Positions 1 to 64,000 of a stretch of 64,000 nucleotides of DNA are shown here, one piece after another. The stretch's first letter is position 1; each line of letters begins with the position of its first letter. The DNA lies in the NCBI GenBank assembly GCA_003152105.1, contig PLZJ01000003.1, positions 70,899 through 134,898 of the forward strand. The letters are read 5' to 3'. Both the position numbers and the translations under genes were made by a program. The stretch comes from Candidatus Levyibacteriota bacterium. GTDB lineage: Bacteria > Patescibacteriota > Microgenomatia > Levybacterales > UBA12049. A model generated the notes under the pieces. It was not told the DNA's origin and did no database searches. It was given only the letters and a program-made list of their open reading frames with translations.

Positions 1-299
1 CCAAGAATTCCGCGTGTGCGAACTTGATTTGCAAGCCGTGGGGTTGCCTGTATCGAAAAATAGTCTCTGCCTACTTGTATTTCTCCACTGGGTAAATGCT
101 TTTTGTAAGGCAATAATTTTTTCCAGCTAAATGCTGGATCAGCATCACTACTTGCTACAGCTCGAAGCTCTGCTATTCTTGTATCTACAAACGCTTTTTT
201 TGCTTCCTTGCTTGCATCGGCAACAGAGGGGAAACTATTGGCAATTCGTACACCATCAGTTTCCGAAAAAATTGGTTCACCTTCATTTCTCATGGCCAT
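1..299 (-). CDS. Hypothetical protein, N-terminal part; gene runs off the window start
   Basis: Open frame on the minus strand from the ATG at 299 down to position 1 with no stop. No recognisable motif. Confidence 0.35.
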   Translation of the reverse strand, partial: MAMRNEGEPIFSETDGVRIANSFPSVADASKEAKKAFVDTRIAELRAVASSDADPAFSWKKLLPYKKHLPSGEIQVGRDYFSIQATPRLANQVRTRGIL

Positions 300-387
300 A
301 GTATATACCATTGTAAGTATTTTTTACACTCTATTTTACTATTTATCTCCTTGACTTATCCTATGTTAAAGCGCTATTCTACGAGCT

Positions 388-693
388 ATGGCAAACTGGA
401 GACAACCAAAACCTCGAAAAGTACAACACCGATATTCTTCCCGCAATAAAGAAAGGGGACAACAAATACCACCTTCCCAACATGAAATAGCAATAACTAC
501 CACTTCTTCGCATACTAATGCGCCCTCTCAATCAGAATCTTCACACAAGTCGTCACCACAAAGATTAACTGATACACAAAGAGCGTTATTTGAAACATAT
601 GGCCACACAGTAGTTTCATTTGATGACCCAAACAGATTTCCAACAGCTGGCGAATTTAAAACAGTCTTTGAACAAATAGAAGATGGTTCCTAA
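388..693 (+). CDS. Hypothetical small protein (101 aa), low-complexity N-terminus
   Basis: ORF track only. No recognisable domain. Confidence 0.3.
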   Translation: MANWRQPKPRKVQHRYSSRNKERGQQIPPSQHEIAITTTSSHTNAPSQSESSHKSSPQRLTDTQRALFETYGHTVVSFDDPNRFPTAGEFKTVFEQIEDGS

Positions 694-795
694 CACGCTA
701 TTGCTTCTGAATTAACTATTCTCCTTTATATTGACCTATTTTGCTTGGCATTTGTTCTACTTTTATGCTATTGATATTCGTATAAAATTGCATTA

Positions 796-1089
796 TTGTT
801 GTATATAAGTTCGTATAATATTTGGTTTATGCTTGAGCACATACACGAGAAAGTTGATGTTATTGCAATATATAAACGTATTGGGGTAAAAGTATATCCC
901 GCAAAAGTAAGATGGAATGGAAAAGACTACATAATACAAAAACTAGGATATACACATAGGGAAAAAATTGGAGGAACAGTACATCATATTTTTCATGTTA
1001 GTAGTGACTCCTATTATTTTAGACTTCGTTTTGACACATTTAATCTTTCGTGGTTACTTGAGGAGGTATCTGATGGACTTGCCACTTAA
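796..1089 (+). CDS. Hypothetical small protein immediately upstream of dinB, overlapping its start
   Basis: 97-aa ORF ending 17 nt inside the corrected dinB start. Small accessory genes are often paired with Y-family polymerases, but no family was recognised here. Confidence 0.35.
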   Translation: MLYISSYNIWFMLEHIHEKVDVIAIYKRIGVKVYPAKVRWNGKDYIIQKLGYTHREKIGGTVHHIFHVSSDSYYFRLRFDTFNLSWLLEEVSDGLAT

Positions 1090-2323
1090 TCATAATATCC
1101 CTCTTATCATGCATGTTGATCTCAATTCTTGTTTTGCAACATGCGAACAGCAAGCAAATCCTCTTTACAGAGGAAAACCACTTGTTATTGCCGCATATAA
1201 TTCTCCTGCAGGATGTGTGGTTGCACCAAGTATTGAAGCAAAACGATATGGCATTAAAACAGGCATGTCTGTTCGAGAAGCACGCCTCTTATATCCTTTG
1301 GTAAATGTGCATACGCCAACGCCAACATTGTACCGCGATATTTATACAAAGTTTAATAAAATATTTAAAGACTATTCTCCTGATGTCACACCAAAATCAA
1401 TAGATGAAGTTGTTGTTAATTTAACAACAGTTCAAAAATGTAACCCAGATCTGCTTACCGTAGGAAATGAAATTAAAAAACGCATACGAGAAGAAATAGG
1501 GGAATGGATGAGTTGCAATATAGGAATTGGCACAAATAGATTTCTTGCAAAACTTGGTGCTTCTCTTCATAAACCAGATGGACTTGATGTGATAACGCAT
1601 GAAAATCTAAAAGCAATCTATGACTCTGTTTCTTTAACAGATTTAAATGGCATAAATGTACGTTTTGAAGCACGACTTAACGCACATGGTATCTTTTCTC
1701 CTTTAGATTTCCTCAAAGCACCAGTCGACTTGCTAGAAAAAGAAGTATTTAGAAGTAAATGTGGAAGAGATTGGTACTATAGAATACGAGGATATGAAGT
1801 AGATGATGTTGAATGGAAAACAAAAAGCATAGGGCAGCAGTATGCACTACCAAAAGCAACAAATGATCCAAGAATGCTTTCCATGTTACTTATGAAACTA
1901 ACTGAGAAAATGGGAAGAAGACTTAGGGAAAAACAAGTCGCCGCTCGCGGCGTGCACGTATCCTGTGTCTATGCTGATTGGACACATTGGCACAGAGGAA
2001 GATTGCAAGACACAGAAATGTTTACCACACATGAACTATTTGAACGTGCACAACTTGTTTTTAATCAACAACCAGAAAAAAAGCGAATTTCAAAACTTGC
2101 TGTTTCTTGTTATGATTTTACTCCCTCTGCTAAATCACAACAAAGTCTTTTCGATATCAATAGCACAAAAAAACGTATGGTTGCTTTGGCAATGGATGAA
2201 ATTAATGATAGATATGGCGAATTTGTTATAACTCCCGCTCTTATGATGGGAATGGATGACTTAATTCTTGACCGCATTGCATTTGGAGGAAATGTTAAAG
2301 AATTAAAAGATATATATAACTAA
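1073..2323 (+). CDS. dinB: DNA polymerase IV (Y-family translesion polymerase, ImpB/MucB/SamB family)
   Basis: N-terminus MHVDLNSCFATCEQ, typical of DinB. GAGGAGG Shine-Dalgarno at 1059-1065 precedes the ATG at 1073. The track start at 968 adds an implausible hydrophobic extension. Confidence 0.9.
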   Translation: MDLPLNHNIPLIMHVDLNSCFATCEQQANPLYRGKPLVIAAYNSPAGCVVAPSIEAKRYGIKTGMSVREARLLYPLVNVHTPTPTLYRDIYTKFNKIFKDYSPDVTPKSIDEVVVNLTTVQKCNPDLLTVGNEIKKRIREEIGEWMSCNIGIGTNRFLAKLGASLHKPDGLDVITHENLKAIYDSVSLTDLNGINVRFEARLNAHGIFSPLDFLKAPVDLLEKEVFRSKCGRDWYYRIRGYEVDDVEWKTKSIGQQYALPKATNDPRMLSMLLMKLTEKMGRRLREKQVAARGVHVSCVYADWTHWHRGRLQDTEMFTTHELFERAQLVFNQQPEKKRISKLAVSCYDFTPSAKSQQSLFDINSTKKRMVALAMDEINDRYGEFVITPALMMGMDDLILDRIAFGGNVKELKDIYN

Positions 2324-2350
2324 AAAGGGGGGATAGAAAGACAAGACATA

Positions 2351-3238
2351 TTATGTTTTTCTATGAAGATAATTCATACCAATAACACTAACTAGGATTG
2401 CTATACCACCAATAAATTCTTTTACGCTTAGGACTTCTGCGTAAAATAAAAACCCGATAATTACACCAAAAACTGATTCTAACGCTAAGATATTACTCGC
2501 AAGTACTGTTTCAACCCGTTTAAAACCATAGTTAGTTAAGTAGAGAGTAAAAATATTAAAAAATCCAGCAAGAACAACAATAAGAAGTAAAAATGGACTC
2601 CATCCCTTAACTGGTAACCCTTGACCAGCAATTATTGAGGTTAAAAATAATATAACAACAGAAATAAAGAAAATTAAAAGTGTTATTTCCTTGTCGTTTA
2701 ATAAAGAAGAATGCCACCTTCGAGCTATATAACTTAACGAAAAACACACGGTTGAAATAAGCGCAAAAGTTTCACCTTTTCCCCAAAGAAAAATATCACT
2801 AAAACTCCTTACGCCAATTAATGCTGCTCCTAAAAAAGCTAGTATTATAAATAGAGTTTTTCCTAAAGAAAATCTTTCTTTCAGTAAAATAATTCCAAAA
2901 AAAGCTGTAAATGGCATGCTCCCTATAAACGTAGTGTTACCATATTTTGCAAAAATAAATGCCACTGTAAGAAATGTTACGGCCAATCCGTAGAGAAAAA
3001 GTGATCTTAAAAAAAGCAATATCCATTCTCTTGTTTGAATTCTTTTTATTTTTGAAAAGGAAATATCTTTATGAAATATAATGTATCCAAGCAGTAACGC
3101 AACACCAACTCGTAAATACACTTGCTGTAACACAGAAAAAACTACTAAATACCTGGCGAATATCCCCATTGAAGCAAAAAGAAGTGAGAGAATAATTAAG
3201 GAAAGAATCCCTTTTTGTTTATTTTGAATTTGAAGCAT
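2351..3238 (-). CDS. EamA/DMT-family transporter, 10-TM permease
   Basis: About 10 hydrophobic helices arranged as two repeated halves, typical of drug/metabolite transporters. Confidence 0.75.
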   Translation of the reverse strand: MLQIQNKQKGILSLIILSLLFASMGIFARYLVVFSVLQQVYLRVGVALLLGYIIFHKDISFSKIKRIQTREWILLFLRSLFLYGLAVTFLTVAFIFAKYGNTTFIGSMPFTAFFGIILLKERFSLGKTLFIILAFLGAALIGVRSFSDIFLWGKGETFALISTVCFSLSYIARRWHSSLLNDKEITLLIFFISVVILFLTSIIAGQGLPVKGWSPFLLLIVVLAGFFNIFTLYLTNYGFKRVETVLASNILALESVFGVIIGFLFYAEVLSVKEFIGGIAILVSVIGMNYLHRKT

Positions 3239-3299
3239 AGTGTAATTGTATCAAAAGTAAATTACATATGTTTCTTCAACGATTTGTCATAAATCGTAC

Positions 3300-3617
3300 T
3301 TAGCTTGCTTTTTTTTCTTTCCATCTAGTCCTTTTTTGAAGCATTAACAAATCATTATGATGTTCCCAAAGAGTAACAGAACCACCATTTTGTAGTCGTT
3401 CTATTCTCTCTATAAATAAAGGGGTAATTTCATCTTTTTTCTTATGACATGCTTCAGATAGTTTTTGTATGTTCCTTTCATCATTCATTTGAGGGATAGA
3501 CCAGTCAAGTAATCTTGCTATTGATCGAGGAGTAAAATGATCTTTTGTTGATCCTATTCTTTCGCATTCTTGTTCATGTATAGATGCTTCACATTCAGGT
3601 AACGTCTGCTCAACCAT
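3300..3617 (-). CDS. Hypothetical protein (105 aa)
   Basis: ORF track only. Charged protein with Cys and His near the N-terminus. Confidence 0.4.
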   Translation of the reverse strand: MVEQTLPECEASIHEQECERIGSTKDHFTPRSIARLLDWSIPQMNDERNIQKLSEACHKKKDEITPLFIERIERLQNGGSVTLWEHHNDLLMLQKRTRWKEKKAS

Positions 3618-3707
3618 TTAGCAAAATTATACTACACTTTAGAGCCATTTAACAGGACAAAATATACAAGGTGTCAAAAGAAATAAATTAATAAAACGGG
3701 GTTTAGA

Positions 3708-4130
3708 TTATCCTCTTGGAGATGGCTGAAGCATGCCAGCATGATTACCTTCTGAATCTTCAAACGAAACATAGCGACCAACTCCTGGAATATCATCAAT
3801 TTTGCCGGGTCCACCTGAACCACCTAACACTTTTCCACCTGCTTCTTCTACTTTTTTCATTGCTTCTTCTAAGTTTTCAACTGAAATAACCAAGTGTGGA
3901 ATATTAAACCCTTCTTTGTCCTGCCAATCAAAAAAGCCTCCATTTATAGCACCAGGAGTCTTTGGCATCATATTGTCACCTGTTTCTGTTGTTTGTGCTA
4001 ATAGATAGTTACCCATATCAGCTCCCGTTTGATTCATGTTCCATCCAAAAACAGAGGAATAAAATGCAGCAACTCTTTTCTTGTCTTTTGCTGGCATTTC
4101 AAAGTGTACTACTGGATCCATTTTTGCCAT
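3708..4130 (-). CDS. VOC / glyoxalase-bleomycin resistance family protein
   Basis: N-terminal VHFEMPAKDKKRVAAFYSSVFGW matches the glyoxalase-fold beta-alpha-beta-beta-beta signature. Confidence 0.7.
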   Translation of the reverse strand: MAKMDPVVHFEMPAKDKKRVAAFYSSVFGWNMNQTGADMGNYLLAQTTETGDNMMPKTPGAINGGFFDWQDKEGFNIPHLVISVENLEEAMKKVEEAGGKVLGGSGGPGKIDDIPGVGRYVSFEDSEGNHAGMLQPSPRG

Positions 4131-4211
4131 ATATATATTTTAGCAAAGAAAAGGGAAAAATAAAATATATCAAAATAGTGCAATTTATAATTTTGAGTAA
4201 GCAGTAATAGC

Positions 4212-4889
4212 TTAGAATAATAAGGGAACTAATCGATACCTGACTTTGTTTTCATATTCTCTGTATCCTTTGAGATTTTTCTCAAGATATTTTTCCTCAT
4301 CTAGTAGTCTCCAAATAATAACAAGGGTAATAAATAAAAAGGCAGTTAGTCCCCATAAAGAACCAAGTGCAAGGGGAACACCAAATAGCATTAGCATTGC
4401 ACCTGCATACATTGGATGACGAACTATGGCATATGGTCCCTCTGAAACTACTTGTTGTTTTTTATCAACTTCAATAATGGCAGATGTAAATGTATTTGCT
4501 TTAAACACAAAAAATACGATTAAGAGTCCCAAAACTACGAGTACATCACCAATAAGAGAGATGGGCGTTGATACATGTGACCAAGAAAAACGATGATCTA
4601 ATGAAGGGATAATAATAACAAGCGCAAAAGCGATTTGTGCAATAAATTGTATTAGTTTTTGCTTCTTATCTTTTTCGGCTATTGCTCCTGCCATAACTCT
4701 TCTTTGCAATAATGCTGGGTCATAAAAAGCAAGATACATGGTAATTGCAAATACGCAAATGGAAAGCGTTATGAGAAAAACCCATGCTTGCCAATACGCA
4801 AATGTCCAAACAGGAATAAATAACAGCAAGGAAAGGGCAATAATAAAAAATAATAAACCACCAAATGCTTTTTTATTAAGCTCATTCAT
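4212..4889 (-). CDS. Isoprenylcysteine carboxyl methyltransferase (ICMT) / phospholipid methyltransferase family membrane protein
   Basis: Multi-TM protein with C-terminal EGPYAIVRHPMYAG, the ICMT-family RHPxY motif. Confidence 0.7.
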   Translation of the reverse strand: MNELNKKAFGGLLFFIIALSLLLFIPVWTFAYWQAWVFLITLSICVFAITMYLAFYDPALLQRRVMAGAIAEKDKKQKLIQFIAQIAFALVIIIPSLDHRFSWSHVSTPISLIGDVLVVLGLLIVFFVFKANTFTSAIIEVDKKQQVVSEGPYAIVRHPMYAGAMLMLFGVPLALGSLWGLTAFLFITLVIIWRLLDEEKYLEKNLKGYREYENKVRYRLVPLLF

Positions 4890-4999
4890 TATGTAATGAT
4901 ACCACTATTAACACTGTGAAGTTGTTCAATATATTTTGGCCTCACTATGCATGAGTTTATTTATTGACATAGGAGTAGAAAGAACTCTATTATTGTTAT

Positions 5000-5485
5000 G
5001 TGCATATCAAAGACAGAATACCTTTATTCATAGGCCTTGGACTACCAATACTTTTGCTGCTGTATATTTTTGTGTCAGTATATCTTCCTTCAATACTTGT
5101 TAAACCACAATATAATTTTTTATATGCGAGTGGCTGTTCTACAGACTATAGCATTAGCGTAATTAATAATAGAATTGTTATTACATCAAACTACAATGGT
5201 CAATATAGCGTGCCTTATTCGTCTTGTATCTATTTATATGACACAAGAAATGACAGCAATACCCCTCTTTCACAACAACAAGCTTTGTCATATAGCAATA
5301 TTAACCCTACGAATAAATCACCTGATGGTTTTACGGTAGTGAGTAATTCATCGGGAGACACAAGTTATTTTCCATTATTCTGGTATGGTGAATATAATTC
5401 AGGCTACTACTTATTAGGTCATGGATATAATAAAGAAATAACAAATGATACGTATGACTTTAAATTTTTAGGATGGGTACAGTAA
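5000..5485 (+). CDS. Hypothetical secreted or membrane-anchored protein (N-terminal TM, Tyr/Ser/Asn-rich)
   Basis: N-terminal hydrophobic helix followed by a Y/N/S-rich region. Overlaps the next gene by 13 nt. Confidence 0.45.
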   Translation: MHIKDRIPLFIGLGLPILLLLYIFVSVYLPSILVKPQYNFLYASGCSTDYSISVINNRIVITSNYNGQYSVPYSSCIYLYDTRNDSNTPLSQQQALSYSNINPTNKSPDGFTVVSNSSGDTSYFPLFWYGEYNSGYYLLGHGYNKEITNDTYDFKFLGWVQ

Positions 5486-6480
5486 TGACTGAAAATGATT
5501 CATTAAAAGCATCACAACTGCTTCAAGATCTAAAGCTATATGTTGATAATGGCACTCTTTCAAAAGAGCAGATTCTTGCTGTGCTTACTACTTCAAAACC
5601 GACAGAATTCGTACAAAAAAAGGGAAAAATTAATCTACAAAAAATTTTGTATTACATAGGTGGATTCATACTACTACTGGGGATAATTTTCTACATTGGC
5701 CAATATTGGAATACAATGAGTCAAATAACACGAACAATTATTACTCTTGGTGCTTCTGTATCCACTTATTTTTTAGGCTATTATTTTTATACAAGAACGA
5801 AAAACAATGATTTTGGACACTCTTTTTTAATCATTTCTTCAGTGCTTTTTCCTCTGGGGATAGGTACTGCTTTAGATATGCTTGGCGTTTCTCCAACAAC
5901 AAGCAGCGGCATATCTGTTAATGCAGCACTACTTTTTATTATTTATAGTCTCTCTTTTTATTCGATAAAAGCAAAAATATTCTTACTTTTTACCTTTATT
6001 GCAGGCACAACTTTATTCTTCAGTTTTACAAATTTTATGTTCCTCGACAATGGAAATGAACGCTTTTATGAATATAGGTTGTTGATTATGGGATTAACAT
6101 ACCTATCATTTGGCTATTATTTTACCAATACAAATAAAAAATTTATGACTAATTTGTTGTATTTTTTTGGATTATTTATCCTACTAAGTTCTGCATTATC
6201 GTTACAAGGATTTACTCCAGCAAATAGTATAGTTTGGGAAATCCTCTATCCATTTTTATTGGTTGGTATTTTTTACAGCAGCGTAAAATTACAAAATAAT
6301 ATATTTTTGATTCTGGGCACATTATTTACCTTTGGAGAGATTTTAAAACTTACGTATGAATATTTTAGTAATAGTCTAGGGTGGCCTATCTCTCTTATGC
6401 TTGCTGGACTGTTAATGATGGGGATTGGATATGTAAGTTTTGAATTGAACAGAAAATATCTCAAAATAGCAAAAGCATAA
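5473..6480 (+). CDS. Polytopic membrane protein of unknown function
   Basis: 335 aa. Soluble N-terminal about 60 aa followed by about 8 TM helices. Confidence 0.55.
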   Translation: MGTVMTENDSLKASQLLQDLKLYVDNGTLSKEQILAVLTTSKPTEFVQKKGKINLQKILYYIGGFILLLGIIFYIGQYWNTMSQITRTIITLGASVSTYFLGYYFYTRTKNNDFGHSFLIISSVLFPLGIGTALDMLGVSPTTSSGISVNAALLFIIYSLSFYSIKAKIFLLFTFIAGTTLFFSFTNFMFLDNGNERFYEYRLLIMGLTYLSFGYYFTNTNKKFMTNLLYFFGLFILLSSALSLQGFTPANSIVWEILYPFLLVGIFYSSVKLQNNIFLILGTLFTFGEILKLTYEYFSNSLGWPISLMLAGLLMMGIGYVSFELNRKYLKIAKA

Positions 6481-6532
6481 TGCAATGTATAGATTAAGTT
6501 GTCTGGAGGGAATAGTTGTACTTTTTGCTTTA

Positions 6533-6784
6533 TTAAACTCTTAGTAAAACTACACCAATAAGTACAATAAAAAAGAGTACTATGTATACAATCTTTTCTT
6601 GAGACTTCCAATTGGCAACTTTCTTATTTATTGCTCCTTTTGCCATTGAACCTCCCCACATTTTAGTATTTCTTTTTGCTTGCCACTTTAAAAATCTATC
6701 ACTTCTATGCGTAATTGCCGAAATAGCTGCCCATGTGATGCCAAATACAATTAAATATAAACCGAATAGATGCTGTAGTGTCAT
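6533..6784 (-). CDS. Small membrane protein (83 aa)
   Basis: Two hydrophobic helices. ORF track only. Confidence 0.4.
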   Translation of the reverse strand: MTLQHLFGLYLIVFGITWAAISAITHRSDRFLKWQAKRNTKMWGGSMAKGAINKKVANWKSQEKIVYIVLFFIVLIGVVLLRV

Positions 6785-7049
6785 ATGCTTACCTATATAG
6801 TTAACAATACTTATGATATCTCGTCAATACAAAGAATAAAGCACGCTATAATTTGTTATTCTTCTCATCCTGTAGTATAATTCCGGAAGCTTTCGTTCAG
6901 GGTTAAATAAAAGCTATTTAGATTTTGAGCAAAAGCTAATTTGCACTTTAATAACTTCATTTGGAATTACCTTTTGCAGTGCATAGTGTGTGTCATTTCT
7001 GATACATAGTATGCGCTTGCAAAAGTGACATTTTAGAGAAAGGGAACTC

Positions 7050-7376
7050 ATGGATATTATACACATTGTTGTAACACTTCTTGCTCTAATACCCATTGGG
7101 GTACTAGGCATTTTAGCGCTTATTGTCACATGCTTTCTGCTGCAATGGTTTATTTCGTATGTTTATACACATTCGAACCATTTAAGCAGTAGAGAAGACC
7201 CATATTCCTATGACACAGAGGGATATGCAATGTTTAGTCTTCTCGTTAGCATAATCGTTTATGCTTTCGTGATATATGGGGCACAATGGTCATCATTTTG
7301 GTGGATGTGGCTAATACTTTGCCCATACATGCTGATTAATCTTTTACTTACTTTTGTTATCGTGTCAAATAACTAA
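7050..7376 (+). CDS. Small membrane protein (108 aa)
   Basis: Three or four hydrophobic helices. Confidence 0.45.
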   Translation: MDIIHIVVTLLALIPIGVLGILALIVTCFLLQWFISYVYTHSNHLSSREDPYSYDTEGYAMFSLLVSIIVYAFVIYGAQWSSFWWMWLILCPYMLINLLLTFVIVSNN

Positions 7377-7390
7377 AAAGGAGGAGTCTC

Positions 7391-7540
7391 ATGCGATTTC
7401 TACACGTTGTCATAGGTCTACTTGTCGCCATTCTCTGTGGAATTTTGATCATTCGGGTCCTCTCACCCTACCAAGCAATATCAATTGCAAGTATATGCGT
7501 CATTGGAGGAGTACTTTTGTACACAAAAATTCGAAAGTAA
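7391..7540 (+). CDS. Small membrane protein (49 aa), not in the ORF track
   Basis: AAGGAGG Shine-Dalgarno at 7374-7383 and ATG at 7391. Translation MRFLHVVIGLLVAILCGILIIRVLSPYQAISIASICVIGGVLLYTKIRK contains two TM helices. Confidence 0.5.
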   Translation: MRFLHVVIGLLVAILCGILIIRVLSPYQAISIASICVIGGVLLYTKIRK

Positions 7541-7582
7541 CCATTGCACTGTCGATTACTAAGCAGAAAAAGAAAGGGTGAC

Positions 7583-7750
7583 ATGAAAACGCATTATCCG
7601 CTTATCGCAGGTGGCTCAATCATCATCGGCTACGGACTCGTGCACGAATTTCCCGCTCAAGCTGATTTTATCCGCATTGTTATCTATCTCACTTTTGGGA
7701 TTGTAGTAGTGTGGTTTATTTGGGCACTTGTCCATATCCGTAGAGGATAA
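7583..7750 (+). CDS. Small membrane protein (55 aa)
   Basis: ATG at 7583 preceded by GAAAGGGTGAC. The track ORF starts further upstream with a basic, unlikely extension. Confidence 0.4.
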   Translation: MKTHYPLIAGGSIIIGYGLVHEFPAQADFIRIVIYLTFGIVVVWFIWALVHIRRG

Positions 7751-7903
7751 ATTCCAAAAGGAGTAAGGTGCCAGGTTTGGTAGGGAAAGAGTATATCTTT
7801 TAAAGGAGGGGCGTAATGCGATAAGCATACACAACTATTTAAAAACTCAATTCCTACCAGACCAAATCCTACAACGAGACAAAAGTACGGTTTGTGCTGC
7901 TAC

Positions 7904-8338
7904 TTACCAACCAAGTTCTGTATAAAAAATGTTTTTCTGGTAGTTTTCTATTGCTTGCTTTATATAGCCAATGGTATTTTCAGGTAAATTGTTTAGTGGG
8001 AAAAATCGCAAATCACTACATTTATCAGGTTCTGTATTTGCGGGCTGACCAACCCAATGCTTTGCATAAAAAAAGAAATCCATGCGAATATCTTCTTCTT
8101 TTCTATGCATAATCTGAACTATTTGTATATCTTGCTTTGTAAGTACAATGCCGATTTCTTCTTTTGTTTCTCTTATTATTCCTGTGGTTAATGATTCATT
8201 ATCATCTAAATGACCAGCAGGCAGACCATAGTTTCCATCTTCATATCCGGTGTTTTGTCTTTTAAGAAGCAGTATGTTGTCATCTTTTATTAAGAATAAG
8301 TAGATTGAGGCGATCATTTTAAATCGTTCCATAATCAC
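7904..8338 (-). CDS. NUDIX hydrolase
   Basis: NUDIX box GHLDDNESLTTGIIRETKEEIGI, matching GX5EX7REUXEEXGU. Confidence 0.85.
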   Translation of the reverse strand: MIMERFKMIASIYLFLIKDDNILLLKRQNTGYEDGNYGLPAGHLDDNESLTTGIIRETKEEIGIVLTKQDIQIVQIMHRKEEDIRMDFFFYAKHWVGQPANTEPDKCSDLRFFPLNNLPENTIGYIKQAIENYQKNIFYTELGW

Positions 8339-8354
8339 ATTATATAAGTACTAA

Positions 8355-8630
8355 TTATTGGTACTTTGGGCGTGAAGCTAGTTGTTTTTTTGTTGTTTTT
8401 ACTGCATTGAATGGAACACCATATTTATCAAATTGAACAAGCGAATTATCACAATGATTACATAAATACATTTCTGTTTTGGATTTATTTGAAATAAATT
8501 CACCACTTATGAGAATAGTGCATTTTGCACAGCGAACAGTATGAGGAGATTTATCAAGTAAGATACTGCTATCTCGATCCATTTGCAAAAGGACTTTCTT
8601 TTTCTTAAATGAAAACATAGTTGTGCTCAA
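8355..8630 (-). CDS. Zinc-ribbon domain protein (two CxxC pairs)
   Basis: CAKC...CNHC spaced like a zinc ribbon. Confidence 0.45.
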   Translation of the reverse strand: MSTTMFSFKKKKVLLQMDRDSSILLDKSPHTVRCAKCTILISGEFISNKSKTEMYLCNHCDNSLVQFDKYGVPFNAVKTTKKQLASRPKYQ

Positions 8631-8699
8631 AACAGTATAGTCGTTTTAGAGGTGATAGTAAAGCTTTTGAGCTCAAAATGGCACTGACTTTTACGTCAT

Positions 8700-9062
8700 T
8701 TATTGGGAAATATAGCTTTTAACAAGAGTGAGTAAATCTTCACTTTCAAATGGTTTTGCAATAAAGTCATCTGCTCCACATAGTTTTGCATCTTCAGAAG
8801 CTGAAGGATGTGCAGACATCATAATAATGGCAATATCTTTTGTTTTTACATTACTTTTTAAAGCCCTTGCTATTTGCCTTCCATCACTTCCTGAAAGGAG
8901 CATATCAAGTAAAATGACATCTGGTTTAAAATCATTAACTTTATGAATTGTTTCTTCTCCTTTTGGTGTTGTTTCAACTTCATAATTATCTATTTCTAAA
9001 AGGATAGAAAGTGGCTCCAAAATATCATAATCATCATCAATGACAAGTACCTTTTTTTTCAT
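8700..9062 (-). CDS. Response regulator, receiver domain only (CheY-like)
   Basis: MKKKVLVIDDD...DVILLDMLLSGSDG... shows the receiver acidic pocket and phospho-Asp context with no output domain. Start moved to the ATG at 9062. Confidence 0.85.
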   Translation of the reverse strand: MKKKVLVIDDDYDILEPLSILLEIDNYEVETTPKGEETIHKVNDFKPDVILLDMLLSGSDGRQIARALKSNVKTKDIAIIMMSAHPSASEDAKLCGADDFIAKPFESEDLLTLVKSYISQ

Positions 9063-9072
9063 CTTATTTATC

Positions 9073-10545
9073 TTACCCCTTTTTATGAGGAATTGGCAAA
9101 CTGAAGGAAAAAGTAGACCCTTTTCCTTTTTCACTTGTTACCCAGATTTTTCCACTATGTCGTTCTACTATTTCTTTTGCAATAAAAAGTCCAAGCCCAA
9201 GACCGGGAAATGTTTTCTCATTACGATCTGTTACTTGATACAACCTTTCAAATATCTTTTTTTGTTGCTCTTTTTCAATACCAATACCATAATCTTTTAC
9301 GCTAATGAGCGCATGACGGTTTTGACTAGAAAGCGTTATGATGATTTTCCTACCTTTTGGTGAATATTTAATTGCATTTGATATGAGATTAACAAGCACC
9401 TGATAAATTCTATATCTATCGGCAAATACTTGTCCTGAAAAATTGTTACGTAAAACAAGCTCATGTTGTCTTGTCATACCACTTAATCCTTCTAATGTAT
9501 CAGATACAATTTGTGATAATTGAAAGGATTCTTTTTTAAATCGAAGCTTCCCTGTTTGAATTCTTGATATGTCGAGTAAATCATTTGTTAATTCAGATAA
9601 ACGATGGATCTGATCTTTAATTCGCTGATTAAAATATTGCGCTTTTTTTGATTTACTGGAAGACAATTCTTTTTCTTGTAAATCAAGAAACATTTTAAGA
9701 CTAGTTAAAGGAGTTTTTAATTCATGTGACGCCATACTTAAGAAATCATCTTTTTGGCGTTCTAAATCTTTTTGACCGGTAATATCAGTAATAATTGATG
9801 CCGCTGCTATGACTCGGCGTTTCTTATTATGAATTGGTGCTGAATTTACTTGTAAATATTTGCCCTCATTTCCATTCACTTGTTGATAATATATTTCACG
9901 TCCAATAATTGACGTTCCCTTTTTCAGTGCTTGAGAAAGCGGGGACTGATGAGGAATGGGAAGGGAACCATTAATTTTTATTTGTGGAATCGTATCTAAC
10001 CCAATGGCAAATCCAATTGGCATTCTAATGCCAAGTATTTTATTTAATTGTTTATTTGTTTGCGTTAAAATACCATGTCCGTCTGTGACAATAACACCAA
10101 CAGGAAGTTGATCAATAATTGTTTGTAATCTTTCTTTTTCAATGGCACTACTTTCAATAAGCCAATCAATGCGCTGTTTTAACCATCCTATTATTGAAGC
10201 AAGTATTGCATACAACACGCCAAGTATTATGGTCGTGTCAACAGCCATACTGAGTTCAAATCCATGGTAATGTCTTGTGGCAATTATGTAAAAGTAGTAA
10301 CAGATAGCAAAAAGTGTTGAAATATACCCACCCCGCAGCCCATCTCGAAAGGAAAAATAGATAATAAACGCTACATTGATAAAGATAATATATTCGCCAA
10401 TAATAAGCGGGTTTCGAGCAATTATATATGCATAAAATTCTGAACTTACACAAAGCACAATATTGGCAATAAGAGGAAAAACAAATGAATAATTGGATTC
10501 CCCAAGATGAACAATGGGATTAAGATATCGATAAATGCTTCTCAT
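9073..10545 (-). CDS. Sensor histidine kinase (TM, PAS, HisKA and HATPase_c domains)
   Basis: N-terminal TM helices and a PAS-like region. H-box SMASHELKTPLT. N, G1 and G2 boxes: NLISNAIKYS, DYGIGI, GLGLGL. Confidence 0.85.
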   Translation of the reverse strand: MRSIYRYLNPIVHLGESNYSFVFPLIANIVLCVSSEFYAYIIARNPLIIGEYIIFINVAFIIYFSFRDGLRGGYISTLFAICYYFYIIATRHYHGFELSMAVDTTIILGVLYAILASIIGWLKQRIDWLIESSAIEKERLQTIIDQLPVGVIVTDGHGILTQTNKQLNKILGIRMPIGFAIGLDTIPQIKINGSLPIPHQSPLSQALKKGTSIIGREIYYQQVNGNEGKYLQVNSAPIHNKKRRVIAAASIITDITGQKDLERQKDDFLSMASHELKTPLTSLKMFLDLQEKELSSSKSKKAQYFNQRIKDQIHRLSELTNDLLDISRIQTGKLRFKKESFQLSQIVSDTLEGLSGMTRQHELVLRNNFSGQVFADRYRIYQVLVNLISNAIKYSPKGRKIIITLSSQNRHALISVKDYGIGIEKEQQKKIFERLYQVTDRNEKTFPGLGLGLFIAKEIVERHSGKIWVTSEKGKGSTFSFSLPIPHKKG

Positions 10546-10740
10546 CCATATCGGATTATAGCAAACAAAATCTAAAGTAGTTTAAGAATTGTGTAAGAAA
10601 ATAAGAAGTCTCCTCTTATTTTTTCTATCTTTTATTATCCTTTATATAGCAAGCATTTGATGCAAAAACAGAATGTCGAATTATTGACAGACATAAGCTA
10701 ATATGCGATAGTAAGAAAATAAAGATGAGTATACGATTAT

Positions 10741-11832
10741 ATGTTCAATAAAGCATGGCACTGGTATAAAACGCGAGACCTTTTCTTAAAATTATTACTC
10801 CCAATAGTTATTATTCTGATTATCTGCATGCCAATTGCTGCGCAATTTGCCCTGTCTACGCAAAATTTTGCTCAAACTCCTAATTACCAGTTGTATTATC
10901 ATCCTACAAAATATACGTTTTTACATAAAGTTGGCGTCTTCTCACTTGCCCAAACCCTTGACAAGACAACTGATAGTCAGCTCGCAAAAGCAAGATCGCT
11001 TGGTATATCTTTTACAACGCACACCTATATTATTCCAGGAACACCTCTCTATATTTTATTTGAGAAATATCACATGCATTATCTTGATGTTTCACCACTT
11101 TTGTATCTTGAGTCTGTATGTGGCACACAAGCAGTTGCAAATAGTACCTGTCACTTAGGAAGTGCCCAAGAAAAATTATTCTTGTCTGAAATCTCTAAAC
11201 ATTTACAGGACACAAAAAATGATCCGCTTATTGTAGGCTACTATACACTCGACACATATATTGGTAATGTACAAAACTCTTTGACAGATTCTCATTTGCT
11301 TATCCAAAAAGCAAATCAATTCTCATCTGTAAAGCGGGGAACAATATGCGGTTTTTATGCACCACTTGATAATGTAAACGAAAATGCGAGTAGATCATAT
11401 TTTGATCAAGCAGTTGCAAACTATGCACCCTTGGCCTGTGATTCTGTTGCAATTTTTTCCTATGCAGTATCAGGAAACGCAGTTGATAGTAGTTCTATTG
11501 ATTGGTCTATGACAAATTTATTGCCCTATGTGTTTGCAAAGCTACAAAGCAATGGTTGGGATCAGTCAAAAAACAATATAATTGGCGTTTCGCAAACATA
11601 TGTAAATACACAAAAAGATCAAAGCCAAGAAGCATGGACTGCCCCTACTGCAGAAGCTATTGCCTTGCAAATGGAAAGTTATTGTAAAAATGGTGCAGTA
11701 AATATACTTACCTATGCATGGGGTAGTGATATGTCATCGGGAGTAGATGATCTGCAAAATACTAGTTCATTTCAAAATGGCTTTATAAACGGCGTTGCTG
11801 CTTGTTCGAAAATCTGGCAAATAGGAAAATAA
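10741..11832 (+). CDS. Hypothetical membrane-anchored extracytoplasmic protein (363 aa)
   Basis: N-terminal TM/signal anchor followed by a large soluble domain. No recognisable motif. Confidence 0.5.
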   Translation: MFNKAWHWYKTRDLFLKLLLPIVIILIICMPIAAQFALSTQNFAQTPNYQLYYHPTKYTFLHKVGVFSLAQTLDKTTDSQLAKARSLGISFTTHTYIIPGTPLYILFEKYHMHYLDVSPLLYLESVCGTQAVANSTCHLGSAQEKLFLSEISKHLQDTKNDPLIVGYYTLDTYIGNVQNSLTDSHLLIQKANQFSSVKRGTICGFYAPLDNVNENASRSYFDQAVANYAPLACDSVAIFSYAVSGNAVDSSSIDWSMTNLLPYVFAKLQSNGWDQSKNNIIGVSQTYVNTQKDQSQEAWTAPTAEAIALQMESYCKNGAVNILTYAWGSDMSSGVDDLQNTSSFQNGFINGVAACSKIWQIGK

Positions 11833-11837
11833 CCTCG

Positions 11838-12284
11838 TTACTTCGCCAGTGCTTCAAGTATAAAGTCAGGAATGGCAATTGGCTTGCTTTCTCCTTGTAT
11901 CATTCCAACATCAAGTGTTGCGTCTATTGCAATGCGCGTATTTTTCAAAAGCATCTGGTGAAAAGTAAGCAAAGTAAATTTAGGACTTGAAACATGTGTT
12001 TGAATAGAAACGCTGTCTCCTTCATATACTTGTTCTCGGTAACGAATATTTGCTTTGCGAAGTACAAATTTTAGTTGTTGTTCTTTTTGAAGCCGCAACA
12101 TATCAAGGCCATTTTCTGCAAAAAGCGAAACTCTTTCCGCTTCAAAATAATATAATACGCCTGGGTGATGCAAGTGTCCTCCATACGGATCTATAAACTG
12201 ATCATCAACAGTTAAGTCACAAGACCGAGTTTGGAGTATATGTTGGGCAAGTAATTCTCCTGCTTGTTCTTTTCTCATAGTCAA
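11838..12284 (-). CDS. Hotdog-fold acyl-CoA thioesterase (4HBT/YbgC-like)
   Basis: Size and sequence pattern of 4HBT thioesterases. Assignment by family resemblance only. Confidence 0.6.
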   Translation of the reverse strand: MTMRKEQAGELLAQHILQTRSCDLTVDDQFIDPYGGHLHHPGVLYYFEAERVSLFAENGLDMLRLQKEQQLKFVLRKANIRYREQVYEGDSVSIQTHVSSPKFTLLTFHQMLLKNTRIAIDATLDVGMIQGESKPIAIPDFILEALAK

Positions 12285-12386
12285 CTAACAAATGCGCAAT
12301 GAGTGGTTCGCTCATGTGTGCAATTGTAACATGAAACAATATATTTACAAGAAAAGAGTAAACAAGAAGATATATTCGTTTTCTTC

Positions 12387-13202
12387 TTACTGTGGTAATA
12401 CACGTGCAACGGCAAACTGTGCGCGAGAAAGAGAACTTGCAAGCTGGGTGTATGTAGCTTTTGCGTCTTCTGTACTTCCTTTTCTGCTAAAAAATCCGTT
12501 CTTTATTTCCGAACTACTCAATACACGAGGCACGGGTGTGGGATTTGTGGGGTCTTCAAACGTTTTTGTTGCAGTTAAGTTATTTCGTTTTGAAACATAT
12601 GTTTCATTTTGCAATTGTTTTTGCCCATATTTTGTTCCATTATCAACATTTTTTTCATTTGTACTTGTTAAGGTATACGCATCTCCCACTTTTGTAATTA
12701 AAAATTCATATCCACCTTGGTTATCAGCAGGTGAGGTATAGGTATACGATTCAACCGTATATCTTCCTTTTTGCATTATTTTAGTTAGTCCTGACATTTT
12801 TAGCTTATCAAAAAATGCAACTAAATCATCATGAGAATGTTGTAAATATCCTGACCTATCATTCTTATATGAAACTTCTGGCTTTTGTGTTTCAGATAGC
12901 TTTGGGGGTGTTTGTGGTAAAGCATCCTGGTTTACCGGATTTGGAAGAGGTTGAGCAGATGGTTCTGGTAAAGGTTGATTTTGCGCTGCTTTCATTTTTA
13001 ATATTCGAAGTTCTTCTTCTGCTTTATCAATTGCTTCTTGTGTTTGTGAGGCTGGAGCAGAGAGTATTTCAGCTGGTTGCTTAAGTTTTGCTTGCTCAAT
13101 TATTGCTTCTGCATCTTTTACATCAGGAGCTGGCGGAGCTGCTGCTGCTTCTTGCGAAGTTGTCGATTGGACTACTTGTGGTTGTTCAGTAACACTTTCC
13201 AT
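12387..13202 (-). CDS. Hypothetical Pro/Gln/Ala-rich protein (271 aa)
   Basis: N-terminal half is low-complexity (PQ-rich); C-terminal half is globular. Confidence 0.45.
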   Translation of the reverse strand: MESVTEQPQVVQSTTSQEAAAAPPAPDVKDAEAIIEQAKLKQPAEILSAPASQTQEAIDKAEEELRILKMKAAQNQPLPEPSAQPLPNPVNQDALPQTPPKLSETQKPEVSYKNDRSGYLQHSHDDLVAFFDKLKMSGLTKIMQKGRYTVESYTYTSPADNQGGYEFLITKVGDAYTLTSTNEKNVDNGTKYGQKQLQNETYVSKRNNLTATKTFEDPTNPTPVPRVLSSSEIKNGFFSRKGSTEDAKATYTQLASSLSRAQFAVARVLPQ

Positions 13203-13282
13203 TACTATATTAAGAATAGAAAAGTTTTACTATATTGTCAATAAAAGACGGACATTGATAATTGTATAGGAATTGGGGAGTA

Positions 13283-13552
13283 CTACTTGTCTAAATATAC
13301 ATCGTCAATATAACAGTAGGTAAATGTCTCCTCAGGAGAAACAGATTTCATAATTGGATGGTTTGTCTTGTCAAAATGTTTTTGTGCATGTTTGTTTTTT
13401 GAACTATTACAACAGCCAACATGACCGCACGTTAAACATTGTCTAAGATATACCCATGTATCTCCTGTTTTTATACAATCTTCACACACGGTGATATCTT
13501 TTTTAGGAAGCGGTTTTATTTGATCTTCATGTATGCACTTTTTTGTATCCAT
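13283..13552 (-). CDS. UBP-type zinc-finger protein
   Basis: Cys/His pattern CEDC...CLTCGHVGCC...H..H typical of ZnF-UBP. Confidence 0.6.
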   Translation of the reverse strand: MDTKKCIHEDQIKPLPKKDITVCEDCIKTGDTWVYLRQCLTCGHVGCCNSSKNKHAQKHFDKTNHPIMKSVSPEETFTYCYIDDVYLDK

Positions 13553-13935
13553 ACATAAAGTGTAGCAGAGGATCGTAAGTTATTTGTAAGAAAGTATGTG
13601 GTAGAATGTGAAAATGTCAGAACTGTGCAGTAATTGTGATTTTGCTAGTCACTGTATTCAAAAAGAAAAAATGAATCAAGTAGGTCGTGATGCAAAAGAA
13701 AATAAGTGGAGCAATACGAAACTTAAAGCAGTTACTGCTCCTCCCATTGCCATGGCAGATGTAAATGGGTGTCCTCAACTTGACGAAATACTCGCTAGAC
13801 AAACTGAAATATTTGCAGCACGTAAAGCACAAATTACCAGATCATCAAAAAGCAGATAACAAAATGTATTTACGTTTATAGAATCTTCTAACGTTCTTCA
13901 CTCCTTCGAGCATGTACCCGCTCAAGCTTTACGTA

Positions 13936-13963
13936 TTGACAATACGTAAATATTTGCTATAAC
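13936..13963 (+). promoter_or_regulatory. Sigma-70-like promoter: TTGACA, 16-nt spacer, TATAAC
   Basis: TTGACA at 13936-13941 and TATAAC at 13958-13963, 8 nt upstream of the ATG at 13972. Confidence 0.5.
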
Positions 13964-13971
13964 ACAACTAT

Positions 13972-14265
13972 ATGACAGAAAAAGCAGGAGCTATACACAT
14001 TCCAATTCGAGCAAGAATAGGTCGCGTGTTACATAATTTAGCAGAAGATGGAAAAGTTGGAAGAGCTATACAGCTTGGAAGAGAACGTGTTCCACAATAT
14101 ATCTCCAAAGAAGAACTTGCTGCTTCCTATAGCGCCCGCCCTAACAAACAAGAAAGAGAGCCGGCTACTTCTGGCTTAGAATTCTGGCAACCGCAATATG
14201 TAGGAGGAATGATTGTTCCAATAATCAAAGAAGAGGTGCAAGAACCTACAGATACTACTTCATAA
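13972..14265 (+). CDS. Hypothetical protein (97 aa)
   Basis: ORF track plus the upstream promoter. Confidence 0.45.
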   Translation: MTEKAGAIHIPIRARIGRVLHNLAEDGKVGRAIQLGRERVPQYISKEELAASYSARPNKQEREPATSGLEFWQPQYVGGMIVPIIKEEVQEPTDTTS

Positions 14266-14335
14266 AGGAACGCTTTCGTACTCGTGTTTTCCAATACTCC
14301 ATAAACTAAGTGTGAACTTTTGCTATACTACGTTT

Positions 14336-14752
14336 ATGGATAATAAACAGATAGTTGCTAATTTTCTTAAAAAACACAAATTAGCTGTCATTTCAACTGT
14401 TTCAAATAATAAACCGGAATCAGCTGTGCTTGAATTTGCAGAAACAGATAAGCTCTAAATAATAATCGATACATTTACTACTTCACGAAAATACAAAAAT
14501 AGTAAAAATAATTCGAATGTATCTCTTGTTATTGGATGGGATGAAAATATAACAATGCAATATGAAGGATTAATTGAAGAACTAATTGGAGATGCAGCAC
14601 TACATTACAAAGAAATATATTGGAAGAAAAATCCAGAAGCGAAGCAATGGGCTGATAAAGAAAATATCGCGTATCTAAAGATTACTCCTACATGGATACG
14701 ATATACTGATCTAAATAAACATCCTTGGGATATATTTGAAATATCATTCTAA
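14336..14752 (+). pseudogene. Pyridoxamine 5'-phosphate oxidase-like FMN-binding protein (general stress protein 26 family) interrupted by an in-frame TAA
   Basis: Single frame MDNKQIVANFLKKHKLAVISTVSNNKPESAVLEFAETDKL-(TAA at 14456-14458)-IIIDTFTTSRKYKNSKNNSNVSLVIGWDENITMQYEGLIEELIGD...ITPTWIRYTDLN. Both halves fit one PNPOx-like fold. Confidence 0.6.
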
Positions 14753-14807
14753 TAATATACACCTCTAAGCTACCCCAATCTTTTTTAACTCTGCTATACT
14801 TTACATA

Positions 14808-15386
14808 ATGGAACCAGGAATTTCGAAAAGTAAATCAAAAACTGAGCGCGAAGTAGAAAAACTATCCCACGTCATAAGTCGTGTTGAAAAAATTGAATCC
14901 CACTTAGAAGCAGCGGTTGATAGAGAAGAAAAAGAAATTGTACATATTCAAAAAAATGAAAAAGAAATTGAAAAAACAGTAAAGTTACTTGGGAAAGTAG
15001 CAATAAAAAGAGATCATTTACTAGAATTTGCAAGAGGAGTAGCTGGTGCATTTTTTGGCGTTGGTCTTGGACAAATATTTGGTGTCAGTGTTAAACTGGC
15101 TGCTACACTACCATGGTTTAATATTATCGGCATACTACTTTTTATATTTATACTGGTTGGGATATTAATATATAGAAAAGACATGGATATATTAAAAAAT
15201 AAACATGATAGGTTACAACATATTGCAAAACGATTGTTTGCACTATATGCAATTGCAATAATAGTACAGTTAATTGGCTTATTTCTTTTTAACGATTTAC
15301 CAAGTTCTCTAGTTTTGCTATTAAAAGCATTAATTATTGGATCATTTGCATCAATGTCAGCTGCTGCTGCATTTACCCTCTTTTAA
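14808..15386 (+). CDS. Membrane protein with N-terminal coiled-coil (192 aa)
   Basis: Charged heptad-like N-terminus followed by three or four TM helices. Confidence 0.5.
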   Translation: MEPGISKSKSKTEREVEKLSHVISRVEKIESHLEAAVDREEKEIVHIQKNEKEIEKTVKLLGKVAIKRDHLLEFARGVAGAFFGVGLGQIFGVSVKLAATLPWFNIIGILLFIFILVGILIYRKDMDILKNKHDRLQHIAKRLFALYAIAIIVQLIGLFLFNDLPSSLVLLLKALIIGSFASMSAAAAFTLF

Positions 15387-15433
15387 CATAAAACAACTAG
15401 CTGCATGGGTTTATCTACTTACAATGATATAAT

Positions 15434-16117
15434 TTGTTTATGTCAGATAGGATTGCAGAAGCTGTAGAACGAGGGAGAGAGAAACTATTAGGACCCAGAG
15501 TGGTAAATTTTAACAATGGTATGCAACTTGTTATAAAAATTAATGTACCACAACCTTCAATTACTTTGCAAAAGGATTCGAAAATGCTTTTAGATCTTCG
15601 AACTTTTGCCCCAGAAGGAACACATATTAGATATAATCCGGGTGGAAAATGGGGTGCAATGCTTGGCAATGAAACACAAAGTCCAAGCATATTAATTGGG
15701 AAATTTAAAGGCGTTGATTCAGCACTTGATTTCCTTCATGAATGTGGACATTTACACAATGAAACATTAACTGATCTAGCATTAACTGCAGAGAGGCGAT
15801 ACTCAGAACAATATTTTGGCAAAGTTCCAAGTGACCATAGTAAAGAAAGGATACAGGCATTAAAACAAAGACACGAAGCGGTAATGTATTCTGAAAGAAA
15901 CGCATGGGCATTTTCACTAAGAACAGTAAGAAATCTTGAAAGAGAATTTGGTGTAAATATACTTGAGCAAATGCACGGAAATGATGGATTACTATCTTAT
16001 ATTAATAACTACTTGAGAGAATACGAATCTCAAACAATGACTGAACTTGAGTATTTAGATCTTCCAGTAGTTACGTTTGATCAAATGAGAGATATGCTTT
16101 CCACATTAGTTAGTTAA
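15434..16117 (+). CDS. Hypothetical protein with an HExxH zinc-metallopeptidase-like motif
   Basis: LDFLHECGHLHNE contains HExxH. Confidence 0.5.
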   Translation: MFMSDRIAEAVERGREKLLGPRVVNFNNGMQLVIKINVPQPSITLQKDSKMLLDLRTFAPEGTHIRYNPGGKWGAMLGNETQSPSILIGKFKGVDSALDFLHECGHLHNETLTDLALTAERRYSEQYFGKVPSDHSKERIQALKQRHEAVMYSERNAWAFSLRTVRNLEREFGVNILEQMHGNDGLLSYINNYLREYESQTMTELEYLDLPVVTFDQMRDMLSTLVS

Positions 16118-16174
16118 ATTAGCTTCTTTTTACGATCTAAACTTTGGTCGTTATGCTTCTGATATAATTACTAT

Positions 16175-17200
16175 ATGAACAATACATTAACTGCTTTGAC
16201 TGGAGTTAAGGTAGGCCACGCCACTGATGCAGAAAACCTTACTGGATGTACTGTTATTCTTTTTGATAAGAAATATCCAGTAGTTTCTAAATCATATGGA
16301 GGAGCACCAGGAACTTTTAATACGGATATTTCGACAAATGGAAAAAGTTTTGATGAAAGAAATGCAATTTTTATTGCTGGAGGGAGCCTAACAGGTCTCA
16401 TGTCTGCCTCAGATATTATGAAGGGAATGATTGAAAAACACATTGGTGACAAGGATCATAAAATTATAAATCCAAATATTACTGGCGCAATTGTATTTGA
16501 TTTAGGAGTAAGAGTTGCACAATATGATCCAAGCTTAGGTCGAAAAGCTTTAGATAACGTAAGTAGTGAACCAGTTAAAAGAGGCAATGTTGGCGCAGGG
16601 ACAGGAACATCTGTTGGAAAGTTTCAATTTCTGGAAAATGGAACAAAAATTCCTGCTATAAAAGCTGGGGTTGGTTGTGCACTGATCAATGTAGGAAATG
16701 GTGTCATCGTAACAGCCTTAAGCGTCGTAAATGCACTTGGTAATGTTGTAAATCCTGACGGAACAATACTTGCTGGTAATAGGGATACTGAGAAAAAATT
16801 TAAAACGTTTGATGAAACGTCACGCTTTGTTACAAAAGATCTTATGAACACAACAATTTCAGTAGTTGGGGTAAATATTGATTTAAAAACAAGAGAAAAC
16901 TATGAAATAGTAGCCAATATTGCAAGCCATGGCCAAATAAGAGCTATAAATCCGGTTAATACTTCAATTGATGGAGACACAGTATTTGTGTTTTCAACAG
17001 AAGAAAATGATAGATTACTAAATGATTATGGAAAATATTTTAAAACAAGTAGTTGGCCACTTTTTGATGTAGATGTTGTTGGCCAAGCTGCAGCAAAAGC
17101 AGTGCAAGAAAGTATTTATGATGCAGTTTTTCAAGCAGAATCAATTTCCTTTGAAGGAGCATATAACGGTATTATTCCTTCTGTAAAGGATTATAAATAG
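16175..17200 (+). CDS. P1 / S58 family peptidase (DmpA-like L-aminopeptidase / D-Ala esterase-amidase)
   Basis: LTGVKVGHATD...GGAPGT... is the hallmark N-terminal region of DmpA/S58 peptidases. Confidence 0.8.
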   Translation: MNNTLTALTGVKVGHATDAENLTGCTVILFDKKYPVVSKSYGGAPGTFNTDISTNGKSFDERNAIFIAGGSLTGLMSASDIMKGMIEKHIGDKDHKIINPNITGAIVFDLGVRVAQYDPSLGRKALDNVSSEPVKRGNVGAGTGTSVGKFQFLENGTKIPAIKAGVGCALINVGNGVIVTALSVVNALGNVVNPDGTILAGNRDTEKKFKTFDETSRFVTKDLMNTTISVVGVNIDLKTRENYEIVANIASHGQIRAINPVNTSIDGDTVFVFSTEENDRLLNDYGKYFKTSSWPLFDVDVVGQAAAKAVQESIYDAVFQAESISFEGAYNGIIPSVKDYK

Positions 17201-17341
17201 TAGATACCTTTGCATTACTCTTCTGGAATAGATAAACCTTTTTTAATAAATATCCTTCAAAAGTTTTTTGTACATCTTGTATTTCTTTCTTGACAACAAT
17301 TGGTTGGAGATGAATACTTAAAGAGGAGGGAGGTGAGAAAC

Positions 17342-17545
17342 ATGTTAACGAGTAAACAATATTTCCAAATAACTGGCGTCATTCTTTTTATCGTTGGCCT
17401 CGCTCATTTGATTCGTTTTATAAATGGATGGGAAATTGTAGTGAATGGTTGGTCAGTTCCCGTATGGCTTAGCATTGTTGGCGTTCTTGCTGCTTGGTAT
17501 TTGGCATATAATGCGTGGGTTTTATCCAAAAAGAGCAAAAAGTAG
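17342..17545 (+). CDS. Small membrane protein (67 aa)
   Basis: Strong RBS AGAGGAGGGAGGTGA before the ATG at 17342. Two TM helices. Confidence 0.5.
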   Translation: MLTSKQYFQITGVILFIVGLAHLIRFINGWEIVVNGWSVPVWLSIVGVLAAWYLAYNAWVLSKKSKK

Positions 17546-17574
17546 AAGAATGGTTGAGTGTTATTATTCTAGCC

Positions 17575-18177
17575 TTAAGAACTTTTAGTTCTTGCTTGTT
17601 TTAGTAGCTTTGCCCACCAAGTTAATTGATCAAAAAATACAGTTGCGCCTTCAACAAGAGAATTAAATGCATGTGCTCTTTTGTTTTCATCCTCACTAAT
17701 TGCATCCATATACATAGAGAAAAATATATTGATTGATTTTTGAATATTTACCATTTGTAGTTCAACTGCTACAAGACGAAGTTGCTCAATTGAACGTGCT
17801 CCGCCAACACCACCATAACTAACAAAGCCTACTGCTTTTTTATGCCACTGTGGATTTAAATAGTCAATTGCGTTTTTAAGCACTGCTGGAAAACTATGAT
17901 TGTATTCAGGGGTAACAATAATAAAGCCATCTGAAGCAATAATTGCTTGTTCCCATTTTGAAACAAGTGGATCAGTATATGGCTCATTTTTCATTGAAGG
18001 AGATACTGGTTCATTAAATAAAGGGAGTGGAAAATCGCGAAGATCCAAAACGGTAATTTTTAGATCAGTTCTTTTTTTTGCCTGCTCTTGCATCCACGCA
18101 GCTGCTTTTTCAGAAAATCTGCCTGGTCTTGTGCTTCCTATAATTAGAGCAATGTTAAGTGGTTGATTGGTATCCAT
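17575..18177 (-). CDS. NADPH-dependent FMN reductase
   Basis: IALIIGSTRPGRFS and the flavodoxin-like fold pattern of the FMN reductase family. Confidence 0.8.
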   Translation of the reverse strand: MDTNQPLNIALIIGSTRPGRFSEKAAAWMQEQAKKRTDLKITVLDLRDFPLPLFNEPVSPSMKNEPYTDPLVSKWEQAIIASDGFIIVTPEYNHSFPAVLKNAIDYLNPQWHKKAVGFVSYGGVGGARSIEQLRLVAVELQMVNIQKSINIFFSMYMDAISEDENKRAHAFNSLVEGATVFFDQLTWWAKLLKQARTKSS

Positions 18178-18208
18178 ATTTTTGATATAATTACTACAGT
18201 ATGTATAG

Positions 18209-18227
18209 TACTACAACTTTTGTAGTA
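18209..18227. promoter_or_regulatory. Perfect 8-3-8 palindrome TACTACAA-CTT-TTGTAGTA in the divergent FMN-reductase / hxlR promoter region, a candidate HxlR operator
   Basis: Inverted repeat seen directly, 20 nt upstream of the hxlR-like start. Confidence 0.45.
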
Positions 18228-18248
18228 TTGTCAAGTACCTAAAACGAT

Positions 18249-18545
18249 ATGAATAAATGTACAGCATCAGAATTAAAAATGTTAGGCGATTTCTGGACAC
18301 TTGCAATCATTCAAGCGCTTTCTGATGGGCAAAAACGATTTTGTGAACTTGAACGTGCCGTCAATGTATCTTCTCCAACAACGCTTGCAAACCGATTAAA
18401 AAAATTAGAAGTACAAGGCCTTATTCTAAAACAAAAAGAAACCGTTGATAAATTATCTGTGTCGTATGAGCTTTCTCCAAAAGGCTATGGTATTTTACCT
18501 GTTCTTGAACAAATTCACGTTTTTGCGCGTAAGTTCCTCTCATAA
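18249..18545 (+). CDS. HxlR-family winged-helix transcriptional regulator
   Basis: GDFWTLAIIQALSDGQKRFCELERAV...PTTLANRLKKLEVQGLI. Confidence 0.8.
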   Translation: MNKCTASELKMLGDFWTLAIIQALSDGQKRFCELERAVNVSSPTTLANRLKKLEVQGLILKQKETVDKLSVSYELSPKGYGILPVLEQIHVFARKFLS

Positions 18546-18554
18546 AGTATCCCT

Positions 18555-19690
18555 TTTTTATTTTAGTTTTCGTTTTTGTAGCATGTAGTTTCTGTTTGTG
18601 GGTTTGTTGTTGTTATTTACTTTTTGTGTGTGTAAGTCGGGATGGTGAATAAGAGAAGCGCAGGGCGCAAAGGTGCGTTGAAAGCACAAACTCTTACTCA
18701 CCAACCCGGGAGACTTACTAAAAACAATGAAAAAGACCCGTTTGGATCAAAAAGGTCTCAATAGAGGTGTTGACGATGTAATTGAACGACTCCGATCTTC
18801 TTGTATGAAGGGCAATAATGTGTGGCTGTCTAGGACCCGGCAAAAGCTGAGTGCATATGACATGTAGATGCCCCTTTGGTTACGTCGCGGATGTGAACCA
18901 CGATTATTTTTTGTGTAGCGATCGGAACTACTCGATTTTCTCAGACTGAGTCAGTTTAGGCGGTGGCCGAGCTATGCCAAAATGCAAACCTTTTCTTCTC
19001 CGTATAAACAGTGAATTTTGACGTGCATGTGTCATGCTGAAGCGAACTTACGCAGCAGCTCGAAAGGGATCGGTGGTTGTGACGTCTGCCATACAGGTAG
19101 CGCAGATTGCGTTTCGAACGAGTGCTCGTACAACAGTACTAACGTGTCTGCCCTTGACCAGCCCGAAAGATTCCAGAACATGGAAATATTTCGCAGGATA
19201 TGTCAGAGCTTCAGCACGTCGACCATTGCAGAGAAGATGAAGGACATATGTTGCCACATGTTCTCCTCGCTGCACAAGTCTATTGATCTTGGCATGAACT
19301 GCTTCGATCTGCTCTCTTGAATACGTACTCCCATCTTTTAACGTCACGCGTTCTTTTGCCACAGTGAATCCCCACATGATATGAATTTGACGGTGATTTA
19401 GATACTACGCTTGCAACTTTTCAGTGACTGTGTCTGTGAATTATTCGTTTAAACGTTCAATTTGTATTCCCTCTTTTCTTGAAAAATTTGTCATAGAAGA
19501 TGACTTTTTGCATATAAAATACTTCTATACAAAAAGTCACCTACTATGGTTTTTTCGCTATTGTTTTTAGTAATGTCAAAGTGCAATTAATTCTTTGTAT
19601 ACAAGCAAAACGGCTTTTGTTTTGCAGTACGCAGACAGTATAGCAAAAGTATATTTCATACTCAACTGTACAAATGGCGTACAATTGACA
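18555..19690. other. About 1.1-kb GC- and G/T-rich region with no credible host-like ORF, dense in hairpins; candidate structured noncoding RNA or degraded foreign insert
   Basis: Composition differs sharply from the flanks. An 86-nt imperfect hairpin lies at 18633-18718, built from GTAAGTC...ACTCACC...GACTTAC, with nested GCGCAGGGCGC and GTGCGTTGAAAGCAC hairpins. Confidence 0.35.
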
Positions 19691-19692
19691 GA

Positions 19693-20229
19693 ATGCGAAA
19701 AGATCGACATACTAAGACTATGCAAAAAATTACACATCATTTCAGTTCAGAAAGTAATAAAGTAATATTTTTTGCTCTTATTGTATTTTTACTTCTTGCC
19801 CTATATATGCTTTTAGTACTACTTTTTGATAGAACAAGTCCAGTTGGAAAAATGGGTGAGAAATTTGGCATCTTACCAATTACCCCAACATTTACTCCTG
19901 CACCAAGCGTTATACCCTCCAATGACAATTTAACAATAACAAATGCGCAGGATGGACAAACATTTTATGTTGTTGTTGGGTCAAATGTAGGACTTATTTT
20001 AGACGCAGATAAAACGTCCTCTTATGTAAACCTTGATAATAGGTCAGATGTGCTTGTTGCGCATGAAAAGCCATTTTTAGATTCCGTACATCAAAAACTT
20101 GAAGTAGTATATCACGCACAAAAAGCAGGAAAAGCTCGACTTCAATACTATATTACAACACCTTGTGGAATACCAGGATGTAGTGTCAAAACCTCACTCT
20201 TTCATGTGTATGTAGATGTAGTAAACTGA
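19693..20229 (+). CDS. Hypothetical secreted or membrane-anchored protein (178 aa), possibly a beta-sandwich inhibitor-like fold
   Basis: N-terminal TM anchor and a Pro-rich spacer. Weak resemblance to chagasin/I42-like domains. Confidence 0.45.
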   Translation: MRKDRHTKTMQKITHHFSSESNKVIFFALIVFLLLALYMLLVLLFDRTSPVGKMGEKFGILPITPTFTPAPSVIPSNDNLTITNAQDGQTFYVVVGSNVGLILDADKTSSYVNLDNRSDVLVAHEKPFLDSVHQKLEVVYHAQKAGKARLQYYITTPCGIPGCSVKTSLFHVYVDVVN

Positions 20230-20317
20230 TATTCCTTCCTTTGATTTGTGTTCATTTTGTAATAGCAACATAGCGTCTCTTGACTACACGTTATAAAAAC
20301 TAGATAATCCACATGGT

Positions 20318-20656
20318 ATGGTTGTTTACGCAAAAGATACTACAAAAATTTCAACAATTGGCGGAGAAATTTTTGACTATCCAATGCCAAATGAAGAAAT
20401 TGGTATTTCATATCAAACACTACATGGTCGAGGACCAATTAAGAATAACTATCTAAATACCGTTTGTCATGAAATATATGTCATTATCTCCGGTACTGCA
20501 GTGTTTACCATAAAAGGCAAAGCATTTTCAGTTGAACCAAAAGACATGGTAATTATTGAACCAAACACCCCTCATTTTATACAAGCTAATCACTTGGTAT
20601 ATTTTACAATTACTCGTCCAAATTGGTATGAAAGCCAGTATAAGGAAGTTGCGTAA
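20318..20656 (+). CDS. Cupin-domain protein
   Basis: Small beta-barrel-like protein with PNTPHF. Confidence 0.55.
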   Translation: MVVYAKDTTKISTIGGEIFDYPMPNEEIGISYQTLHGRGPIKNNYLNTVCHEIYVIISGTAVFTIKGKAFSVEPKDMVIIEPNTPHFIQANHLVYFTITRPNWYESQYKEVA

Positions 20657-20667
20657 GTATACTTTCT

Positions 20668-21024
20668 CTATTTTTTCTCTTTAATTCTATTGATTCTATG
20701 CGTAATAATTTCTACGAGAAGCTCTTTTGCAATAGGTTTATCAAAAGGAACTTGTACTGCGCCTTTTGAATAGGAAATATTCGCCTTGTTTAGTTTGTCT
20801 TTAAAAAGTGCAATTTCTTCACCACCATAAGGATAAATACCAATGTGACTTTTGTGTGCATTAAATCCTAAAAATGAAGTTCCTTTCCACGATAAGGTTG
20901 GCATACCATAAGATATGACTTCTTTTGCATTTGGAACAAGTTGCTTTGCAATTGTTTTAATTCGAATAAGTTCTGCTCTCTTATCAGGCTCAATTGTTGT
21001 AAGATAATCGTCAATAACACTCAT
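20668..21024 (-). CDS. DUF1801 (YdhG-like) protein
   Basis: DDYL...P..R..L.....I....P...E.ISYGMP....KG.SF.GF...K.HIGIYPYG pattern. Confidence 0.65.
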   Translation of the reverse strand: MSVIDDYLTTIEPDKRAELIRIKTIAKQLVPNAKEVISYGMPTLSWKGTSFLGFNAHKSHIGIYPYGGEEIALFKDKLNKANISYSKGAVQVPFDKPIAKELLVEIITHRINRIKEKK

Positions 21025-21027
21025 ATA

Positions 21028-21357
21028 TTATTTTCCAATAATCCCTTCATAAAGCGTTACTGCACTTGTGCCAGAAATTCCCCATACAAATGGTAACCAA
21101 AGGGGAATGTGAATAAAAAATACTTGTGGATAATACCATGCACCACTATAGATAATGATATTTTCAAATGTTGCTCCCAAAAGCCCAATAACGAGAAACA
21201 AGATAAGTTCTTTCTTAATCGGAAGTAATCGATGTTTTACATATGCCAAAATCAGGATTAGTGCAACAAGTAGAAGAGGAATATGCCAAAACAGCATAAT
21301 ACATAATGCGCTTACAATAAGAACAATCATAGATATGAGTATCTTTTTCATGTGCAT
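21028..21357 (-). CDS. Small membrane protein (109 aa)
   Basis: Three TM helices. Confidence 0.45.
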   Translation of the reverse strand: MHMKKILISMIVLIVSALCIMLFWHIPLLLVALILILAYVKHRLLPIKKELILFLVIGLLGATFENIIIYSGAWYYPQVFFIHIPLWLPFVWGISGTSAVTLYEGIIGK

Positions 21358-21428
21358 ACCTAAAGTATAGCAAACGAATAATTACAAAGTGAAGAAGAAA
21401 TCCCAGTGTAACTGGGATTTCTAAAAAA

Positions 21429-21821
21429 CTATTGAAAAAATGTAGGATTTGGTAAGTTGTCTTTAAATGTAACTCCTTTGTTTATTCCATCTAAGACAAC
21501 AAAGTCAGATCCCAAACCAATACCCCAGCCATTCCCATTAACACGAACTAACCCATACTTTATCTTTCCTACCTGATAGACATGCATACCTGGTCGACCC
21601 TGTGGATCTCTATTTGGATTGTGACTGTCGATCAGTTCAACAATATCTCTATTGCTTTCCATGCACGCATCCATTTCTTCGTCTGTTGGAAATGTTGGCT
21701 CAATAAACAAAACATCTTCAAATGTATTATCATCATTGAAATACCGCATGAATTGAAGCAAACGTGTGGGGTTTTGACTTTCCCTATCTTGATACATTGA
21801 TCCTTCTATTTCTTTTGACAT
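21429..21821 (-). CDS. Hypothetical protein (130 aa)
   Basis: ORF track only. Confidence 0.45.
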   Translation of the reverse strand: MSKEIEGSMYQDRESQNPTRLLQFMRYFNDDNTFEDVLFIEPTFPTDEEMDACMESNRDIVELIDSHNPNRDPQGRPGMHVYQVGKIKYGLVRVNGNGWGIGLGSDFVVLDGINKGVTFKDNLPNPTFFQ

Positions 21822-21840
21822 ATTTTTTCACCTCCTTTCT

Positions 21841-21870
21841 AAACCACAAAAAAACCTCCCATTAGGGAGG
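21841..21870 (-). terminator. Rho-independent terminator for the 2-hydroxyacid dehydrogenase gene
   Basis: Minus strand reads CCTCCC-TAAT-GGGAGG followed by TTTTTTTGTGGTTT. Confidence 0.7.
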
Positions 21871-21994
21871 CCCGTTGCAATGACAAAACAAAAACCCCCC
21901 CTGTTAAGAGATTATTGTTTGCCAACTACAAATTAGATGTGATTTACTCATTGTGGGTATAGTATATAAAAAAGTGGTGATTTCTGTCAAATTA

Positions 21995-22954
21995 TCACTT
22001 TTTAAACTGCTTGTACTTGGGGTTCATTAAGAATTTGTCATCACCAGTTTGTAGTAAATTGATCAGTGTGTCAACACAACTACTGCTTACGTCTTCTATA
22101 GTTTGGCCAGTATTAAACGCACTCGATTCATTTGGTGAATACCAAATACCAAGAGGTAGTTGTCTAAAACTGCCTTCTTTTATATTCTCATCAAACGCAG
22201 CTCTTATTTCATGCTTTTGTAGTCTTTCATACAAACTATCTAAGTCAAAAAGCAATGGATCTGACGTTGAAATTAGTAATGCACCTTGTTTCATGCTATA
22301 TATATTCTCACTACTTACATACTTATTTCCCGGCTCTGTTGAAATCGCAACATAGAGAAGATCACTTGTTTTAAATAACGCTTCTTTTGTAACATATGTT
22401 GCGTCATATTCCTTCTCAACATCAGGTTTTCTTGTTCTATTGAAGTAATACACTTTTTTTGCTCCCATACCTTTTACCATTGCAAGATAAATTTTTGCAA
22501 TATGTCCCATACCCAGTATGCCAATTGATTGCTCACTCAAACTCTTGGTAGTTTCAAATGTTTTAAAACCACCTCTTGCCAAATCAATCATATCCCGGCT
22601 CATCAGAAGTGACATAGCAAGACCAAACTCAGCAACTGCACGTGCATTCAAATGCGGCGCAGCACCAATTGCTATCCCTTTTTTCGTTGCATAGTCATGT
22701 GCTGGAATAAATCCAGTCCATCCAGTTCCGGTAAACACAATTGCTTTTAATATATCTGCTGAGTCTATGATCTTTTGGGTAACTTTTTCAGTTCCTCCTA
22801 AAATGTAACCAACTTTTCCTTTGATTGCTTCAGAAAGCGCTTCTTCAGTTGCTTGTGGGATATCAAGACGTTCAACAACATAGCCTGCTTTTTCAAGTTT
22901 TTTAACGTGTTCTTGCTTTATAAAAAGGGAGTCAGTAACGAGTATTTTGTTCAC
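21995..22954 (-). CDS. D-isomer-specific 2-hydroxyacid dehydrogenase family, NAD-binding
   Basis: Rossmann GILGMGHIAKI and the catalytic-domain pattern of D-2-hydroxyacid dehydrogenases. Confidence 0.85.
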   Translation of the reverse strand: MNKILVTDSLFIKQEHVKKLEKAGYVVERLDIPQATEEALSEAIKGKVGYILGGTEKVTQKIIDSADILKAIVFTGTGWTGFIPAHDYATKKGIAIGAAPHLNARAVAEFGLAMSLLMSRDMIDLARGGFKTFETTKSLSEQSIGILGMGHIAKIYLAMVKGMGAKKVYYFNRTRKPDVEKEYDATYVTKEALFKTSDLLYVAISTEPGNKYVSSENIYSMKQGALLISTSDPLLFDLDSLYERLQKHEIRAAFDENIKEGSFRQLPLGIWYSPNESSAFNTGQTIEDVSSSCVDTLINLLQTGDDKFLMNPKYKQFKK

Positions 22955-23048
22955 AATAGCTGGATTATATCACAATAAAAGTAGGTAGTTAAAACTACTA
23001 TTGACTATAAACTATGCAAGAGTATAATCAAAAAACTACCCAGTAATA

Positions 23049-24794
23049 ATGGAAAAAGATCAAAAACAGTATCAACCCCCAAAAGAATTTACTCCAGCGC
23101 TTAAAGAAGCATTAACTGGTTCGGACATTCAAAACTTCCTCGATAGGATTGCAATTGCCGGAGGAGCATATATTGATCCAGAAGGATTACCAGATCGAAG
23201 AATAAGCACTAACTGTGAAGCATTATCTGAGGTAGATAGGTTTGTGAAAAATGATGTAATAAAACCTGAGATGACTCATGCTGGCATGGAAACATTTGAT
23301 CATCCCATGGGAGTGTTAGGTATTTATCCAGGGTCTGACCCAACACTTGATCCAGTACTTTTGCTATCACACTATGATTCAGTACCAAATGGAGGAAGAT
23401 ATGATGGCAAAGTTGGGGTTGCTCTTTCTGTAAAAGTAGTTGAAGCTATGAAAAAGCAAGGCATTAAACCAACACGAAGCATTGCAGTGCTTGCTTTAAC
23501 AGGTGAAGAATCAGCAGGATTTAATCAAGCACTTTTTGGAAGTAGAGCAATGTTTCAAGGGTTAACTGAAAGTGAACTTGCATCTCACCGTATAGGTGGC
23601 GCAACAATTGGTTCTAAGTTAGACGCAGATGAACTAGAGAAAGTTAGAAAGCCATGGCTTGGACCACAAGGCATGTTTTTACAACATATCAAAGCTGCAA
23701 TTGAGCCGCATGCTGACTTAGATGGAAGTATTATCCAAGATGGAAAGGAACTGGGTGTTTACACAGGAATAGCAGCACCTGATCGAAGAATTATTTCTAT
23801 TGGTAATACACCTCTTGTTGCAGAACAAGAAAATGGAAATGAACAATTTGCCAAACTAGTAGTTCACGGTAAAACTGGTCATTCTGGTAATACGCCAATG
23901 GGAAAAGATCATAGAGTTGATGGGCTTGTCATTACTTCGGATCTCATTCTTGGATTACCAAAGTTAACACAAATGTTTGAAGATGCAGGAATACATGCAG
24001 GTATTTCCATTGGTGATATACATGTTGAAGGTCAAGCAATGAATAAAATTCCCGGTACTACTGAAATGCAAGTTCGCCTTACGCAAGAAGATCAGTGGCA
24101 AGGAGAAAAAGCCTTAGAAGTCCTTGCAAAATGGATTGAGCTAAAAAATACATCGCTCAAAGCAATATACCCTCATGAAGATACACTTGTTACACTTGAA
24201 CAGTTAGATCAAGCGAGCGCAAAAGACTTCTATGATCCAGATGCCATGCAAAAAAGACTTAGAGCTTGTGCGGCAGTTATTAAAACAACAAACGAAGTAG
24301 GAGAAGCTTTCAGTAATCAAGATAATAGAGCAACGATTTCAACTATTCACATGCAAAATGGCATTATAGAACTTGGCGCAGACAGAAGAGGAATAAGCGC
24401 TCAAGCAAGGAAAGAAATGATAGATCAGATTTCTCAAAGAATTGATGCCATAACAGACGCAAGCGTTTCAATGAGCCCTCCTTTACCAGGAAGCAATAAT
24501 CCTGTTACTCTCGATCCTTCCCTTACATCTGTATTAGAACAAACAGCTAGTACCTATGGGATCAGCTTGAAAAAAATGTTTAGTCCTGGAGGACATGATA
24601 TTATGAATGTTAGCGATGTGGGTATTCCAAGCGCAATGCTTGTTGTACCTAGTAGATCACGAAAAGATCTAGGACTTGCTTTTGATCCCAACTCAGGAAT
24701 GGGACATAATCCTGATGAATATTCAACGCCTGAAGATTTAGAAAAAGGAGCACAAGTGTTATATGCTTCTGTATTAGAACTCGTTAATCAGTAA
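23049..24794 (+). CDS. M20-family metallo-amidohydrolase (allantoate amidohydrolase / N-carbamoylase-like) with an N-terminal extension
   Basis: Zn-binding His/Asp/Glu pattern of M20 enzymes. Substrate unknown. 581 aa is long for the family. Confidence 0.6.
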   Translation: MEKDQKQYQPPKEFTPALKEALTGSDIQNFLDRIAIAGGAYIDPEGLPDRRISTNCEALSEVDRFVKNDVIKPEMTHAGMETFDHPMGVLGIYPGSDPTLDPVLLLSHYDSVPNGGRYDGKVGVALSVKVVEAMKKQGIKPTRSIAVLALTGEESAGFNQALFGSRAMFQGLTESELASHRIGGATIGSKLDADELEKVRKPWLGPQGMFLQHIKAAIEPHADLDGSIIQDGKELGVYTGIAAPDRRIISIGNTPLVAEQENGNEQFAKLVVHGKTGHSGNTPMGKDHRVDGLVITSDLILGLPKLTQMFEDAGIHAGISIGDIHVEGQAMNKIPGTTEMQVRLTQEDQWQGEKALEVLAKWIELKNTSLKAIYPHEDTLVTLEQLDQASAKDFYDPDAMQKRLRACAAVIKTTNEVGEAFSNQDNRATISTIHMQNGIIELGADRRGISAQARKEMIDQISQRIDAITDASVSMSPPLPGSNNPVTLDPSLTSVLEQTASTYGISLKKMFSPGGHDIMNVSDVGIPSAMLVVPSRSRKDLGLAFDPNSGMGHNPDEYSTPEDLEKGAQVLYASVLELVNQ

Positions 24795-25687
24795 ATTCAA
24801 GGGTGGATTTAAAAATGATAATGAGTTTGGTGAGAAAGTAAACGCGGATGCGTATAAGGGTGCAAGATGCACTAAGTAAAAATGAGAAAATTCCCACCAA
24901 ACTCTTCTTTCTACACATCTATGCTCCTCTTCTTTTTTTTGCCTTTGCAAAACCTTTTTTTATTCCAAATTGGAATGATGTTTGACAGTTGTCGTTTTTT
25001 GGTTATTGGTTTGGCTTAGGTGTTTGTGGTTGTGTTTGTTTGGTTTACTATGTAAACAGTGTTGATTTGGTCTTTTAATTGACAATTGTTGTATGTATGC
25101 AATACCTGTCTGTTTTTGTTTTGCTCTTCTTTTTTGATATGGCAGAATGCAGTTTTTTTGTTGATTTCAAAAAAAAAGGAAAGGAGAGGGGCGGTTCTCC
25201 TTTTTGCATGTCTGAACCTATCGAAGGGAGAAGAAGAAAGAAGAATCGATCCAGACCTGCATGCTTGCACAGCATTTTGCGTTTTGCGTGCAACGGACTG
25301 CGTGTGACACATTGGTATCTCAAGTTCGAGTTTCGAACGAGTGCATCAATGCATCTGGAATTGGAACATCCTTGGGAAGGATAGAGCTTGTCTTTGTAAC
25401 TTTCCGCCCCGTTTCGAAACTGTGATTGTCTTTTAATCCGTTAGAACTAAAAAACCAAGGATAGTAGATTTCCTCATCACATGCGTCGAATAAAGCAAAA
25501 GACTAGCAAAAGTAAAAACGAGCTTTACTTCTCCTGGCCTTTTGCTTAAGAGCAAAAAGTATCAAAATAAATGTAGAATAATTGTAGAAAGATTTTTAAT
25601 GTACAAATGCTTTTGCCTTTTGTACACAGCTGTTATGCACTATGACAAAAGCATCATAGTATAGCAAAACTGAGAGTAAAACGCAAT
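24795..25687. other. About 0.9-kb GC- and G/T-rich noncoding stretch at the left edge of the higher-GC block; the track ORFs here overlap in several frames and are judged spurious
   Basis: Hairpin at about 24838-24910 (TTTGGTGAGAA...TTCCCACCAAA) followed by a T-rich tract, a likely terminator for the M20 gene. G/T-rich run 25015-25075. 10-nt palindrome GTTTCGAAAC at 25413-25422. Confidence 0.3.
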
Positions 25688-26419
25688 CTACTGTGGGGAA
25701 ATGTATAACGCAGTTGAAGAGTCGTTGTTTGCAGTTATAATAACAACACATTCGTTTCTGGTTAAAAACGCTGCTTTATTTTTTGGATAGATCGTACCAT
25801 TTGTCATAAATCCTTTTTCAGAAACACTACTTGTTCTGATAAAAATTTCGTTTTGTTCTATATCTGAAATATACCCACCAGTTCCACTAATGCCCCCTTG
25901 CGGAATAGGATGAAGAAGCGTTGGTGGGAGAAAAAGAGCCCATCCAGGAGAAAGAGCATCTGAGCTAAGAAGAGAAGGATAAAGCATGCTGTTAACTTCG
26001 ATTATGTCAGAGGTTTTGTCACTACTACCAAGCTCTGATTTGGCAATTGACTGGAGTGTATCTGTTTTTTTCACTACATAGGTTGTTAAATAATCGTCTT
26101 TTGGCAAAATACCTACATTTTTACAAAGTAATGGTCCTGTTGCGCTCATTTTCTGAAGTGCGACTGCTTGTTTTTGATACACACCAATTTGCACTGCTCT
26201 CCCAATCATGTAGCCAATAAATCCAAACATATAGCCAGAAAGAAGTGCAACAAGAAGCACAAGAAGCATTCGTTCCAGATCAAATCGCTTTGAAATGAAC
26301 ACGTTTTTTTCACTTATCATTTTCTTATCCACATAGTTAGTATTGTATAGAAGAAGAAGTCTTGTCAAGAAATGTGGGAAAGATAGGGGATAAGCACATG
26401 TGATGTGAACGGTGTGCAA
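25688..26419 (-). CDS. LysM-domain membrane protein
   Basis: TM helix followed by the LysM motif YVVKKTDTLQSIAKSELGSS...IIEVN...L.PGWALFLP. The true start may be the internal Met at about 26320. Confidence 0.5.
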   Translation of the reverse strand: MHTVHITCAYPLSFPHFLTRLLLLYNTNYVDKKMISEKNVFISKRFDLERMLLVLLVALLSGYMFGFIGYMIGRAVQIGVYQKQAVALQKMSATGPLLCKNVGILPKDDYLTTYVVKKTDTLQSIAKSELGSSDKTSDIIEVNSMLYPSLLSSDALSPGWALFLPPTLLHPIPQGGISGTGGYISDIEQNEIFIRTSSVSEKGFMTNGTIYPKNKAAFLTRNECVVIITANNDSSTALYISPQ

Positions 26420-26455
26420 GAAGCACTCCTCTTATCCCCAAAGGGTCTTTCCAAG

Positions 26456-26794
26456 TTATTGAAACGGTATGAGTATGGTTGAACTGATGACACCTAAAAA
26501 GGCGAAAAACACTACAAAGATAGCAAGGAATGATAGAGCCAAAAGGCCATCAAAAACAGTCTCTCGCACGTATTTTTTTGAAGGACTCCGAAGCGCAGTC
26601 ACAAGCGTTAGCAAAAGGAGCAAGAGCCCTAAAGCGAGCAAAAGTAAGTTTGCGTTTTGTCCTGAAACAGCAGTCCGAACAACGGGTAGTGAAAACACGC
26701 TGATTGCGTAAAACATCACCGATAGGCAAAAACCGCAGACAAAATAGCTTCCAACGATCGAAAGATTCGACAAAGCCAAAAAATGTCGGGTCAT
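26456..26794 (-). CDS. Small membrane protein (112 aa)
   Basis: Three or four TM helices. Part of the higher-GC block. Confidence 0.4.
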   Translation of the reverse strand: MTRHFLALSNLSIVGSYFVCGFCLSVMFYAISVFSLPVVRTAVSGQNANLLLLALGLLLLLLTLVTALRSPSKKYVRETVFDGLLALSFLAIFVVFFAFLGVISSTILIPFQ

Positions 26795-26811
26795 AACTGT
26801 CTCCTTATTTG

Positions 26812-27159
26812 TTAGAAAAAGTGCGCTTTGGATATTTTGTAGGCAAGTAAAATGAAAAGTCCTGCATATGCGTAGTCGTAGATGTTAAGAACTATGAACC
26901 ATTTACGTTTTTGAGAAACCTCCATTGATGCTACTTTTCTAAACTCCGAACTAGTAAGTCTCCATGTACATAGAATAAAAACCAGTCCAAAGAGTGTAAA
27001 AAGTACAAAACTCCAAAGTAGTCCGTGTTGCATTTGAATCGTAACACTTGCGATGCGAAAGACAAATGCTAGGGCAAACGCGAAAACAAGTCCTTTACCT
27101 ACGTTTTTAATGAGTTCGTAGAAAAAGAAACAGATGCGAAGCGATAAGTCTTCATTCAT
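26812..27159 (-). CDS. Small membrane protein (115 aa)
   Basis: Three TM helices. Part of the higher-GC block. Confidence 0.4.
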   Translation of the reverse strand: MNEDLSLRICFFFYELIKNVGKGLVFAFALAFVFRIASVTIQMQHGLLWSFVLFTLFGLVFILCTWRLTSSEFRKVASMEVSQKRKWFIVLNIYDYAYAGLFILLAYKISKAHFF

Positions 27160-27182
27160 TGCGATTTCCTTTTATCGTCATA

Positions 27183-27521
27183 TTACAGAAGGAATGGAAG
27201 AAACAAAACAACTATAAACCCAAGAAGAACGAAAAACAAATACCATGCCAGTATGAATTGGAAAAAGCAAAGTATTTGCCGTGTTGAGAAAAAAGACTGA
27301 GAATCATCAGAATAATCCCAAAGAGCCACCATCCAAACTACAAAAGAAACTGCCAAAAGCACAAGAAAGAAATATTTCTCCTGCATTGATGAGACAGTGA
27401 TGCCGCTTAACTTAACAATGAGTATGGAAGGAACTGTTGCGAGTACGCCCCCAAGGTATATCCAAAGTCCCAAGACGTCTAAGATATTGTTTATGTGTTG
27501 AACGTTTTTAGACATTTTCAT
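27183..27521 (-). CDS. Small membrane protein (112 aa)
   Basis: Start corrected to the ATG at 27521 (MKMSKNV...), preceded by GGAGAAGAA. The longer track ORF reads through an inverted repeat. Confidence 0.5.
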   Translation of the reverse strand: MKMSKNVQHINNILDVLGLWIYLGGVLATVPSILIVKLSGITVSSMQEKYFFLVLLAVSFVVWMVALWDYSDDSQSFFSTRQILCFFQFILAWYLFFVLLGFIVVLFLPFLL

Positions 27522-27570
27522 TTCTTCTCCTTTTTTTGTGTAAGTGTCTTTTAAAACGCGTGAATAACAG

Positions 27571-27626
27571 CTTAAGATGAGAAAGCAAAAGACAAAAAAA
27601 TCTATCTTCTCCTGCCTCATCTTAAG
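27571..27626. promoter_or_regulatory. 11-bp perfect inverted repeat CTTAAGATGAG / CTCATCTTAAG with a 34-nt spacer, upstream of the 27521 gene; operator or 5'-UTR hairpin
   Basis: Seen directly in sequence. Confidence 0.35.
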
Positions 27627-27757
27627 ATACCGTTTATATAACTTGTGAAAGAGCAAATACATTCTCATTTCTTCGTTTTACAGCAATTGTGAAACGCGAA
27701 ACGTGAACAGAGGGGAGTATAGCATAGATATGAAAAGCTCTCAACTATAGGATGAGC

Positions 27758-28366
27758 TTATTCTTGATTCGTACGCTTTTTTTGCGTTAATGAATAGCGA
27801 AGCAGTGTGCCGCCAAAATATTCAAACAATTTAATAAAGCCAATATGTTCAAAAAATGATAATCCCTCATCATTATCAGAGGAAACATCAACATAGACAA
27901 ATTTTGCTTGTGCTTTTTTAAACTTTACAATTACTGAATGCACAAGCGCTTTTCCAACCCCTGTTCGAACGTGTGTTGGATCAACAAAAAGTACCACAAT
28001 TGCCGCCGTATTATTGCCAAGTAAGGCTTGGATTTTTCGCTCAAATAAGAGTCGCTTCACTACTTTTTTAGGAGTTATACCCCCAGTTAAAAAACGGAAA
28101 AAAAGTGTAGGGAGTGAACGAAAGGTAAAAAGTGTATGCATTGCTTTTTGCGTATTTCGAATATGTGTTGTTGCGATAATAACGCCAATTAAATGTCCTT
28201 TTTCAAATGCGCCAAAACTAATGTGTTGTTTTGGATGAGAAAGAAGTAATTGATAGAGACGTGTAACGTATTTTTTCCCAAGATATGACGATGTATCAGA
28301 AACTGCGCTTTTATGAAGACTGGCTATTTCTTCACTTTGTACGTAACTAAGAGGTGAAATATGCAT
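27758..28366 (-). CDS. GNAT-family N-acetyltransferase
   Basis: Motif A VDPTHVRTGVGKALV. Confidence 0.7.
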   Translation of the reverse strand: MHISPLSYVQSEEIASLHKSAVSDTSSYLGKKYVTRLYQLLLSHPKQHISFGAFEKGHLIGVIIATTHIRNTQKAMHTLFTFRSLPTLFFRFLTGGITPKKVVKRLLFERKIQALLGNNTAAIVVLFVDPTHVRTGVGKALVHSVIVKFKKAQAKFVYVDVSSDNDEGLSFFEHIGFIKLFEYFGGTLLRYSLTQKKRTNQE

Positions 28367-28572
28367 AAATGTTTATCTTTGGGTCATTATATAGATCAGT
28401 GTAACAAAATTCAATTATTGTCCTGTAGTACTTGCCATAGAATACGCTGTTTGCTATACTACCAAAGCTAAAATTGGCAACATACAACAAAAGCTGTTGT
28501 ACTTCTTGCTTTTTTGCATTTGCACATTTACAAGTTGCGGAAAATACATAAAACATTACAAGGAGAAAACGC

Positions 28573-28710
28573 ATGTTACTACTTATCGCTTTTGCTACTC
28601 AGATTTCCCATCACTCGCAGGCAGCTTCGCTATGGCAGATTTTGCTTGTTATGCTAGGACTCGGTTTAGGTATTCCAACTGCTGCCTTTTTGTTTGTCGA
28701 AACACTGTAG
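28573..28710 (+). CDS. Putative 45-aa membrane peptide
   Basis: AAGGAG, 8 nt, then ATG at 28573. Translation MLLLIAFATQISHHSQAASLWQILLVMLGLGLGIPTAAFLFVETL. Not in the ORF track. Confidence 0.3.
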   Translation: MLLLIAFATQISHHSQAASLWQILLVMLGLGLGIPTAAFLFVETL

Positions 28711-28764
28711 GAAGCTTCGAATCCAAATCGCTTAACAACTCAACTTTCATATTAGGAGTAAAAC

Positions 28765-28980
28765 GTGAAATCTATCGAATCTTTTTTTGCATCGCTCATC
28801 CTTGCACTTGCAATACTTGCACTCATATGTCTGGTCGTTGGATATGCATTCATCGTCGACTTTGGGTGGTATTTGTGGGGCATTCTCATTCTTGTGTATC
28901 CAGTCGTCTTTTTTGTTGTAGTTTTTTCAATGTTTTACATGGGAGTAACACATAAAAGAGAAGAAAGGAAACGACGATGA
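28765..28980 (+). CDS. Small two-TM membrane protein (71 aa), GTG start
   Basis: AGGAG at 28754-28758. Its TGA overlaps the next ATG (ATGA coupling). Confidence 0.45.
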   Translation: MKSIESFFASLILALAILALICLVVGYAFIVDFGWYLWGILILVYPVVFFVVVFSMFYMGVTHKREERKRR

Positions 28981-29264
28981 GACATCAATCGGTTGTTCAA
29001 GAGTATGACATAAGCACGTGGCGCTTTGGAAAGAATGAAGACGTTTTGCTTCGTCTGATTTTAGACCAGTTGTGCAGACACGACAACATCCACGTCGTTT
29101 GTTCAGTTGGCAGAAAGCTGTTTTACCTGAAATTTAGCTTTACGATTATCGTGAAGGGAGATTGGCTTGGACAAGTAGAGGGTGTTTGGCAAATGAAACA
29201 GTTTTGTAAAAAACATCACTTTAGTTTCGATGGACTTCAAAAAACCGACTACATGCATCTGTAA
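28977..29264 (+). CDS. Hypothetical protein (95 aa), translationally coupled to the upstream gene
   Basis: ATGA overlap at 28977-28980. Confidence 0.45.
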   Translation: MRHQSVVQEYDISTWRFGKNEDVLLRLILDQLCRHDNIHVVCSVGRKLFYLKFSFTIIVKGDWLGQVEGVWQMKQFCKKHHFSFDGLQKTDYMHL

Positions 29265-29457
29265 CGACTGTCTCGCTCAAGACCACTACTCCTTTTTTCA
29301 AATCCGCAACACATATGTGCTGTGAGGCAAGCTCTGTCGTCAGACTTCTCTTTCCCAAGAGAAAACTCTAAACGTCACCTTGCCCACACTCATTTCATTA
29401 TATTTGAGAGTAAATTAGTATATTGACACCTGTGAAAAATCCCCCTACTATTAATAT

Positions 29458-29796
29458 ATGCTAGAGTTATTAGTTGGAATACTAGGAATGCTTGCAGGTC
29501 TTTATTTACTCCTTCTTTCACCAGGAGATTTCTTAAACTACCTCATTTTCATATTAGGACTGCTCATTTTATGGCGCTGGTATAAAAGAAAATATACTGT
29601 CTCAAAAAAAGCAAAAAAAAGCAAAAGTTCATTTGACGCAACAATCACTGCAATAGGATTTACCATCGCAGTACTTGGTATTGCACTGCAATTTATTGGC
29701 ATCTTGCTTGGCTTTTCTGTTCCAATGGTTGTTACAGCCCTTATTATTCTTGTCGGGCTAATGACCTTTATTCTTGGTATCTCTACGCGAAAATAA
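29458..29796 (+). CDS. Membrane protein (112 aa) with a basic cytoplasmic loop
   Basis: Four hydrophobic helices and a KRKYTVSKKAKKSKSS loop. Confidence 0.5.
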   Translation: MLELLVGILGMLAGLYLLLLSPGDFLNYLIFILGLLILWRWYKRKYTVSKKAKKSKSSFDATITAIGFTIAVLGIALQFIGILLGFSVPMVVTALIILVGLMTFILGISTRK

Positions 29797-29846
29797 CTTC
29801 GGTTGTTCTTTTTTCAGTTTTTACCTGGTTTTTTTAGTGAGTAATG

Positions 29847-29966
29847 TTTTGTGTGTGAGGAAAAGGGTGTCGTAAGGGTAAGTAGAGGCTGAAAGGCCAA
29901 AAAAAGTCACTCATGTGACTAGTGTTGACCAAACAACATACTCACCCTCACGGCGCACTTACATAC
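29847..29966. repeat. About 120-nt structured G/T-rich element, second copy of the hairpin module seen at 18621-18720
   Basis: Begins TTTTGTGTGTG and ends ...ACTCACCCTCACGGCGCACTTAC, with an inner AGTCAC-TCAT-GTGACT hairpin. Lies between the convergent genes ending at 29796 and 29977. Confidence 0.35.
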
Positions 29967-29976
29967 AGAGATTGAA

Positions 29977-30174
29977 CTAGTGGGAAAGACGGAAGAGGCG
30001 ACGCAGAATCTCTCGTGACTCTTTTGGTTGTGTGATGAAAAGTGACGCTAGCAAATAGCCAATAATTGACAAAATTGCAACTGCGGCAAACATCATCACT
30101 GCGCTAAAGATATATACGACGAATTTGGACGCGACGGTTGTCATGTTAATGTCCTTGTGATCGAGTTGGTTCAA
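29977..30174 (-). CDS. Small membrane protein (65 aa)
   Basis: ORF track. One or two TM helices. Overlaps the upstream gene. Confidence 0.3.
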   Translation of the reverse strand: MNQLDHKDINMTTVASKFVVYIFSAVMMFAAVAILSIIGYLLASLFITQPKESREILRRLFRLSH

Positions 30175-30715
30175 TTGCGATACTTCGTGCCTTAATCATA
30201 CTGTTTGCATTTTCGAAGTGACGATCTGGCTCGAGTCCGTGAACGTATAGACAGAGTAAAAATCCATCTTCATTTCGAATAAACTCGAGCTTTGCGACGG
30301 TGCCGATTTGTATGACTTTTGATTCTCCTTTTTTTGTATTTGTGACGATTTCCCATGCAAGGTCGAGTAATTGATCTTGATCGCATACTTTCTCAAGCTG
30401 TGAAACCATTTCTTTCTGTACCTCTTGGAAGTGATCATACACCTGCATCAAGTTGACGAAGATGTCGACGATTCCTTCCGCAAGATAGAAGCTTTTGACG
30501 TGCTCAAACTCAGCGTTTGCCACAAGACCTGCAAGTGTGATAGTAACGTCTTCGCCCTTTGCATCATATACGTACGGTGCCGGAGAGTTGAGCCACTTTT
30601 TAACACTGCGTCTTGTGCGATGTCGTCGTTCGATAAACCGAAGAAGCTTCTTTCCTTCATCTGTACGGTACAAAACGTCTTTGATGTCATCAAACGTAAC
30701 ATTGGAAAAATCCAC
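30146..30715 (-). CDS. Hypothetical protein (189 aa), higher GC
   Basis: ORF track. No recognisable domain. Confidence 0.5.
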   Translation of the reverse strand: MDFSNVTFDDIKDVLYRTDEGKKLLRFIERRHRTRRSVKKWLNSPAPYVYDAKGEDVTITLAGLVANAEFEHVKSFYLAEGIVDIFVNLMQVYDHFQEVQKEMVSQLEKVCDQDQLLDLAWEIVTNTKKGESKVIQIGTVAKLEFIRNEDGFLLCLYVHGLEPDRHFENANSMIKARSIAIEPTRSQGH

Positions 30716-31251
30716 AAGCGCTCCATTTTATTGTATTTCCCAAAAGTTAGGGAAGAAAAAAGAATAGTATTACTCGTCTTTCTTCCCTAACCTTCCATTC
30801 TCAGTTGTAAACGTGCGAAAAAACTCAGAAAGAGACAATGGAAAAACAGCTATTGCAATTCGATGTCATTTTCTGTGTAGGAAGTATAGCACAAAATGCT
30901 CTGTAATCTCAACTATAGGGTGTTATTTTATACCTCAACAAAAGTCTTATAATAATTGACTTTACCTCTTGGGAGGCATATAATTCCCACACAGTCGTTG
31001 GTGACTTTCGTATACTACAGTACATAAGCTGTGCTTTTGTGACAAAAGATATCAACACTTACTCGCACATTAAAAACAAAACCTATATCCTAGAGTGTCA
31101 TTTGCTCTGGTTGCAGGAAAAGAGGGGAAAACGTTTTTCTCTTGTTTTTCTGCAATCACCAAGCAACACACATAAAAGGAGTACATATACAACAACGCGT
31201 CTGGCTATTTCGTTTCATTCTCATCTCACAACAAAAGGAAGGTAAGTGAAC

Positions 31252-32484
31252 ATGCTTTTTCGCGTCGCAACTATGGCTTTTTCGCTCTCGTTTCTCTCAA
31301 CTGCTGGTATCGCAAGCGCATCTTCACAGATGACAAATGCGCAGACCGTGCAGGCAAACATTCTCTCAGCACAACTGACGAAAACATCGTTTGTGGACAG
31401 CAACGGACAAAGCGTCTCACTTCCACAAGTGCAGCTTTGGACGTGGATCAATGGCCCCCAGGTTTCGTACCAAGTCATGGCATATGGTCCCATTCAAAAC
31501 GGATCGTTTGAGCCAAGTCTTTCATCGATTCCAGCAAGTCAAATCCAAAACGGCCAAACCAACTACATGGTAGTAGGTATTGCACCTGATGGCTATTCTG
31601 AACCGATTACTGACGGCATTGTCTATGCAGGAAGTGACCAAGCACAAACTGAGCAAATTGCAAATGAGCAATCAAGCTTTGCGAGAGTCACTGTCTCACA
31701 AGATGAGCTTTCAGCACTGTCTGGAACAACAGCGCAGTCGCAAGGAGCACATCCGCCGGACAACTGTATTGCCCCCCTAGGAGGGTATGTATACGTGTGG
31801 CTTCATAGTTACACGGATAAGTACACGGCAATTGGACAAGTGCATTCGATTCCAGGACTTCATAAAGTAATGCTCTCAATCCATCACGGCGCAACAGCGA
31901 CAGTGACAGCAGGTCTTTCAAAAGACTTTGGAGCAAACTTTAGTGTCGATGGAGAAGTCGGCGTTACCAACACACAGGAAAGCTCAATCAAGCGGCCCTT
32001 TGTAAATGTTGGTAACTATGCGCACACGCTCAAACTGCAGTACAAGTACGACCATCAGTCCCTTGAGTACCGCTGCTGGTACATTGACTATCATGGATAC
32101 AAGAAGAAGTGGTACGTCCACCATTTCCCTTGGGTTCATGTGGTAGCAAACAACTGGGACGGCGGCGGCTATATTGTCGGCAAAGACGTGTCCTACATGG
32201 ACAACTGGACGCCAAAGCAACTACGCAGTAGAACCGTAAGTCAACTCTGTTGTGGTGAAGAATACACCACCGGAGGACAAAAGGCGTTAACTGAAACTGG
32301 TGCTGTAACAGCATGGGGCTTCACCGCATCAGCTACGCTTGGCTTTTCAAACAGCACTGAACTTTCGATTCAAGCTGCAGACAGCGGAAGAGTGTGTCTT
32401 TACGATGCAGTCGAAAATCTTCCTGTCAATCTGGCAAGCGTGGTTGACGAAACAAAGTACTACGGCAATCACTGTCAACAATAA
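31252..32484 (+). CDS. Secreted hypothetical protein (about 410 aa) with a signal peptide
   Basis: Signal peptide MLFRVATMAFSLSFLSTAGIASASS. AAGGAAGG RBS. About 50 % GC. Cys-containing extracellular domain. Confidence 0.6.
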   Translation: MLFRVATMAFSLSFLSTAGIASASSQMTNAQTVQANILSAQLTKTSFVDSNGQSVSLPQVQLWTWINGPQVSYQVMAYGPIQNGSFEPSLSSIPASQIQNGQTNYMVVGIAPDGYSEPITDGIVYAGSDQAQTEQIANEQSSFARVTVSQDELSALSGTTAQSQGAHPPDNCIAPLGGYVYVWLHSYTDKYTAIGQVHSIPGLHKVMLSIHHGATATVTAGLSKDFGANFSVDGEVGVTNTQESSIKRPFVNVGNYAHTLKLQYKYDHQSLEYRCWYIDYHGYKKKWYVHHFPWVHVVANNWDGGGYIVGKDVSYMDNWTPKQLRSRTVSQLCCGEEYTTGGQKALTETGAVTAWGFTASATLGFSNSTELSIQAADSGRVCLYDAVENLPVNLASVVDETKYYGNHCQQ

Positions 32485-32495
32485 CTGGAGGTAAG

Positions 32496-33110
32496 ATGAG
32501 GGTTTTTAAGATCGTCGGCTCAGTCTTTGTTCTTGTCATTTTGGTAGGGTGCTTAACGGGCGCGATTCGAAGCGGTGCTGTTCATTCTTCCCATGCGTTC
32601 CTCAAACATACGTTTACCACAACAGTGAAAAACACTACTGTTGGGCAGACAATCAACTGGGGATCGGGAATTGAGAACACATCACCAAGCACTGTCATTA
32701 TGCAACAGGCACTGCTTGAAAACGATTCAAGTACTGATGCACCACTTGGCAGCGGCTCATTAGTTAACGAGGCAATAACAGATCACAACAGTGGTCTTGT
32801 TGGCGTTTGCGTCGGATGGCCTCCATGCAACGGGTACAAATGGGGAACAACACCTCATCCAAACAACTTTGCATTCAAAGGTAACACCATCGGCAATATC
32901 ATGCTCTCGTTTGTCATCCAAACACCCGGTGTCTACCAATTTGAACTGGTTCTCCAGTACAAACTCACCGGCATGCCAGGAGGATCGTTTGCAGACCCGT
33001 TTTTTGGCGCACCACTTGTGACAGAACACACACAACAGTTCCTAAACATATGCGTTTCCGAAAAAACACGCAAATGCAACGCGCTCCTTTCAACACTCCC
33101 AATACATTAG
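32496..33110 (+). CDS. Putative lipoprotein (204 aa)
   Basis: Lipobox-like LVGC after the signal helix. Adjacent to and co-oriented with the secreted protein. Confidence 0.55.
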   Translation: MRVFKIVGSVFVLVILVGCLTGAIRSGAVHSSHAFLKHTFTTTVKNTTVGQTINWGSGIENTSPSTVIMQQALLENDSSTDAPLGSGSLVNEAITDHNSGLVGVCVGWPPCNGYKWGTTPHPNNFAFKGNTIGNIMLSFVIQTPGVYQFELVLQYKLTGMPGGSFADPFFGAPLVTEHTQQFLNICVSEKTRKCNALLSTLPIH

Positions 33111-33270
33111 CCTATTAGGTTTTGTCGCGAGTCTAAGATGGGTCGGTTAAGTGATTAAATTCACGTATGCTAGTTCTACTAGTATATTTCCGACCCCTCT
33201 TATTCTCATCATTTTCCAAAACAACTTTATCTTTTTTAACAATCAAAAAATATGACAATTTTTTCTCTTC

Positions 33271-33290
33271 TTATATATATAAGAAGGGGA
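33271..33290. repeat. Perfect 20-bp palindrome CTTCTTATATATATAAGAAG at the right boundary of the higher-GC block
   Basis: Seen directly in sequence. Confidence 0.4.
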
Positions 33291-33388
33291 GAATAATTTT
33301 TGCTGTTTTAGCTTCAAAATGGGTGTTTTTTTTCACCTATACCCTGTACTATTTTAGGTGATATATTTTTAGTTAAAAAAAGAGGAAT

Positions 33389-34183
33389 TTACCTATCTTG
33401 TTTTCCTTTTTTCCAGGAAACTGCAGTAAGAAGGGGAGCATATAAGTCGTCATCTAACCCAATATACACTGCATCGAGTTCTTCTTTTGTTGGATTTCTG
33501 TCCTGAAAGGATACAAACGGCAGATCTTCTATGATAGCAAGTGGCGTTTGCTCATTTCCTTCTCCCATAACAAGCACTGATGCAGACGCTAAACTATCGC
33601 CAATATGGAGTTTTTCGTATTGAAATAACCTACCAAAAATATCTGGGGTTCCGTCATAGTGCTTTAAGATTTCAAAACCAGAGTGGGCAATACACATACC
33701 TGTTACTCCCCAGCGCATTGGCGTTGTTTTTGAATCAGTAATAATGACGCCAACGTGTTTTAAATTAAATTTGGTTTGTAAAAAGGAACGGATCGTATTT
33801 GCACTTTCCTGTAAGTCCCTGGGCCAAAGAACGTAGCTTCCATTAGCATTTGATTCGTCTATCCCTGCAGCAGCTCCTAACATATTGTGTGAAATGGTAA
33901 TACACAAATTATATTTAGAAAGACTTCTTGGTAAAAAATATGCTGCTTCTTCTTCTATTAATTCATCTTTATCTCTTGTTAGTGGTGCTATTCTTCTCTG
34001 GGAGATTGCCATAATTTTTGACGTTATTGCAACAACACTGTTTTCAGATAGTTGGGTTATGTATTTATCTATTATCTGAGTAATGTCAGTGTCGGCTGTT
34101 GTAATGACACGTGTTTTTATTCCTGTTATTTTCACTACGGTATTATATAGGAAAGATGAGGGAGTTACAAAATTACCTGTCAT
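33389..34183 (-). CDS. CofE-like protein (F420-0:gamma-glutamyl ligase family)
   Basis: Family-typical GVIITDS...P.RWGVTGMCIAHSG region. 264 aa. Confidence 0.75.
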   Translation of the reverse strand: MTGNFVTPSSFLYNTVVKITGIKTRVITTADTDITQIIDKYITQLSENSVVAITSKIMAISQRRIAPLTRDKDELIEEEAAYFLPRSLSKYNLCITISHNMLGAAAGIDESNANGSYVLWPRDLQESANTIRSFLQTKFNLKHVGVIITDSKTTPMRWGVTGMCIAHSGFEILKHYDGTPDIFGRLFQYEKLHIGDSLASASVLVMGEGNEQTPLAIIEDLPFVSFQDRNPTKEELDAVYIGLDDDLYAPLLTAVSWKKGKQDR

Positions 34184-34328
34184 GTAGCATGTCTGCTACA
34201 AACATTAGGGAAAGTACAATAAATGGTATACCAATAAAGTAGAAAAGTAATGCTTCTGTCATATTAAATCAATAATAGCAGGTGAGTTTGAGAAATAGAT
34301 GATATTAGTGTAAGAAATGGGAAAGAAC

Positions 34329-34679
34329 TTAAGAAACAAATTCTCCTTCAATGATATGAAGGTTGGCGTATTCTCGCAATATGTGTGCATTTCTAATATT
34401 TGCTTTCCAAAATAAATAACCAGCATCTCCTAAAACGGGAATTAATCCAAGCAGAAAATCAATACCAATATTTAAAAGCATAAGAAGCAGTTTTGGAAGA
34501 GGTAGTTTCATTTGTATACCAATCCATACAATATATAAAGAAAGTATCGTTGCGATTGCATCGCCAAATCCGGGAATAAGATCCAAGATTACGTTGAGTC
34601 CAATACGAAACGGCCCAATGCCAAACCTATTGTCTAAAAACATTGCCAGCATTTCAGCAGTTCTGACGTGTTGTTCCAT
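34329..34679 (-). CDS. DUF4112-like small membrane protein
   Basis: LD.IPGFGDAI and LGLIPVLGDAGY motifs with two TM helices. Confidence 0.55.
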   Translation of the reverse strand: MEQHVRTAEMLAMFLDNRFGIGPFRIGLNVILDLIPGFGDAIATILSLYIVWIGIQMKLPLPKLLLMLLNIGIDFLLGLIPVLGDAGYLFWKANIRNAHILREYANLHIIEGEFVS

Positions 34680-34741
34680 AACACAAATAGTATCATAGTA
34701 CGTTTGATTGTAGGGTAATAAATGCGTAAGAATTGTGGAGT

Positions 34742-35683
34742 TTACTCTTTGTTTCCGCTATGAAATGCAGTGTGAACTTCTCGCAGTTGCTTATTGGTAA
34801 CGTGGGTATAAATTTGTGTTGTTGCAATATTTTTGTGCCCAAGCATTTCTTGCACTGAGCGCATATCTGCGCCATTTGATAAAAGATCTGTTGCAAAACT
34901 ATGACGCAAAGTATGTACAGTTGCATCAACTGGAATTCTGGCAAGACGGGTATATTTTTTGACAATTCGCTCAATTGTTCGAACTGTTAAGCGCATTTTT
35001 TCTCCATTATTTTCCTCAGAAAGTCTACCTGAATAGCGAATGAAAAGTGGCTTGTAATGATCTTCTCGCATTGAAACATACCGATCAATCCATTCTGCTG
35101 CGCGATCAGAGATAAATACAAGTCGGTGTTTTCGTCCTTTGCCAATAACACCAAATTCTCTTCTTTGTACGTTGATGTCTTGATGATTAAGCGACACAAG
35201 TTCTGATACACGAAGACCAGTTGAAAATAGCAGTTCTATAATTGTTCTGTCCCGAACACCTTCTTCTTTGCTCGTATCAACAGCAGTAAGTAAACGCTCT
35301 ACTTGTTCACGCTCCAAAAACTTAACTGATCTGCTTTCTGCTTTTGGCAAATCAATTTTTGATGGTTCAAGTGTCACATGATCATTTTTAATTAAATACC
35401 GAAGAAAAGACCGAAGCGCGATAATATAATAGTTTTGTGTAATACGCTTGAGTGTTAAATTATTTTGATCAACTCTGTTTGATAAGTACACACGAAATTT
35501 TCGGACATCCGAAAGAGTCAAATCTGCAACTTTTTTGCCAGGATAATTTTCCTCAAGCCACGCCGAGAAAACGAGTAAATAGTGACGGTAATCTCGAATA
35601 GTTAACTTTGAACAGTTTTTCTCGATTTCAAGATATTCTAAAAATTCGTTAATAAGAAGAACAAGAGCTGAAGGAGTTTCCAT
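34742..35683 (-). CDS. Tyrosine site-specific recombinase, XerC/XerD-like
   Basis: N-terminal SAM-like core-binding domain. Catalytic-region R...HxxR...Y pattern (HTLRHSFAT...TQIYTHV). Start placed at METPSAL. Confidence 0.85.
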   Translation of the reverse strand: METPSALVLLINEFLEYLEIEKNCSKLTIRDYRHYLLVFSAWLEENYPGKKVADLTLSDVRKFRVYLSNRVDQNNLTLKRITQNYYIIALRSFLRYLIKNDHVTLEPSKIDLPKAESRSVKFLEREQVERLLTAVDTSKEEGVRDRTIIELLFSTGLRVSELVSLNHQDINVQRREFGVIGKGRKHRLVFISDRAAEWIDRYVSMREDHYKPLFIRYSGRLSEENNGEKMRLTVRTIERIVKKYTRLARIPVDATVHTLRHSFATDLLSNGADMRSVQEMLGHKNIATTQIYTHVTNKQLREVHTAFHSGNKE

Positions 35684-35784
35684 GTAACAAGTATCTATAA
35701 ATATCGTTCTTTTGTCAAACAACACCTCTTACTACAAGCCTTTTTTCGTTGACAAAATACCTGTTTGTCTCGCATACTAAATAT

Positions 35785-37275
35785 ATGCGTGACGATTATA
35801 TTAAACTTATTAAAGAATATGTAGGACTTAGGCCTGATTATAAACACACCTTAAATGAAATTAGAGCACATGTACTCTTAATTGGCGCAACAGAGGAAGA
35901 ATTTAATAAAGCAATGCAAGATTTAACAGGCATTCCAAATGCTGTTGCAATGCTTCAGACAAAAGACCAGGTAGTACCAAGTGCTAGTGATGACCCAATA
36001 ACAAAAGTTGAAAAAGAGGTAAAAATACATAAAAAACTAAGTATTGTCGCAGCTTGTATACTCCTTTTTATTGTCGGAAGCGGAATATTCCTTGCAACGC
36101 TGACGGGCAAATCTAACCAAAGCACAATACTTTCAAAAAAAATAGTACTGCCAAAAAGTGCAAAAAGCTTACAAGAGGTGTATGCAAGTACATTTGCGAT
36201 AAATGGACAACAAGTCTTCTCATACCCTGCAAAAAACAAAGTACAGCTTGCAGTACCAAATAAACCACAAAAGCAAATTGTTGGGTTTTTCCCATACTGG
36301 ATGCTTGACGAGGCACAAAACATAACGCTCACTCCCTATACGCAGCTAAATTTGTTTTCTATTGATATGGATGGAAAAGGAAATGTTGTTAGTATTGATA
36401 GTAGTGGAACGCCTGATGGGGGATGGTCAATGTGGAATGACGATAACTTAAATCCATTAATTCAAAAAGCCAAAGCGCAAAATGTCAAAGTGCTTCTTAC
36501 CTTTCGCTCATTTGACAATTCTGATATTGAGCAACTTGTTGCCTCAGATGATAATCAAAAACGATTTATTGCAAATGCACTGTATATGGTGAATGAGAAA
36601 AACTTAGATGGGATAAATATTGATTTTGAGTATGTGGGAACACCAAGTGATGCAACACAACTTGGTTTTACTCGTTTTATCACTAACTTACATACTGAAC
36701 TACTTCGACAAGATCCAGGATCACTTCTAACCATTGATACGTATATATCCTCAGGTCAAACACCCAATCTGTTTGATATTTCTTCTTTGGTCGATGTATC
36801 TGATGCCTTAATTATCATGGGATATGACGTCCATACACCAGGCGGAGATCCGGGTTCCATTGCACCCATGCAAGGAGATTCAAATATCATAGGCTTTATG
36901 CAAAATTACTTAGAAAAAGTACCTGCAACAAAACTAATTCTGGCAGTACCATATTATGGCTATGATTGGCCGCTACCAGAGGCAAATGGTGCGGATTCAG
37001 GAGAACAAGTACAAATGGTGCCATATGCTGAAATTATTGCAAATACCGGGCAATATAAAATACAGTGGGATCCAAACTCTGAAACACCATGGTATACCTA
37101 TATAGACTCAAGCAATGTAACACACGAAGTACATTTTGAAGATGTTCGGTCTCTTGGCATAAAGTATGACTATATTAATGAAAAAGGATTACAAGGTGTT
37201 GGTGTATGGGCACTAGGATACGAGGGAAACAACAATGACTTAGATAATCTGATTATTAATAAATTCTCCCAGTAA
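35785..37275 (+). CDS. Membrane-anchored GH18 (chitinase-like) glycoside hydrolase
   Basis: Cytoplasmic N-terminus, one TM helix, then a GH18 domain with LDGINIDFEY (a DxxDxDxE variant; second Asp is Asn). Start uncertain: TTG at 35749 or ATG at 35785. Confidence 0.7.
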   Translation: MRDDYIKLIKEYVGLRPDYKHTLNEIRAHVLLIGATEEEFNKAMQDLTGIPNAVAMLQTKDQVVPSASDDPITKVEKEVKIHKKLSIVAACILLFIVGSGIFLATLTGKSNQSTILSKKIVLPKSAKSLQEVYASTFAINGQQVFSYPAKNKVQLAVPNKPQKQIVGFFPYWMLDEAQNITLTPYTQLNLFSIDMDGKGNVVSIDSSGTPDGGWSMWNDDNLNPLIQKAKAQNVKVLLTFRSFDNSDIEQLVASDDNQKRFIANALYMVNEKNLDGINIDFEYVGTPSDATQLGFTRFITNLHTELLRQDPGSLLTIDTYISSGQTPNLFDISSLVDVSDALIIMGYDVHTPGGDPGSIAPMQGDSNIIGFMQNYLEKVPATKLILAVPYYGYDWPLPEANGADSGEQVQMVPYAEIIANTGQYKIQWDPNSETPWYTYIDSSNVTHEVHFEDVRSLGIKYDYINEKGLQGVGVWALGYEGNNNDLDNLIINKFSQ

Positions 37276-37307
37276 TTACCACACATAACTTATAATATAG
37301 GTTCTTC

Positions 37308-37336
37308 TTGACAAATAGGATATTATGTCCTATAAT
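37308..37336 (+). promoter_or_regulatory. Consensus sigma-70 promoter: TTGACA, 17 nt, TATAAT
   Basis: TTGACA at 37308-37313 and TATAAT at 37331-37336. Followed by the hairpin CCCAAC-ATAATC-GTTGGG plus a T-tract (37358-37387) just before the 37402 start. Confidence 0.55.
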
Positions 37337-37401
37337 CCTTCAACTGTTAGTTAACTGCCCAACATAATCGTTGGGTTTTGTTGTTTTAACAGGCATTAAT
37401 A

Positions 37402-38142
37402 ATGAAACATATACCACATTTATTCGGATTTATCGCAAGTTTTATAGGTATTATAGTATTATTTTTACTGGTTGCCAAACCTGCCTATGGGACTTATACT
37501 CAACCTTCATTTCCTTCATGTTCAGCTCCTTCGGGTACAATAATCGCAAGTTATGCAACCGGAACGCACGCAATTGCAGGAGACCCAAATCTTCATACCG
37601 GTTCTGATACGGTATATCAAGAATCAGATATAACAGTTATGCAGTGTTTTTGTCCTGACGATTTAAGTGGAAAAGGTATTCAAACAAATTGGTGGGACGT
37701 TGCGGATTTATCATCTGATGACATACAAACACTAATTGGCAATGGATGGATAAATGAACCAAATGGATCTGATTGGGGACTCAATAACGCACCTTATCTT
37801 GCCATGAATAGCAATTTTGATTGTTCAGCCGAAACCCCAACACCTACACCAAGTGTGACGCCAGAAATAACGCCAACAGCAACGCCTTCGGCAACCCCAA
37901 CACCAAATCCAGGTAATGGATCAGGTGGTGGAGGATCGTCTTCAAGCTCATCTTCAAATTCAGGTGGTAGTTCAAGTACTAGCTCACAACCTGCAACCTC
38001 TCAACCTGCAGTACAAACGCTAGCTTCAACAGGTACATTTTTTGAAAACGCAATGAGTTATGTTTTTGGACTTGGCATATTATTTATACTTATGTCGCTT
38101 AACAATTATGTCAAAGAATCGTTCCAAATCAAAAAAAGCTAA
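37402..38142 (+). CDS. Sortase-substrate surface protein with LAXTG-type sorting signal (LASTG) and a Thr/Pro/Ser-rich linker
   Basis: Signal peptide, a Cys-containing domain, a TPTPTPSVTPEITPTATPSATPTPNPG...SSSSSSSNSGGSSSTSS linker, then LASTG, a hydrophobic helix and a basic tail. Confidence 0.7.
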   Translation: MKHIPHLFGFIASFIGIIVLFLLVAKPAYGTYTQPSFPSCSAPSGTIIASYATGTHAIAGDPNLHTGSDTVYQESDITVMQCFCPDDLSGKGIQTNWWDVADLSSDDIQTLIGNGWINEPNGSDWGLNNAPYLAMNSNFDCSAETPTPTPSVTPEITPTATPSATPTPNPGNGSGGGGSSSSSSSNSGGSSSTSSQPATSQPAVQTLASTGTFFENAMSYVFGLGILFILMSLNNYVKESFQIKKS

Positions 38143-38683
38143 AACCAATAGATTTTTGCCCTCTCTGTACACACTTATTCCGCTCATTATTGGCGTTTTT
38201 TTCCTTATATTGTATGCGTATTGGTATATTGCCTTTGGACCATATTCACTTCAGTTTAACAGCGTACCAAAAGCTTTTACGAGTTCTCTCTCAACCCCTG
38301 TTAGTATTTCGATTCCACGAGAAAAACTCACTCTATCCGTATCAGAAGCTGCTATAACCCATAACCAGTGGCAAGTAAGTCAAACTGGAGTTTCGCATCT
38401 TGCCATATCTGCAAATCCCGGCAATAAAGGAAATATTATAATTTATGGGCACAATAAAGACGAGTTATTTGGTAATATTCGAAATCTCCTTCCAACTGAC
38501 CAAATTATTATTCAAACAAAAGACAAAAAGCTTCACAAATATATAGTCTATGCAACTGACACCGTTTCACCAAATGACATAAGTGTCATTGCAAGCACAA
38601 ATAAAGAGGTTTTAACCCTCTATACCTGTACTGGATTTGCTGATTTAGAGAGGTTTATAGTAAAAGCTTATCCTGTAGTATAG
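38108..38683 (+). CDS. Sortase (class E-like)
   Basis: IYGHN catalytic His and TLYTC catalytic Cys (TLXTC). N-terminal membrane anchor. Start placed at MSKNRSK (38108). Confidence 0.8.
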   Translation: MSKNRSKSKKAKTNRFLPSLYTLIPLIIGVFFLILYAYWYIAFGPYSLQFNSVPKAFTSSLSTPVSISIPREKLTLSVSEAAITHNQWQVSQTGVSHLAISANPGNKGNIIIYGHNKDELFGNIRNLLPTDQIIIQTKDKKLHKYIVYATDTVSPNDISVIASTNKEVLTLYTCTGFADLERFIVKAYPVV

Positions 38684-38834
38684 GCACGAAAACTTCTGAA
38701 GCAATAAACCCATTGTTCAGCTTTACATTTCACTTCTTTTTTGGTATACTTATAAGATAACCCATAGAGATTTTTATCTTTATGTTTCTGCCTCTTTGGA
38801 TATTCCAATGTAACATAGGGTTATATTGCGAAGC

Positions 38835-38860
38835 GACGGGTACATTATCCGTCTTTTTTT
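38835..38860 (+). promoter_or_regulatory. Terminator-like hairpin GACGG-GTACATTAT-CCGTC plus T7 ending 3 nt before the start of the giant glycosyltransferase gene; possible attenuator or leader element
   Basis: Seen directly in sequence. Confidence 0.35.
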
Positions 38861-38863
38861 CAA

Positions 38864-41800
38864 ATGGACAGAAACATTTCTATTATTGTTCCAACATATA
38901 ATGAAGAAGGAAATATTGTTCCGCTATTAAATCGTATCCACAAAGCCGCAAAAACCGCAAAACTAACCTATGAAGTCATCGTTATTGATGACAATTCAAA
39001 AGACAAAACACTCAAAAAAGTTAAGGCACTAAAGTTATCTTATCCAGTCACTGCACCAAAGAAAAATGGTAAACCAGGTAAAGCATATTCGTTGCTTCAA
39101 GGCTTTTCACTTGCAAAATATGACACTATTTGCATGATTGATGCAGATTTACAATATCCACCTGAAGCAATACCACTCATGTTTGATCAAATCCAAGAAG
39201 GAGCAGATATTGTTGTGGCAAATAGAATTAAAGAAAATGCAGGACTAAAACGAAAAATAATCAGCAATACGTTTCGATTTGTATTTGGAAGATTACTACA
39301 TGGTTTCTCAGTAGACGTACAATCAGGCCTTAAAGTCTTTAGAAAAAGGGTGATTGAAGAACTTTCTCTTTCACCTACATCTGCATGGACACTTGATATG
39401 GAACTATTAGTAAAAGCACGAAACGCAGGCTTTGTCATTTCTTCATTTGACACCGAGTTTGAACAAAGACATGATGGTGATGCAAAAATAAATTTAACAA
39501 GAGCAACGTTTGAAATTTTAAAAAGTGCACTAGAACTTAAATTTCAAAGAACACAAGTTGTGCCATTTACCAGCGAAAAAGAAAAAGAAACGGGAAAAGG
39601 ATTTCACCACAAAGGAAAACAATATATTCATTATTCAAATCTCCCGCAAGAAGAAACAGCGTTTTTTAGACTATCGACAATCCAAATGCTTCTTATTTGT
39701 GACTTAGTACTGGTGCTTATCTTCTCACTACTTGTTAATTGGCACCTTACCTTGATTATTATTCTTGCATTCTTAACGCTTTTCTATTTTATTGATTTGT
39801 TTTTCAACTTATATTTAATATTACAAAGCTTATCAAAAGAAATTTCAATTGGCGTCACAGAGGAGGAACTTGCAACTCTAAAAGACAAAGATCTTCCGAT
39901 GTATACGATTTTATGTCCGCTGTACAAAGAGTGGAGAGTTGTACCGCAATTTATCTCTGCAATGAACAATCTAGTATACCCAAAAGACAAACTTCAAATT
40001 ATGCTGCTGCTTGAAGAAAATGACACAAAAACAATTGAAAAGATAAAAACATATGTACTTCCTGATATGTTTGAAATTGTCATTGTTCCAGATTCAAATC
40101 CAAAAACAAAACCAAAAGCACTCAATTACGGACTCCTCGTTGCAAAAGGGGATTATACCGTCATTTACGATGCAGAAGATATGCCAGATCCACTCCAACT
40201 TAGAAAAGCACTTATTGCATTTTCTAAACTTCCTAAAAAAGTCATCTGTATCCAAGCAAAACTTAATTTTTATAATCCAACCCACAATATTCTCACAAAG
40301 CTTTTCTCAGCTGAGTATGCACTTTGGTTTGATCTTGTACTACCAGGACTGCAGTCACTAAATGCGCCGATTCCACTTGGAGGAACTTCTAATCATTTTA
40401 AAACATCGGTCCTTCGAAGTCTTAATGGATGGGACGCGTTTAATGTAACTGAGGATTGTGATTTAGGAATACGACTTTCGAAAAAAGGCTATCAAACAGC
40501 AATTATTGACTCAACAACACTTGAGGAAGCAAATAGTAATATTTTTAACTGGTTTAATCAACGATCTCGTTGGATAAAAGGGTATATTCAAACCTACTTT
40601 GTGCACACAAGAGATCTTCGAACAACAATCATGTCAAAAGACCAGAAAAAGGTAGCACTCTTTAACATAATTGTAGGAGGCAAAATTGCCTCTATGTTTA
40701 TTAATCCGTTAATGTGGATTATTACTCTTTCATACTTTGCATTTCGACCAATCGTTGGTCCTGCTATTGAATCATTTTATCCTGCTCCCGTACTATACAT
40801 GGGAGTTGTTTGTATTGTTTTTGGTAACTTTTTGTATTTGTACTATTACATGCTTGCGTGCGCCAAAAGAGGGCAAGACAATTTAATTATCTATGCATTT
40901 TTAGTTCCAGTTTACTGGCTTACGATGAGTATTGCCTCAGTAAAGGCAGTCATAAGTATTATTTATAATCCACATTACTGGGCAAAAACAAAACACGGAT
41001 TATTCCTCGAAGAAGCAGAATCGCAAACTGAAAATGAGCAAATGTATGAAGAAACACTTGGCTACAAACAAAACTGGTACGCACCTTCTTTTGTCTATCA
41101 AAAAGCAAAAAATACATGGAAAAGTTCAACACATTTACAAATGGGAACGTTTTTTGCCTTATCGGCAACACTTGCTAATTTCTTAAACTTTTTTTATAAC
41201 GCATTCTTAGGTCGAGTTCTTTCGTTTGATGAATTTGGAACAATAGCACTGCTTAGTAATTTTCTCCTTATTCTAGGTATTTTTATCGAGTCTACCTCAG
41301 GTACTATTTCGCAAAAAATTGCCTACTTTTCTGCAAAAAAACGCCAAGATGCAGCGCTTACTTTTTATAACTATGTAGTAATGAGGATTATTATTCTCGC
41401 AAGTTCTGTCGCAATTCTATGGATGGTTTTTGCACCTTTGCTTGCATTGTTTTTCCACACACAAGGAACGCTCCCAATTATTGTATTTACTCCCGTTATT
41501 TTAATGGCGATGATTACGGCAGTAAACGCAGGGTTTTTACGAGGGAATATGGCGTTTGTCAGCGTTGGTATTATTACGCTTATTGAAGGACTTGTGAAGC
41601 TCTCTTCAATGTTTTTCTTTGTGTTTGAAAAACAACAATCGCTTGCTTACTTTGCAATACCACTTGGTATTTTATCGACCTTTATCTTGACATTAATACT
41701 CACAACCCGTCAACTTGTCAAACAAAAACCAACAACGATGAAAAATACAACTCATTTCCCTTGGAAGTTTTTTAGTTCTTATTTGTTTATTGGCGCCTCA

Positions 41801-43585
41801 ACAATCGCATTTCTTTCTTTAGATGTACTGCTTGTAAAACATTTCTTTTCGCCAAAAATTGCAGGAGAATATGCACTCCTTTCATTAATTGGAAAAATGA
41901 TTTTCTACTTTAATTACTTTTTCAATACACTCCTTGTTCCATTAACTAGTCGCTATGAGGGTCTCTATGGCAGTTCTACAAAGTTGTTTCGAAACATGAT
42001 GTTTCTAAGTGTTCTTTCCTCAGGAAGTATATTTCTTTTTGTCGGGCCACTTGGCTTTTTATTCTTACCAATTCTTTTTGGAAGTAAAGCAGTTGTAATA
42101 TTACCGTACGTTGTTTTATATAGCCTTGGTATTTTCCTCTTTAATCTTTCAAACAAAATTGCGGTATATCACATGTCAAGACACGATCACGTTTTTCCAG
42201 TTTCTATGTCATTTGCATCGCTATTAATGCTTTTGGGTATTTGGACATTTCATCAAAGTATTTATCAAGTTGTGTGGGTAATACTTGGTATTAATATATT
42301 TACCTTTCTACTTCTTCTTTCACTGCACTTTTTACAAGAAAAAGTTAAGTTTGTCATTTCAAATACTGTTGACTTTTTAGAACTTCTGCAACCACTCAAA
42401 AGTAGACGATCAAAAACTAATGTTGAAAAAAATATCCTAATATTTAACTGGAAAGACATTCGTCATGTGCATGCAGGAGGATCTGAAGTATATGTGCATG
42501 AACTTGCAAAACGATGGGTAAAAGACGGCTATTCAGTTACACTTTTTTGCGGAAATGATGGCAATTCACAAAGAAGAGAAACAATAGATGGGATTGAAAT
42601 AATACGTCGAGGCGGCTTTTATATGGTATATCTTTGGGCATTTTTATACTATATGTTCCATTTTAGAGGGAAATACGAAACGATAATTGACTGCGAAAAC
42701 GGTATCCCATTTTTTACACCACTTTTTGCGTTTTCAGAAAAGAAATTCTTACTCATACACCACATACACAAAGACGTGTATAAGTTTAAATTAAAACCAC
42801 CACTTTCTTGGATTGGCATGTATTTAGAAATGAGCCTAATGCCAAAAGTATATAGAAAAGTAAAGTTTATTACGGTTTCTCCTTCAACAAAAGAAGAATT
42901 ACTTGCTGCAAAATTAACACATATTGATCCTGTTATTGTTTACAACGGAGTGGATATTCAAACGTATACACCTGGTAAAAAAAGTATCGTACCAACCGTA
43001 CTTTATTTAGGAAGATTAGAAAAATACAAAAGTATTCATATTTTAATTGAATCAATGGAACATATTGCAAAAAAAGTACCAGCAGTAAAATTTGTTATCG
43101 CTGGAGAAGGAACAGAAAAATTTAAATTAGAACAACACGTTAAAAGATTACCTTTTAAAGCAAATATAGAATTTTTAGGAAAAGTATCTGAAGAAGAAAA
43201 AGCAAGACTCTACCAAAAAGCGTGGGTATTTGTAAATCCTTCATTTAAAGAAGGGTGGGGAATTACTGTTATTGAAGCAAATGCTTGTGAGACGCCTGTT
43301 GTTGCTTCAAATATTTCTGGGCTTCGAGATTCAGTTATTCATTTACAAACTGGACTTTTGGTTCCATATGGCAATATCAAAGCACTTTCAGATTCAGTTT
43401 TAAGACTACTTATTGATGATTCGCTCCGAAATGAACTTGGTAAAAATGGCCGTGAATGGGCAAAACTTTTTGAATGGAGATTTAGTGCGCGAAAAACGTT
43501 AAATATTATAGAAGAACGTGAACTTGAACCAGAAAAACCAATAAGTCATTTTACGAAAAATATTAGCTTATCAAGCTCGATATAA
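38864..43585 (+). CDS. 1573-aa multidomain glycosyltransferase: GT2 (DPM1/GtrB-like), TM helices, GT2 (processive, QxxRW), MOP/Wzx-like flippase domain, GT4
   Basis: aa 1-230: ISIIVPTYNEEGNI...VIVIDDNSKDKT. aa 340-700: DAED, TED and QRSRW motifs. aa 700-1180: about 12 TM helices with a Polysacc_synt-like start (LGRVLSFDEFGTIALLSNF). aa 1200-1573: GT4 with EGWGITVIEA (EX7E). Confidence 0.85.
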   Translation: MDRNISIIVPTYNEEGNIVPLLNRIHKAAKTAKLTYEVIVIDDNSKDKTLKKVKALKLSYPVTAPKKNGKPGKAYSLLQGFSLAKYDTICMIDADLQYPPEAIPLMFDQIQEGADIVVANRIKENAGLKRKIISNTFRFVFGRLLHGFSVDVQSGLKVFRKRVIEELSLSPTSAWTLDMELLVKARNAGFVISSFDTEFEQRHDGDAKINLTRATFEILKSALELKFQRTQVVPFTSEKEKETGKGFHHKGKQYIHYSNLPQEETAFFRLSTIQMLLICDLVLVLIFSLLVNWHLTLIIILAFLTLFYFIDLFFNLYLILQSLSKEISIGVTEEELATLKDKDLPMYTILCPLYKEWRVVPQFISAMNNLVYPKDKLQIMLLLEENDTKTIEKIKTYVLPDMFEIVIVPDSNPKTKPKALNYGLLVAKGDYTVIYDAEDMPDPLQLRKALIAFSKLPKKVICIQAKLNFYNPTHNILTKLFSAEYALWFDLVLPGLQSLNAPIPLGGTSNHFKTSVLRSLNGWDAFNVTEDCDLGIRLSKKGYQTAIIDSTTLEEANSNIFNWFNQRSRWIKGYIQTYFVHTRDLRTTIMSKDQKKVALFNIIVGGKIASMFINPLMWIITLSYFAFRPIVGPAIESFYPAPVLYMGVVCIVFGNFLYLYYYMLACAKRGQDNLIIYAFLVPVYWLTMSIASVKAVISIIYNPHYWAKTKHGLFLEEAESQTENEQMYEETLGYKQNWYAPSFVYQKAKNTWKSSTHLQMGTFFALSATLANFLNFFYNAFLGRVLSFDEFGTIALLSNFLLILGIFIESTSGTISQKIAYFSAKKRQDAALTFYNYVVMRIIILASSVAILWMVFAPLLALFFHTQGTLPIIVFTPVILMAMITAVNAGFLRGNMAFVSVGIITLIEGLVKLSSMFFFVFEKQQSLAYFAIPLGILSTFILTLILTTRQLVKQKPTTMKNTTHFPWKFFSSYLFIGASTIAFLSLDVLLVKHFFSPKIAGEYALLSLIGKMIFYFNYFFNTLLVPLTSRYEGLYGSSTKLFRNMMFLSVLSSGSIFLFVGPLGFLFLPILFGSKAVVILPYVVLYSLGIFLFNLSNKIAVYHMSRHDHVFPVSMSFASLLMLLGIWTFHQSIYQVVWVILGINIFTFLLLLSLHFLQEKVKFVISNTVDFLELLQPLKSRRSKTNVEKNILIFNWKDIRHVHAGGSEVYVHELAKRWVKDGYSVTLFCGNDGNSQRRETIDGIEIIRRGGFYMVYLWAFLYYMFHFRGKYETIIDCENGIPFFTPLFAFSEKKFLLIHHIHKDVYKFKLKPPLSWIGMYLEMSLMPKVYRKVKFITVSPSTKEELLAAKLTHIDPVIVYNGVDIQTYTPGKKSIVPTVLYLGRLEKYKSIHILIESMEHIAKKVPAVKFVIAGEGTEKFKLEQHVKRLPFKANIEFLGKVSEEEKARLYQKAWVFVNPSFKEGWGITVIEANACETPVVASNISGLRDSVIHLQTGLLVPYGNIKALSDSVLRLLIDDSLRNELGKNGREWAKLFEWRFSARKTLNIIEERELEPEKPISHFTKNISLSSSI

Positions 43586-43587
43586 GT

Positions 43588-44685
43588 ATGAATTTAAACA
43601 TTGTTTTCTTAGATTTTGACGATATAAAAAACCCATTGCTTAGTGCTGGCCAAGCGCATGCAACGGTTGAAGTAGGCAAACGTCTCGCAAAAAAAGGACA
43701 TACCATCTCTGTCTTGTCATCCAAATATCCAGGCTATAAAGACAGAAAAGAAAATGGATTACAGTATAAACACATTGGTCTTGGATCGGGGAATATTAAA
43801 TTAAATAATCTTATCTATATTGTTGTACTTCCGTTTTATGTAAAAAGCATAAAAGCAGATATTATCATAGAATGTTTTACTGCTCCTATTTCAACAATGT
43901 TTTCCCCTTTATTTACTAAAATTCCTGTTGTTGGTCTACCGACTTCATTTGAAGCAGCCAGATTTTCAAAGCTTTATCACTTGCCATTTGATGTAATTGA
44001 AAAATTTGGTTTAAAGCATTATCGATATGTCATGCCCTATACAAATGACATGAAAAAGGAGATGCTCAAAGTCAATCCTGCATTAAAAACAAAAGTAGTT
44101 GGTCAGGGGGTAGATGCACTCTATACAAAAATTAAAAAGAAAACTCCCAAATATATTCTCTATCTTGGAAGATATGATATTTCTCAAAAAGGATTAGATT
44201 TACTTCTTAAAGCTTATGCTTTGACAGATCCTAAAAACACGCTTCCACTGGCTTTTTATGGACATGGTTCAGATGAAAATACGCTTCGTGAAACAATAAC
44301 TAACCTAAAGCTTTCTAGTCGCGTCTCTGTACACAAAGGAGCATATGATAAGAAAAAAGAAGAAGTACTTTCTCATGCCTCAAGTGTTGCATTTCCATCT
44401 CGTCATGAAGGATTTTCGCTGTTCTCGCTTGAAGCGTTAGCAAGTGGCCTTCCACTTATATCATTTGCGATATCAGGGCTTTCTTGGACAAATAATAAGG
44501 TCAATTTAAAAGCAAAACCATTTAATATAAAAGAGTATGCAAATCTACTTACTCTTGGCTCAAATATAAAAAAAGTGAATGAAATGGGTAAAAATGCGAG
44601 AGAATTTGCAAAACACTATAGTTGGGATAGTGTCGCATCTCAATTTGAATCGTTTTTTACTGACATTGTAAGTGGCGCTATATGA
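43588..44685 (+). CDS. GT4-family glycosyltransferase
   Basis: HEGFSLFSLEALASGLPLI (EX7E motif). Confidence 0.8.
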   Translation: MNLNIVFLDFDDIKNPLLSAGQAHATVEVGKRLAKKGHTISVLSSKYPGYKDRKENGLQYKHIGLGSGNIKLNNLIYIVVLPFYVKSIKADIIIECFTAPISTMFSPLFTKIPVVGLPTSFEAARFSKLYHLPFDVIEKFGLKHYRYVMPYTNDMKKEMLKVNPALKTKVVGQGVDALYTKIKKKTPKYILYLGRYDISQKGLDLLLKAYALTDPKNTLPLAFYGHGSDENTLRETITNLKLSSRVSVHKGAYDKKKEEVLSHASSVAFPSRHEGFSLFSLEALASGLPLISFAISGLSWTNNKVNLKAKPFNIKEYANLLTLGSNIKKVNEMGKNAREFAKHYSWDSVASQFESFFTDIVSGAI

Positions 44686-44817
44686 AAAAACTATTTTTTA
44701 TTACAAGTCTATTAGCAACCATATATTTAGGTAAAAATCTATCGAAAAGATATGGCTTATTAATTGCTCAAAAGCAAGATTTAAAGGCTAAATTTACTAG
44801 GAATAGGAAAGGAGATG

Positions 44818-44826
44818 TGGTATAAT
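44818..44826 (+). promoter_or_regulatory. Extended -10 element TGGTATAAT ending 8 nt before the ATG at 44835; leaderless or near-leaderless transcript likely
   Basis: No Shine-Dalgarno between the -10 and the ATG. Confidence 0.4.
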
Positions 44827-44834
44827 ACCTATAT

Positions 44835-46898
44835 ATGAAAGTTAATTTCTATAAGCCATTAATAACGGGGAATGAGCTCACATATATTGCTGATATTATT
44901 GAAAATAATAAGGCAATGCTTGGTGATGGGGAGTATACACATAAAGCACAAGCATTCTTAGCAAAAAGATATAAAATAAATAAAGTACTGCTAACTACCT
45001 CTGGTACTACAGCTTTAGAACTTGCACTTCGACTTTGTAATTTAAAACCAGGAGACGAAGTCATCGCACCTTCATTTACATTTTCTTCCTCAATAAACGC
45101 AGTACTACTCCTCCATGAAGTAAAAGTAGTATTTGCTGACATTGATAAAAAAACACTCAATATTGATCCAAAAGACGTAAAACGAAAAATCACTAAAAAA
45201 ACGAAAGCAATAATGGTCGTACACTACGCTGGGGTCGCAACTGATATGGATGCGATCATGCAGATTGCCAAAAAGCGCAAGATAAAAGTTATTGAAGATG
45301 CAGCTCAAGGTATAGAAGCAAAATGGAAAAATAAATATCTTGGCACAATAGGAGACTTTGGATGTATGTCTTTTCATGCTACGAAAAACATAACAATGGG
45401 AGAGGGGGGAGCGCTTTTTATAAATACGAAAAACAAACAAATACTTGAACAAGCAGAAGTACTTCGAGAAAAAGGAACAAACAGACATAAATTCTTGCGC
45501 GGAGAAGTTGATAAATATACATGGGTATCAATTGGATCAAGCTATTTGCCTTCAGACCTTCTTAGTGCATTTCTGTTTGCACAACTTGAGCAAATTGAGT
45601 CAATTACAAAACAAAGACTTAGTGTTTATAATTATTACTATAATAGTTTGTATCAGTACGAAGAGGAAGGCTTAATACAGCTTCCTAAAATTCCATCCTA
45701 TGCAACGCATAATGGCCACGTATTTTTTATACTATGTAAAAACACAAAAGACAGAGATGAGGTAATAACATATCTTAGAAAAAATGGCATTACGGCTCCG
45801 TTTCATTACATACCACTGCATTCTTCTCCTCAAGGAAAAAAATTAGGGTATAAAGCATCAGATTTACCTATTACAGAAAAGGCAAGCGAGACGCTCCTCA
45901 GACTTCCTATGTATTCAGGAATGCCTACAGAAGAACAAGATTATGTCGTACATCACGTAAAAACAATTTTAGACAAACTATATCACGTAACTAAGCCAAC
46001 AGTAACAATTGGCATTCCAGCTTATAATGAAAGCGCCAACATAAAACATCTACTTACGCAAATAACAAAGCAGAAACAACTTACCTTTACTCTTGAAAAA
46101 ATTATTGTTGTTTCAGACGCAAGTTCGGATGACACTGTTAAAAAAGCAAGTAGTTTGCCTGACAAAAGAATTAAAGTTATTGATCACAAAACAAGAACTG
46201 GCCAAAATAAAATACAAAATGAAATTTTCAGTTTATCTAAATCTGCTATTTGTATTATTTTAGAAGCAGACACCAGAATTCCTAACACCAACTATATAGC
46301 AACACTTATTGCCCCTATGACAAAAAATAAAGATGTGTCCCTTGTACAAGGAAATCCAGTACCTCTTCCTGCGAAAACATTTATAGGAAGTACACTTTCA
46401 CTTCATTCTCAAATATTTCATGCCTCATCTGCAAATAAACCAGAAATTGCAGAATGGATTGCAAATGGTAGAGGAGGAAGAGCATTCGCAAAAAAGCTTT
46501 ATACAAAACTTCGATGGCCACAAAATGTATCAGAAGATGATTATGGTTTGCTTTGGAGTAAAACTAACGGTTTCACAACTGTTTTTGAAAAAAACGCAAA
46601 GTCATATTATAAATGCTCAGAAACACTTTCAGACTACTTGTTAGAAATTAAAAAAGCAAAATCTATTGGCGGCATGATAGAAACATATTTTGCTCCAACA
46701 TTGACAGAAAATGTATTTTCTAGGCCTAGAAATATGAGACTAAAAATGGGAGCAACATTTCTTATTAAAAATCCGCTGTATTTTGCCTCATATATTGGAG
46801 TTAAGCTATATGCAAATAGTAATGTTAAAAAAATGAAATTTACTGATTTTTGGCCACAAATTAGTTCAACAAAAATTCTTAAAAACTATGAAAAATAA
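44835..46898 (+). CDS. DegT/DnrJ/EryC1/StrS-family PLP-dependent sugar aminotransferase fused to a C-terminal GT2 domain
   Basis: aa 1-385: aminotransferase fold with the PLP-Lys context SFHATKN. aa about 390-687: VTIGIPAYNESANI...VVSDASSDDT GT2 domain. Confidence 0.8.
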   Translation: MKVNFYKPLITGNELTYIADIIENNKAMLGDGEYTHKAQAFLAKRYKINKVLLTTSGTTALELALRLCNLKPGDEVIAPSFTFSSSINAVLLLHEVKVVFADIDKKTLNIDPKDVKRKITKKTKAIMVVHYAGVATDMDAIMQIAKKRKIKVIEDAAQGIEAKWKNKYLGTIGDFGCMSFHATKNITMGEGGALFINTKNKQILEQAEVLREKGTNRHKFLRGEVDKYTWVSIGSSYLPSDLLSAFLFAQLEQIESITKQRLSVYNYYYNSLYQYEEEGLIQLPKIPSYATHNGHVFFILCKNTKDRDEVITYLRKNGITAPFHYIPLHSSPQGKKLGYKASDLPITEKASETLLRLPMYSGMPTEEQDYVVHHVKTILDKLYHVTKPTVTIGIPAYNESANIKHLLTQITKQKQLTFTLEKIIVVSDASSDDTVKKASSLPDKRIKVIDHKTRTGQNKIQNEIFSLSKSAICIILEADTRIPNTNYIATLIAPMTKNKDVSLVQGNPVPLPAKTFIGSTLSLHSQIFHASSANKPEIAEWIANGRGGRAFAKKLYTKLRWPQNVSEDDYGLLWSKTNGFTTVFEKNAKSYYKCSETLSDYLLEIKKAKSIGGMIETYFAPTLTENVFSRPRNMRLKMGATFLIKNPLYFASYIGVKLYANSNVKKMKFTDFWPQISSTKILKNYEK

Positions 46899-47847
46899 TA
46901 CCACAACAAAAAGTATGAAAAATACCAAACAAAAACACGTGTTAAAAACGCTTTCAATTGGGATTCCTGCACATAATGAAGAAGCAACACTTCCTTCATT
47001 AATCAGCTCAATTGCACAACAAAAACATACCTTGTTTACACTTGAAAATGTCTATATCTTAAATGATGCAAGTACTGACAATACTGTAGAACTTGCTAAT
47101 TCACTTTCTAAAAAATACCCATTTGTGCATCTTGTAAATGATGGACAACGACTTGGAAAAGCAGCAAGACTTAACGCATTATATAAAGCAAATAAAAGTG
47201 ATATTTTAGTTTGTTTTGACGGAGATATACAACTTACCTCAAATAGGGTTCTTGAAGAAATGGTTAAAGCACTTGATGACAAAGATGTTGCACTTGCTAC
47301 CACAAACAAACTTCCTCATACACCAATAAATTTTTTTGAAAAACTTATATATACCTTAGATATGCTTTGGTATGATATTAGACTTACACTAAATGGAGGA
47401 GATAATGTATATAATGTTGCAGCTTCAGGAATTGGCATTAATGGAACATTTGCAAAAACACTCAAGTTGCCAGCAGGAACTAGTTTTGATGCAGAAATAC
47501 TTTTTATCAGCGCACTACGAAAATATAAAAAAACAGTATTTTTAAAAGATGTTCCAATATATTTCCACCTTCCAGCAAACCTTGCTGATTACATATCACA
47601 ATCAAGTCGCGTCGCAAGTCCAGAAACAAGAAAAATCATAAATAGCGCAAACGAAATTTATGTAGTACCAAACTCGCTTAAAATAAAAGCAATAATTAAA
47701 TCATTTGCAAAACATCCAATATTAACACCTCTTTCTTTTGCTCTCTTATATTACGTAAGACGAATGAAAAAGAAACATGGAAAAGTTTCAAAAACCCCTT
47801 ATTGGGATACTGCAGCTTCTACAAAAAGAGCTTTTACCGCTCAGTAA
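46888..47847 (+). CDS. GT2 glycosyltransferase, paralog of the GT2 domain of the upstream fusion
   Basis: LSIGIPAHNEEATL...ILNDASTDNT aligns with the C-terminal domain of 44835-46898. Confidence 0.75.
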   Translation: MKNNTTTKSMKNTKQKHVLKTLSIGIPAHNEEATLPSLISSIAQQKHTLFTLENVYILNDASTDNTVELANSLSKKYPFVHLVNDGQRLGKAARLNALYKANKSDILVCFDGDIQLTSNRVLEEMVKALDDKDVALATTNKLPHTPINFFEKLIYTLDMLWYDIRLTLNGGDNVYNVAASGIGINGTFAKTLKLPAGTSFDAEILFISALRKYKKTVFLKDVPIYFHLPANLADYISQSSRVASPETRKIINSANEIYVVPNSLKIKAIIKSFAKHPILTPLSFALLYYVRRMKKKHGKVSKTPYWDTAASTKRAFTAQ

Positions 47848-47860
47848 TAATATTATCATT

Positions 47861-49411
47861 ATGAATTTATTTAAGCATTTTTCTTTTACCATACTACCTT
47901 ACTTATGTATCATACTAATTGGTCTTATCCTATATACGGCAACTATAAAAGGAGCAGTAGGAAATCCCAATGGACAAATACATCAACTTGGACTAGATCA
48001 ATCTGGTAAAGCTTTTGAACTGTCACCTGAGCGAGATCGTTATCTCTTAACATATGCCATGGCAACTACTGGGACAACGTCAATTCCAAAAGCAGTTGCT
48101 GATGCTAATTATTCTGATATTGGGTATTACGAGGGTAAATTCTATATTCTTTTCGCTCCAGGTATTTCAGTACTTGCGCTGCCTTTTTATCTGATTGGTG
48201 CACATTTTAATGTAGCACAAGTAGGAACATTTGCTGTTATTCCTCTTTTTACTATTTTAAGTCTTTTATTTTTATATAAAATTTCAAGAAAGGTATTCAA
48301 ATTACCGGTATGGTCTTCACTTATAGCACCACTTATTTTTGGATTTTCATCAACCTCCTGGAGCTATGCAACAACGCTTTATCAACATCAAGTAACAACA
48401 TTTTTGATCGTCTCTTCTTTTTATGCAGTGTATTTGTATAGACAAAAATATAAAAATGGATGGCTTCTTTCCTCGTATGTTTGGTTAGCTTTTGGTGTAG
48501 CCTGTTCAATTGATTATCCAAATCTTTTGCTTATGGGACCAGTTGTAATCTATTTACTTATCTCACAATTTTCAATTAAAAAAGTAAGAAATTCATTATC
48601 TTTTTCATTCCAAAAAACACTTTTTACTGTAATCTTTTTCTTAGCAATAGTGCTCGTTAATGCATGGTATAACCAAACACATTTTGGCAGTTGGAAACGG
48701 GTAAGCGGTGATTTAGTAAATTATAAAACTATACTTGAACAGCATTTATTAACAAGTAAAAAAGGGACAGCAAAACTTGCAACAATCGCGAAAAACAAAA
48801 GTGATACTGTTTCATTTTTCTCAGAAGATAATATTCCCTTTAGCTTTTATACCTTAACAACTAGCTTAGACAGGGGACTACTATTATATAGCCCAATCTT
48901 TGTCATTGCGTTTTTGGGCATATTAGCAATGCTTTCAGATCTCTCAACTGAAACTATAATATTATTTGGACTTATTGGCATAGATGTCTTTTTATACAGT
49001 AGTTGGGGAGATCCATGGGGAGGATGGGCATTTGGACCACGATATCTTATCCCTGCAATGGCAATACTTTCCTTATTTGCGGCAAAATGGGTAACTCTTG
49101 CAAAACACAATTTGATCCGAAGAATAATTACTTTTATACTTATGACTTACTCAATTGCTATTGCGCTTCTTGGGGTACTCACCTCAAATGCAATTCCTCC
49201 AAAAGTAGAAGCAGATTATTTGCATACTGGCTATAACTTTTTACAAAATGAAAAATACTTATTTCATAATCAAAGTAGTAGCTTTTTCTACAACACATTT
49301 TTACATCAAAGCGTAACTCTACCAATGTATTTTGCCTATATCTACATAGGCCTTCTTGTTATAACAGTAACTGTTTTATTCGTATTACCAATTTTTACAA
49401 AACATGAATAA
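47861..49411 (+). CDS. Polytopic membrane protein, probable GT-C-fold glycosyltransferase (PMT/ArnT-like)
   Basis: About 12 TM helices with extracytoplasmic loops. Start moved to the ATG at 47861, after the upstream stop at 47847. Confidence 0.55.
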   Translation: MNLFKHFSFTILPYLCIILIGLILYTATIKGAVGNPNGQIHQLGLDQSGKAFELSPERDRYLLTYAMATTGTTSIPKAVADANYSDIGYYEGKFYILFAPGISVLALPFYLIGAHFNVAQVGTFAVIPLFTILSLLFLYKISRKVFKLPVWSSLIAPLIFGFSSTSWSYATTLYQHQVTTFLIVSSFYAVYLYRQKYKNGWLLSSYVWLAFGVACSIDYPNLLLMGPVVIYLLISQFSIKKVRNSLSFSFQKTLFTVIFFLAIVLVNAWYNQTHFGSWKRVSGDLVNYKTILEQHLLTSKKGTAKLATIAKNKSDTVSFFSEDNIPFSFYTLTTSLDRGLLLYSPIFVIAFLGILAMLSDLSTETIILFGLIGIDVFLYSSWGDPWGGWAFGPRYLIPAMAILSLFAAKWVTLAKHNLIRRIITFILMTYSIAIALLGVLTSNAIPPKVEADYLHTGYNFLQNEKYLFHNQSSSFFYNTFLHQSVTLPMYFAYIYIGLLVITVTVLFVLPIFTKHE

Positions 49412-50990
49412 TATAACAATCTCATTACCAAAAATACCTTTTGTCGAAAACGTACTAACGAAACTCGAATTTGAAAAAATAATCGTTATACTTTCGTCAT
49501 TAATTTCACTGGCTTCAATAATCTATTACACTTTGCAAAATGAAATTCTCTCTTATGGAGATGCAGAATCACACATAAACATTGCAAAACGTGTTGTCGA
49601 CTCGTTGACGCCTGGTTTTGCACAACTTGGGGGCGTGTGGCTTCCATTACCACATTTACTTATGGTTCCTCTTGTTTGGTTTGATCCATTATGGAGAAGC
49701 GGACTTGGTGGATCAATAATTTCTGGTATTGCGTTTGTCGTATCCTGTTTATTTTTATATAAATTAACACTCTTTATTACAAAAAATAAAAACGCTTCCT
49801 TTTTTGCATTTCTAGTTTTTGCAACAAATCCAAATATACTCTATATGCAATCAACGCCAATGTCAGAACTAGTACTGCTTGTTTTCTTTTTATTGTCAAC
49901 GTATTATTTTATGAAATATATACAAAGCAAAGATTCAGTTTTCTACCTTGTCATTGCAGCATTCTTTGGTTTCTGTGCAGCGTTATCTCGATATGACGGA
50001 TGGTCACTTGTTTTATTTGAAGCGTTTTTACTTATCGTTTATCTTATTTCTAAAAAGGCATCATTTAGCAAAATACAGGGAAGAGTTATTATGTTTTCAA
50101 CACTCGCATTCTTTGCCATCGCTCTTTGGCTTGGATGGTGTTATTTAATTTTAGGTAATGCATTTTACTTTAGTACAAGCATCTATTCTGCGTCATCCCA
50201 ACAACATAACTGGTTAGGTAGAGGAGAACTTCCTGCGTATCATAATATCTTTGTTTCATTCCTTTATTACTTTGTCACTTCAATGGAAATAACTGGCGTA
50301 TTACTTTTTTTAACAACGGTAATTGCTATATTTCTCTTTATAAGAAATAAGGAAAAGAGAATACTTTTCTATGTATTATCACTTCTTTTTGTTCCGTTTT
50401 TATTCAACTGGGCAACACTCTTTTTAGGTGAATCTGTTATTTTCATACAATCATTAACGCCCATTTCTTTTGAATGGAGACTTTTCAATGTCAGATATGG
50501 ACTCATGATGATGCCTTATGTTGCGTTTATCTTAGGATATCTCTATTTCAAAGCAAACGCCAAGGGTAAAGCATTTCTTGTTGGGTTAACCATTTTTCAA
50601 CTCGCACTTTTCTTTGTAGGATATCAAAAAGTATTAACACTCTCTGATGCAACGGTCGGCCTTTCAGCATCTAGAAATCCAGATGCACAACTTTGGCTTA
50701 CAAAACATTACACAAAAGGACTTGTGCTACTTGATGATTATGCAAGAACAGTAAGTATTATAAAAAGTGGTATTCCAATGCAAGAAGTTATAAACGTTGG
50801 TACAAAACCATATTATACTGACTCTTTTATTACTCCTGAGAAATATGCAACATGGATCATATTACAGAGAAATGATGATGTATGGAACCACTTATACGAA
50901 ACACAACAAGAACAAAATCTTCTTTACACTTATTTTAATAAGGTATATACATCAAAAGAAATTTTGATATTTAAACGAATTGGCAGTTAA
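49404..50990 (+). CDS. GT-C-fold glycosyltransferase, GT39/GT83 (PMT/ArnT)-like
   Basis: First extracytoplasmic loop motif LSYGDAESHINIAKRV (the DE...Y/H...IA..M-type motif of PMT/ArnT). Multi-TM. ATGA overlap with the upstream gene. Confidence 0.65.
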   Translation: MNNITISLPKIPFVENVLTKLEFEKIIVILSSLISLASIIYYTLQNEILSYGDAESHINIAKRVVDSLTPGFAQLGGVWLPLPHLLMVPLVWFDPLWRSGLGGSIISGIAFVVSCLFLYKLTLFITKNKNASFFAFLVFATNPNILYMQSTPMSELVLLVFFLLSTYYFMKYIQSKDSVFYLVIAAFFGFCAALSRYDGWSLVLFEAFLLIVYLISKKASFSKIQGRVIMFSTLAFFAIALWLGWCYLILGNAFYFSTSIYSASSQQHNWLGRGELPAYHNIFVSFLYYFVTSMEITGVLLFLTTVIAIFLFIRNKEKRILFYVLSLLFVPFLFNWATLFLGESVIFIQSLTPISFEWRLFNVRYGLMMMPYVAFILGYLYFKANAKGKAFLVGLTIFQLALFFVGYQKVLTLSDATVGLSASRNPDAQLWLTKHYTKGLVLLDDYARTVSIIKSGIPMQEVINVGTKPYYTDSFITPEKYATWIILQRNDDVWNHLYETQQEQNLLYTYFNKVYTSKEILIFKRIGS

Positions 50991-51027
50991 TATAACTACT
51001 AGATATAATAAAGAGAGAACATGACTT

Positions 51028-52311
51028 ATGAAACTAACACATTTTCTAACGACTAAGTTTTTTCTTCTTACCTTGCTTACGCTATTTCTTTTTTGTGTTG
51101 GTGTTTTTGGAACAAACCTAGTACTTGGTACAGCAAAACCAACTAATGCTACATTTTGGAATTATCAATGTATTGATACAATGAAATCTTCTCGAGACAT
51201 GGCAAGATCAATGATGGGAAGCACAGGTGCGCAAAATCAAATAACAACACAGATAGTTGCCATTAAAAATCTTGGAGCAAACTGTGTCGCCATAGATACA
51301 CCATATGATTCAGAATTTTTACCAATACTTACTCTTTGGGTTACTACGGCAAGACAATATAACTTGCATATTTGGTTCAGAGGAAACTTTTCTTCCTGGG
51401 AAGGATGGTTTGATTATCCTACAAATATGACAACTCTTCAAAACTTACAAGACACGAAATCCTTTATCTTACGTAACCCACAACTGTTTCAAGATGGAGA
51501 TATTTTTACTGAAGCACCAGAAGCAGAAAATGGGGGACCATTTTTAAATAAAGAATCTTCTTCTATTGCGCCATATCGTCAGTTTTTAATTGATGAATAT
51601 CAAAACGAGAATGATGCGTTTTCTCAAATTCATAAATCAATAGTTACAAATTGGTTTTCAATGAGTGGGGGATGGGCAAAAGCAGTACTTGATAAACCAA
51701 CGATAGATGCAATCGGCGACAACGTAACCATAGATCACTATGTTAAATCACCAAGTGAAATGTGTGACTATATTTCATATTTCAACAATACCTTCCATAG
51801 TAAAGTAACGCTTGGAGAATTTGGTGCCCCAATACCAGATATTAATGGAGACATGACAGATGCGCAGCAAGCTGATTTTGTTTCCAAATTATTTACATGT
51901 TTATATCATGACAAGAATGATATTTCTGGAATTAATTATTGGGATATTATGTATGGCTCAACAGCCCTGCTTTCAGATAATGGTGCTGCAAAACCAGTTG
52001 ATCAGGTTATTAAAAATTACTATCTGCCTTATGTGGTAAACGGGAAAGTTAATAATGTTTTGGGTGAAGGAATTGCAAATGCTACGGTTACCTCACAGGA
52101 CGGATTAAATAGTACACAAACAAATCAAAATGGAGATTTTGAATTGCCAGTTGCTAGAAACACACAAAGCATATCTGTTACTTCGCCAAATTACTTTAAC
52201 CAAGAAGCAAGCGTAATAAGTAATAATGCAGCGCCAATGCAAATAACGATGAAACGTCAAACAAATGACTTTTGGTATAATTTAGACCAATTTTTTCATC
52301 ATCTTTTTTAA
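51028..52311 (+). CDS. Secreted glycoside-hydrolase-like protein with a C-terminal carboxypeptidase-regulatory-like (CarbopepD_reg) domain
   Basis: Signal anchor. (beta/alpha)-barrel-like Trp/Glu-rich core. C-terminal VVNGKVNNVLGEGIANATVT...NGDFELPVA. Confidence 0.45.
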   Translation: MKLTHFLTTKFFLLTLLTLFLFCVGVFGTNLVLGTAKPTNATFWNYQCIDTMKSSRDMARSMMGSTGAQNQITTQIVAIKNLGANCVAIDTPYDSEFLPILTLWVTTARQYNLHIWFRGNFSSWEGWFDYPTNMTTLQNLQDTKSFILRNPQLFQDGDIFTEAPEAENGGPFLNKESSSIAPYRQFLIDEYQNENDAFSQIHKSIVTNWFSMSGGWAKAVLDKPTIDAIGDNVTIDHYVKSPSEMCDYISYFNNTFHSKVTLGEFGAPIPDINGDMTDAQQADFVSKLFTCLYHDKNDISGINYWDIMYGSTALLSDNGAAKPVDQVIKNYYLPYVVNGKVNNVLGEGIANATVTSQDGLNSTQTNQNGDFELPVARNTQSISVTSPNYFNQEASVISNNAAPMQITMKRQTNDFWYNLDQFFHHLF

Positions 52312-52481
52312 ACAAAACTACTTCTTTCTTAATTCTTACATAAGTTTCATATTTTTCTCATAGTAAAAATCTACTATATATACATGAGTAAGCAACAGGA
52401 GGAAAGAATAGAAAGAGTAGAATTAAAAAAGTATATTGCGATAAAAAGACACAAAGCAATAAGAAGGGAGGTGAGGAAAGC

Positions 52482-52736
52482 ATGGACATACTATTCATGA
52501 TTGTTCTTGGAGCAATTGCAGGATTTCTCGCCTCATATATTATGAAGAGTTCAACAGGTATTCTGATGGATATAATACTTGGAATAGTTGGCGCACTCGT
52601 TGGAGGCATGATATTTAATCTATTCGGACAAAGTGGTGTAACAGGATTTAATCTCTGGAGCATATTTGTCTCAGTAATAGGTGCTGTTGTAGTCATAGGA
52701 CTTGCACGCATGTTTACTGGCAGGAGTGTAGCATAA
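52482..52736 (+). CDS. GlsB/YeaQ/YmgE-family small membrane protein
   Basis: Gly-rich three-TM pattern MDILFMIVLGAIAGFLASYIM... Confidence 0.75.
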   Translation: MDILFMIVLGAIAGFLASYIMKSSTGILMDIILGIVGALVGGMIFNLFGQSGVTGFNLWSIFVSVIGAVVVIGLARMFTGRSVA

Positions 52737-52752
52737 TTAGACAATCATTAAG

Positions 52753-52786
52753 CCCCGTAGAGATTATCGGCTCTGCGGGGTTTTTT
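52753..52786 (+). terminator. Rho-independent terminator
   Basis: CCCCGTAGAG-ATTATCGG-CTCTGCGGGG followed by TTTTTT. Confidence 0.7.
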
Positions 52787-52800
52787 GTGTAAAAATGTGG

Positions 52801-53016
52801 TTAATATGAAGAAGGAGTAGTTACTGAGGATTGAACTTTTAACTGATTCATATCTGTTTGATATAAATACCAGATTGCACAGTATATGGCAAGAAGTAGA
52901 AGAACAAGTACGACAACAATAACAAGCGCATGTTTTGCCAATGGGGAATGGTGTGTTTTGTAATTTGCGTCTCTATGAAAAGAGGTGAGTTGTGTTGTTT
53001 TTTGATTTTCTTCCAT
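52801..53016 (-). CDS. Small membrane protein (71 aa)
   Basis: Single TM helix. Confidence 0.4.
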   Translation of the reverse strand: MEENQKTTQLTSFHRDANYKTHHSPLAKHALVIVVVLVLLLLAIYCAIWYLYQTDMNQLKVQSSVTTPSSY

Positions 53017-53064
53017 ATAGTTACCATACCACTTCTCCTTAAAAAGTAAAAGAGTGAAATAGTA

Positions 53065-53319
53065 CTATGATGTTATTCTAGTCTTCGCAAGTTCTATTAC
53101 TAAGTACATTCCTGCTTTTGAAATATCTCGTTGCTCAATATATAACCTAAAGCGCGCTTGAATCCCAATATCGGGGAGCTTAATGTCTCCAAACGTATCT
53201 TCTTTAATAGTTGCGGGGATATGTGCTTTTTGCAAAATAGCCTTTGCCAAAAGCGCTTGTTCTTTTGTTTTAAATATTCTAATGCACCGTGGTCTTTGCA
53301 TACATATAGTATACCCCAA
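53065..53319 (-). CDS. Small protein, possibly DUF2007-like
   Basis: Weak family resemblance only. Confidence 0.4.
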   Translation of the reverse strand: MGYTICMQRPRCIRIFKTKEQALLAKAILQKAHIPATIKEDTFGDIKLPDIGIQARFRLYIEQRDISKAGMYLVIELAKTRITS

Positions 53320-53372
53320 GTGTCAAATCAAAGGTAGTCGATTAGACCGCAAGTATGATATAATCACTGAAG

Positions 53373-53885
53373 ATGTCAGAAAGAGATCAAGGAATACACC
53401 ACGCCCCAAGCATTGCAGAAGCAGAAGTTTTTTTCACTTCTTATTTACAAGGAAACCCCAATTTTTCATTACCTGAAGCAAGAAGTGTTTATCAAAGTGC
53501 CATTCGATCTATAATACAAAAAGAGCGAAAAAGTTTTTATCCCGATATTGTAGGGTATTGGAAACAAAATGCAAAACTTGTTGCCCCAGCAGTTGCAATG
53601 GAGCTTGACCCCGAAACTGGTGAAAATGGAATATCAGCGCTTTGGATTGAACAACACAAAGATTCGGTCGTTGGAAAAAATGTAGCAGAGAAAGTTTCGG
53701 AAATTCATGCAGATCCACAATTTATCATTGATTTTACCGATATACGCCCACATCTTTTTATTGATGCTCCAGATCAAACAGAAAAAATTCTTAGTACCGC
53801 AACACTGCTTGGGCAGCTTGGTTATCATGTCGATGTAACGCCAGACGGAGATATTTTCTACAAAAAAGAAGAACTACGATCATAA
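53373..53885 (+). CDS. Hypothetical protein (170 aa)
   Basis: ORF track only. Confidence 0.5.
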   Translation: MSERDQGIHHAPSIAEAEVFFTSYLQGNPNFSLPEARSVYQSAIRSIIQKERKSFYPDIVGYWKQNAKLVAPAVAMELDPETGENGISALWIEQHKDSVVGKNVAEKVSEIHADPQFIIDFTDIRPHLFIDAPDQTEKILSTATLLGQLGYHVDVTPDGDIFYKKEELRS

Positions 53886-53896
53886 GTATCCCTCAA

Positions 53897-54763
53897 TTAT
53901 TCATGTAATGTACTTTTCTGTTCAATATGTTTTGGCGCATGCAATGGTGCGTGATACGTGTGTGGAAAAAATCTATGACCCCAGGTAATTGATATAAAAT
54001 AGGTAAGTGAAGCAAGTGTTGCAATATAAAAACTTACGGGAAATTGTCCAAATAAAGCAAGCAGTAATCCTCCCCATGTAAAAAATAAAGATAACACTAC
54101 TGAAATAAGTATGGCGGAGGAAGGTTTTTTTGTAATATGCTGTGCTGCTGCTGCTGGTGCAATAAGTAGAGCAAAGATAAGTAAAATACCAACAACTTGA
54201 ATTGCTTCGGCAATGGTAACTGCTAAAAGCAACATAAAGACAATGGAAAGCAACGAAACAGGAACTCCACGTGCTTGTGCTACTTCTGGATCAATTGAAG
54301 AAAAGAGTAATGGTCTATAGAGAAATGCGAGAATACAAAGTATAACAATACCAAAAATTAAGGTAAGTAAAACATCAAACCCGGTAACGCTGAGTATCGA
54401 TCCAAATAATACTCCTATTGCCTCAGTTGAAGAGCTCGTATATAAATGTAGGAATAATACGCCAAGACCTAGTGCAAATGACAATATCATTCCAACTTCA
54501 ATATCTCTTCCTTGTAATCGTTTCCCAAGTGCACCCATAGAAAAAGCTGCAATAAGTGTAAAGATAATCATGCCAAGAAGTGAACTTACACCAAGAAGTG
54601 CGGCGCCTGTGGCTCCTGCAAACCCAATATCAGTTAAAGATTCAGCGGCAAAAGACTGAGCGCGAAGTACAACAAAATATCCTACAATTGCCGAAACAAT
54701 CCCAATAATGGTTCCTGCCAAAAAAGCGTTTTGTATAAATGCTTGATGCAAAAGTGTTATCAT
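53897..54763 (-). CDS. ABC-3 family metal ABC transporter permease (ZnuB/MntB-like)
   Basis: 8-TM permease paralogous to the next gene. 4-nt overlap. Confidence 0.85.
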   Translation of the reverse strand: MITLLHQAFIQNAFLAGTIIGIVSAIVGYFVVLRAQSFAAESLTDIGFAGATGAALLGVSSLLGMIIFTLIAAFSMGALGKRLQGRDIEVGMILSFALGLGVLFLHLYTSSSTEAIGVLFGSILSVTGFDVLLTLIFGIVILCILAFLYRPLLFSSIDPEVAQARGVPVSLLSIVFMLLLAVTIAEAIQVVGILLIFALLIAPAAAAQHITKKPSSAILISVVLSLFFTWGGLLLALFGQFPVSFYIATLASLTYFISITWGHRFFPHTYHAPLHAPKHIEQKSTLHE

Positions 54764-55575
54764 TTTTTCCCTCTCTTCCCATACTGGTTCGTATATAGTC
54801 GAATGGGAACATATATCCCAAATGAGAGTGCAGCAATATAAAAACTAACTGGAATAGTTGAAGTTAATGCAAAAAATATCCCAAGCCACGTATACAAAAC
54901 ACCAAGAATAATTGCTAACAGAATAGCTCTACTAGGTGAATGTACGATACGTATTGCCGTTGCTGGTGGCCCAACTAAAAGCGTGAATATGAGTAAAACA
55001 CCAACAACTTGCACTGCTACAGATACTGTAATTGCAACAAGTATAAGAAAAAGTATTGCCAAAAGCCTCACTGGCACGCCTCTTGCTTGTGCTACCTCAG
55101 GATCAAATGAAGAAAATAATAATGGTCTATACATTACCAAAAGAGCAGTAAATGTTATAAGACAAAATAAACAGGTTATTAAAACATCAAACCTCGTGAT
55201 ACCAAGAATTGTTCCAAATAAAATACTGTATGCTCGCTGTGCATATCCATTATAGAGAGACAGGAATAGAGAACCAAGCCCAAGCACAAATACCATTAAA
55301 ATACCAATCGTAATATCACGTTCACGGAGTTGTTTTCCTAAATACCCAATTGCAATGCCCGAGGTAACGGTAAAAAAAAGCAAACCAAATACTGGATCAA
55401 TACCAAGCACAAGTGCGCCCGCAGCTCCAGCAAATCCCATTTGAGACAATGCATGTCCAGCAAAAGTAAGTCCTCTTGCAAGCAAAAAATACCCAACAAA
55501 AGCTGCAATTACTGCAACAAGTGTACCTGCCAAAAAAGCGTTTTGCACAAAGGGATAGAGAAGAAGTGTTATCAT
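54760..55575 (-). CDS. ABC-3 family metal ABC transporter permease (ZnuB/MntB-like)
   Basis: 8-TM ABC-3 fold. Confidence 0.85.
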   Translation of the reverse strand: MITLLLYPFVQNAFLAGTLVAVIAAFVGYFLLARGLTFAGHALSQMGFAGAAGALVLGIDPVFGLLFFTVTSGIAIGYLGKQLRERDITIGILMVFVLGLGSLFLSLYNGYAQRAYSILFGTILGITRFDVLITCLFCLITFTALLVMYRPLLFSSFDPEVAQARGVPVRLLAILFLILVAITVSVAVQVVGVLLIFTLLVGPPATAIRIVHSPSRAILLAIILGVLYTWLGIFFALTSTIPVSFYIAALSFGIYVPIRLYTNQYGKRGKK

Positions 55576-55577
55576 AG

Positions 55578-56345
55578 CTATAGCTCTGCACCAACTACGA
55601 AAATACGATTTTTTGCTCTTATCACTTCAACGTCAGTTGCATAGAGCGTGGATAATGTTTTTGTCGTAATAACTTCATCTGGAACCCCAATTGCTGACTT
55701 ACCGTTTGCCATAAATATTACGCGGTCAACAAAAGGAAGTAGGGGATTAATATCATGAGAAACAAGAAGAATGGTTACTCCTCTGTCTTTAGAAAGTGAT
55801 ACAAGCAGCGATACGATTTCATTACTATGATTAATATCCAAATTTGACAAGGGTTCATCAAGAAGCAATATACGAGGGTCGGTAATAAGTGCCTGAGCTA
55901 TAAGTAATCGTTGCTGTTCTCCACCAGACAATCTTCCAACTGGAGTTGCGCTATACCTTTCCATATCTACTTCCGAAAGTGCTTTTTTTATTTTTTCAGT
56001 TCTTTTTTTGTTTGGCAATCCAAATCCCCATTTATTACCATCTAATCCAAACCCTACTACATCGCAGGCACGAAGCGCCAAATCTGTTTCCAATACTCTG
56101 TGTTGTGGTGCATAACCAATTTCATTATTTCCTTTTGTTGGCTTTTTCCCAAGAAGCGATATGCTTCCAGAAGTAGGGGTAAGTAAACCAAGAAGTAACT
56201 TAAGTAGCGTGCTTTTTCCCGCTCCGTTTGGTCCAAGAATTGCGATAAATTCACCTTGCGCAATTTCAAGCGTCACATCTGTTAGTATTGGTTTATCAGA
56301 AAGCCTAATGGAAAGGTTTTTAATTTCTATATGATTTTTTTCCAT
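55578..56345 (-). CDS. Metal ABC transporter ATP-binding protein (ZnuC-like)
   Basis: Walker A GPNGAGKST, signature LSGGEQQR, Walker B LLLDEP. Confidence 0.9.
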   Translation of the reverse strand: MEKNHIEIKNLSIRLSDKPILTDVTLEIAQGEFIAILGPNGAGKSTLLKLLLGLLTPTSGSISLLGKKPTKGNNEIGYAPQHRVLETDLALRACDVVGFGLDGNKWGFGLPNKKRTEKIKKALSEVDMERYSATPVGRLSGGEQQRLLIAQALITDPRILLLDEPLSNLDINHSNEIVSLLVSLSKDRGVTILLVSHDINPLLPFVDRVIFMANGKSAIGVPDEVITTKTLSTLYATDVEVIRAKNRIFVVGAEL

Positions 56346-56363
56346 AGTATAAGTATAGTATAT

Positions 56364-57266
56364 TTACTGTGAAGATAGTGAGCTCTCAAGCGTGTCTAGC
56401 TGTTGAAGCATCCAGTCCTGATACGAAGTGTTTTTAGGCATTGTTTCAGAAACAAATACGACTGGTATGTGTTGCTCTTTTGCTTCGTTTTCTAAATTGG
56501 TAGTAATTGGTGTAATTGTTTGACTATTTACGATTAGTATTTTTATTTGTTTTTGGATAACTTGCGTATTTGCTAAAGAAACACTCGATGCTAACGGATC
56601 ATTTCCTTCAGCAACCGCTTTTTCAAAATCAAAAGGAGTAAGTACTGAAAGCCCTTCTGGATTAGATTGATATAAGTATATTGTTTCAGTGAGTCCAACC
56701 GGTGTATTAGCAAATTTTGCTTTAATGTCATTTATTTTGTCTTTTATAGGAGATAGTGAGAGAAGAAATGTTTGCAAATTTTGGTCATATTCTTTGCTGT
56801 TTTGAGGATCAATCTTTTTAAGATGAGAAGTTATAGAAGCGGCGAATGAAGTAACATTATCAATGCCATACCACACGTGAGGATTATCTGGTAATTTGTG
56901 AGGAGCAATATTACCCATAATTAAAACAGTTCTCTTATTATTTGGGGACGCATTTACTAATTTATCCATCCATGAATCATATGATAATCCGTTTTCTATA
57001 ATCAAAGATGCATTCGCAACTGCTACTGCATCAGGAACGCTTGATTCATATTCATGTGGATCTGCATTTGGATCTGAGAGAATACTTTTTACAACTACAT
57101 GAGAACCTCCAAGTTGCTCTGCTATATCTCCGTAAAAATTTTCTGCAGCAACTATTTGAATATGTGACGTAGAAGGTGAAAGAGATTGTGAACTAGTAAG
57201 AAGAAAATAAATAATAAAGGCTATAACAGCGATACCTATAAAGATGCCAAAAATTCTCGTAAACAT
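56364..57266 (-). CDS. Metal ABC transporter substrate-binding protein (ZnuA/TroA-like)
   Basis: N-terminal anchor plus the cluster-9 SBP pattern. Metal-liganding His/Asp/Glu present. Confidence 0.8.
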   Translation of the reverse strand: MFTRIFGIFIGIAVIAFIIYFLLTSSQSLSPSTSHIQIVAAENFYGDIAEQLGGSHVVVKSILSDPNADPHEYESSVPDAVAVANASLIIENGLSYDSWMDKLVNASPNNKRTVLIMGNIAPHKLPDNPHVWYGIDNVTSFAASITSHLKKIDPQNSKEYDQNLQTFLLSLSPIKDKINDIKAKFANTPVGLTETIYLYQSNPEGLSVLTPFDFEKAVAEGNDPLASSVSLANTQVIQKQIKILIVNSQTITPITTNLENEAKEQHIPVVFVSETMPKNTSYQDWMLQQLDTLESSLSSQ

Positions 57267-57458
57267 GCTCTAAGTATAATGCAACTCAGATGCATTTGTC
57301 AAGTAGGGAAATTTATATTTGAAGAGCTCAGTTTTTCTTCAGCTACTTGTTGTATACTCTTATTATGAACATAATTACCGGTTCATTACTGCTACTCTTA
57401 TTAGGGACAGCTGGCATGGTACTTGTAAATGGTGGATAAAGAATAAGAAAAAAGTTAT

Positions 57459-57893
57459 TTAGGAACCGATATTTTCTTTTAGCAACTTTGAGCACTTTTC
57501 GCATAATCCATAAAACTCTAAGCTATGGCGCAAAATTCGAATGTGTTTTTTAGCTGATATTTCTTTTTCTAATGCTTCAATATTGCAATCTGATATATCC
57601 TCAATTGTTCCACAGTTATCACAAATGAAATGATGGTGATCGGTAGTAAATAGTTCATATCTTGCTTTCCCTTCCCCAAATTCAAGCTTACGAACAATAC
57701 CATGCTTTGTTAACACATTTAACATACGAAATACTGTCACTCGGTCAATGCCAAGTTTTTTCTCCAATTTCTCAACTAAAAACGCTGCGTCAACGGGTGT
57801 ATTTACTTGAGAAAGTAACGATAACAGTTCTCGTCTTGCACTAGTTGATTTTAAATGATGACCGGATAATGTTTTGACAATGTCTTTTTGCAT
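57459..57893 (-). CDS. Fur-family transcriptional regulator (Zur-like)
   Basis: Winged helix plus HHHFIC..C and CEKC metal sites. Sits directly upstream of the metal ABC operon. Confidence 0.85.
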   Translation of the reverse strand: MQKDIVKTLSGHHLKSTSARRELLSLLSQVNTPVDAAFLVEKLEKKLGIDRVTVFRMLNVLTKHGIVRKLEFGEGKARYELFTTDHHHFICDNCGTIEDISDCNIEALEKEISAKKHIRILRHSLEFYGLCEKCSKLLKENIGS

Positions 57894-57924
57894 GCACCTA
57901 TTATACCACCACGCTTATAAATAA

Positions 57925-59031
57925 CTATTGAGGAGTTGAGGAATAGGGAAGCATATGTGAAGGACTTGCTTGAGAATTATTTTGATTTTCAACTGATTCT
58001 AAATTCTTTTCTATACCCATATTCATTGGATCCAGTGAATGTGCATATGTTAATTCCTGAATTGCTTCGCTTTTATTTCCAAGTGCAAAAAGCGCTAAGC
58101 CTTTATCATTATGTGCCCAGTCGTATGTTGGATTAAGCGTTATAGATTTATTTGCATATATGAGTGCCTGATTATTGTTATTTTCAGAAAGCGCTATTGA
58201 TGAAAGCGCAGCGTAAGGGGCAAAATATGATGGGTTAAGTGAAATTGCAAAATTTTCTTCACTTGTTCCCTGTATTACATTATCTGTTGCAACATATGAC
58301 ATGCCAATCCAATAATGTGCTTCTGCTTTTTGCCCAGGCGTTATAGCCTCAGTTAATGCTTTACTCGCAAGTTGCAATGATGTTGAAAAATTACCATTAT
58401 TCCAATTTTCTGACGCTTCAGAAATATCGCTATTATAGGGAATTGATCGTGTTTCCAAACTCATTTGCTTTGTATTTGTGGAACTTGTTAGAAAGATAAA
58501 AAATAATCCAATTACGACAATAAATAATAAGATAAAAAGTACAACTGGTAGAGTAATTAAGATTTTTACCCATATTGGCCACTTTTTAAGCCACATCCAC
58601 ATAGTAATAACTCCTGCAGGATAAAAAGTAAGTAGTAAAACCGCAGTTATTACCATATATGTATCAGTAGAGGTATCTAGTGATTTTTCTTTTGCCAGAT
58701 TGGTCTTATTGCCTTGCTTATATATATGAAAATACCAATAAAAGGGGAGTGCAAACGTATTTCCTATTATAATGAGCACCATCCATAATAGCTTTTTGTT
58801 CTCATCAAGCATCTCATTTTGCATTACCAAAATACAATAATAGATAATAAGTCCAAAAATGAGCAGAATCATTGCAAAATGAACAACGATGAGAGTTGGA
58901 AAGAAAACGAGAAATGAACTCCCTGGATTACCTCCAGATGCAATATGGACAAAGGCTGAAATAAATAGAGCAAAAAAGACAACTATATAAAGTAAGGGCA
59001 GAATTGAAAGTATTCCAAGAAAATATTTCAT
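57925..59031 (-). CDS. TPR-repeat membrane protein
   Basis: Seven or more N-terminal TM helices. C-terminal TPR-like repeats (AHYWIGMSY...). Confidence 0.55.
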   Translation of the reverse strand: MKYFLGILSILPLLYIVVFFALFISAFVHIASGGNPGSSFLVFFPTLIVVHFAMILLIFGLIIYYCILVMQNEMLDENKKLLWMVLIIIGNTFALPFYWYFHIYKQGNKTNLAKEKSLDTSTDTYMVITAVLLLTFYPAGVITMWMWLKKWPIWVKILITLPVVLFILLFIVVIGLFFIFLTSSTNTKQMSLETRSIPYNSDISEASENWNNGNFSTSLQLASKALTEAITPGQKAEAHYWIGMSYVATDNVIQGTSEENFAISLNPSYFAPYAALSSIALSENNNNQALIYANKSITLNPTYDWAHNDKGLALFALGNKSEAIQELTYAHSLDPMNMGIEKNLESVENQNNSQASPSHMLPYSSTPQ

Positions 59032-59142
59032 AATTAGAGTATCCTGCTAATTATTCCTCTTGTCAATTCAAAAAATCCAGCATACTAAAAGGCACACCGT
59101 TTGGTGTGCCTCCTAGCGCAACAGTATAGTATAGAACTTATG

Positions 59143-59676
59143 TTATGGTGATGGTGTAGGCGTTAATTTAGATTTCCACATGCCATGCATGCCACGTCCG
59201 CCAAATCCTGGCATAACGTATGCATAATTAATATTTTGTGAAGTTGCCCATGCCTTAAGATCTGACTGCATGCTTTGCATTGCAGTTCTTCTTTGCACCA
59301 TAGTTAGTGTTGTACTACTTAGATTATATTTTTGATATAAACTTGTTAGCTCTGCTTCGATTGCCGTTTTTTGATCAGCAGTAATTTTTCCACTGGTAAC
59401 CAGTGCTGAAAGTCTTTGGTCTTCACGTTGTTGCATTGTTTGTTGATTTGGTGCCCATGTCGGTCTTGTGTGTTTATGAGTTGATGTATATTGAGTAACA
59501 GCAGTTTTTACTTGTGTTTGATCTAAACCAAACTTTTGTGCAATAGCGGCAATAAGCCCTTCAAAGAAATTTCCCGAATTTGAACTATTAGCAGTTTGTG
59601 CATGTGCTTGTGAAACAAAACTAAGTGATCCAACAAGCAGTGTTGTAACAAATAAAAGTGATAGTTGTTTTTTCAA
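59143..59676 (-). CDS. Secreted hypothetical protein (177 aa)
   Basis: Signal peptide MKKQLSLLFVTTLLVGSLSFVSQAHA. Gln-rich. Confidence 0.5.
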   Translation of the reverse strand: MKKQLSLLFVTTLLVGSLSFVSQAHAQTANSSNSGNFFEGLIAAIAQKFGLDQTQVKTAVTQYTSTHKHTRPTWAPNQQTMQQREDQRLSALVTSGKITADQKTAIEAELTSLYQKYNLSSTTLTMVQRRTAMQSMQSDLKAWATSQNINYAYVMPGFGGRGMHGMWKSKLTPTPSP

Positions 59677-59796
59677 TTGCTCACCTCCTCTCGTGTAATC
59701 TATATCAATACTACAGATAAAAACTTATAAAATGCTTAGAACTTTTAGCTTCAAATTACGTATATAGATGAGGTTTAGATTGTTTTAACAAGTAAA

Positions 59797-60675
59797 TTAG
59801 TCACTTTGCAAATCTGAATCACTATCTTCATGTAATAACATATAGCCATAATTTTCAACTGCAGTTATAGGAAATAACGAGTCTTTTTGTTCATCTTCAC
59901 CAGTAAATAATTCTTTGTCTTGTAAGCGCTTTTTAAGATATGCATAGCGTGCCAAATCGTCAACTGTAGGCTCACGGGTAGGCAGAATAACTGGCTCTAA
60001 ATCTTGTGCAAATTTACCACTCTCTACAGCTGCTTTTAATTTACTTAAGCTTTCTACTTCCAGTTTTTTCGTACGCATTCTTTCTTCTTCTTGACCGACT
60101 GCTATAGCAGGGTCATAATATGCAAGAAATGGTGGATTTAACATATCAAATATACCCTGCAAATACGCTTTCTTATATAATGGGTTTTCGAGTTTAGGAC
60201 TATGACTTAACTGTTCATATATTTTGTCTCCAAGCCAAGGAGATATGTTCCTTACATTACGAAAAAAGATCTTAAGGCCTGAATATCTATTCATTTCATT
60301 TACTGCATCAGGTTTTGTGGAATGCAAAATCCAATCATTACTCGTCCAACTAGGTACTAAAAATATGCCACTAGAATCAACCACATGTCGCGAAATATCC
60401 TTATTTGTAATAGTTTGTGTAAGAAATGGCTCGAAATTAGTATGAAACATTATATCTGCAATCATATTTCGACCTCTATTATAGGTAAGTGTTGCCCCAT
60501 AATCTTTAAAGGATCGAGACTGACCTTCTTGAAATGAAAAAAGAAGTGGATGTATTTCTTTAATTTTTCCTTCTATTCGAACTGAGGAAAGCGCATCAGA
60601 TTTGGCATGTTCATAATGGTGTACAAAACTATGCAGTACAGTAGGATCTTGTGTAAAACGTGCTCGTTCGCTCAT
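59797..60675 (-). CDS. Hypothetical protein (292 aa)
   Basis: ORF track only. Confidence 0.5.
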   Translation of the reverse strand: MSERARFTQDPTVLHSFVHHYEHAKSDALSSVRIEGKIKEIHPLLFSFQEGQSRSFKDYGATLTYNRGRNMIADIMFHTNFEPFLTQTITNKDISRHVVDSSGIFLVPSWTSNDWILHSTKPDAVNEMNRYSGLKIFFRNVRNISPWLGDKIYEQLSHSPKLENPLYKKAYLQGIFDMLNPPFLAYYDPAIAVGQEEERMRTKKLEVESLSKLKAAVESGKFAQDLEPVILPTREPTVDDLARYAYLKKRLQDKELFTGEDEQKDSLFPITAVENYGYMLLHEDSDSDLQSD

Positions 60676-60732
60676 AGTGTCATATCATAAAAAAGGTACA
60701 ACAACTTGTCAATACAAAGAAATTAAAAAAGC

Positions 60733-61227
60733 TTAAATGAGGTTTTTGCGTCTAAAGAATACAAATGCTCCTACTGAACCAAGAAGTGCAACCATTCCAG
60801 TTAGTGTACCGAATTCAGGCACACTTGCAACTGAAAAATTAAAATCACCGGTTGCTAAGTAACTTACACCATTAAATTGTGGATCATTTGATACTAACTC
60901 ATTATCAGTAAGTGTTACGCCGTTATAGGTGGCTTTTTGCGTTGTACTATCTCCTTTAGTACATGACGAGATAGGAACTGTTATTTCATATAATCCATTT
61001 CCATCTGTGTGTGCAGTAGTTGAGTACGTAACATTATGATCAACGCAGGTAATCGAAACTGCTAGATTGTTAACAGGGGAACCATTATTATATGCGTTTC
61101 CTCGAATTACAGTATTTAAAGATGTCGCCTGAGCTGAAGTCGCAAAAAAAGATGCTGCTAAAAAAAGTGGGAGAGTAAATGAAAATACTAATTTCTTTGA
61201 CATATTTTGATTAAGTATGTTAATCAT
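60733..61227 (-). CDS. Secreted protein with a C-terminal sorting-signal-like tail (PEFG, TM helix, RRK)
   Basis: Signal peptide. Beta-rich domain. C-terminus VPEFGTLTGMVALLGSVGAFVFFRRKNLI. Confidence 0.5.
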   Translation of the reverse strand: MINILNQNMSKKLVFSFTLPLFLAASFFATSAQATSLNTVIRGNAYNNGSPVNNLAVSITCVDHNVTYSTTAHTDGNGLYEITVPISSCTKGDSTTQKATYNGVTLTDNELVSNDPQFNGVSYLATGDFNFSVASVPEFGTLTGMVALLGSVGAFVFFRRKNLI

Positions 61228-61289
61228 AATATCATTTCTAAATTATTTGTCAAGTCCTAATAAGCTAAACTCAGCAATACAAAGTTTCG

Positions 61290-61913
61290 TTATGCAATAT
61301 TTCCCGATGGAGCAGGGGATATAGTTCCAATTTTGGTAAGTCCGTACTCAGATAAATCTTCAGACGCACTCCACCATTCAATATCATATAATTCAACTTG
61401 TTCAAATGCAGTTTGTGTTAAGAAATGAAATATTGCTTCTTCAAATTCATTTGGAAAAGAAAGTTCTGGAGAAAGTATTGGTTGCATATAGTAATAATCA
61501 GGCCGTAAACTACGTTCTAATTGATTTTCTTTCCACACTCCTACAGATGGAATCCCTTCTGATATATCACAATGAGCTAAATTTGCAAAAAAGTCAGAGG
61601 CAAGCGCCATAAGTTTAGTTCGATCTTCAATTGCAACAGTAGGATCTGTTATCGATGCTTGTACAAATTGAGGCTGCTCGCGTCTTTTTTGCCATGATGG
61701 TTCGAATGTTTGTAATATATCAAGTATTTCTGTCTCATTTTCTGAATTATTAAATGCGTTTTCTAACACTTTGTACTGCGTACTTGTGGTAAAAGGAGGA
61801 GAATTATGAGTCCAAGACCCAACATTCTTCCTACCTTCATCTCGATCTGAATAGACAAGACGTAAACCTCCATGATCTTTTGGCGACAAATAAAAGAGTG
61901 GCTCTTCTTTCAT
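61290..61913 (-). CDS. Hypothetical protein (207 aa)
   Basis: ORF track only. Confidence 0.5.
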   Translation of the reverse strand: MKEEPLFYLSPKDHGGLRLVYSDRDEGRKNVGSWTHNSPPFTTSTQYKVLENAFNNSENETEILDILQTFEPSWQKRREQPQFVQASITDPTVAIEDRTKLMALASDFFANLAHCDISEGIPSVGVWKENQLERSLRPDYYYMQPILSPELSFPNEFEEAIFHFLTQTAFEQVELYDIEWWSASEDLSEYGLTKIGTISPAPSGNIA

Positions 61914-62107
61914 ATAGAGTGAAAATAATACAGTATTAAAAACTATGCGTCAATAAAAATAGTTGATTTGGCAGTAGGGGGAAAGAAACAGTAGGTAGTA
62001 TATGCATGGCACGCATATGCATGTTTCTTTCTTTTTCATTGTTTCCAATGACCCTACTACCGTGTGCACCTCCTTTCATAGAATGATACTAAAAAACTGG
62101 GAAATCC

Positions 62108-62665
62108 TTATGTGGAACGCGCGATGATGACCAGTGCTTCATCCAACTTGGTTTCGACCAAAGCTGAAAGAGATGACTCTGCTCGAACTCGACAAACATT
62201 GCAAATTGCCAAATGCTCTAAAGCTCCATCAGGAAGTTGCGTGACGTCAGAAAGTGTAAGATCCTCCCAATCCTTTGTCGTATCCCACGGAAAATGTTCG
62301 AGCAGAATCTCGTACCAGCGATATTTGAAATGTTGCTCGCAAAGCAAAGTTGCCAGAATTCTCCATGCACCATGCGATACGACCGCAAAACACATAGCAC
62401 CAATGGCTTCGAGTTCGCTTTGATATAGCACTTCTGCCACATCCAAGACGACAATGAATGAAAGATTCTCAATTTTTGCCCGGACAGTTTCACTACTGTT
62501 TGAAAGCATGTTTATTTCCGGAATATGAGTCCTCTCAATCAGCAGCATTTCCTCGACTGGACAATCTGTCAAAGAGAAACGATTAGTATCGCTTAGAAAC
62601 TGGCTTGGAAACTTATCTACGTGCTTCTTGCTAAAGGTATCGACAAAATTGGTTCTCAACTCCAT
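62108..62665 (-). CDS. Hypothetical protein (185 aa), higher-GC operon gene 3
   Basis: About 45 % GC by eye. No recognisable motif. Confidence 0.5.
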   Translation of the reverse strand: MELRTNFVDTFSKKHVDKFPSQFLSDTNRFSLTDCPVEEMLLIERTHIPEINMLSNSSETVRAKIENLSFIVVLDVAEVLYQSELEAIGAMCFAVVSHGAWRILATLLCEQHFKYRWYEILLEHFPWDTTKDWEDLTLSDVTQLPDGALEHLAICNVCRVRAESSLSALVETKLDEALVIIARST

Positions 62666-62703
62666 GCTCCTATATTATTTAGTTAGTTGAATAAAGTCTC
62701 CTA

Positions 62704-63282
62704 CTATGCAGCTCCAGCCCCTTGGTAGATGACAAGATCTATATCGCTTGGGAAAGGACTTTCTTGTATGACATGGTCATTCCCCAAAAGCATACTATGA
62801 TTCTTGTTAACAAAGGCCGTTTGCTGACAGACAGCAAGCATATCACGTGCGAATTCGTAATTTTGCTTGGAACTTCGTCCGGCACATGATACGACAAATC
62901 CACCTTTCCCAACGATTGATCTTGCAAAGAAAGGATCTCCCATTTGGTATAGGTAAGAAGCTTCTTCCACAAAATCATCAGAAGAACAAAGTGTTCTCCA
63001 TGCTTTAAACGCTTCGCGTATGGCAATCTCTACGTAGTGAGTCGGCTCTTCCTTACTTACGCCAAAACGCCCCACAAAATAACATATATTCCGTACAAAA
63101 TACGGCCATAAGCCATCGCGTGGTAGCCCTGGAGAAAATATGGGAATTGCTGGATCTGTTACAACAACGACTAGTTCAGTCACAAGTGAGATTTGTCTGT
63201 TGGCGTTGGTATACATATCGACAACATATTTAAAATCTCTCTCGACATCTGATCTCGAAAGAAATGTACTGCCACTCATCAC
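62704..63282 (-). CDS. Hypothetical protein (192 aa), higher-GC operon gene 2
   Basis: About 44 % GC by eye. No recognisable motif. Confidence 0.5.
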   Translation of the reverse strand: MMSGSTFLSRSDVERDFKYVVDMYTNANRQISLVTELVVVVTDPAIPIFSPGLPRDGLWPYFVRNICYFVGRFGVSKEEPTHYVEIAIREAFKAWRTLCSSDDFVEEASYLYQMGDPFFARSIVGKGGFVVSCAGRSSKQNYEFARDMLAVCQQTAFVNKNHSMLLGNDHVIQESPFPSDIDLVIYQGAGAA

Positions 63283-63304
63283 TGCCTCCTTTTCCTATCT
63301 TTTG

Positions 63305-63670
63305 TTAAGCATCTGAAATGGGGAGTATATCCGAAACTCTAAGCGATGCCTTGTCTCCAATTGGAATAATCTCGTAATGTGAAGAAAATGCATCATCAAA
63401 TGCAAAGTGCCCACAGTCGAGTAAAACAAGCTGAGTAGTTGTAAAGTAACTATATTCTTGATCGAATTGATGATATCTCCATGTCCCTTCTTGCTCACGT
63501 ATTGCTACCCAATCAAGCATAAAGATGACAAAGATTTCAGCGAGTATAATTCTTCGAATCTGTGCTTGCAGTACCTTTCCAACTTCTTCAATTAGTAATT
63601 GTCCTCCCGATAGTTCTGGATTTTTGGTAATGAAGTCTGACCACGTAATCGTTCTTTTTGAAAGTTCCAT
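63305..63670 (-). CDS. Hypothetical protein (121 aa), higher-GC operon gene 1
   Basis: ORF track. 22-nt gap to the next gene. Confidence 0.5.
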   Translation of the reverse strand: MELSKRTITWSDFITKNPELSGGQLLIEEVGKVLQAQIRRIILAEIFVIFMLDWVAIREQEGTWRYHQFDQEYSYFTTTQLVLLDCGHFAFDDAFSSHYEIIPIGDKASLRVSDILPISDA

Positions 63671-63898
63671 GTAAATTTCCTTTTGTTTTTTATCTTCAAA
63701 TGAGACAATAGAAAGACAGTATTTGTATCTTCCTGTTGCCTCACTGAAGTATTCTATGAAAGTTGTTAATGTGCAAAAATACTTTTTGCCACTTAAAAAA
63801 CAGCTATTGTTTTAAAGTAGACAAAATGTTTGGAAAGTATATCAAAATCGAGGCTAGATTACAAATCTATAGGATTATTTATTGCAAAACTGATATCT

Positions 63899-64000
63899 TA
63901 TTTGGTTTTTTGAGGATCTCTATTTTCAATTCGCTCGCTTGCAATTGGAGAACTATGCAGCGTATTATCAGGAATACTATTTCGCTGAATAATATCTTTT
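63899..64000 (-). CDS. C-terminal fragment of a gene entering from beyond the window end
   Basis: Open frame on the minus strand from 64000 down to a stop at about 63899. Confidence 0.2.

Follow-up and report, generated by a model that had tools for sequence, protein, structure and literature searches.

A GC-rich interval in a Candidatus Levyibacteriota genome as a probable minus-strand orphan-gene cassette

The GC-rich island and its orphan gene

The interval 18555-19690 of the window (the 64,000-nt stretch of DNA that we analysed as a whole) is flanked by two host genes, hxlR on its left (Pfam HxlR, E = 7e-16) and a gene for a 178-aa membrane protein. A previous sequence-only reading had described it as a noncoding gap next to hxlR, about 50% GC and packed with hairpins, and had suggested a large structured RNA or a degraded foreign insert. 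The position of hxlR and the GC island are as it described, the figure of 50% being slightly overstated: GC is 46.7% in the island (18633-19380), 41.3% in the whole interval and 35.8% in the window, and the right-hand 310 nt (19381-19690) are ordinary AT-rich DNA with 31.6% GC. Among 750-nt windows, in which GC has a standard deviation of 3.3%, 2% are as GC-rich as the island. The junctions of the interval are the same in independent assemblies from at least four sequencing runs, which rules out an assembly chimera. Composition, the sole basis for this view, suggests that the island was acquired horizontally.

The label of noncoding did not hold, because a 109-aa open reading frame (ORF) on the minus strand (19048-19377; ATG start, TAA stop), whose foreign composition (48.5% GC) had already been noted, carries coding signals. 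This ORF, which is annotated as a gene in public assemblies, has GC of 0.60, 0.455 and 0.40 at the first, second and third codon positions (GC1>GC2>GC3). Its codon log-odds score of +0.067 is the sole positive value of the six frames (-0.14 to -0.25 in the others) and lies within the range of 0.04-0.19 obtained by leave-one-out for the other GC-islet ORFs. This GC order and a coding-type codon score are unique to the ORF frame. Single-sequence AF2 prediction gave a pLDDT of 74.1 and a pTM of 0.65 for the ORF versus 48.6 and 0.32 for the antisense ORF, confidence being high in one of five ORF models only, which is compact. An ORF of such length occurs in 5.8% of shuffles, a marginally unusual length (p ~0.06). 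Our data indicate that the 109-aa ORF behaves like a real gene.

The encoded protein is an orphan. No homologue turned up for it in searches of about 15 billion proteins or of 5.8 billion clusters, and its two matches among 1.84 billion representatives are both repeat-protein artefacts. Searches for a family or a fold gave no match, and defence-system, phage (PHROG) and NCBI family scans were all empty. A winged-helix DNA-binding (wHTH) identity, considered from a reading of the ORF, was dropped, neither sequence nor fold giving a match. Evidence for a pseudogenised foreign coding sequence, the other outcome envisaged at first, was also lacking: the ORF is without homologue, nine open-frame fragments had no Pfam match and tblastx of the region against the rest of the window was empty. 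The whole interval has no homologous locus in any collection searched; the other public contigs that carry these genes show 100% identity and come from the same strain. A search of GTDB genomes with the neighbouring FMN reductase found no relative; the best protein relative of this enzyme is just 59% identical.

Sister units in the window, described below, carry a Shine-Dalgarno (SD) sequence, and the 109-aa ORF has none. On the same strand 80 nt upstream lies an SD-like AAGAGGGAA with TTG and a 3-codon mini-frame behind it (19456-19476), where the SD and start codon of sister units are found; with no SD at the ORF and this motif ahead of a 3-codon frame, the gene may be crippled. Of the proposed degraded foreign insert, the foreign part agrees with the composition, and the degraded part holds in part: the ORF is intact and foldable-looking, and the 330 nt past it (18719-19047) are devoid of coding signal in every frame and match no protein family. 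Most of that stretch is a spacer or 3' UTR of ~44% GC (18749-19047, minus strand), non-coding and unstructured, with negative codon scores in six of six frames and fold z-scores of ~0 to +1.9.

Predicted promoter, leader and hairpins of the proposed unit

Upstream of the ORF, a consensus scan predicts a sigma-70-type promoter on the minus strand (19637-19665), with a -35 box TTGAGT (19665-19660), a 17-nt spacer and a TG-extended -10 box TATACT (19642-19637). It belongs to a conserved promoter-leader module (19557-19666, minus strand), recovered with nhmmer and a 7-sequence alignment, of which at least seven members lie in the window. The TGnTATACT box is aligned in all seven aligned members, and the conserved blocks of the family are ACAAwAGCTGTTTT and ATTTGCACnTTnACAACT. 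The leader also contains the block ATTGCACTTTGACATTACT (19587-19569) and a small hairpin, GCAAAAC-AAAAGCC-GTTTTGC (19625-19605), in which five of the seven pairs are changed on both sides across the family, so that it stays paired. A profile built from the seven leaders finds the 19557-19666 copy at E = 1e-14, by construction since this copy is within the alignment. With the leader of the 63.8-kb islet as nhmmer query, the top three non-self matches were the leaders of the other three GC-rich islets, in the right orientation, the 19557-19666 leader having E = 0.07. All four islets bear a family leader ahead of unrelated orphan ORFs, and their cargo proteins have no mutual similarity. These are homologous upstream regions ahead of non-homologous genes, the pattern that defines reused promoters, seen here in one genome only; the leader-bearing units lie dispersed across 7-64 kb, in either orientation.

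The leader is followed by a long AT-rich stem-loop with 26-nt arms and a 5-nt loop (19492-19548, minus strand), detected by inverted-repeat search, which folds at -28.3 kcal/mol (z = -6.7) on the minus strand versus -21.0 kcal/mol (z = -3.4) on the plus strand. Hairpins in the equivalent position of the other leader-bearing units are each far more stable on the sense strand, by 7-17 kcal/mol for the long 5' hairpins of all four GC islets.

The interval is not packed with hairpins. Sliding 150-nt folds compared with dinucleotide shuffles revealed two structured spots only, this stem-loop and an 86-nt hairpin, with significant z-scores confined to 18600-18749 and 19400-19650; at 18720-19400, z is ~ -2 to +2 and mostly positive, and for ~650 of the 750 GC-rich bases folding does not surpass that of shuffles. 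On the minus strand, 18555-19060 has z = -3.4, due wholly to the 86-nt hairpin, the remainder having z ~ 0 to +2. A further proposed stem, AGACC...GGTCT (18734-18758), is at chance level (z = -1.2 and -1.0). The Rfam covariance scan that had been suggested as a check gave zero matches at the gathering score over the entire 64-kb window (Rfam 15), including none to OLE, GOLLD, ROOL, HEARO, raiA, RNase P, 6S, SRP or riboswitch models. For 18400-19800 at E<=10, it gave just miRNA, snoRNA and RAGATH-associated noise far below threshold, the miRNA-precursor noise falling on the AT-rich hairpin. For the sister elements, at both the gathering score and permissive E-values, its only matches were miRNA noise, located on long hairpins. 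ARAGORN detected neither tRNA nor tmRNA. A group I or II intron remnant, also proposed, has no Rfam match either, and Pfam, NCBIfam and PHROG scans of the ORF and all open-frame fragments were empty, with no intron-encoded reverse transcriptase/maturase or homing endonuclease.

The 86-nt hairpin (18633-18718), which we call hairpin A, folds at exactly the coordinates first reported, with z = -4.8 on the plus strand and -7.7 on the minus strand. It is a Y-shaped three-way junction with two GC-rich apical hairpins and the foot GTAAGTC...GACTTAC, and the second most over-stable 100-nt minus-strand window in the entire 64 kb. A 24-nt block in it, TACTCACCAACCCGGGAGACTTAC (18695-18718), is common to a sibling 11 kb away, hairpin B (29858-29965), which carries the corresponding block TACTCACCnnCnCGGnnnACTTAC at an equal structural position and has the same 11-mer 5' flank, TTTTGTGTGTG. 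In 160 kb of searched strand, two sites match the hairpin part of the block of A ungapped at >=18/24, one of them being the equivalent site of B. Generic alignment of A with B is not significant (nhmmer E = 0.6; not the top Smith-Waterman score), so we claim their kinship from this positional coincidence only. A and B have identical orientation on the plus strand, and in both the conserved block stops precisely where GC-rich DNA starts. From the hxlR stop codon to hairpin A runs a tract (18546-18632) that is T/G-rich on the plus strand (A/C-rich and G-poor on the minus strand) and ends in TTTTGTGTGTG, with a similar tract 5' of B. It is possibly the rut-like tail of a minus transcript or the U-rich end of the hxlR mRNA.

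Hairpin A does not resemble an intrinsic terminator, having no U tract: it is followed by TAAAAACA on the plus strand and ACACACAAAA on the minus strand. A terminator-like site precedes it on the minus strand (18726-18748; a 5-bp stem GATCC/GGGTC, then TTTTTCATTGTTTTT), which is weak evidence since the terminator scan found one site versus 1.6 expected by chance. Ordinary host genes in the window close with canonical GC-stem and U-tract terminators (at 21.9 kb, 52.7 kb and 59.1 kb).

Compound 3' hairpins trail the last ORF in units c1-c5, the core windows being more stable on the sense strand in each, by just 0.8 kcal/mol for hairpin D. Hairpins E and F have the apical hairpin GTGCAAGAWGCAC in common, and their kinship is claimed solely from it, generic alignment being not significant. 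Two further ideas were abandoned. A Y-shaped-hairpin descriptor on MFE structures was too permissive (169 loci at -20 kcal/mol) and was dropped as evidence of a structural family. Pairing of the 5' and 3' ends through a 14-nt inverted repeat gave duplex energies no better than shuffles in four of four units.

Three features escaped the sequence-only reading: the bracketing of a putative transcription unit by the two hairpins, the repeated promoter-leader that forms its 5' part and the sibling of the 86-nt hairpin at a distance of 11 kb. The interval is, in our judgement, a lineage-specific orphan-gene cassette and not an OLE/GOLLD-type RNA. More precisely, we favour, with a probability of roughly 0.6, a small autonomous minus-strand transcription unit of foreign-looking composition, set between hxlR and the membrane-protein gene. 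From 5' to 3' on the minus strand, it would consist of the extended -10 promoter, the ~110-nt repeated leader, the long near-perfect stem-loop and the 109-aa gene, then ~330 nt of GC-rich non-coding DNA (probably what decay has left of acquired DNA, or else a long 3' UTR), the weak terminator-like site, the branched hairpin and the G-poor A/C tract. Through the shared promoter-leader, the cargo gene would come under the host's signals for transcription and regulation. RNA structure at either end of the message, the 5' stem-loop and the compound 3' hairpin, would guard it against exonucleases, and the 3' hairpin could stop or buffer transcription heading into the convergent hxlR. Transcription of the unit, and the minus strand as the one on which the 3' hairpin acts, are likewise what the predicted elements suggest.

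Alternative readings of the interval

The interval could instead be a decaying, horizontally acquired fragment with no present function, its ORF being a truncated or inactive leftover and the 330 nt past it a dead gene. Foreign composition, the ORF without SD, the leader's SD-like motif now ahead of a 3-codon frame and a GC-rich yet non-coding and unstructured 18719-19047 are all consistent with this, as is a sister unit (leader 25686-25596, hairpin E) whose gene seems to be lost altogether. We nevertheless hold it to be rather unlikely, the ORF being unbroken through its 109 codons, with coding statistics and one confident, compact AF2 model, the promoter, leader and both hairpins being intact, and frameshifted protein homology being detected in no frame.

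Alternatively, hairpin A could lie outside the cassette, as a stand-alone REP-like intergenic repeat or as the 3' structure of the plus-strand hxlR message. A stands 88 nt past the hxlR stop and B 62 nt past another plus-strand gene, in the same plus orientation, and the weak terminator-like site of the minus unit comes before the hairpin. The strand of the hairpin is ambiguous: the core of A is 3.6 kcal/mol more stable on the minus strand, a 140-nt window favours the plus strand, and the sense-strand preference of both A and B flips once 20-40 nt of flank are added, each then folding slightly better on the plus strand. The core preference argues against a hairpin outside the cassette, and so do the compound hairpins on the sense strand after the last ORF of other leader-bearing units, the canonical terminators that host genes in the window use and the missing U tract after A on both strands. 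Such a hairpin is, in our view, an unlikely explanation.

The unit could also be a mobile gene cassette of an undescribed kind, with the hairpin or the ...ACTTAC block as recombination or insertion site and a promoter-leader that travels with unrelated cargo. Several observations point this way: unrelated, raised-GC orphan cargos lie between homologous non-coding modules; the conserved block of A and B ends exactly at the start of GC-rich DNA; and A and B share their orientation. A perfect 14-nt inverted repeat (18715-18728 / 19560-19573) brackets the unit, with a back-of-envelope chance expectation of ~0.02-0.03. There is also a precedent, promoter reuse ahead of non-homologous genes being documented in prokaryotes (PMC3575422). 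Against mobility, the bases flanking the inverted repeat are not duplicated as a target site would be, and the repeat has no second copy in the window and nothing similar around sibling B. No transposase family match was found and no dedicated recombinase or transposase lies nearby. The window has a single tyrosine recombinase (34742-35725), a housekeeping Xer conserved in Patescibacteria, which shares 75-79% identity with proteins of Levybacteria, Microgenomates and Saccharimonadales. A XerA model also exceeded its cut-off on this protein, and the archaeal host considered for that reason was rejected in view of those identities. The integron attC consensus R''/R' (RYYYAAC / GTTRRRY), read from the sequence, is absent at both ends of hairpin A on both strands, and other assemblies hold no empty-site allele. 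Nor did we find a copy in any other genome, metagenome or viral contig searched. The 24-nt block pattern gave 5, 13 and 0 matches in the genome, metagenome and viral collections, all coding and without hairpin or TGTGTG flank; the leader pattern gave 0 matches in viral contigs; and phage and plasmid DNA yielded nothing besides one 32-nt chance match. The Xer-linked loci of three relatives (55 kb) contain no block, leader or comparable hairpin family. Mobility of this kind is improbable on these grounds.

That the whole island is a large structured RNA, OLE/GOLLD/ROOL-like or of a new class, with the ORF a chance frame, is very improbable and already largely refuted: it could appeal to GC enrichment in an AT-rich genome (reportedly a classic structured-RNA sign, as in the 2002 screen of Klein, Misulovin and Eddy), to the fold of 18555-19060 with its z of -3.4 and to an orphan ORF without SD of a length reached in about 6% of shuffles, but Rfam has no match at any useful threshold, that z comes from the 86-nt hairpin, the ORF fills almost half of the island with coding-type statistics, the AF2 contrast between sense and antisense frames points to a protein, and the window's other three GC islets plainly code for proteins and are laid out in the same way.

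Known systems and a possible cassette family

Large bacterial noncoding RNAs (OLE, GOLLD, ROOL, HEARO, raiA) resemble the island in being GC-rich, seemingly intergenic stretches of AT-rich genomes; the island differs in having no covariance-model match, mostly no excess structure and a coding ORF at its centre. An "intergenic" island of high GC need not be a structured RNA even where the genome is AT-rich; this one appears to encode an orphan protein on a message with structured ends. The pattern beyond it could be of greater consequence: several unrelated, raised-GC orphan genes share one conserved promoter-leader and end in compound hairpins. The evidence base for this pattern is one genome. 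It suggests how a genome-reduced, episymbiotic bacterium plugs new genes into its own expression system. Mobile elements are thought scarce in the Candidate Phyla Radiation, and if the modules are mobile or recombinogenic they would represent a new route of gene capture there. As a long shot, the units might form an undescribed family of promoter-bearing cassettes, in which unrelated orphan genes of recent acquisition would be captured between the conserved promoter-leader-hairpin module and the branched 3' hairpin, with the conserved hairpin foot (…CnCGGnnnACTTAC) as the joining site for new DNA.

Phage morons, in the work of Hendrix and colleagues, are reported to be autonomous units, each with promoter, gene and terminator, that deviate in base composition and are inserted among resident genes. 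The unit shares with them a single small gene of unknown cargo function, its own promoter-like site and end structure, a GC content off that of its neighbours and a place wedged between two unrelated resident genes. It differs in lacking a prophage context (PHROG scan empty, no phage DNA match), in ending with a branched hairpin without U tract and a weak or non-canonical terminator site, and in having a repeated host-genome module as promoter-leader.

Integron attC cassettes likewise combine unrelated, mostly orphan ORFs, and after each ORF comes an imperfect palindrome of 60-140 nt, sometimes branched and better conserved at its base than at its top. Here the R''/R' sites (RYYYAAC...GTTRRRY) are absent, each cassette has its own promoter, the units are scattered in both orientations and hence form no tandem array, and the nearby recombinase is the housekeeping Xer and not an integron integrase. 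The proposed family would be functionally analogous to attC cassettes while dispersed, self-expressed and independent of an integron integrase.

The likeness to reused or mobile promoters (PMC3575422) lies in the at least seven homologous promoter-leaders found in 64 kb ahead of unrelated genes. In contrast with these, conservation here runs ~80 nt into the transcribed leader, and a long hairpin, conserved in position and variable in sequence, comes after it; leader identity is ~50-70%, no associated transposable element was seen, and the family is known within one genome. With IS and MITE elements, the unit shares the perfect 14-nt inverted repeat and lacks the target-site duplication, further copies and transposase. 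REP and REPIN palindromes are repeated GC-rich intergenic hairpins at gene ends with conservation of the flanks at the stem foot, and A and B resemble them in this; here only two copies are related in sequence, and they form three- or four-way junctions rather than simple hairpins.

A GC-rich region with a probable orphan gene

The region at 18555-19690 holds a minus-strand unit (c1), one of several small putative transcription units that are built alike. It lies between hxlR (18249-18545, plus strand; Pfam HxlR, E = 7e-16), whose divergent partner is an FMN reductase gene, and a plus-strand 178-aa gene without a family match (19693-20229). As the sequence-only reading had noted, it contains a GC-rich stretch in an AT-richer window: the core at 18633-19380 has 46.7% GC against a window mean of 35.8% (standard deviation 3.3% in 750-nt windows, only 2% of which reach the level of the core), and the right-hand 310 nt of the interval are ordinary AT-rich DNA. 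The island is not a chimera, because at least four other runs, assembled independently, show the same junctions at 100% identity, hence with no sequence variation. The window comes from the 1.14-Mb metagenomic scaffold WOOD18-1_SAMN07125042. Searchable collections yielded no closer relative (the best non-self match of the neighbouring FMN reductase was 59%). Each protein that was looked up stood alone in its cluster among 15 billion collected sequences, indicating that the lineage is poorly sampled.

The region had been described as noncoding and packed with hairpins, possibly a large structured RNA. Sliding 150-nt folds compared with dinucleotide shuffles revealed only two discrete structured elements: hairpin A (18633-18718; z = –4.8 on the plus and –7.7 on the minus strand), which branches as a three-way junction, carries two GC-rich apical hairpins and lies exactly where the sequence-only reading had placed it, and an AT-rich hairpin with 26-nt arms (19492-19548; z = –3.4 on plus, –6.7 on minus). 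The DNA between them showed no more folding than random sequence, and in most places marginally less, a z of –3.4 for the minus strand of 18555-19060 being due to hairpin A alone, and the proposed AGACC/GGTCT stem was not significant. Rfam 15 gave no match at gathering score anywhere in the 64-kb window, which also lacks tRNA and tmRNA genes, and at E ≤ 10 the region returned just miRNA-precursor noise on the AT-rich hairpin. With two discrete hairpins, no Rfam match and an ORF with coding signals, a large structured RNA was rejected as very unlikely.

That ORF, of 109 aa on the minus strand (19377-19048) and an annotated gene in public assemblies, looks like a genuine gene, albeit an orphan, as judged from codon statistics and structure prediction. 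Its GC content falls from the first to the third codon position (0.60/0.455/0.40), with the mirror image seen in the plus-strand ORF that overlaps it. Under a codon model trained on the window's remaining GC-rich ORFs, its frame was the only positive one of six (+0.067 versus –0.14 to –0.25), inside the 0.04-0.19 range of the training ORFs in leave-one-out tests. AlphaFold2 without an alignment reached pLDDT 74.1 and pTM 0.65 (core 80-88), in only one of five models, versus 48.6 and 0.32 for the antisense 100-aa control ORF. Length by itself is weak evidence, being attained in 5.8% of shuffles. No homologue was found among 5.8 billion clusters, no match in Pfam, PHROG, PADLOC, NCBIfam or PDB sequences, and no Foldseek match of the model in PDB or BFVD. 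An exhaustive HMMER search of 1.84 billion representatives matched only two long tandem-repeat proteins (P0127 and P0128, E ~1e-10), which were rejected as homologues: the score is an artefact of adding up 7-9 weak partial hits within residues 7-51.

A putative promoter-leader shared by unrelated orphan genes

The window has four GC-rich islets, at 18.6-19.4, 29.9-30.7, 31.2-33.1 and 62.1-63.7 kb. The three others (43-48% GC) carry orphan ORFs of 189 and 65 aa (29977-30715, minus strand), 412 and 204 aa (31246-33110, plus) and 121, 192 and 185 aa (62108-63670, minus). None of these has a match in Pfam, PHROG, PADLOC or NCBIfam, and the proteins of all four islets lack a family assignment and are mutually unrelated. 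In the 412-aa and 204-aa proteins the N-terminus resembles a signal peptide.

When the leader of the fourth islet was used as an nhmmer query against 160 kb, the top three non-self matches (E = 0.009, 0.035 and 0.074) fell on the leaders of the remaining islets, all correctly oriented, and the next matches lay upstream of three more small orphan genes. The seven leaders can be aligned from –35 to about +80. That of c1 (19666-19557, minus strand) has a predicted TTGAGT-17-TATACT promoter that a consensus scan had already marked. The other six, likewise modules of ~110 nt placed 5' of unrelated small orphan genes, are at 6851-6965 (plus), 27745-27633 (minus), 28431-28546 (plus), 30913-30792 (minus), 30976-31082 (plus) and 63866-63749 (minus); 25686-25596 (minus) is a possible further member. 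They share a TG-extended –10 box (TGnTATACT), the block ATTTGCACnTTnACAACT and a small hairpin, ACAAwAGCTGTTTT, in which five of seven pairs have changes on both sides. Rfam does not contain the family, and searches of three relatives and of viral contigs did not detect it.

A long near-perfect hairpin of non-conserved sequence stands in every unit about 80 nt past the –10 box; in c1 this is the AT-rich hairpin at 19492-19548. In all four islets the strand that is sense for the downstream ORFs folds it more stably, by 7-17 kcal/mol. Such a bias would be expected from G-U pairing at the RNA level, or from C-to-T drift linked to transcription under structural constraint.

Compound hairpins at the 3' ends

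In each of the leader-bearing units examined, the final ORF is followed by a compound hairpin of 80-110 nt without a U tract: A (18633-18718), B (29858-29965), C (33129-33207), D (61969-62062), one after unit c5 (7774-7863), and E (24823-24905), where the preceding unit seems to have lost its gene. Ordinary host genes of the window, unlike the orphan units, end in canonical terminators with a GC stem and a U tract (21.9, 52.73-52.78 and 59.05-59.09 kb; e.g. CCCCGTAGAG...CTCTGCGGGGTTTTTT). Core windows favoured the sense strand in each compound hairpin (by 3.6, 4.2, 6.3 and 0.8 kcal/mol in A-D), the preference reversing in A and B, which lie between convergent units, once flanks were included.

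Among over-stable 100-nt windows on the minus strand, 29861-29960 ranked first and hairpin A second. Hairpin B (flank 29796-29857) is a four-way junction in the same orientation as A, and each lies between the end of a plus-strand gene and a minus-strand GC-rich orphan gene (ORFs 28573-29796 and 30715-29977 for B). They share the 11-mer TTTTGTGTGTG at the 5' foot, the 24-nt block TACTCACCnnCnCGGnnnACTTAC, which in both is the 3' strand of the basal stems, and an 8-bp stem, GGTGAGTA/TAyTyACC in minus-strand reading, whose pairing is kept with G-C to G-U changes at differing positions. Generic alignment did not find the similarity significant (nhmmer E = 0.6). The non-repetitive hairpin part of A had only two ungapped matches of at least 18/24 in 160 kb of searched strand; one of them falls precisely on the structurally equivalent site of B, and on this positional coincidence we accept A and B as kin. 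Searches of GTDB genomes, JGI metagenomes and IMG/VR gave no occurrence of the 24-nt block in a meaningful context.

A model for the units and its alternatives

A unifying plan for the units is a common promoter-leader, a 5' stem-loop, cargo genes of raised GC that are mutually unrelated orphans, and a compound 3' hairpin. The earlier suggestion of foreign DNA is accepted with a refinement, as a probable orphan gene unit with repeated non-coding modules. These modules, supported from one genome only, are its sole unusual aspect. The promoter-leader would give acquired genes host transcription and regulatory signals, the terminal structures would shield the message, and the 3' structure would insulate the convergent neighbour gene. 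The unit would work most like a combination of the phage 'moron' and a reused promoter (PMC3575422); with integron cassettes it shares an orphan cargo that has a branched palindrome behind it.

An attractive but unlikely alternative is that the unit is a mobile cassette, as the conserved block stops exactly where the GC content changes and TTACTAAAAACAAT, a perfect 14-nt inverted repeat (18715-18728 and 19560-19573), flanks 859 bp including the island; however, the unit has no recombinase of its own, no target duplication, no second copy and no presence/absence evidence. The repeat itself has no further copy in the window, and as an RNA duplex it pairs with no more favourable energy than shuffled sequences do.

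Decay of c1 is a less likely reading, to which three features point. The SD-like AAGAGGGAA at 19456-19476 (minus strand), in the place taken by the SD and start codon of sister units, now precedes a TTG and a 3-codon frame; the 109-aa ORF starts 80 nt downstream of it and has no SD of its own. Likewise, the 330 nt 3' of the ORF (18719-19047) appear to be a dead spacer, with no positive coding frame, no excess structure and no family match for any open fragment. As an attC/integron cassette, an IS/MITE element, an intron or any Rfam family the unit fails every defining test, as does its 3' hairpin as an intrinsic terminator.

Apart from the orphan units, a Xer-type tyrosine recombinase is encoded at 34742-35725 (minus strand), 75-79% identical to Levybacteria, Microgenomates and Saccharimonadales proteins, which places the host among the Patescibacteria (CPR); its neighbours here, F420 ligase, DUF4112 and GH18, differ from the neighbourhood conserved in relatives, MFS-LGT-RluA-LytR-YebC...Xer-SIMPL. 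The Y-shaped hairpins E and F (26377-26447) carry a near-identical apical hairpin, GTGCAAGAWGCAC, present in two exact copies in the window. On the minus strand 5' of E lie a leader-like sequence and a hairpin with 24-nt arms (25493-25547), with no called gene between these and E, and this may be a dead or an RNA-only unit.

Follow-up and report, generated by a model that had tools for sequence, protein, structure and literature searches.

Phage morons, in the concept of Hendrix and Juhala, are autonomous units located between resident genes, each with its own promoter and terminator around one or a few genes; they are atypical in composition and dispensable, and often have envelope or host-interaction functions. 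To our knowledge, they do not share one homologous promoter-leader-hairpin module. The upstream homology box (UHB) of the Borrelia erp-ospE-ospF-elp genes is a conserved upstream promoter/operator region preceding otherwise unrelated surface-protein genes in multiple scattered copies, a pattern which implies common regulation and recombinational shuffling; these genes reside on cp32 prophage-plasmids, and their lipoprotein products have similar leader peptides. The ops/JUMPStart sequence is a short conserved motif that RfaH-dependent operons carry in their transcribed leader; these operons are horizontally acquired, atypical in composition and encode envelope or secreted products.

The window analysed here is a 64-kb stretch of the small (~1.14 Mb), low-GC genome of a Microgenomates-type CPR bacterium. 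We suggest, at a probability of roughly 55%, that its region from 25.2 to 33.3 kb is a hotspot of five self-contained expression cassettes gathered around one native gene, encoding a GNAT acetyltransferase. A cassette would consist of a diverged module copy supplying promoter, leader, hairpin and Shine-Dalgarno site, between one and four cargo ORFs whose synonymous GC is raised, mostly for small membrane or exported proteins of no known family, and, in several cases, a terminator-like hairpin, followed in c2, c3 and c6 by a C/A-rich tail. Like morons, the cassettes are autonomous accessory units of differing composition between resident genes, but there is no prophage context, phage gene or phage match, and they share one promoter-leader-hairpin module. 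As with the UHB, one conserved upstream region precedes unrelated genes in scattered copies; the cargo, however, is heterogeneous, lies on the chromosome and has an atypical composition, a long hairpin is part of the leader, and the organisms are unrelated, the likeness being one of layout, with no relationship in sequence expected. A short conserved leader element before atypical envelope or secreted-product units also recalls ops/JUMPStart, but the ops consensus (GGCGGTAG) is absent and no sign of a dedicated NusG paralogue or of antitermination was observed here. Integron cassettes, too, form arrays of small ORFs that are for the most part orphans and atypical in composition, with a hairpin conserved in structure and variable in sequence, and a tyrosine recombinase is nearby. 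In contrast to the 3′ attC sites, however, the hairpins here belong to a promoter-bearing leader 5′ of the ORFs, their stem base reads GTT...AAC rather than RYYYAAC...GTTRRRY, orientation is mixed, each cassette has its own promoter, and the recombinase falls below the integron-integrase cut-off (122 bits against 265, versus ~250 bits on the XerC/D model).

A promoter-leader module precedes the raised-GC3 units

The module is a diverged promoter-leader of ~150-300 nt found upstream of every raised-GC3 unit in the window, in eight copies (c1-c8) tied exclusively to raised-GC3 genes there; five of these (c3-c7) lie inside the block at 24795-33390. Its discovery was blind to composition. In order, it comprises a CCTATAG box, a TTGAGA-like -35 hexamer, a 17-18 nt spacer, an extended -10 (TGnTATACT), an AGCTGT box, a TTGCACATTAACAA box, a hairpin and a Shine-Dalgarno site, with the AGCTGT and TTGCACATTAACAA boxes lying in the predicted transcribed leader. 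Four conserved boxes are visible in a nine-copy alignment, and a near-perfect 18-24-bp hairpin is present in 8/9 copies, its arm sequences varying between them (MFE z -3.7 to -6.7 in seven copies; -2.1 in c3). Promoter-like hexamers were predicted independently at the module positions; all promoters, terminators and small ORFs given here are predicted. A covariance model built from only the leaders of c7 and of a second, 2.8-kb contig (L083) matched c6, c8, c3 and c1, a three-copy nhmmer profile matched c5, c1, c2 and c3, and all eight window copies were recovered in leave-one-out searches of 2.2 Mb (E 6e-11 to 6e-3). The module is documented only within 81 kb of one genome and on L083, and was not found in 1.15 Mb of other CPR loci. 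The features, other than those of c7, are as follows:

6848..7800, + strand: c1 unit, GC3 0.35; module at 6848-7049 (leave-one-out E 1e-3)
7050-7376 and from 7391, + strand: c1 cargo, a 108-aa 4-TM ORF and at least one tiny TM ORF
18546..19671, - strand: c2 unit; module at 19378-19671 (E 7e-5), 109-aa ORF at 19048-19377 (GC3 0.40)
23049-24794: M20 gene, left neighbour of the block
24926..25130, - strand: C/A-rich 3′ tail of c3, seen as G+T-rich on the + strand; c2 and c6 end in similar tails
25180..25203, - strand: predicted terminator-like hairpin of c3, then a T-run
25204..25467, - strand: gene-less raised-GC stretch downstream of the c3 module, no intact ORF (GC 0.439 versus 0.32 in host intergenic DNA)
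25468..25698, - strand: module c3, TTGCGT-17-TGCTATACT, AGCTGT box, TTTGTACATTAAAA box and long hairpin (leave-one-out nhmmer E 5e-5; covariance-model E 0.012)
25688..27521, - strand: c4 cargo, three 3-TM proteins and one TM + LysM protein
27183-27521 (from M50), 26812-27159 and 26456-26794, - strand: c4 3-TM ORFs (GC3 0.40, 0.35 and 0.42)
25688-26320, - strand: c4 TM + LysM protein (GC3 0.28)
27522..27753, - strand: module c4, from repeat matches (leave-one-out E 0.003)
27758..28366, - strand: GNAT acetyltransferase (GC3 0.22)
28421..28572, + strand: module c5, short and lacking the long hairpin (nhmmer E 1.5e-5 from a profile excluding c5; leave-one-out E 1.7e-7)
28573..29796, + strand: c5 cargo, ORFs of 45, 71 (3 TM) and 95 aa (s95, GC3 0.46) and a 112-aa 4-TM protein (mem112b, GC3 0.29)
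29905..29920, - strand: predicted terminator-like hairpin of c6, then a C/A-rich tail
29977..30715, - strand: c6 cargo, a 189-aa soluble protein (h189, 30146-30715) overlapping a 65-aa 2-TM ORF (29977-30174); GC3 0.41
30716..30921, - strand: module c6 (c7 + L083 covariance-model E 1e-4; leave-one-out E 3e-7), with a perfect 19-bp hairpin at 30743-30794
33389-34183: cofE-like gene, right neighbour of the block
34742-35725: Xer-like tyrosine recombinase, XerC/D-like and of host composition, 1.3 kb from the block
62108..63874, - strand: c8 unit; module at 63671-63874 (covariance-model E 9e-4; leave-one-out E 6e-11), three unannotated ORFs of 121, 192 and 185 aa (GC3 0.29, 0.35 and 0.42)

The initial annotation of the block was confirmed in its gene inventory, though not in its GC content. 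The GNAT is a member of Pfam Acetyltransf_1 (E 1.4e-10), and the three tandem membrane proteins of ~112 aa were found as 3-TM proteins with lengths of 112, 115 and 112 aa, the last of these if started at M50 of a 161-aa ORF, a wrong extension within which the c4 hairpin (27571-27626) falls; the three share no sequence similarity with one another. The LysM membrane protein has its TM segment, but its LysM match is weak. In the described mini-operon of tiny ORFs, an ATGA overlap joins 28765-28980 (71 aa) and 28977-29264 (95 aa). For the 189-aa protein, the only similarity is a weak one to the N-terminal portion of the restriction enzyme NgoMIV (E 1e-3 and 0.08). TM segments or signal peptides occur in 13 of the 18 cargo ORFs.

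The region is a mosaic: its five transcription units are separate, lie in both orientations and carry one module copy apiece. The c3 module begins at the LysM stop codon and the c4 module 4 nt past that of the GNAT gene, while the c6 and c7 modules stand head-to-head with 23 nt between them. The GNAT gene is host-like in composition and lacks a module, having its own promoter-like site (28414-28386). The cargo has decayed in two cassettes, c3 and c2, where GC-rich gene-less DNA lies behind the modules: 25204..25467 is probably the remnant of a c3 cargo gene, and in c2 350 bp of such DNA (GC 0.445) are followed by the C/A-rich tail. The G/T-rich structured stretch annotated on the left of the block is real in its base composition (24976-25125, 77% G+T, the extreme of the window), but the adjoining 25160-25440 is not significantly structured (z -0.5 on the + strand, -2.0 on the - strand).

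A repeated element of ~150-300 nt with a long internal inverted repeat, located directly after upstream stop codons and, in c3, with no intact gene behind it, could also be a small mobile promoter-bearing repeat of the MITE or Neisseria Correia type inserted upstream of genes, the link to composition being secondary. We consider this quite improbable: terminal inverted repeats and target duplications are absent from the module ends, the copies are diverged (~51% identical, range 40-64%, without a long identical core) and not near-identical, all are oriented to drive a downstream unit, GC-rich DNA lies behind even the gene-less copies, and the c7 module is conserved along with its cargo in L083.

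Composition and boundaries of the block

The block was initially described as 8-9 kb of ~45-50% GC, with an abrupt shift in composition at 24794. Its GC content is 0.400 (24795-33390) versus 0.352 in the remaining window, and 0.46-0.49 is reached only at 31.1-33.1 kb. Likelihood change-point segmentation of the whole window gave one strongly distinct segment (31261-33146, 1886 bp, GC 0.479), corresponding to the two CDSs of the secreted pair, from the start codon of the 410-aa protein to just past the stop of its partner; c7 is the only part of the region truly at 48% GC. No GC jump occurs at 24794, the first ~400 bp past the M20 stop being host-like (24795-25179, GC 0.33). Tetranucleotide and dinucleotide deviations reach z ~3-3.7 only at 28.5-33 kb and z ~2 at 26-28.5 kb; uniformity of the k-mer signature fails at 28.5-33 kb and stands at 24.8-26 kb, where the signature is host-like. 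The described return to host composition near the cofE-like gene was recovered as a sharp edge at 33.1-33.4 kb.

The reported codon-usage shift came nearer the truth. GC3 is 0.28-0.46 in nine block ORFs (LysM, the three membrane ORFs, s95, mem112b, h189 and the secreted pair), although not in the GNAT gene, and 0.16-0.30 (mean 0.231, sd 0.030) in 52 other ORFs; the 14 module-led ORFs have a GC3 of 0.38 versus 0.231 in these 52 (Mann-Whitney p 8e-9). C in NNY codons rises from 0.21 to 0.42 and G in NNR codons from 0.16 to 0.34, and four-fold sites gain both bases; as such, the shift indicates a different mutational background rather than a simple preference for C. A further 17.3 kb of flanking genome contains no module copy and no gene with GC3 above 0.29. 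Between ~25.2 and 33.1 kb, most genes do have an atypical, foreign-looking composition.

That these genes form a single island of 8-9 kb and 45-50% GC, acquired horizontally and inserted between the M20 and cofE-like genes, is improbable and largely refuted. Atypical composition and accessory genes are features of a classical genomic island, five of the eight atypical window units are contiguous here, the right boundary is sharp and a Xer-type recombinase lies 1.3 kb away. However, the GC content is 40% with only 1.9 kb at 48%, the left 400 bp are host-like, the host-composition GNAT gene lies within the mosaic, and the units alternate in orientation with separate predicted promoters. The absence of phage, transposase and integrase genes from the block was upheld, no such family being matched there; no att repeats, flanking direct repeats or phage or plasmid similarity were found, and the 64-kb window contains no tRNA. 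None of the cofE loci compared in 80 relatives shares a neighbouring gene with the window. Units of identical type are, moreover, present at 6.8-7.8, 18.5-19.7 and 62.1-63.9 kb, so that the block is only a cluster within a genome-wide phenomenon.

Oppositely oriented homologous 5′ regions (c6/c7 head-to-head; c4 versus c5), cargo consisting mostly of envelope proteins and the Xer-like recombinase at 34742-35725 recall phase-variable surface-protein loci of the Mycoplasma vpma/vsp type, in which such a recombinase inverts DNA between conserved 5′ regions. This appears highly improbable: inversion is not needed for expression since every copy has its own predicted promoter, a shared signal peptide or lipoprotein N-terminus is absent, the 5′ copies lack a long identical core, and the recombinase is XerC/D-like and of host composition. 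Eight contigs from several samples carrying these genes derive from the same strain and context and show a single arrangement.

The c7 secreted pair and its relatives

The features of c7 are as follows:

30945..31251, + strand: module c7, GC 0.38; TTGACT-17-TATAAT at 30956-30984, CTCGCACATTAA at 31062-31073, Shine-Dalgarno site
31109-31157, + strand: c7 hairpin, GGTTGCAG-N33-CTGCAATC
31252..32484, + strand: 410-aa exported protein, signal peptide with cleavage between ASA and SS (GC 0.48, GC3 0.46)
32496..33110, + strand: 204-aa exported partner, starting 11 nt past the 410-aa gene; N-terminal signal or lipobox (LVGC), VCVGWPPC motif, C-terminal Cys pair
33260..33293, + strand: terminator-like hairpin between the converging partner and cofE-like genes

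The perfect 20-bp palindrome annotated at 33271-33290 is present (CTTCTTATATATATAAGAAG), but 4 nt further left (33267-33286), and forms the stem of this hairpin. The c7 leader (MFE z -3.5) matched no Rfam family. The 410-aa protein is predicted to have an N-terminal β-sandwich and a β-rich C-terminal domain, and contains several Cys; its AlphaFold models were of low confidence (pLDDT 33 and 41). It has no match in Pfam, PHROG, NCBIfam, PADLOC or PDB and, with only three true relatives detected among 1.84 billion protein-cluster representatives, is on sequence grounds the founder of a very rare family. A single homologue of the 204-aa partner was found in 5.8e9 proteins, adjoining the 410-aa homologue. 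The annotation of a signal-peptide protein and lipoprotein pair holds in that both are predicted to be exported, but the lipoprotein label is uncertain because the lipobox Cys is not conserved in this sole homologue. The cassette would encode a Sec-exported β-rich protein and a co-transcribed exported, possibly lipid-anchored partner.

The pair, its leader and its GC contrast are conserved in L083, a second low-GC contig. The L083 pair shares 36% and 33% amino acid identity with the c7 proteins, and its CDSs have a GC of 0.46-0.52 versus 0.35-0.39 in the flanks, which are unrelated to those of the window. Promoter and leader are conserved between the two (leader alignment z 5.1, a score reached by 0/300 shuffles) while the coding DNA has no similarity. 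A distant relative, P0015, is located in a contig of 52% GC, whose native composition it shares.

Origin and possible role of the cassettes

The module-led genes may instead be a native regulon, vertically inherited, lineage-specific and under one dedicated regulator or leader, with some local process keeping the GC3 raised, for instance transcription-associated mutation, selection on mRNA, or GC-biased gene conversion among accessory genes that recombine often. We regard this as unlikely, though with a real claim to attention. The module copies are old, being only ~51% identical, the leaders match host intergenic DNA in AT content, the rise in GC begins exactly at the 410-aa start codon, and a contrast kept in L083 despite 36% protein identity is hard to fit to a single old transfer; the absence of a mobility signature also fits vertical inheritance. 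Against it stand the extreme orphan status of the cargo, the unrelated flanks in L083, the two decaying cassettes, the remote homologue native to a 52% GC organism, and a shift across all codon classes, as from a foreign background.

The age of the copies also counts against the cassette hotspot, since foreign GC3 should be erased by long residence unless turnover is rapid or a force maintains it, as do the host-like AT content of the leaders, the narrow documented range of the module (81 kb of one genome and L083), the origin of all other contigs with these genes from the same strain, and the want of a recombinase in the block, att repeat, tRNA or phage or plasmid similarity indicating a transfer mechanism. 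Nevertheless, the cassettes have probably been laterally exchanged. We suggest that they would be gained from a GC-richer gene pool and subsequently lost, in the manner of phage morons, that the shared module may place them under common transcriptional and post-transcriptional control, and that the cargo products may act at the cell envelope.

Composition and organization of the block

The block between the M20 and cofE-like genes (24795-33390) has a GC content of 40.0%, compared with 35.2% for the remainder of the window, and the 45-50% GC proposed for it in the initial annotation is reached only at 31.1-33.1 kb, to which values of 46-49% are confined. Change-point segmentation of the whole window returned one strongly distinct segment (31261-33146; 47.9% GC), which coincides exactly with two CDSs, 31252-32484 and 32496-33110. 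The abrupt shift placed at the M20 stop (24794) is not observed, as 24795-25179 has 33% GC and the k-mer signature of 24.8-26 kb is normal. Tetranucleotide and dinucleotide signatures are, by contrast, non-uniform at 26-33 kb, with z-scores of ~2 at 26-28.5 kb and ~3-3.7 at 28.5-33 kb. The codon-usage shift holds for nine ORFs in the block, with a GC content at third codon positions (GC3) of 0.28-0.46 against 0.231 ± 0.030 (range 0.16-0.30) in 52 other ORFs, but not for the acetyltransferase (GNAT) gene, which is host-like (GC3 0.22) despite its location. GC3 and k-mer atypicality together span ~26.4-33.1 kb, broken by this gene. The synonymous rise involves C in NNY codons, G in NNR codons, and C and G alike at four-fold sites, and is thus a general shift with no preference for C-ending codons. 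Translational selection for C-ending codons can be ruled out as its source, since G-ending codons rise equally. The compositional anomaly is real, and so is the gene content, while the magnitude and bounds of the anomaly had been misjudged; a single horizontally acquired island is not supported, the block being a mosaic of units. All but one of these are headed by a copy of a repeated promoter-leader-hairpin element (the module), of which the window holds eight copies (c1 to c8).

Organization of the block; cassettes c3 to c7 are named after the module copy heading them
c3, (-): module 25698-25468; remnant 25467-25204; terminator 25203-25180, tail to ~24926
c4, (-): module 27753-27522; three 3-TM proteins and LysM protein, to 25688; abuts module c3 directly
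GNAT, native, 27758-28366, (-): no module, own promoter
c5, (+): module 28421-28572; tiny ORFs and 4-TM protein, to 29796
c6, (-): module 30921-30716; 189-aa protein and 65-aa TM ORF, to 29977; terminator 29920-29905
c7, (+): module 30945-31251; exported pair, to 33110; terminator 33260-33293

The c6 and c7 modules lie head to head with a gap of 23 nt. The original gene inventory (ORFs, family matches and TM segments) is essentially correct, and the family libraries (Pfam, PHROGs, NCBIfam, PADLOC and PDB sequences) yielded only GNAT, weak LysM and weak NgoMIV-like matches for all proteins of the block. The three 3-TM membrane proteins share no similarity (z < 2), and paralogy among them was rejected. 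The 189-aa protein (30146-30715, -) shows weak similarity over residues 25-110 to the N-terminal region of the type II restriction enzyme NgoMIV (PADLOC REase_II, E 1e-3; PDB 1fiu, E 0.08); the match leaves out the catalytic part, no methyltransferase is found close by, and it may represent a remnant or a chance match. The first 49 codons of a 161-aa ORF (27183-27668, -), a gene in the public annotation, span a leader hairpin (27571-27626); Met50 (27521) follows a strong Shine-Dalgarno site (AAAGGAGAAG) and, judging from the sequence, is probably the true start. The public gene set also omits three plausible small membrane ORFs, 26456-26794 (-; 112 aa), 28765-28980 (+; 71 aa) and 29977-30174 (-; 65 aa).

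The 20-bp palindrome described at the right side of the block is present, at 33267-33286 rather than 33271-33290, and is the stem of a terminator-like hairpin that separates two converging genes. The G/T-rich stretch described at the left side is the G/T extreme of the window, and is the C/A-rich tail of c3 viewed from the opposite strand. The adjoining noncoding region (25160-25440) folds no better than shuffled sequence (z -0.5 and -2.0) and lacks an Rfam match; the left noncoding region was rejected as a structured RNA and is read as a decayed cassette and tail.

The window forms part of a 1.14-Mb scaffold of a metagenome-assembled genome (ENA ERZ28653421, WOOD18-1 scaffold_5). The closest matches of its CofE-like protein are in Levybacteria and Roizmanbacteria (Microgenomates group) and share at most 61% identity, which makes the host a CPR bacterium with a small genome and no close relative sequenced. 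Clustering at 90% leaves both the M20 and the CofE-like protein as singletons, and none of 80 cofE-like loci from GTDB genomes shares any neighbour gene with the window. The cofE-like gene (33389-34183, -) scores highest with TIGR04132, a putative folate-metabolism gamma-glutamate ligase rather than F420 CofE, at 251 bits, under the cut-off of 350, while the M20 gene (23049-24794, +) encodes a 581-aa hydantoinase/carbamoylase-family amidase-like protein with long insertions. Elsewhere in the window, the region 37402-38683 (+) contains a gene for a 246-aa secreted Ser/Thr/Pro-rich protein, whose end consists of LASTG, a hydrophobic segment and a basic tail, with a sortase gene immediately after it; the two likely constitute a sortase-substrate pair in a CPR genome. 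A single 1573-aa protein (38864-43585, +), in which two GT2 domains are fused to GT4/GT1 glycosyltransferase domains, adjoins GH18 and other cell-envelope genes.

The exported protein pair and its second instance

Cassette c7 encodes a 410-aa protein (31252-32484) with a signal peptide and several cysteines, and a 204-aa partner, which starts 11 nt past the first gene and carries an N-terminal signal or lipobox and conserved cysteines. Neither has a match in Pfam, PHROGs, NCBIfam, PADLOC or any PDB sequence. Among 1.84 billion representatives searched exhaustively with HMMER, the 410-aa protein has only three true relatives, while a word-index search returned the query alone and an alignment search nothing further.

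Relatives of the 410-aa protein
P0006: 36% identity, full length
P0012: 28% identity
P0015: 23% identity

P0006 is carried on a 2.8-kb metagenome contig (L083), where a 211-aa homologue of the partner follows after 5 nt, sharing 33% identity and a VCVGWPPC motif with the 204-aa protein; it is the only homologue of the latter in 5.8 billion proteins. The CDSs of the L083 pair have 0.46-0.52 GC (GC3 0.53 and 0.42) against 0.35-0.39 in the flanks, which are unrelated to those of c7, while P0015 is found in a 52% GC contig where its composition is native. The lipobox LVGC occurs in the window copy of the 204-aa protein, while its sole homologue lacks the Cys and has a signal-peptidase-I-like site instead.

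No nucleotide similarity is seen between the coding DNA of one pair and that of the other. The upstream regions, however, both carry TAATTGACTTTA followed by TATAAT, the leaders share a 12-nt identity (CTCGCACATTAA), and both form a hairpin, GGTTGCAG-N33-CTGCAAYC, in which the upper stem differs in sequence with pairing kept. The leader alignment score (z 5.1) was reached by none of 300 shuffles, and the leaders have MFE z-scores of -3.5 (c7) and -3.2 (L083). On L083 the leader hairpin is followed by a Shine-Dalgarno site and a 3-codon mini-ORF (331-345; ATG GAA AAC TGA), no equivalent of which is evident in the c7 leader.

A stretch (GEEYTTGGQKALTETGAVTAWGFTASATLGFSN) at residues ~320-390 of the 410-aa protein resembles a single RCC1 propeller blade, a likeness that is much weaker in other family members. 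Nine RCC1-repeat proteins drawn in by GEEYTTGGQKALTETGAVTAWGFTASATLGFSN (E 1e-7 to 4e-4) match these residues only and were rejected as homologues, the match being regarded as a repeat-amplified local motif. AlphaFold models of the 410-aa protein reached a pLDDT of only 33 and 41 and could not be used beyond suggesting, at this low confidence, an N-terminal beta-sandwich and a beta-rich C-terminal half. An aerolysin/ETX-MTX2-type beta-pore-forming toxin was among the affiliations considered for this protein.

A promoter-leader-hairpin module linked to atypical codon usage

A covariance model built from the c7 and L083 leaders only was run across the window, and matched upstream of the 189-aa gene (30716-30825; E 1e-4), upstream of orphan genes at 63.7 kb (c8; E 9e-4) and 7.05 kb (c1; E 0.1), and in gene-less sequence at 25.5 kb (E 0.01). 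Three of these regions served to build an independent nhmmer profile, which added the regions upstream of the tiny-ORF operon (28421-28594; E 1.5e-5) and the 19.4-kb orphan (E 0.017), and also recovered the 7-kb and 25.6-kb copies. Nine copies, eight in the window and one on L083, align over ~120 nt with four boxes.

Boxes of the module
Box 1: CCTATAG-TTGAGA
Box 2: TGCTATACT, spacing 17-18 nt
Box 3: ACAAnAGCTGTTTT
Box 4: TTTGCACATTAACAA

Leave-one-out searches recovered all eight window copies (E 6e-11 to 6e-3; 2.2 Mb), and the module hexamers had independently been called by a generic promoter scan. Neither the rest of the window nor 80 other CPR loci contained a further credible match. With a degenerate box pattern, at least 120 sites matched in the viral collection, and the module profile turned them down. 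A near-perfect 18-24-bp hairpin lies 10-40 nt past box 4 in eight of the nine copies (MFE z -2.1 to -6.7), with arm sequences that vary between copies. Every copy points toward its downstream unit, and the GC content of the module is that of ordinary intergenic DNA. Rfam 15 has no match at gathering score anywhere in the window, and chance-level matches only (E > 0.06) in the regions 30700-31300 and 24750-25750. A 16-nt near-identical repeat at 27739-27754 and 30907-30922 (TCTCAACTATAGGRTG on the + strand) corresponds to the CCTATAG/-35 part of c4 and c6. The literature yielded nothing on conserved upstream modules in CPR bacteria.

All ORFs in the window with a GC3 of at least 0.29 fall in module-led units, with three exceptions, namely a borderline ORF (21429-21821; 0.30) and two spurious ORFs overlapping cassette sequence. 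Conversely, these units contain no host-like genes other than first or last genes at GC3 0.28-0.29 (module-led versus other ORFs: Mann-Whitney p 8e-9). A further 17.3 kb of the same scaffold has no module, and its 23 genes, orphans included, have a GC3 of 0.16-0.29 throughout. Modules c3 (25.5 kb) and c2 (19.5 kb) precede gene-less DNA of 44% GC, which is best read as decayed cargo, and C/A-rich tails close c2, c3 and c6. Downstream of the orphan ORF 19048-19377, the gene-less 500-bp stretch 18546-19047 is G/T-rich on the + strand, has a GC of 0.44-0.47 in parts and no Rfam match, and is read as decayed cargo and the C/A-rich tail of c2.

The region is best explained as a hotspot of self-contained expression cassettes, in which a common promoter-leader module heads compositionally foreign cargo. 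The cassettes would be gained and lost in the manner of phage morons, and would be co-regulated in the manner of Borrelia upstream-homology-box genes. The data show the module, its exclusive tie to atypical codon usage, a second c7 cassette with its leader, and cargo decay in two cassettes; we infer lateral exchange of the cassettes and a regulatory role for the boxes and the hairpin, which could act as an operator, an antitermination site, an RNase III element or a stability element. Of the 18 cargo ORFs, 13 encode TM segments or signal peptides, and the cargo may function in the envelope. The main competing explanation is a regulon inherited vertically, in which some local process keeps GC3 high. 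It is favoured by module copies that share 40-64% identity and are therefore old, by the AT-richness of the leaders, and by a GC contrast kept in two pairs diverged to 36% identity. The expression-cassette hotspot nevertheless remains the best-supported reading. The module is so far known from 81 kb of one genome and one short contig, and its regulatory function is putative.

Comparison with known systems and implications

Tested on defined features, the integron, classical-island, MITE and Xer-shufflon models all fail. A classical genomic island is a contiguous atypical segment with a mobility gene, a tRNA or tmRNA site and flanking repeats. Here the GC-distinct part is restricted to the exported pair, and the wider GC3 and k-mer anomaly is interrupted by GNAT. 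In the block, the Pfam and PHROG libraries identified no family of integrases, transposases or phage proteins, as had been noted initially, there are no credible flanking repeats or attachment sites, and the 64-kb window contains no tRNA or tmRNA genes. The Xer-like recombinase (34742-35725) does lie apart from the block, 1.3 kb outside and behind two host-composition genes. It is XerC/D-like (XerD, 253 bits; XerC, 249 bits) and scores 122 bits on TIGR02249 (cut-off 265), unlike the IntI-type integrase of integrons. Furthermore, integron attC hairpins lie 3′ of promoterless cassettes of uniform orientation, while the module hairpins are 5′ of the ORFs and downstream of predicted promoters, the units are of mixed orientation, and the stem bases do not fit the attC cores RYYYAAC/GTTRRRY.

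Mycoplasma-type Xer shufflons (vpma/vsp) combine one promoter with silent copies, a recombination site conserved in the 5′ region, lipoprotein cargo with conserved signal peptides, and observed inversions; here, each copy has a promoter-like site, the cargo N-termini are unrelated and a single arrangement is found across eight contigs. Strain polymorphism of c8 was likewise rejected, its context being the same in all eight. MITE or Correia-like repeats have TIRs and TSDs, neither of which was found at the module ends, and occur as near-identical copies regardless of gene context, unlike the diverged, consistently oriented module copies. The units resemble phage morons in their predicted flanking promoter and terminator and their GC3 (0.28-0.46 versus 0.23), as judged from sequence predictions, but differ in location, as no PHROG structural or replication family indicates a prophage, the matches being LysM and GNAT only. 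Phage, plasmid and viral contigs gave no match to the proteins, the whole block or the module.

A more far-reaching reading, which we consider improbable, is that the module is the mark of a kind of mobile gene cassette in CPR not described before, the structure-conserved, sequence-variable 5′ hairpin being a recombination site, perhaps for an Xer-type recombinase, and each unit carrying its own promoter. If true, this would represent a reversed integron-like gene-capture system, providing exchangeable envelope proteins to minimal-genome symbionts. Were the module merely a local regulon signal, a useful correction would remain, in that the "island" is a mosaic that raw GC content greatly understates and misplaces.

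CPR bacteria (Patescibacteria) have tiny genomes, depend on host cells and encode many orphan envelope proteins. Accessory orphan genes in a CPR genome are in this sense ordinary; the find is unusual because a repeated promoter-leader-hairpin module tags every accessory unit. Such a module, tagging each compositionally foreign unit, would serve as a sequence handle on the flexible gene pool of CPR genomes, would aid the study of how newly acquired genes are expressed or escape silencing, and would help in selecting proteins that are candidates for host interaction, the exported 410-aa/204-aa pair among them.

What the first reader, a model, noticed from the sequence alone, without database searches (positions are those of the whole stretch)
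37402..52311. 15-kb envelope glycosylation locus combining a sortase and LAXTG substrate with lipid-linked sugar machinery
The locus contains, in order, a surface protein with a TP/S-rich linker and LASTG signal, a class-E-like sortase, a 1573-aa GT2-GT2-flippase-GT4 fusion, a GT4, a DegT aminotransferase-GT2 fusion, a paralogous GT2 and two GT-C (PMT/ArnT-like) membrane transferases. It ends with a secreted glycosidase-like protein. This mirrors the Arn pathway: ArnB-like aminotransferase, ArnC-like polyprenyl-P GT2, ArnT-like GT-C. It also resembles actinobacterial Ppm/Pmt protein O-mannosylation. Here the likely acceptor is the adjacent Thr/Pro-rich surface protein or a wall glycopolymer rather than lipid A. 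From gene content, the locus is a candidate polyprenyl-phosphate amino-sugar glycosylation system for a sortase-anchored glycoprotein.
Basis: partly seen in the sequence, partly recalled or inferred. Interest (0 to 1): 0.8.

Follow-up and report, generated by a model that had tools for sequence, protein, structure and literature searches.

The report
Patescibacterial surface-glycan locus with dedicated sortase
This 15-kb gene cluster from an uncultured ultrasmall (Patescibacteria/Microgenomates) bacterium is one version of a conserved, undescribed machine that most likely builds and decorates a cell-surface sugar polymer, and in about a quarter of related genomes it sits next to a small wall-anchored protein and the sortase that anchors it.

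Summary
The gene content is real and nearly as described.

**Confirmed parts**
- An LASTG surface protein and a sortase.
- A 1573-aa fusion of four parts: a DPMS/GtrB/ArnC-like GT2, a cellulose-synthase-like GT2 with TED and QRSRW motifs, a Wzx-like membrane domain and a GT4.
- A second GT4, an aminotransferase–GT2 fusion and a paralogous GT2.
- Two GT-C enzymes and a secreted, weakly glycosidase-like protein.

**Corrections**
- The aminotransferase is WecE-type, acting on dTDP-4-amino-4,6-dideoxyhexose. It is not ArnB.
- The ArnC-like GT2 is the N-terminus of the giant protein, not the GT2 fused to the aminotransferase.
- The sortase class cannot be assigned.

**Comparison with 86 related loci**
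- The conserved core is the giant fusion, then variable GT2/GT4/sugar-tailoring genes, then GT-C1, GT-C2 and the GH-like gene.
- The WecE module occurs in only 7 loci, so the amino sugar is a strain-specific decoration.
- The LAxTG protein and sortase abut the cluster in 17 loci including the window. They lie upstream in some, downstream in others and inverted once.

**Best reading:** a synthase plus a three-component extracytoplasmic glycosylation system for an envelope glycopolymer, with a wall-anchored partner protein. Glycosylation of that protein is possible but unproven. I rate this a new variant of known kinds.

The parts
37308..37336 (+). Promoter-like site (TTGACA-17-TATAAT, 12 of 12) upstream of the LAxTG gene
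   Evidence: This is a consensus match only. The total number of promoter-like sites in the region is not above the shuffled expectation.
37402..38142 (+). Small secreted LASTG protein. It has a signal peptide, a conserved ~110-aa four-cysteine domain (residues ~31-142), a Thr/Pro- then Gly/Ser-rich linker, LASTG, a TM helix and a basic tail.
38108..38683 (+). Sortase with an N-terminal membrane anchor. The His (YGHN), Cys (TLYTC) and Arg (ERF) motifs are present.
   Evidence: Pfam PF04203 at 3.3e-25. It is below every NCBIfam class cut-off. Motifs are and the called start.
38835..38853 (+). Terminator-like hairpin (8-bp stem plus a T run) between the sortase gene and the giant gene
   Evidence: Consensus scan only.
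38864..39643 (+). Giant protein residues 1-260: polyprenyl-phosphate sugar synthase-type GT2 with a DAD motif at residue 93
   Evidence: PDB sequence hits: Pyrococcus DPMS 5mlz at 7e-28, GtrB 5ekp at 3e-18 and ArnC 9bhc at 2e-15. NCBIfam hits include PgfS, ArnC, AglJ and the dolichyl-P hexose transferase.
39644..41053 (+). Giant protein residues 261-730: membrane-embedded processive GT2 of the cellulose-synthase type, with TED at 529, QRSRW at 566 and flanking TM helices
   Evidence: Pfam Glyco_tranf_2_3 and Glyco_trans_2_3. BcsA structures 7lby and 9fmv match at 7e-10 over residues 287-630.
41054..42433 (+). Giant protein residues 731-1190: polytopic membrane domain (9 or more hydrophobic helices), probably a Wzx/MOP-like flippase
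   Evidence: No Pfam hit at E<=5. A stand-alone PF01943 Polysacc_synt protein of locus L088 matches window 41531-42274 at 26% identity, E 3e-14. L006 has a shorter giant protein without this domain plus a separate Polysacc_synt gene.
42434..43585 (+). Giant protein residues 1191-1573: GT4 (GT-B fold, retaining type) with an EX7E motif at 1463
   Evidence: Glycos_transf_1 at 7e-45 and Glyco_transf_4 at 7e-16.
43588..44685 (+). Stand-alone GT4 glycosyltransferase
   Evidence: Glycos_transf_1 at 7e-22. Orthologs at 58-62% identity lie in WecE-containing loci.
44682..44825 (+). 47-aa ORF called as a gene in the source record; function unknown
   Evidence: No family match.
44835..45980 (+). WecE-type PLP aminotransferase domain (dTDP-4-amino-4,6-dideoxyhexose synthesis) with the SFHATK lysine present
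   Evidence: NF008687 at 516 bits (cut-off 375) and TIGR02379 at 459.6 bits (cut-off 434.85). ArnB scores 195 bits against a cut-off of 631.
45981..46898 (+). GT2 domain fused to the aminotransferase. No TM helix; its acceptor is unknown.
   Evidence: Glycos_transf_2 at 7e-16. PDB hits are weak and cover the N-terminal half only: DPMS at 1e-4, GtrB at 4e-3 and ArnC at 0.04. The fusion is rare, with 10 clusters.
46888..47847 (+). Paralogous stand-alone GT2 with a DGD motif
   Evidence: Glycos_transf_2 at 9e-23. It is 28% identical to the fused GT2, E 2e-23. Related loci carry 1-5 copies of this family.
47861..49411 (+). GT-C1: GT-C-fold membrane glycosyltransferase with invariant ELSPER, DYPN and DPWGGW motifs
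   Evidence: 435 homologs, nearly all from Patescibacteria. Model pLDDT is 90. Foldseek matches only GT-C enzymes.
49404..50990 (+). GT-C2: PMT_2-type GT-C glycosyltransferase with an invariant YGDxESH motif after TM1
   Evidence: PMT_2 at 27.9 bits against a cut-off of 26.1. 18 of 44 family members hit PMT_2, with a best E of 1e-8.
51028..52311 (+). Secreted or membrane-anchored protein with a conserved ~320-aa N-domain and a C-terminal CarboxypepD_reg beta-sandwich. The N-domain is possibly a GH clan-A-like barrel, with invariant E125, E165, E167 and E264 in GEFG.
   Evidence: It is fused to GT-C2 in three related loci, giving products of 921-983 aa. L004 has a GH5 domain fused to GT-C2 instead. 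The glycosidase assignment is weak.
52750..52783 (+). Strong terminator-like hairpin (13-bp stem plus a T run) that probably ends the transcription unit
   Evidence: Consensus scan only.

Best explanation
The locus is one strain-specific version of a gene cluster conserved across Patescibacteria, mainly Microgenomates. The cluster assembles and decorates an envelope glycopolymer or glycoconjugate.

**Shown by sequence, structure and synteny**
- The giant protein joins four units in one polypeptide: a DPMS/GtrB/ArnC-type polyprenyl-phosphate sugar synthase, a cellulose-synthase-type processive GT2, a Wzx-like membrane domain and a GT4.
- Two GT-C transferases and a secreted GH-like protein always follow it.
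- A variable block of GT2, GT4 and sugar-tailoring genes lies between the giant gene and the GT-C genes.

**Inferred mechanism**
- The processive GT2 makes and exports a beta-linked backbone.
- The N-terminal GT2 loads a sugar onto polyprenyl phosphate, and the Wzx-like domain flips that lipid-linked donor.
- GT-C1 and GT-C2 transfer the sugar to acceptors outside the membrane. This is three-component logic fused onto a synthase.
- The GH-like protein trims or processes the product. In some genomes it is physically fused to GT-C2.
- In this genome the variable block makes a dTDP-4-amino-4,6-dideoxyhexose through the WecE domain and passes it directly to the fused GT2. That gives a strain-specific amino-sugar decoration.
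- The LAxTG protein is cleaved by its dedicated sortase and anchored to the wall. It acts as a partner of the glycan system, either as its acceptor or anchor or as a glycan-binding organiser.
For: - **Domain identities:**
- **GT-C folds:** for GT-C1; for GT-C2.
- **Flippase-like domain:**
- **Conservation:** 312 stretches in species-representative genomes encode a GT-C1 relative. GT-C1 and GT-C2 are adjacent in 59 of 83 loci, the GH-like gene is present in 56, and the giant protein's synthase domain in 49. Most of the remaining loci are truncated contigs.
- **GT-C2 and GH coupling:** GT-C2 fusions to the GH-like, GH5 or GH8 domains occur in relatives.
- **Variable tailoring block:** a WecE ortholog occurs in 7 loci. 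Other loci carry other aminotransferases, Rml-type genes with a methyltransferase, or deacetylases.
- **Sortase and LAxTG pair at the cluster edge:** 17 loci including the window carry it, upstream of the giant gene or downstream of the GH-like gene, and once inverted. A sortase lies downstream in 11 of 49 loci where that end is visible. By my rough estimate, chance would give about 1% for one or two sortases per ~1-Mb genome.
- **Flippase precedent:** a MATE/MOP-type flippase in a three-component system is described in PMC11127046.
Against: - No glycan, lipid-linked donor or enzyme activity has been observed, so every step of the mechanism is inferred.
- No RmlA or RmlB is in the 64-kb window to supply the WecE substrate. 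The rest of the 1.14-Mb scaffold was not examined.
- The locus has no initiating phosphoglycosyltransferase, no Wzy and no LCP ligase. How the product is primed and attached is unknown.
- The flippase and glycosidase assignments rest on weak or indirect similarity.
- The sortase pair is absent from about three quarters of related loci with visible ends. It also occurs without the cluster in at least one genome (L090).
- A terminator-like hairpin separates the sortase gene from the giant gene.
Confidence: 0.55

Rival explanations
1. The locus is a dedicated protein O-glycosylation system. An Arn-like route (aminotransferase, then a polyprenyl-P GT2, then a GT-C) puts an amino sugar on the Thr/Pro/Ser-rich linker of the LASTG protein, which the sortase then anchors. 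The model parallels Pgf in Streptococcus mutans and Ppm1/Pmt in actinobacteria.
For: - The LAxTG protein and sortase are adjacent to the cluster in 17 loci including the window.
- Most family members have disordered linkers rich in Ser/Thr. S/T is at least 30% in 30 of 54.
- GT-C2 is PMT_2-type.
- A polyprenyl-P-type GT2 is present.
- There is precedent. PgfS (GT-A) with the GT-C enzymes PgfM1 and PgfM2 glycosylates wall-anchored adhesins encoded in the same cluster (PMC12041528).
- The weak top PDB hits of the two small GT2s are DPMS, GtrB and ArnC.
- Relatives L004, L006 and L088 carry a Polysacc_deac_1 gene, the family to which ArnD belongs according to my own knowledge.
Against: - The aminotransferase is WecE-type, not ArnB.
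- WecE occurs in only 7 of 83 loci while both GT-Cs are core. The amino sugar is therefore not the conserved GT-C donor.
- The core includes a processive cellulose-synthase-like GT2, GT4s, up to five GT2 paralogs and a GH-like protein. That is far more than protein O-glycosylation needs.
- 10 of 54 family members have linkers of 25 aa or fewer, and some have few Ser/Thr.
- L019 and L072 carry a different cargo domain at the same position.
- Most related loci lack the pair.
Confidence: 0.18
2. The adjacency is neighbourhood without mechanism. The sortase and its small substrate form an independent housekeeping cassette that tends to sit among envelope-biogenesis genes. The glycan cluster makes a wall or capsule polymer that has nothing to do with the protein.
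For: - Sortase is near-ubiquitous in Microgenomates (PMC6744442).
- The pair forms its own apparent transcription unit, with a promoter-like site at 37308 and a terminator-like hairpin at 38835.
- The pair stands alone in L090.
- About three quarters of clusters with visible ends lack it.
- The cargo domain can differ.
Against: - The pair abuts the cluster boundary directly in 17 loci including the window. Cluster proteins in those loci are only 30-60% identical.
- The pair occupies two different positions and once lies in inverted orientation. Linkage has therefore survived rearrangements.
- Two of three contexts sampled starting from the LAxTG family lead back to GT-C1, GT-C2 and the GH-like gene.
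Confidence: 0.22

Closest known systems
Three-component extracytoplasmic glycosylation systems: GtrB/GtrA/Gtr*, CsbB/GtcA/YfhO, and the polyprenyl-P-ribose synthase/MATE flippase/GT136 system (PMC11127046, PMC8035078)
   Same: Both have a GT2 that resembles polyprenyl-phosphate sugar synthases, a candidate flippase and GT-C transferases acting outside the membrane.
   Different: Here the synthase-type GT2 and the candidate flippase are fused with a processive cellulose-synthase-like GT2 and a GT4 into one 1573-aa protein. There are two unrelated GT-Cs plus a conserved GH-like partner. Neither the donor nor the acceptor is known.
Streptococcus mutans Pgf system: PgfS, PgfE, PgfM1 and PgfM2 with the wall-anchored adhesins Cnm, CnaB and CbpA (PMC12041528)
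   Same: Both have a GT-A polyprenyl-P-type enzyme, two GT-C enzymes and sortase-type wall-anchored proteins with Ser/Thr-rich regions in one gene cluster. The N-terminal GT2 hits the PgfS model at 79 bits.
   Different: That score is far below the PgfS cut-off of 500. The GT-Cs here are not YfhO-type: one is PMT_2-type and the other belongs to an unnamed family. The substrate is a tiny four-cysteine domain protein rather than a collagen-binding adhesin. The locus also carries a processive synthase and a dedicated sortase.
Actinomyces oris GspA-LcpA-SrtA (PMC6381275)
   Same: Both involve a sortase-anchored surface protein genetically linked to glycopolymer attachment, a housekeeping-type sortase and a single linked substrate.
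   Different: In A. oris an LCP phosphotransferase adds the glycan. No LCP gene is in this locus or window. The candidate transferases here are GT-C enzymes.
Arn pathway: ArnB, ArnA, ArnC, ArnD, ArnE/F and ArnT (lipid A modification with L-Ara4N)
   Same: Both have a sugar aminotransferase, an ArnC-like GT2 (9bhc at 2e-15) and a GT-C fold that matches ArnT among others.
   Different: The aminotransferase is WecE-type and acts on a dTDP-6-deoxyhexose. There is no ArnA-like formyltransferase or dehydrogenase and no ArnD in the window. The ArnC-like domain is not the one fused to the aminotransferase. There is no lipid A in a monoderm-type organism.
Synthase-dependent exopolysaccharide systems: BcsA/BcsZ cellulose and PgaC/PgaB PNAG
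   Same: Both have a membrane GT2 with D, D, TED and QxxRW motifs and flanking TM helices, plus an associated glycoside-hydrolase-like protein. Some relatives also carry polysaccharide deacetylases.
   Different: There is no BcsB, PilZ or PgaA/D equivalent. The synthase is fused to three other enzymes and is always paired with two GT-Cs. The product is unknown.
Enterobacterial common antigen WecE (dTDP-Fuc4N synthesis)
   Same: The aminotransferase domain passes the curated WecE model cut-offs.
   Different: It is fused to a GT2, which is a rare architecture with 10 clusters. No WecD acetyltransferase or WecF is present. No RmlA or RmlB is in the window.

Membership tests
Sortase superfamily (PF04203) | Sortase domain with the catalytic His, the Cys in TLxTC and the Arg | tested here: met
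   PF04203 at 3.3e-25, 88.7 bits against a cut-off of 26.6. YGHN, TLYTC and ERF motifs are present.
Class E sortase | Score above the NCBIfam class_E_sortase cut-off (160 bits) | tested here: not met
   46.8 bits. Class D models score higher (58.1 and 55.5 bits) but are also below their cut-offs.
Class E sortase | LAxTG-type sorting motif in cognate substrates | tested here: met
   The window has LASTG. LA[STNAGF]TG predominates across the family, with LPxTG in a minority.
WecE / dTDP-4-amino-4,6-dideoxyhexose transaminase | Score above the curated equivalog and subfamily cut-offs; PLP-binding lysine | tested here: met
   NF008687 at 516 bits (cut-off 375) and TIGR02379 at 459.6 bits (cut-off 434.85). 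The SFHATK motif is present.
WecE / dTDP-4-amino-4,6-dideoxyhexose transaminase | Supply of dTDP-4-keto-6-deoxyglucose by RmlA and RmlB | tested here: inconclusive
   No RmlA, RmlB or RmlC homolog is in the 64-kb window. The rest of the genome could not be searched. Relatives L004 and L089 have RmlB-like or RmlA/B/C-like genes in the cluster.
Arn pathway | ArnB-type UDP-Ara4N aminotransferase | tested here: not met
   NF008658 at 195 bits against a cut-off of 631.
Arn pathway | ArnA (dehydrogenase and formyltransferase) and ArnD (deformylase) | tested here: not met
   No such domains are in the locus or window.
Arn pathway | ArnC-type undecaprenyl-phosphate GT2 and ArnT-type GT-C | tested here: inconclusive
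   Giant residues 4-169 match ArnC structures at 2e-15, but DPMS matches better at 7e-28. The NCBIfam ArnC score is 69.6 bits against a cut-off of 529. GT-C1 matches ArnT no better than it matches OST, PMT or Emb.
Three-component glycosylation system | Polyprenyl-phosphate sugar synthase (GT2 of DPMS/GtrB type) | tested here: met
   Met at sequence level only: (5mlz at 7e-28, 5ekp at 3e-18). Enzyme activity was not tested.
Three-component glycosylation system | Flippase for the lipid-linked monosaccharide | tested here: inconclusive
   The membrane domain (residues 731-1190) has no Pfam hit. It is homologous to a PF01943-annotated protein at E 3e-14.
Three-component glycosylation system | GT-C fold transferase with acidic residues in the first extracytoplasmic loop | tested here: met
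   GT-C1 fold with ELSPER after TM1. GT-C2 hits PMT_2 and has YGDxESH after TM1.
Protein O-mannosyltransferase system (Ppm1/Pmt, GT39) | PMT (PF02366) domain architecture with MIR or a loop-5 domain; a protein acceptor | tested here: not met
   The window GT-Cs do not hit PF02366. Only 2 of 44 GT-C2 relatives do, and weakly. The acceptor cannot be tested here.
Processive beta-glycan synthase (cellulose synthase-like GT2) | D, D, TED and QxxRW motifs with TM helices flanking the GT-A domain | tested here: met
   DAED, TED at 529, QRSRW at 566 and TM helices at 273-291 and 602-693. BcsA matches at 7e-10.
Processive beta-glycan synthase (cellulose synthase-like GT2) | Polymer product | not testable with these tools
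   No biochemical data exist.
Glycoside hydrolase clan GH-A (for 51028-52311) | (beta/alpha)8 barrel with two catalytic Glu residues on strands 4 and 7 | tested here: inconclusive
   Glyco_hydro_cc in 8 of 46 members (best E 0.0037), GH10 in 2 and GH35 in 1. E165/E167 and E264 (GEFG) are invariant. There is no PDB sequence hit. hhalign against the GH5 domain of L004 is not significant.

The most novel reading that the evidence does not exclude
The small four-cysteine LAxTG protein is the covalent handle of the glycopolymer, giving a proteoglycan-like wall anchor. In one version the GT-C enzymes build or attach the polymer on the protein, and the dedicated sortase then links the conjugate to peptidoglycan. 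That would replace the LCP ligases of Gram-positive bacteria. In the other version the sortase uses the free amine of the 4-amino-6-deoxyhexose in the glycan as its nucleophile. Either would be a new way of attaching surface polymers in the Candidate Phyla Radiation.
Probability: 0.08. Interest if true: 0.85.

Novelty: new variant of a known kind. Interest (0 to 1): 0.55.

Why it matters
- **Gap it addresses.** From my own knowledge, Patescibacteria make up a large part of bacterial diversity, most are uncultured, and the composition of their envelope is essentially unknown.
- **What the cluster offers.** It has relatives in up to about 300 species-representative genomes. It is a concrete candidate for the machinery that makes a major surface glycan of Microgenomates.
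- **Parts to work with.** It supplies defined parts for heterologous study: a four-enzyme fusion, two GT-C families (one with no Pfam match), a GH-like partner, and a family of about 330 small wall-anchored proteins (clusters at 50% identity) with no Pfam match and no close relative in the PDB.
- **Diversity.** The variable sugar-tailoring block suggests serotype-like surface diversity, which bears on episymbiont–host recognition and on phage pressure.
- **Caveat.** Each building block is of a known kind, and no function has been shown.

Tried and rejected
- **PDB sequence searches.** GT-C1, GT-C2 and the GH-like protein, searched as single sequences and as profiles, gave nothing useful.
- **Relaxed Pfam scans.** At E<=5 the giant protein's membrane domain, the LAxTG N-domain and GT-C1 gave no family.
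- **hhalign comparisons.** The GH-like family against the GH5 domain of L004, and GT-C1 against GT-C2, were not significant. I therefore cannot claim that the GH-like protein is GH5 or that the two GT-Cs are paralogs.
- **NCBIfam scan.** The scan of the GH-like family hit only the C-terminal beta-sandwich.
- **Structure prediction.** The afdb50 fold library was unavailable.
- **Rml genes.** RmlA, RmlB and RmlC were not found in the window.
- **Literature.** Searches found no description of this cluster. The library is limited, so this does not prove that none exists.
- **Rejected readings.**
  - 'ArnB-like' for the aminotransferase and 'class E' as a family assignment for the sortase.
  - GH18 as part of the system, because no related locus has it.
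  - A mobile-element origin. A XerC/D-like recombinase lies next to the locus, but the synteny is chromosomal and widely conserved.

Full report
**Source and setting.** The window is part of a 1.14-Mb metagenomic scaffold (ENA ERZ28653421, WOOD18-1 scaffold_5) with about 35% G+C. Nearest homologs of several locus proteins carry names such as Candidatus Roizmanbacteria, Levybacteria, Woesebacteria, Gottesmanbacteria and 'Patescibacteria group'. The organism is therefore most likely a member of the Microgenomates branch of the Candidate Phyla Radiation.

**Checking the observation.**
- The source record's gene calls put the sortase start at 38108 and the first GT-C start at 47861. They also add a 47-aa ORF at 44682-44825.
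- Eight of the ten junctions from the LASTG gene to the GH-like gene span -35 to +37 nt. The exceptions are 126 nt between GH18 and the LASTG gene and 180 nt between the sortase and the giant gene.
- A perfect sigma-70 consensus lies at 37308-37336. Terminator-like hairpins lie at 38835-38853 and 52750-52783. These are consensus matches only.

**What each gene is.**
- *LAxTG protein (37402-38142).* It has a signal peptide, a conserved domain, a Thr/Pro- then Gly/Ser-rich linker, LASTG, a hydrophobic helix and a basic tail. This is the only sorting signal in the 64-kb window.
- *Sortase (38108-38683).* It is a clear sortase (PF04203, 3e-25) with His, Cys and Arg motifs. It falls below the NCBIfam cut-off of every sortase class; the best-scoring models are class D, followed by class E.
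- *Giant protein (1573 aa), four units.*
  - Residues 4-225 resemble polyprenyl-phosphate sugar synthases: Pyrococcus DPMS 5mlz at 7e-28, GtrB 5ekp at 3e-18 and ArnC 9bhc at 2e-15.
  - Residues 287-630 resemble BcsA (7e-10). They carry TED (529) and QRSRW (566) between TM helices.
  - Residues 731-1190 are polytopic with no Pfam match even at E<=5. A stand-alone PF01943 (Polysacc_synt) protein from related locus L088 aligns to them at E 3e-14. Locus L006 has a giant protein that lacks this segment and a separate Polysacc_synt gene.
  - Residues 1191-1573 are a GT4 with EX7E.
- *Second GT4 (43588-44685).* Confirmed by Pfam.
- *Aminotransferase–GT2 fusion (687 aa).* The aminotransferase domain passes the curated WecE cut-offs (516 > 375; 459.6 > 434.85) and fails the ArnB cut-off (195 < 631). 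The fused GT2 and the following 319-aa GT2 are paralogs (28% identity, E 2e-23). Both lack TM helices. Both give only weak, N-terminal-half hits to DPMS, GtrB and ArnC.
- *GT-C1 (47861-49411).* It has no Pfam hit. Its AlphaFold model (pLDDT 90.1, pTM 0.92) matches only GT-C enzymes in the PDB: AglB, STT3, ArnT, Pmt4, EmbA/B, AftA/B and ALG9. Probability is 1.0, E is 1e-5 to 1e-2, and TM-scores are up to 0.5. The fold is GT-C, but no family can be named.
- *GT-C2 (49404-50990).* It passes PMT_2 narrowly (27.9 against 26.1). 18 of 44 relatives hit PMT_2. YGDxESH is invariant after TM1.
- *GH-like protein (51028-52311).* It has a C-terminal CarboxypepD_reg beta-sandwich. Its conserved N-domain has invariant glutamates, including one in GEFG. 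Evidence for a glycosidase is weak: Glyco_hydro_cc in 8 of 46 relatives (best E 0.0037), GH10 in 2 and GH35 in 1. There are no PDB sequence hits.

**Related loci.** I collected 86 non-redundant related loci by three routes:
- fusion homologs of the aminotransferase–GT2 protein (P0002-P0010);
- a scan of species-representative genomes with a GT-C1 alignment, which found 312 stretches, of which 80 were fetched;
- homologs of the LAxTG protein.

tblastn synteny shows a conserved core. The giant fusion comes first, then a variable block of GT2 paralogs (1-5 copies), GT4s and sugar-tailoring genes, and then GT-C1, GT-C2 and the GH-like gene.

| Feature | Loci (of 83) |
|---|---|
| GT-C1 and GT-C2 adjacent | 59 |
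| GH-like gene present | 56 |
| Giant protein's synthase domain present | 49 |
| WecE ortholog at 55% identity or more | 7 |

- Most loci that lack a core feature are truncated contigs.
- In three loci the GH-like protein is fused to GT-C2, giving products of 921-983 aa. L004 has a GH5 domain fused to GT-C2, and L002 has a PMT::GH8 fusion.
- Loci without WecE carry unrelated DegT-type enzymes, RmlA/B/C-like genes with a methyltransferase (L089), polysaccharide deacetylases (L004, L006, L088) or none of these.
- The amino-sugar chemistry of the window is therefore a strain-level variant, not the core function.
- One MAG carries two copies of the cluster (L036 and L064).

**The sortase pair.**
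- *Where it sits.* Homologs of the LAxTG protein's N-domain (34-51% identity) with an adjacent sortase abut the cluster in several places.
  - They lie upstream of the giant gene in the window, L031, L035, L046 and L069.
  - They lie downstream of the GH-like gene in L004, L006, L013, L039, L041, L073, L084, L085, L087, L088 and L089.
  - They lie downstream and inverted in L071.
- *How often.* Of 49 loci with at least 1.8 kb visible after the GH-like gene, 11 have a sortase there. Of 11 loci with both ends visible, 3 have the pair. My rough estimate of chance adjacency, for one or two sortases per ~1-Mb genome, is about 1%.
- *Exceptions.* L019 and L072 carry a different cargo domain plus FN3, with the same QVLG...LAATG end, at the same position. 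A distant family member (L090) has the pair without the cluster.
- *The family.* It comprises 68 clusters at 90% identity and 329 representatives at E<=1e-3 among 1.84 billion.
  - It has four invariant cysteines and no Pfam match.
  - Linkers vary widely: median length is 42 aa, S/T is at least 30% in 30 of 54, length is 25 aa or less in 10 of 54, and some contain FN3 or PKD inserts.

**Interpretation.**
- *Core logic.* The core reads as a synthase-dependent glycan system onto which a three-component extracytoplasmic glycosylation system has been fused. The parts are a polyprenyl-P sugar synthase, a flippase-like domain and GT-Cs, as reviewed or demonstrated in PMC11127046 and PMC8035078. A GH-like processing partner resembles BcsZ-type partners of synthases; that comparison is from my own knowledge.
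- *Variable block.* It supplies strain-specific sugars. Fusion of WecE to a GT2 suggests direct hand-over of the amino sugar. This is an inference.
- *Sortase pair.* It is a recurrent accessory. Its linkage survives rearrangement, which argues for a functional tie. Its absence from most loci argues against it being the obligatory acceptor.
- *Precedents.* Wall-anchored glycoproteins linked to their glycosylation genes are known. Examples are S. mutans Pgf with Cnm (PMC12041528) and A. oris GspA/LcpA/SrtA (PMC6381275).
Its general idea of a lipid-linked donor plus GT-C transfer outside the membrane stands.

**Limits.**
- Nothing here shows an activity, a donor, an acceptor or a product.
- No RmlA or RmlB is in the window. 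The rest of the scaffold could not be read.
- The locus has no initiating phosphoglycosyltransferase, no Wzy and no LCP.
- The flippase and glycosidase assignments are weak.
- Many record titles in the genome collection ('uncultured Gammaproteobacteria') are evidently wrong for these contigs. Taxon counts therefore rest on the better-labelled records.

**Verdict.**
- The locus is a new variant built from known kinds of parts. It belongs to a widespread but, as far as I could find, undescribed Patescibacteria cluster.
- Sortase ubiquity in Microgenomates is already noted in PMC6744442.
- I score interest at 0.55.

Noticed in passing
window 35749-37275 (+): A GH18 protein (PF00704 at 8e-37, with a weak EndoS-type TIM-barrel hit) has a ~90-aa cytoplasmic N-terminus and one TM helix. 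It lies directly upstream of the LAxTG gene. None of the 86 related loci has a homolog next to the cluster, so it is probably not part of the system.
   Followed up: partly
window 34742-35725 (-): A XerC/XerD-type tyrosine recombinase (Phage_integrase at 6e-44) borders the locus. Given the conserved chromosomal synteny elsewhere, it is more likely housekeeping than a sign of a mobile element.
   Followed up: no
window 30000-34000: G+C rises to 0.42-0.43 here against 0.32-0.38 elsewhere. ORFs 31246-32484 and 32496-33110 have no Pfam match. An F420-0:gamma-glutamyl ligase-like gene follows at 33389-34183.
   Followed up: no
window 52482-52736 (+): A small Transgly_assoc (GlsB/YeaQ/YmgE-type) membrane protein is called in the source record. 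It lies between the GH-like gene and the strong terminator-like hairpin at 52750-52783, so it may be co-transcribed with the locus.
   Followed up: no
window 53897-57893 (-): A ZnuABC-type metal ABC transporter (two ABC-3 permeases, an ATPase and a ZnuA binding protein) with a Fur-family regulator lies immediately downstream of the locus.
   Followed up: no
L019:15469-16569 and L072:16646-17776: Alternative sortase substrates (366-376 aa) carry an unrelated N-domain plus an FN3 domain. They have the same GQVLG...LAATG C-terminal end and occupy the slot between the GH-like gene and the sortase. The slot tolerates different cargo.
   Followed up: partly
L002:5089-8903 and L002:12084-16750: This relative has an extra processive-type GT2 (424 aa), a PMT::GH8 fusion (837 aa), five GT2 paralogs and a 340-aa protein with no Pfam match. 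It is a much expanded variable block.
   Followed up: no
L036 and L064 (both from MAG SRP286056_co2_73): Two separate copies of the GT-C1, GT-C2 and GH-like cluster occur on two contigs assigned to one MAG. This suggests paralogous surface-glycan loci in a single genome.
   Followed up: no
L008-L087 record titles: Many contigs that carry this clearly Patescibacteria-type cluster are titled 'uncultured Gammaproteobacteria bacterium' in third-party assemblies. These titles look like taxonomic mislabels.
   Followed up: no
L070:2455-4035: The GT-C2 homolog of a Candidatus Woesebacteria contig contains two in-frame stop codons over the coordinates I derived. This could be a pseudogene, a sequencing error or my own coordinate error.
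   Followed up: no
window 60733-61227 (-): A 164-aa ORF gives weak hits to Pollen_Ole_e_1 (4e-5) and to the AglB_L1 peripheral domain (7e-4).
   Followed up: no
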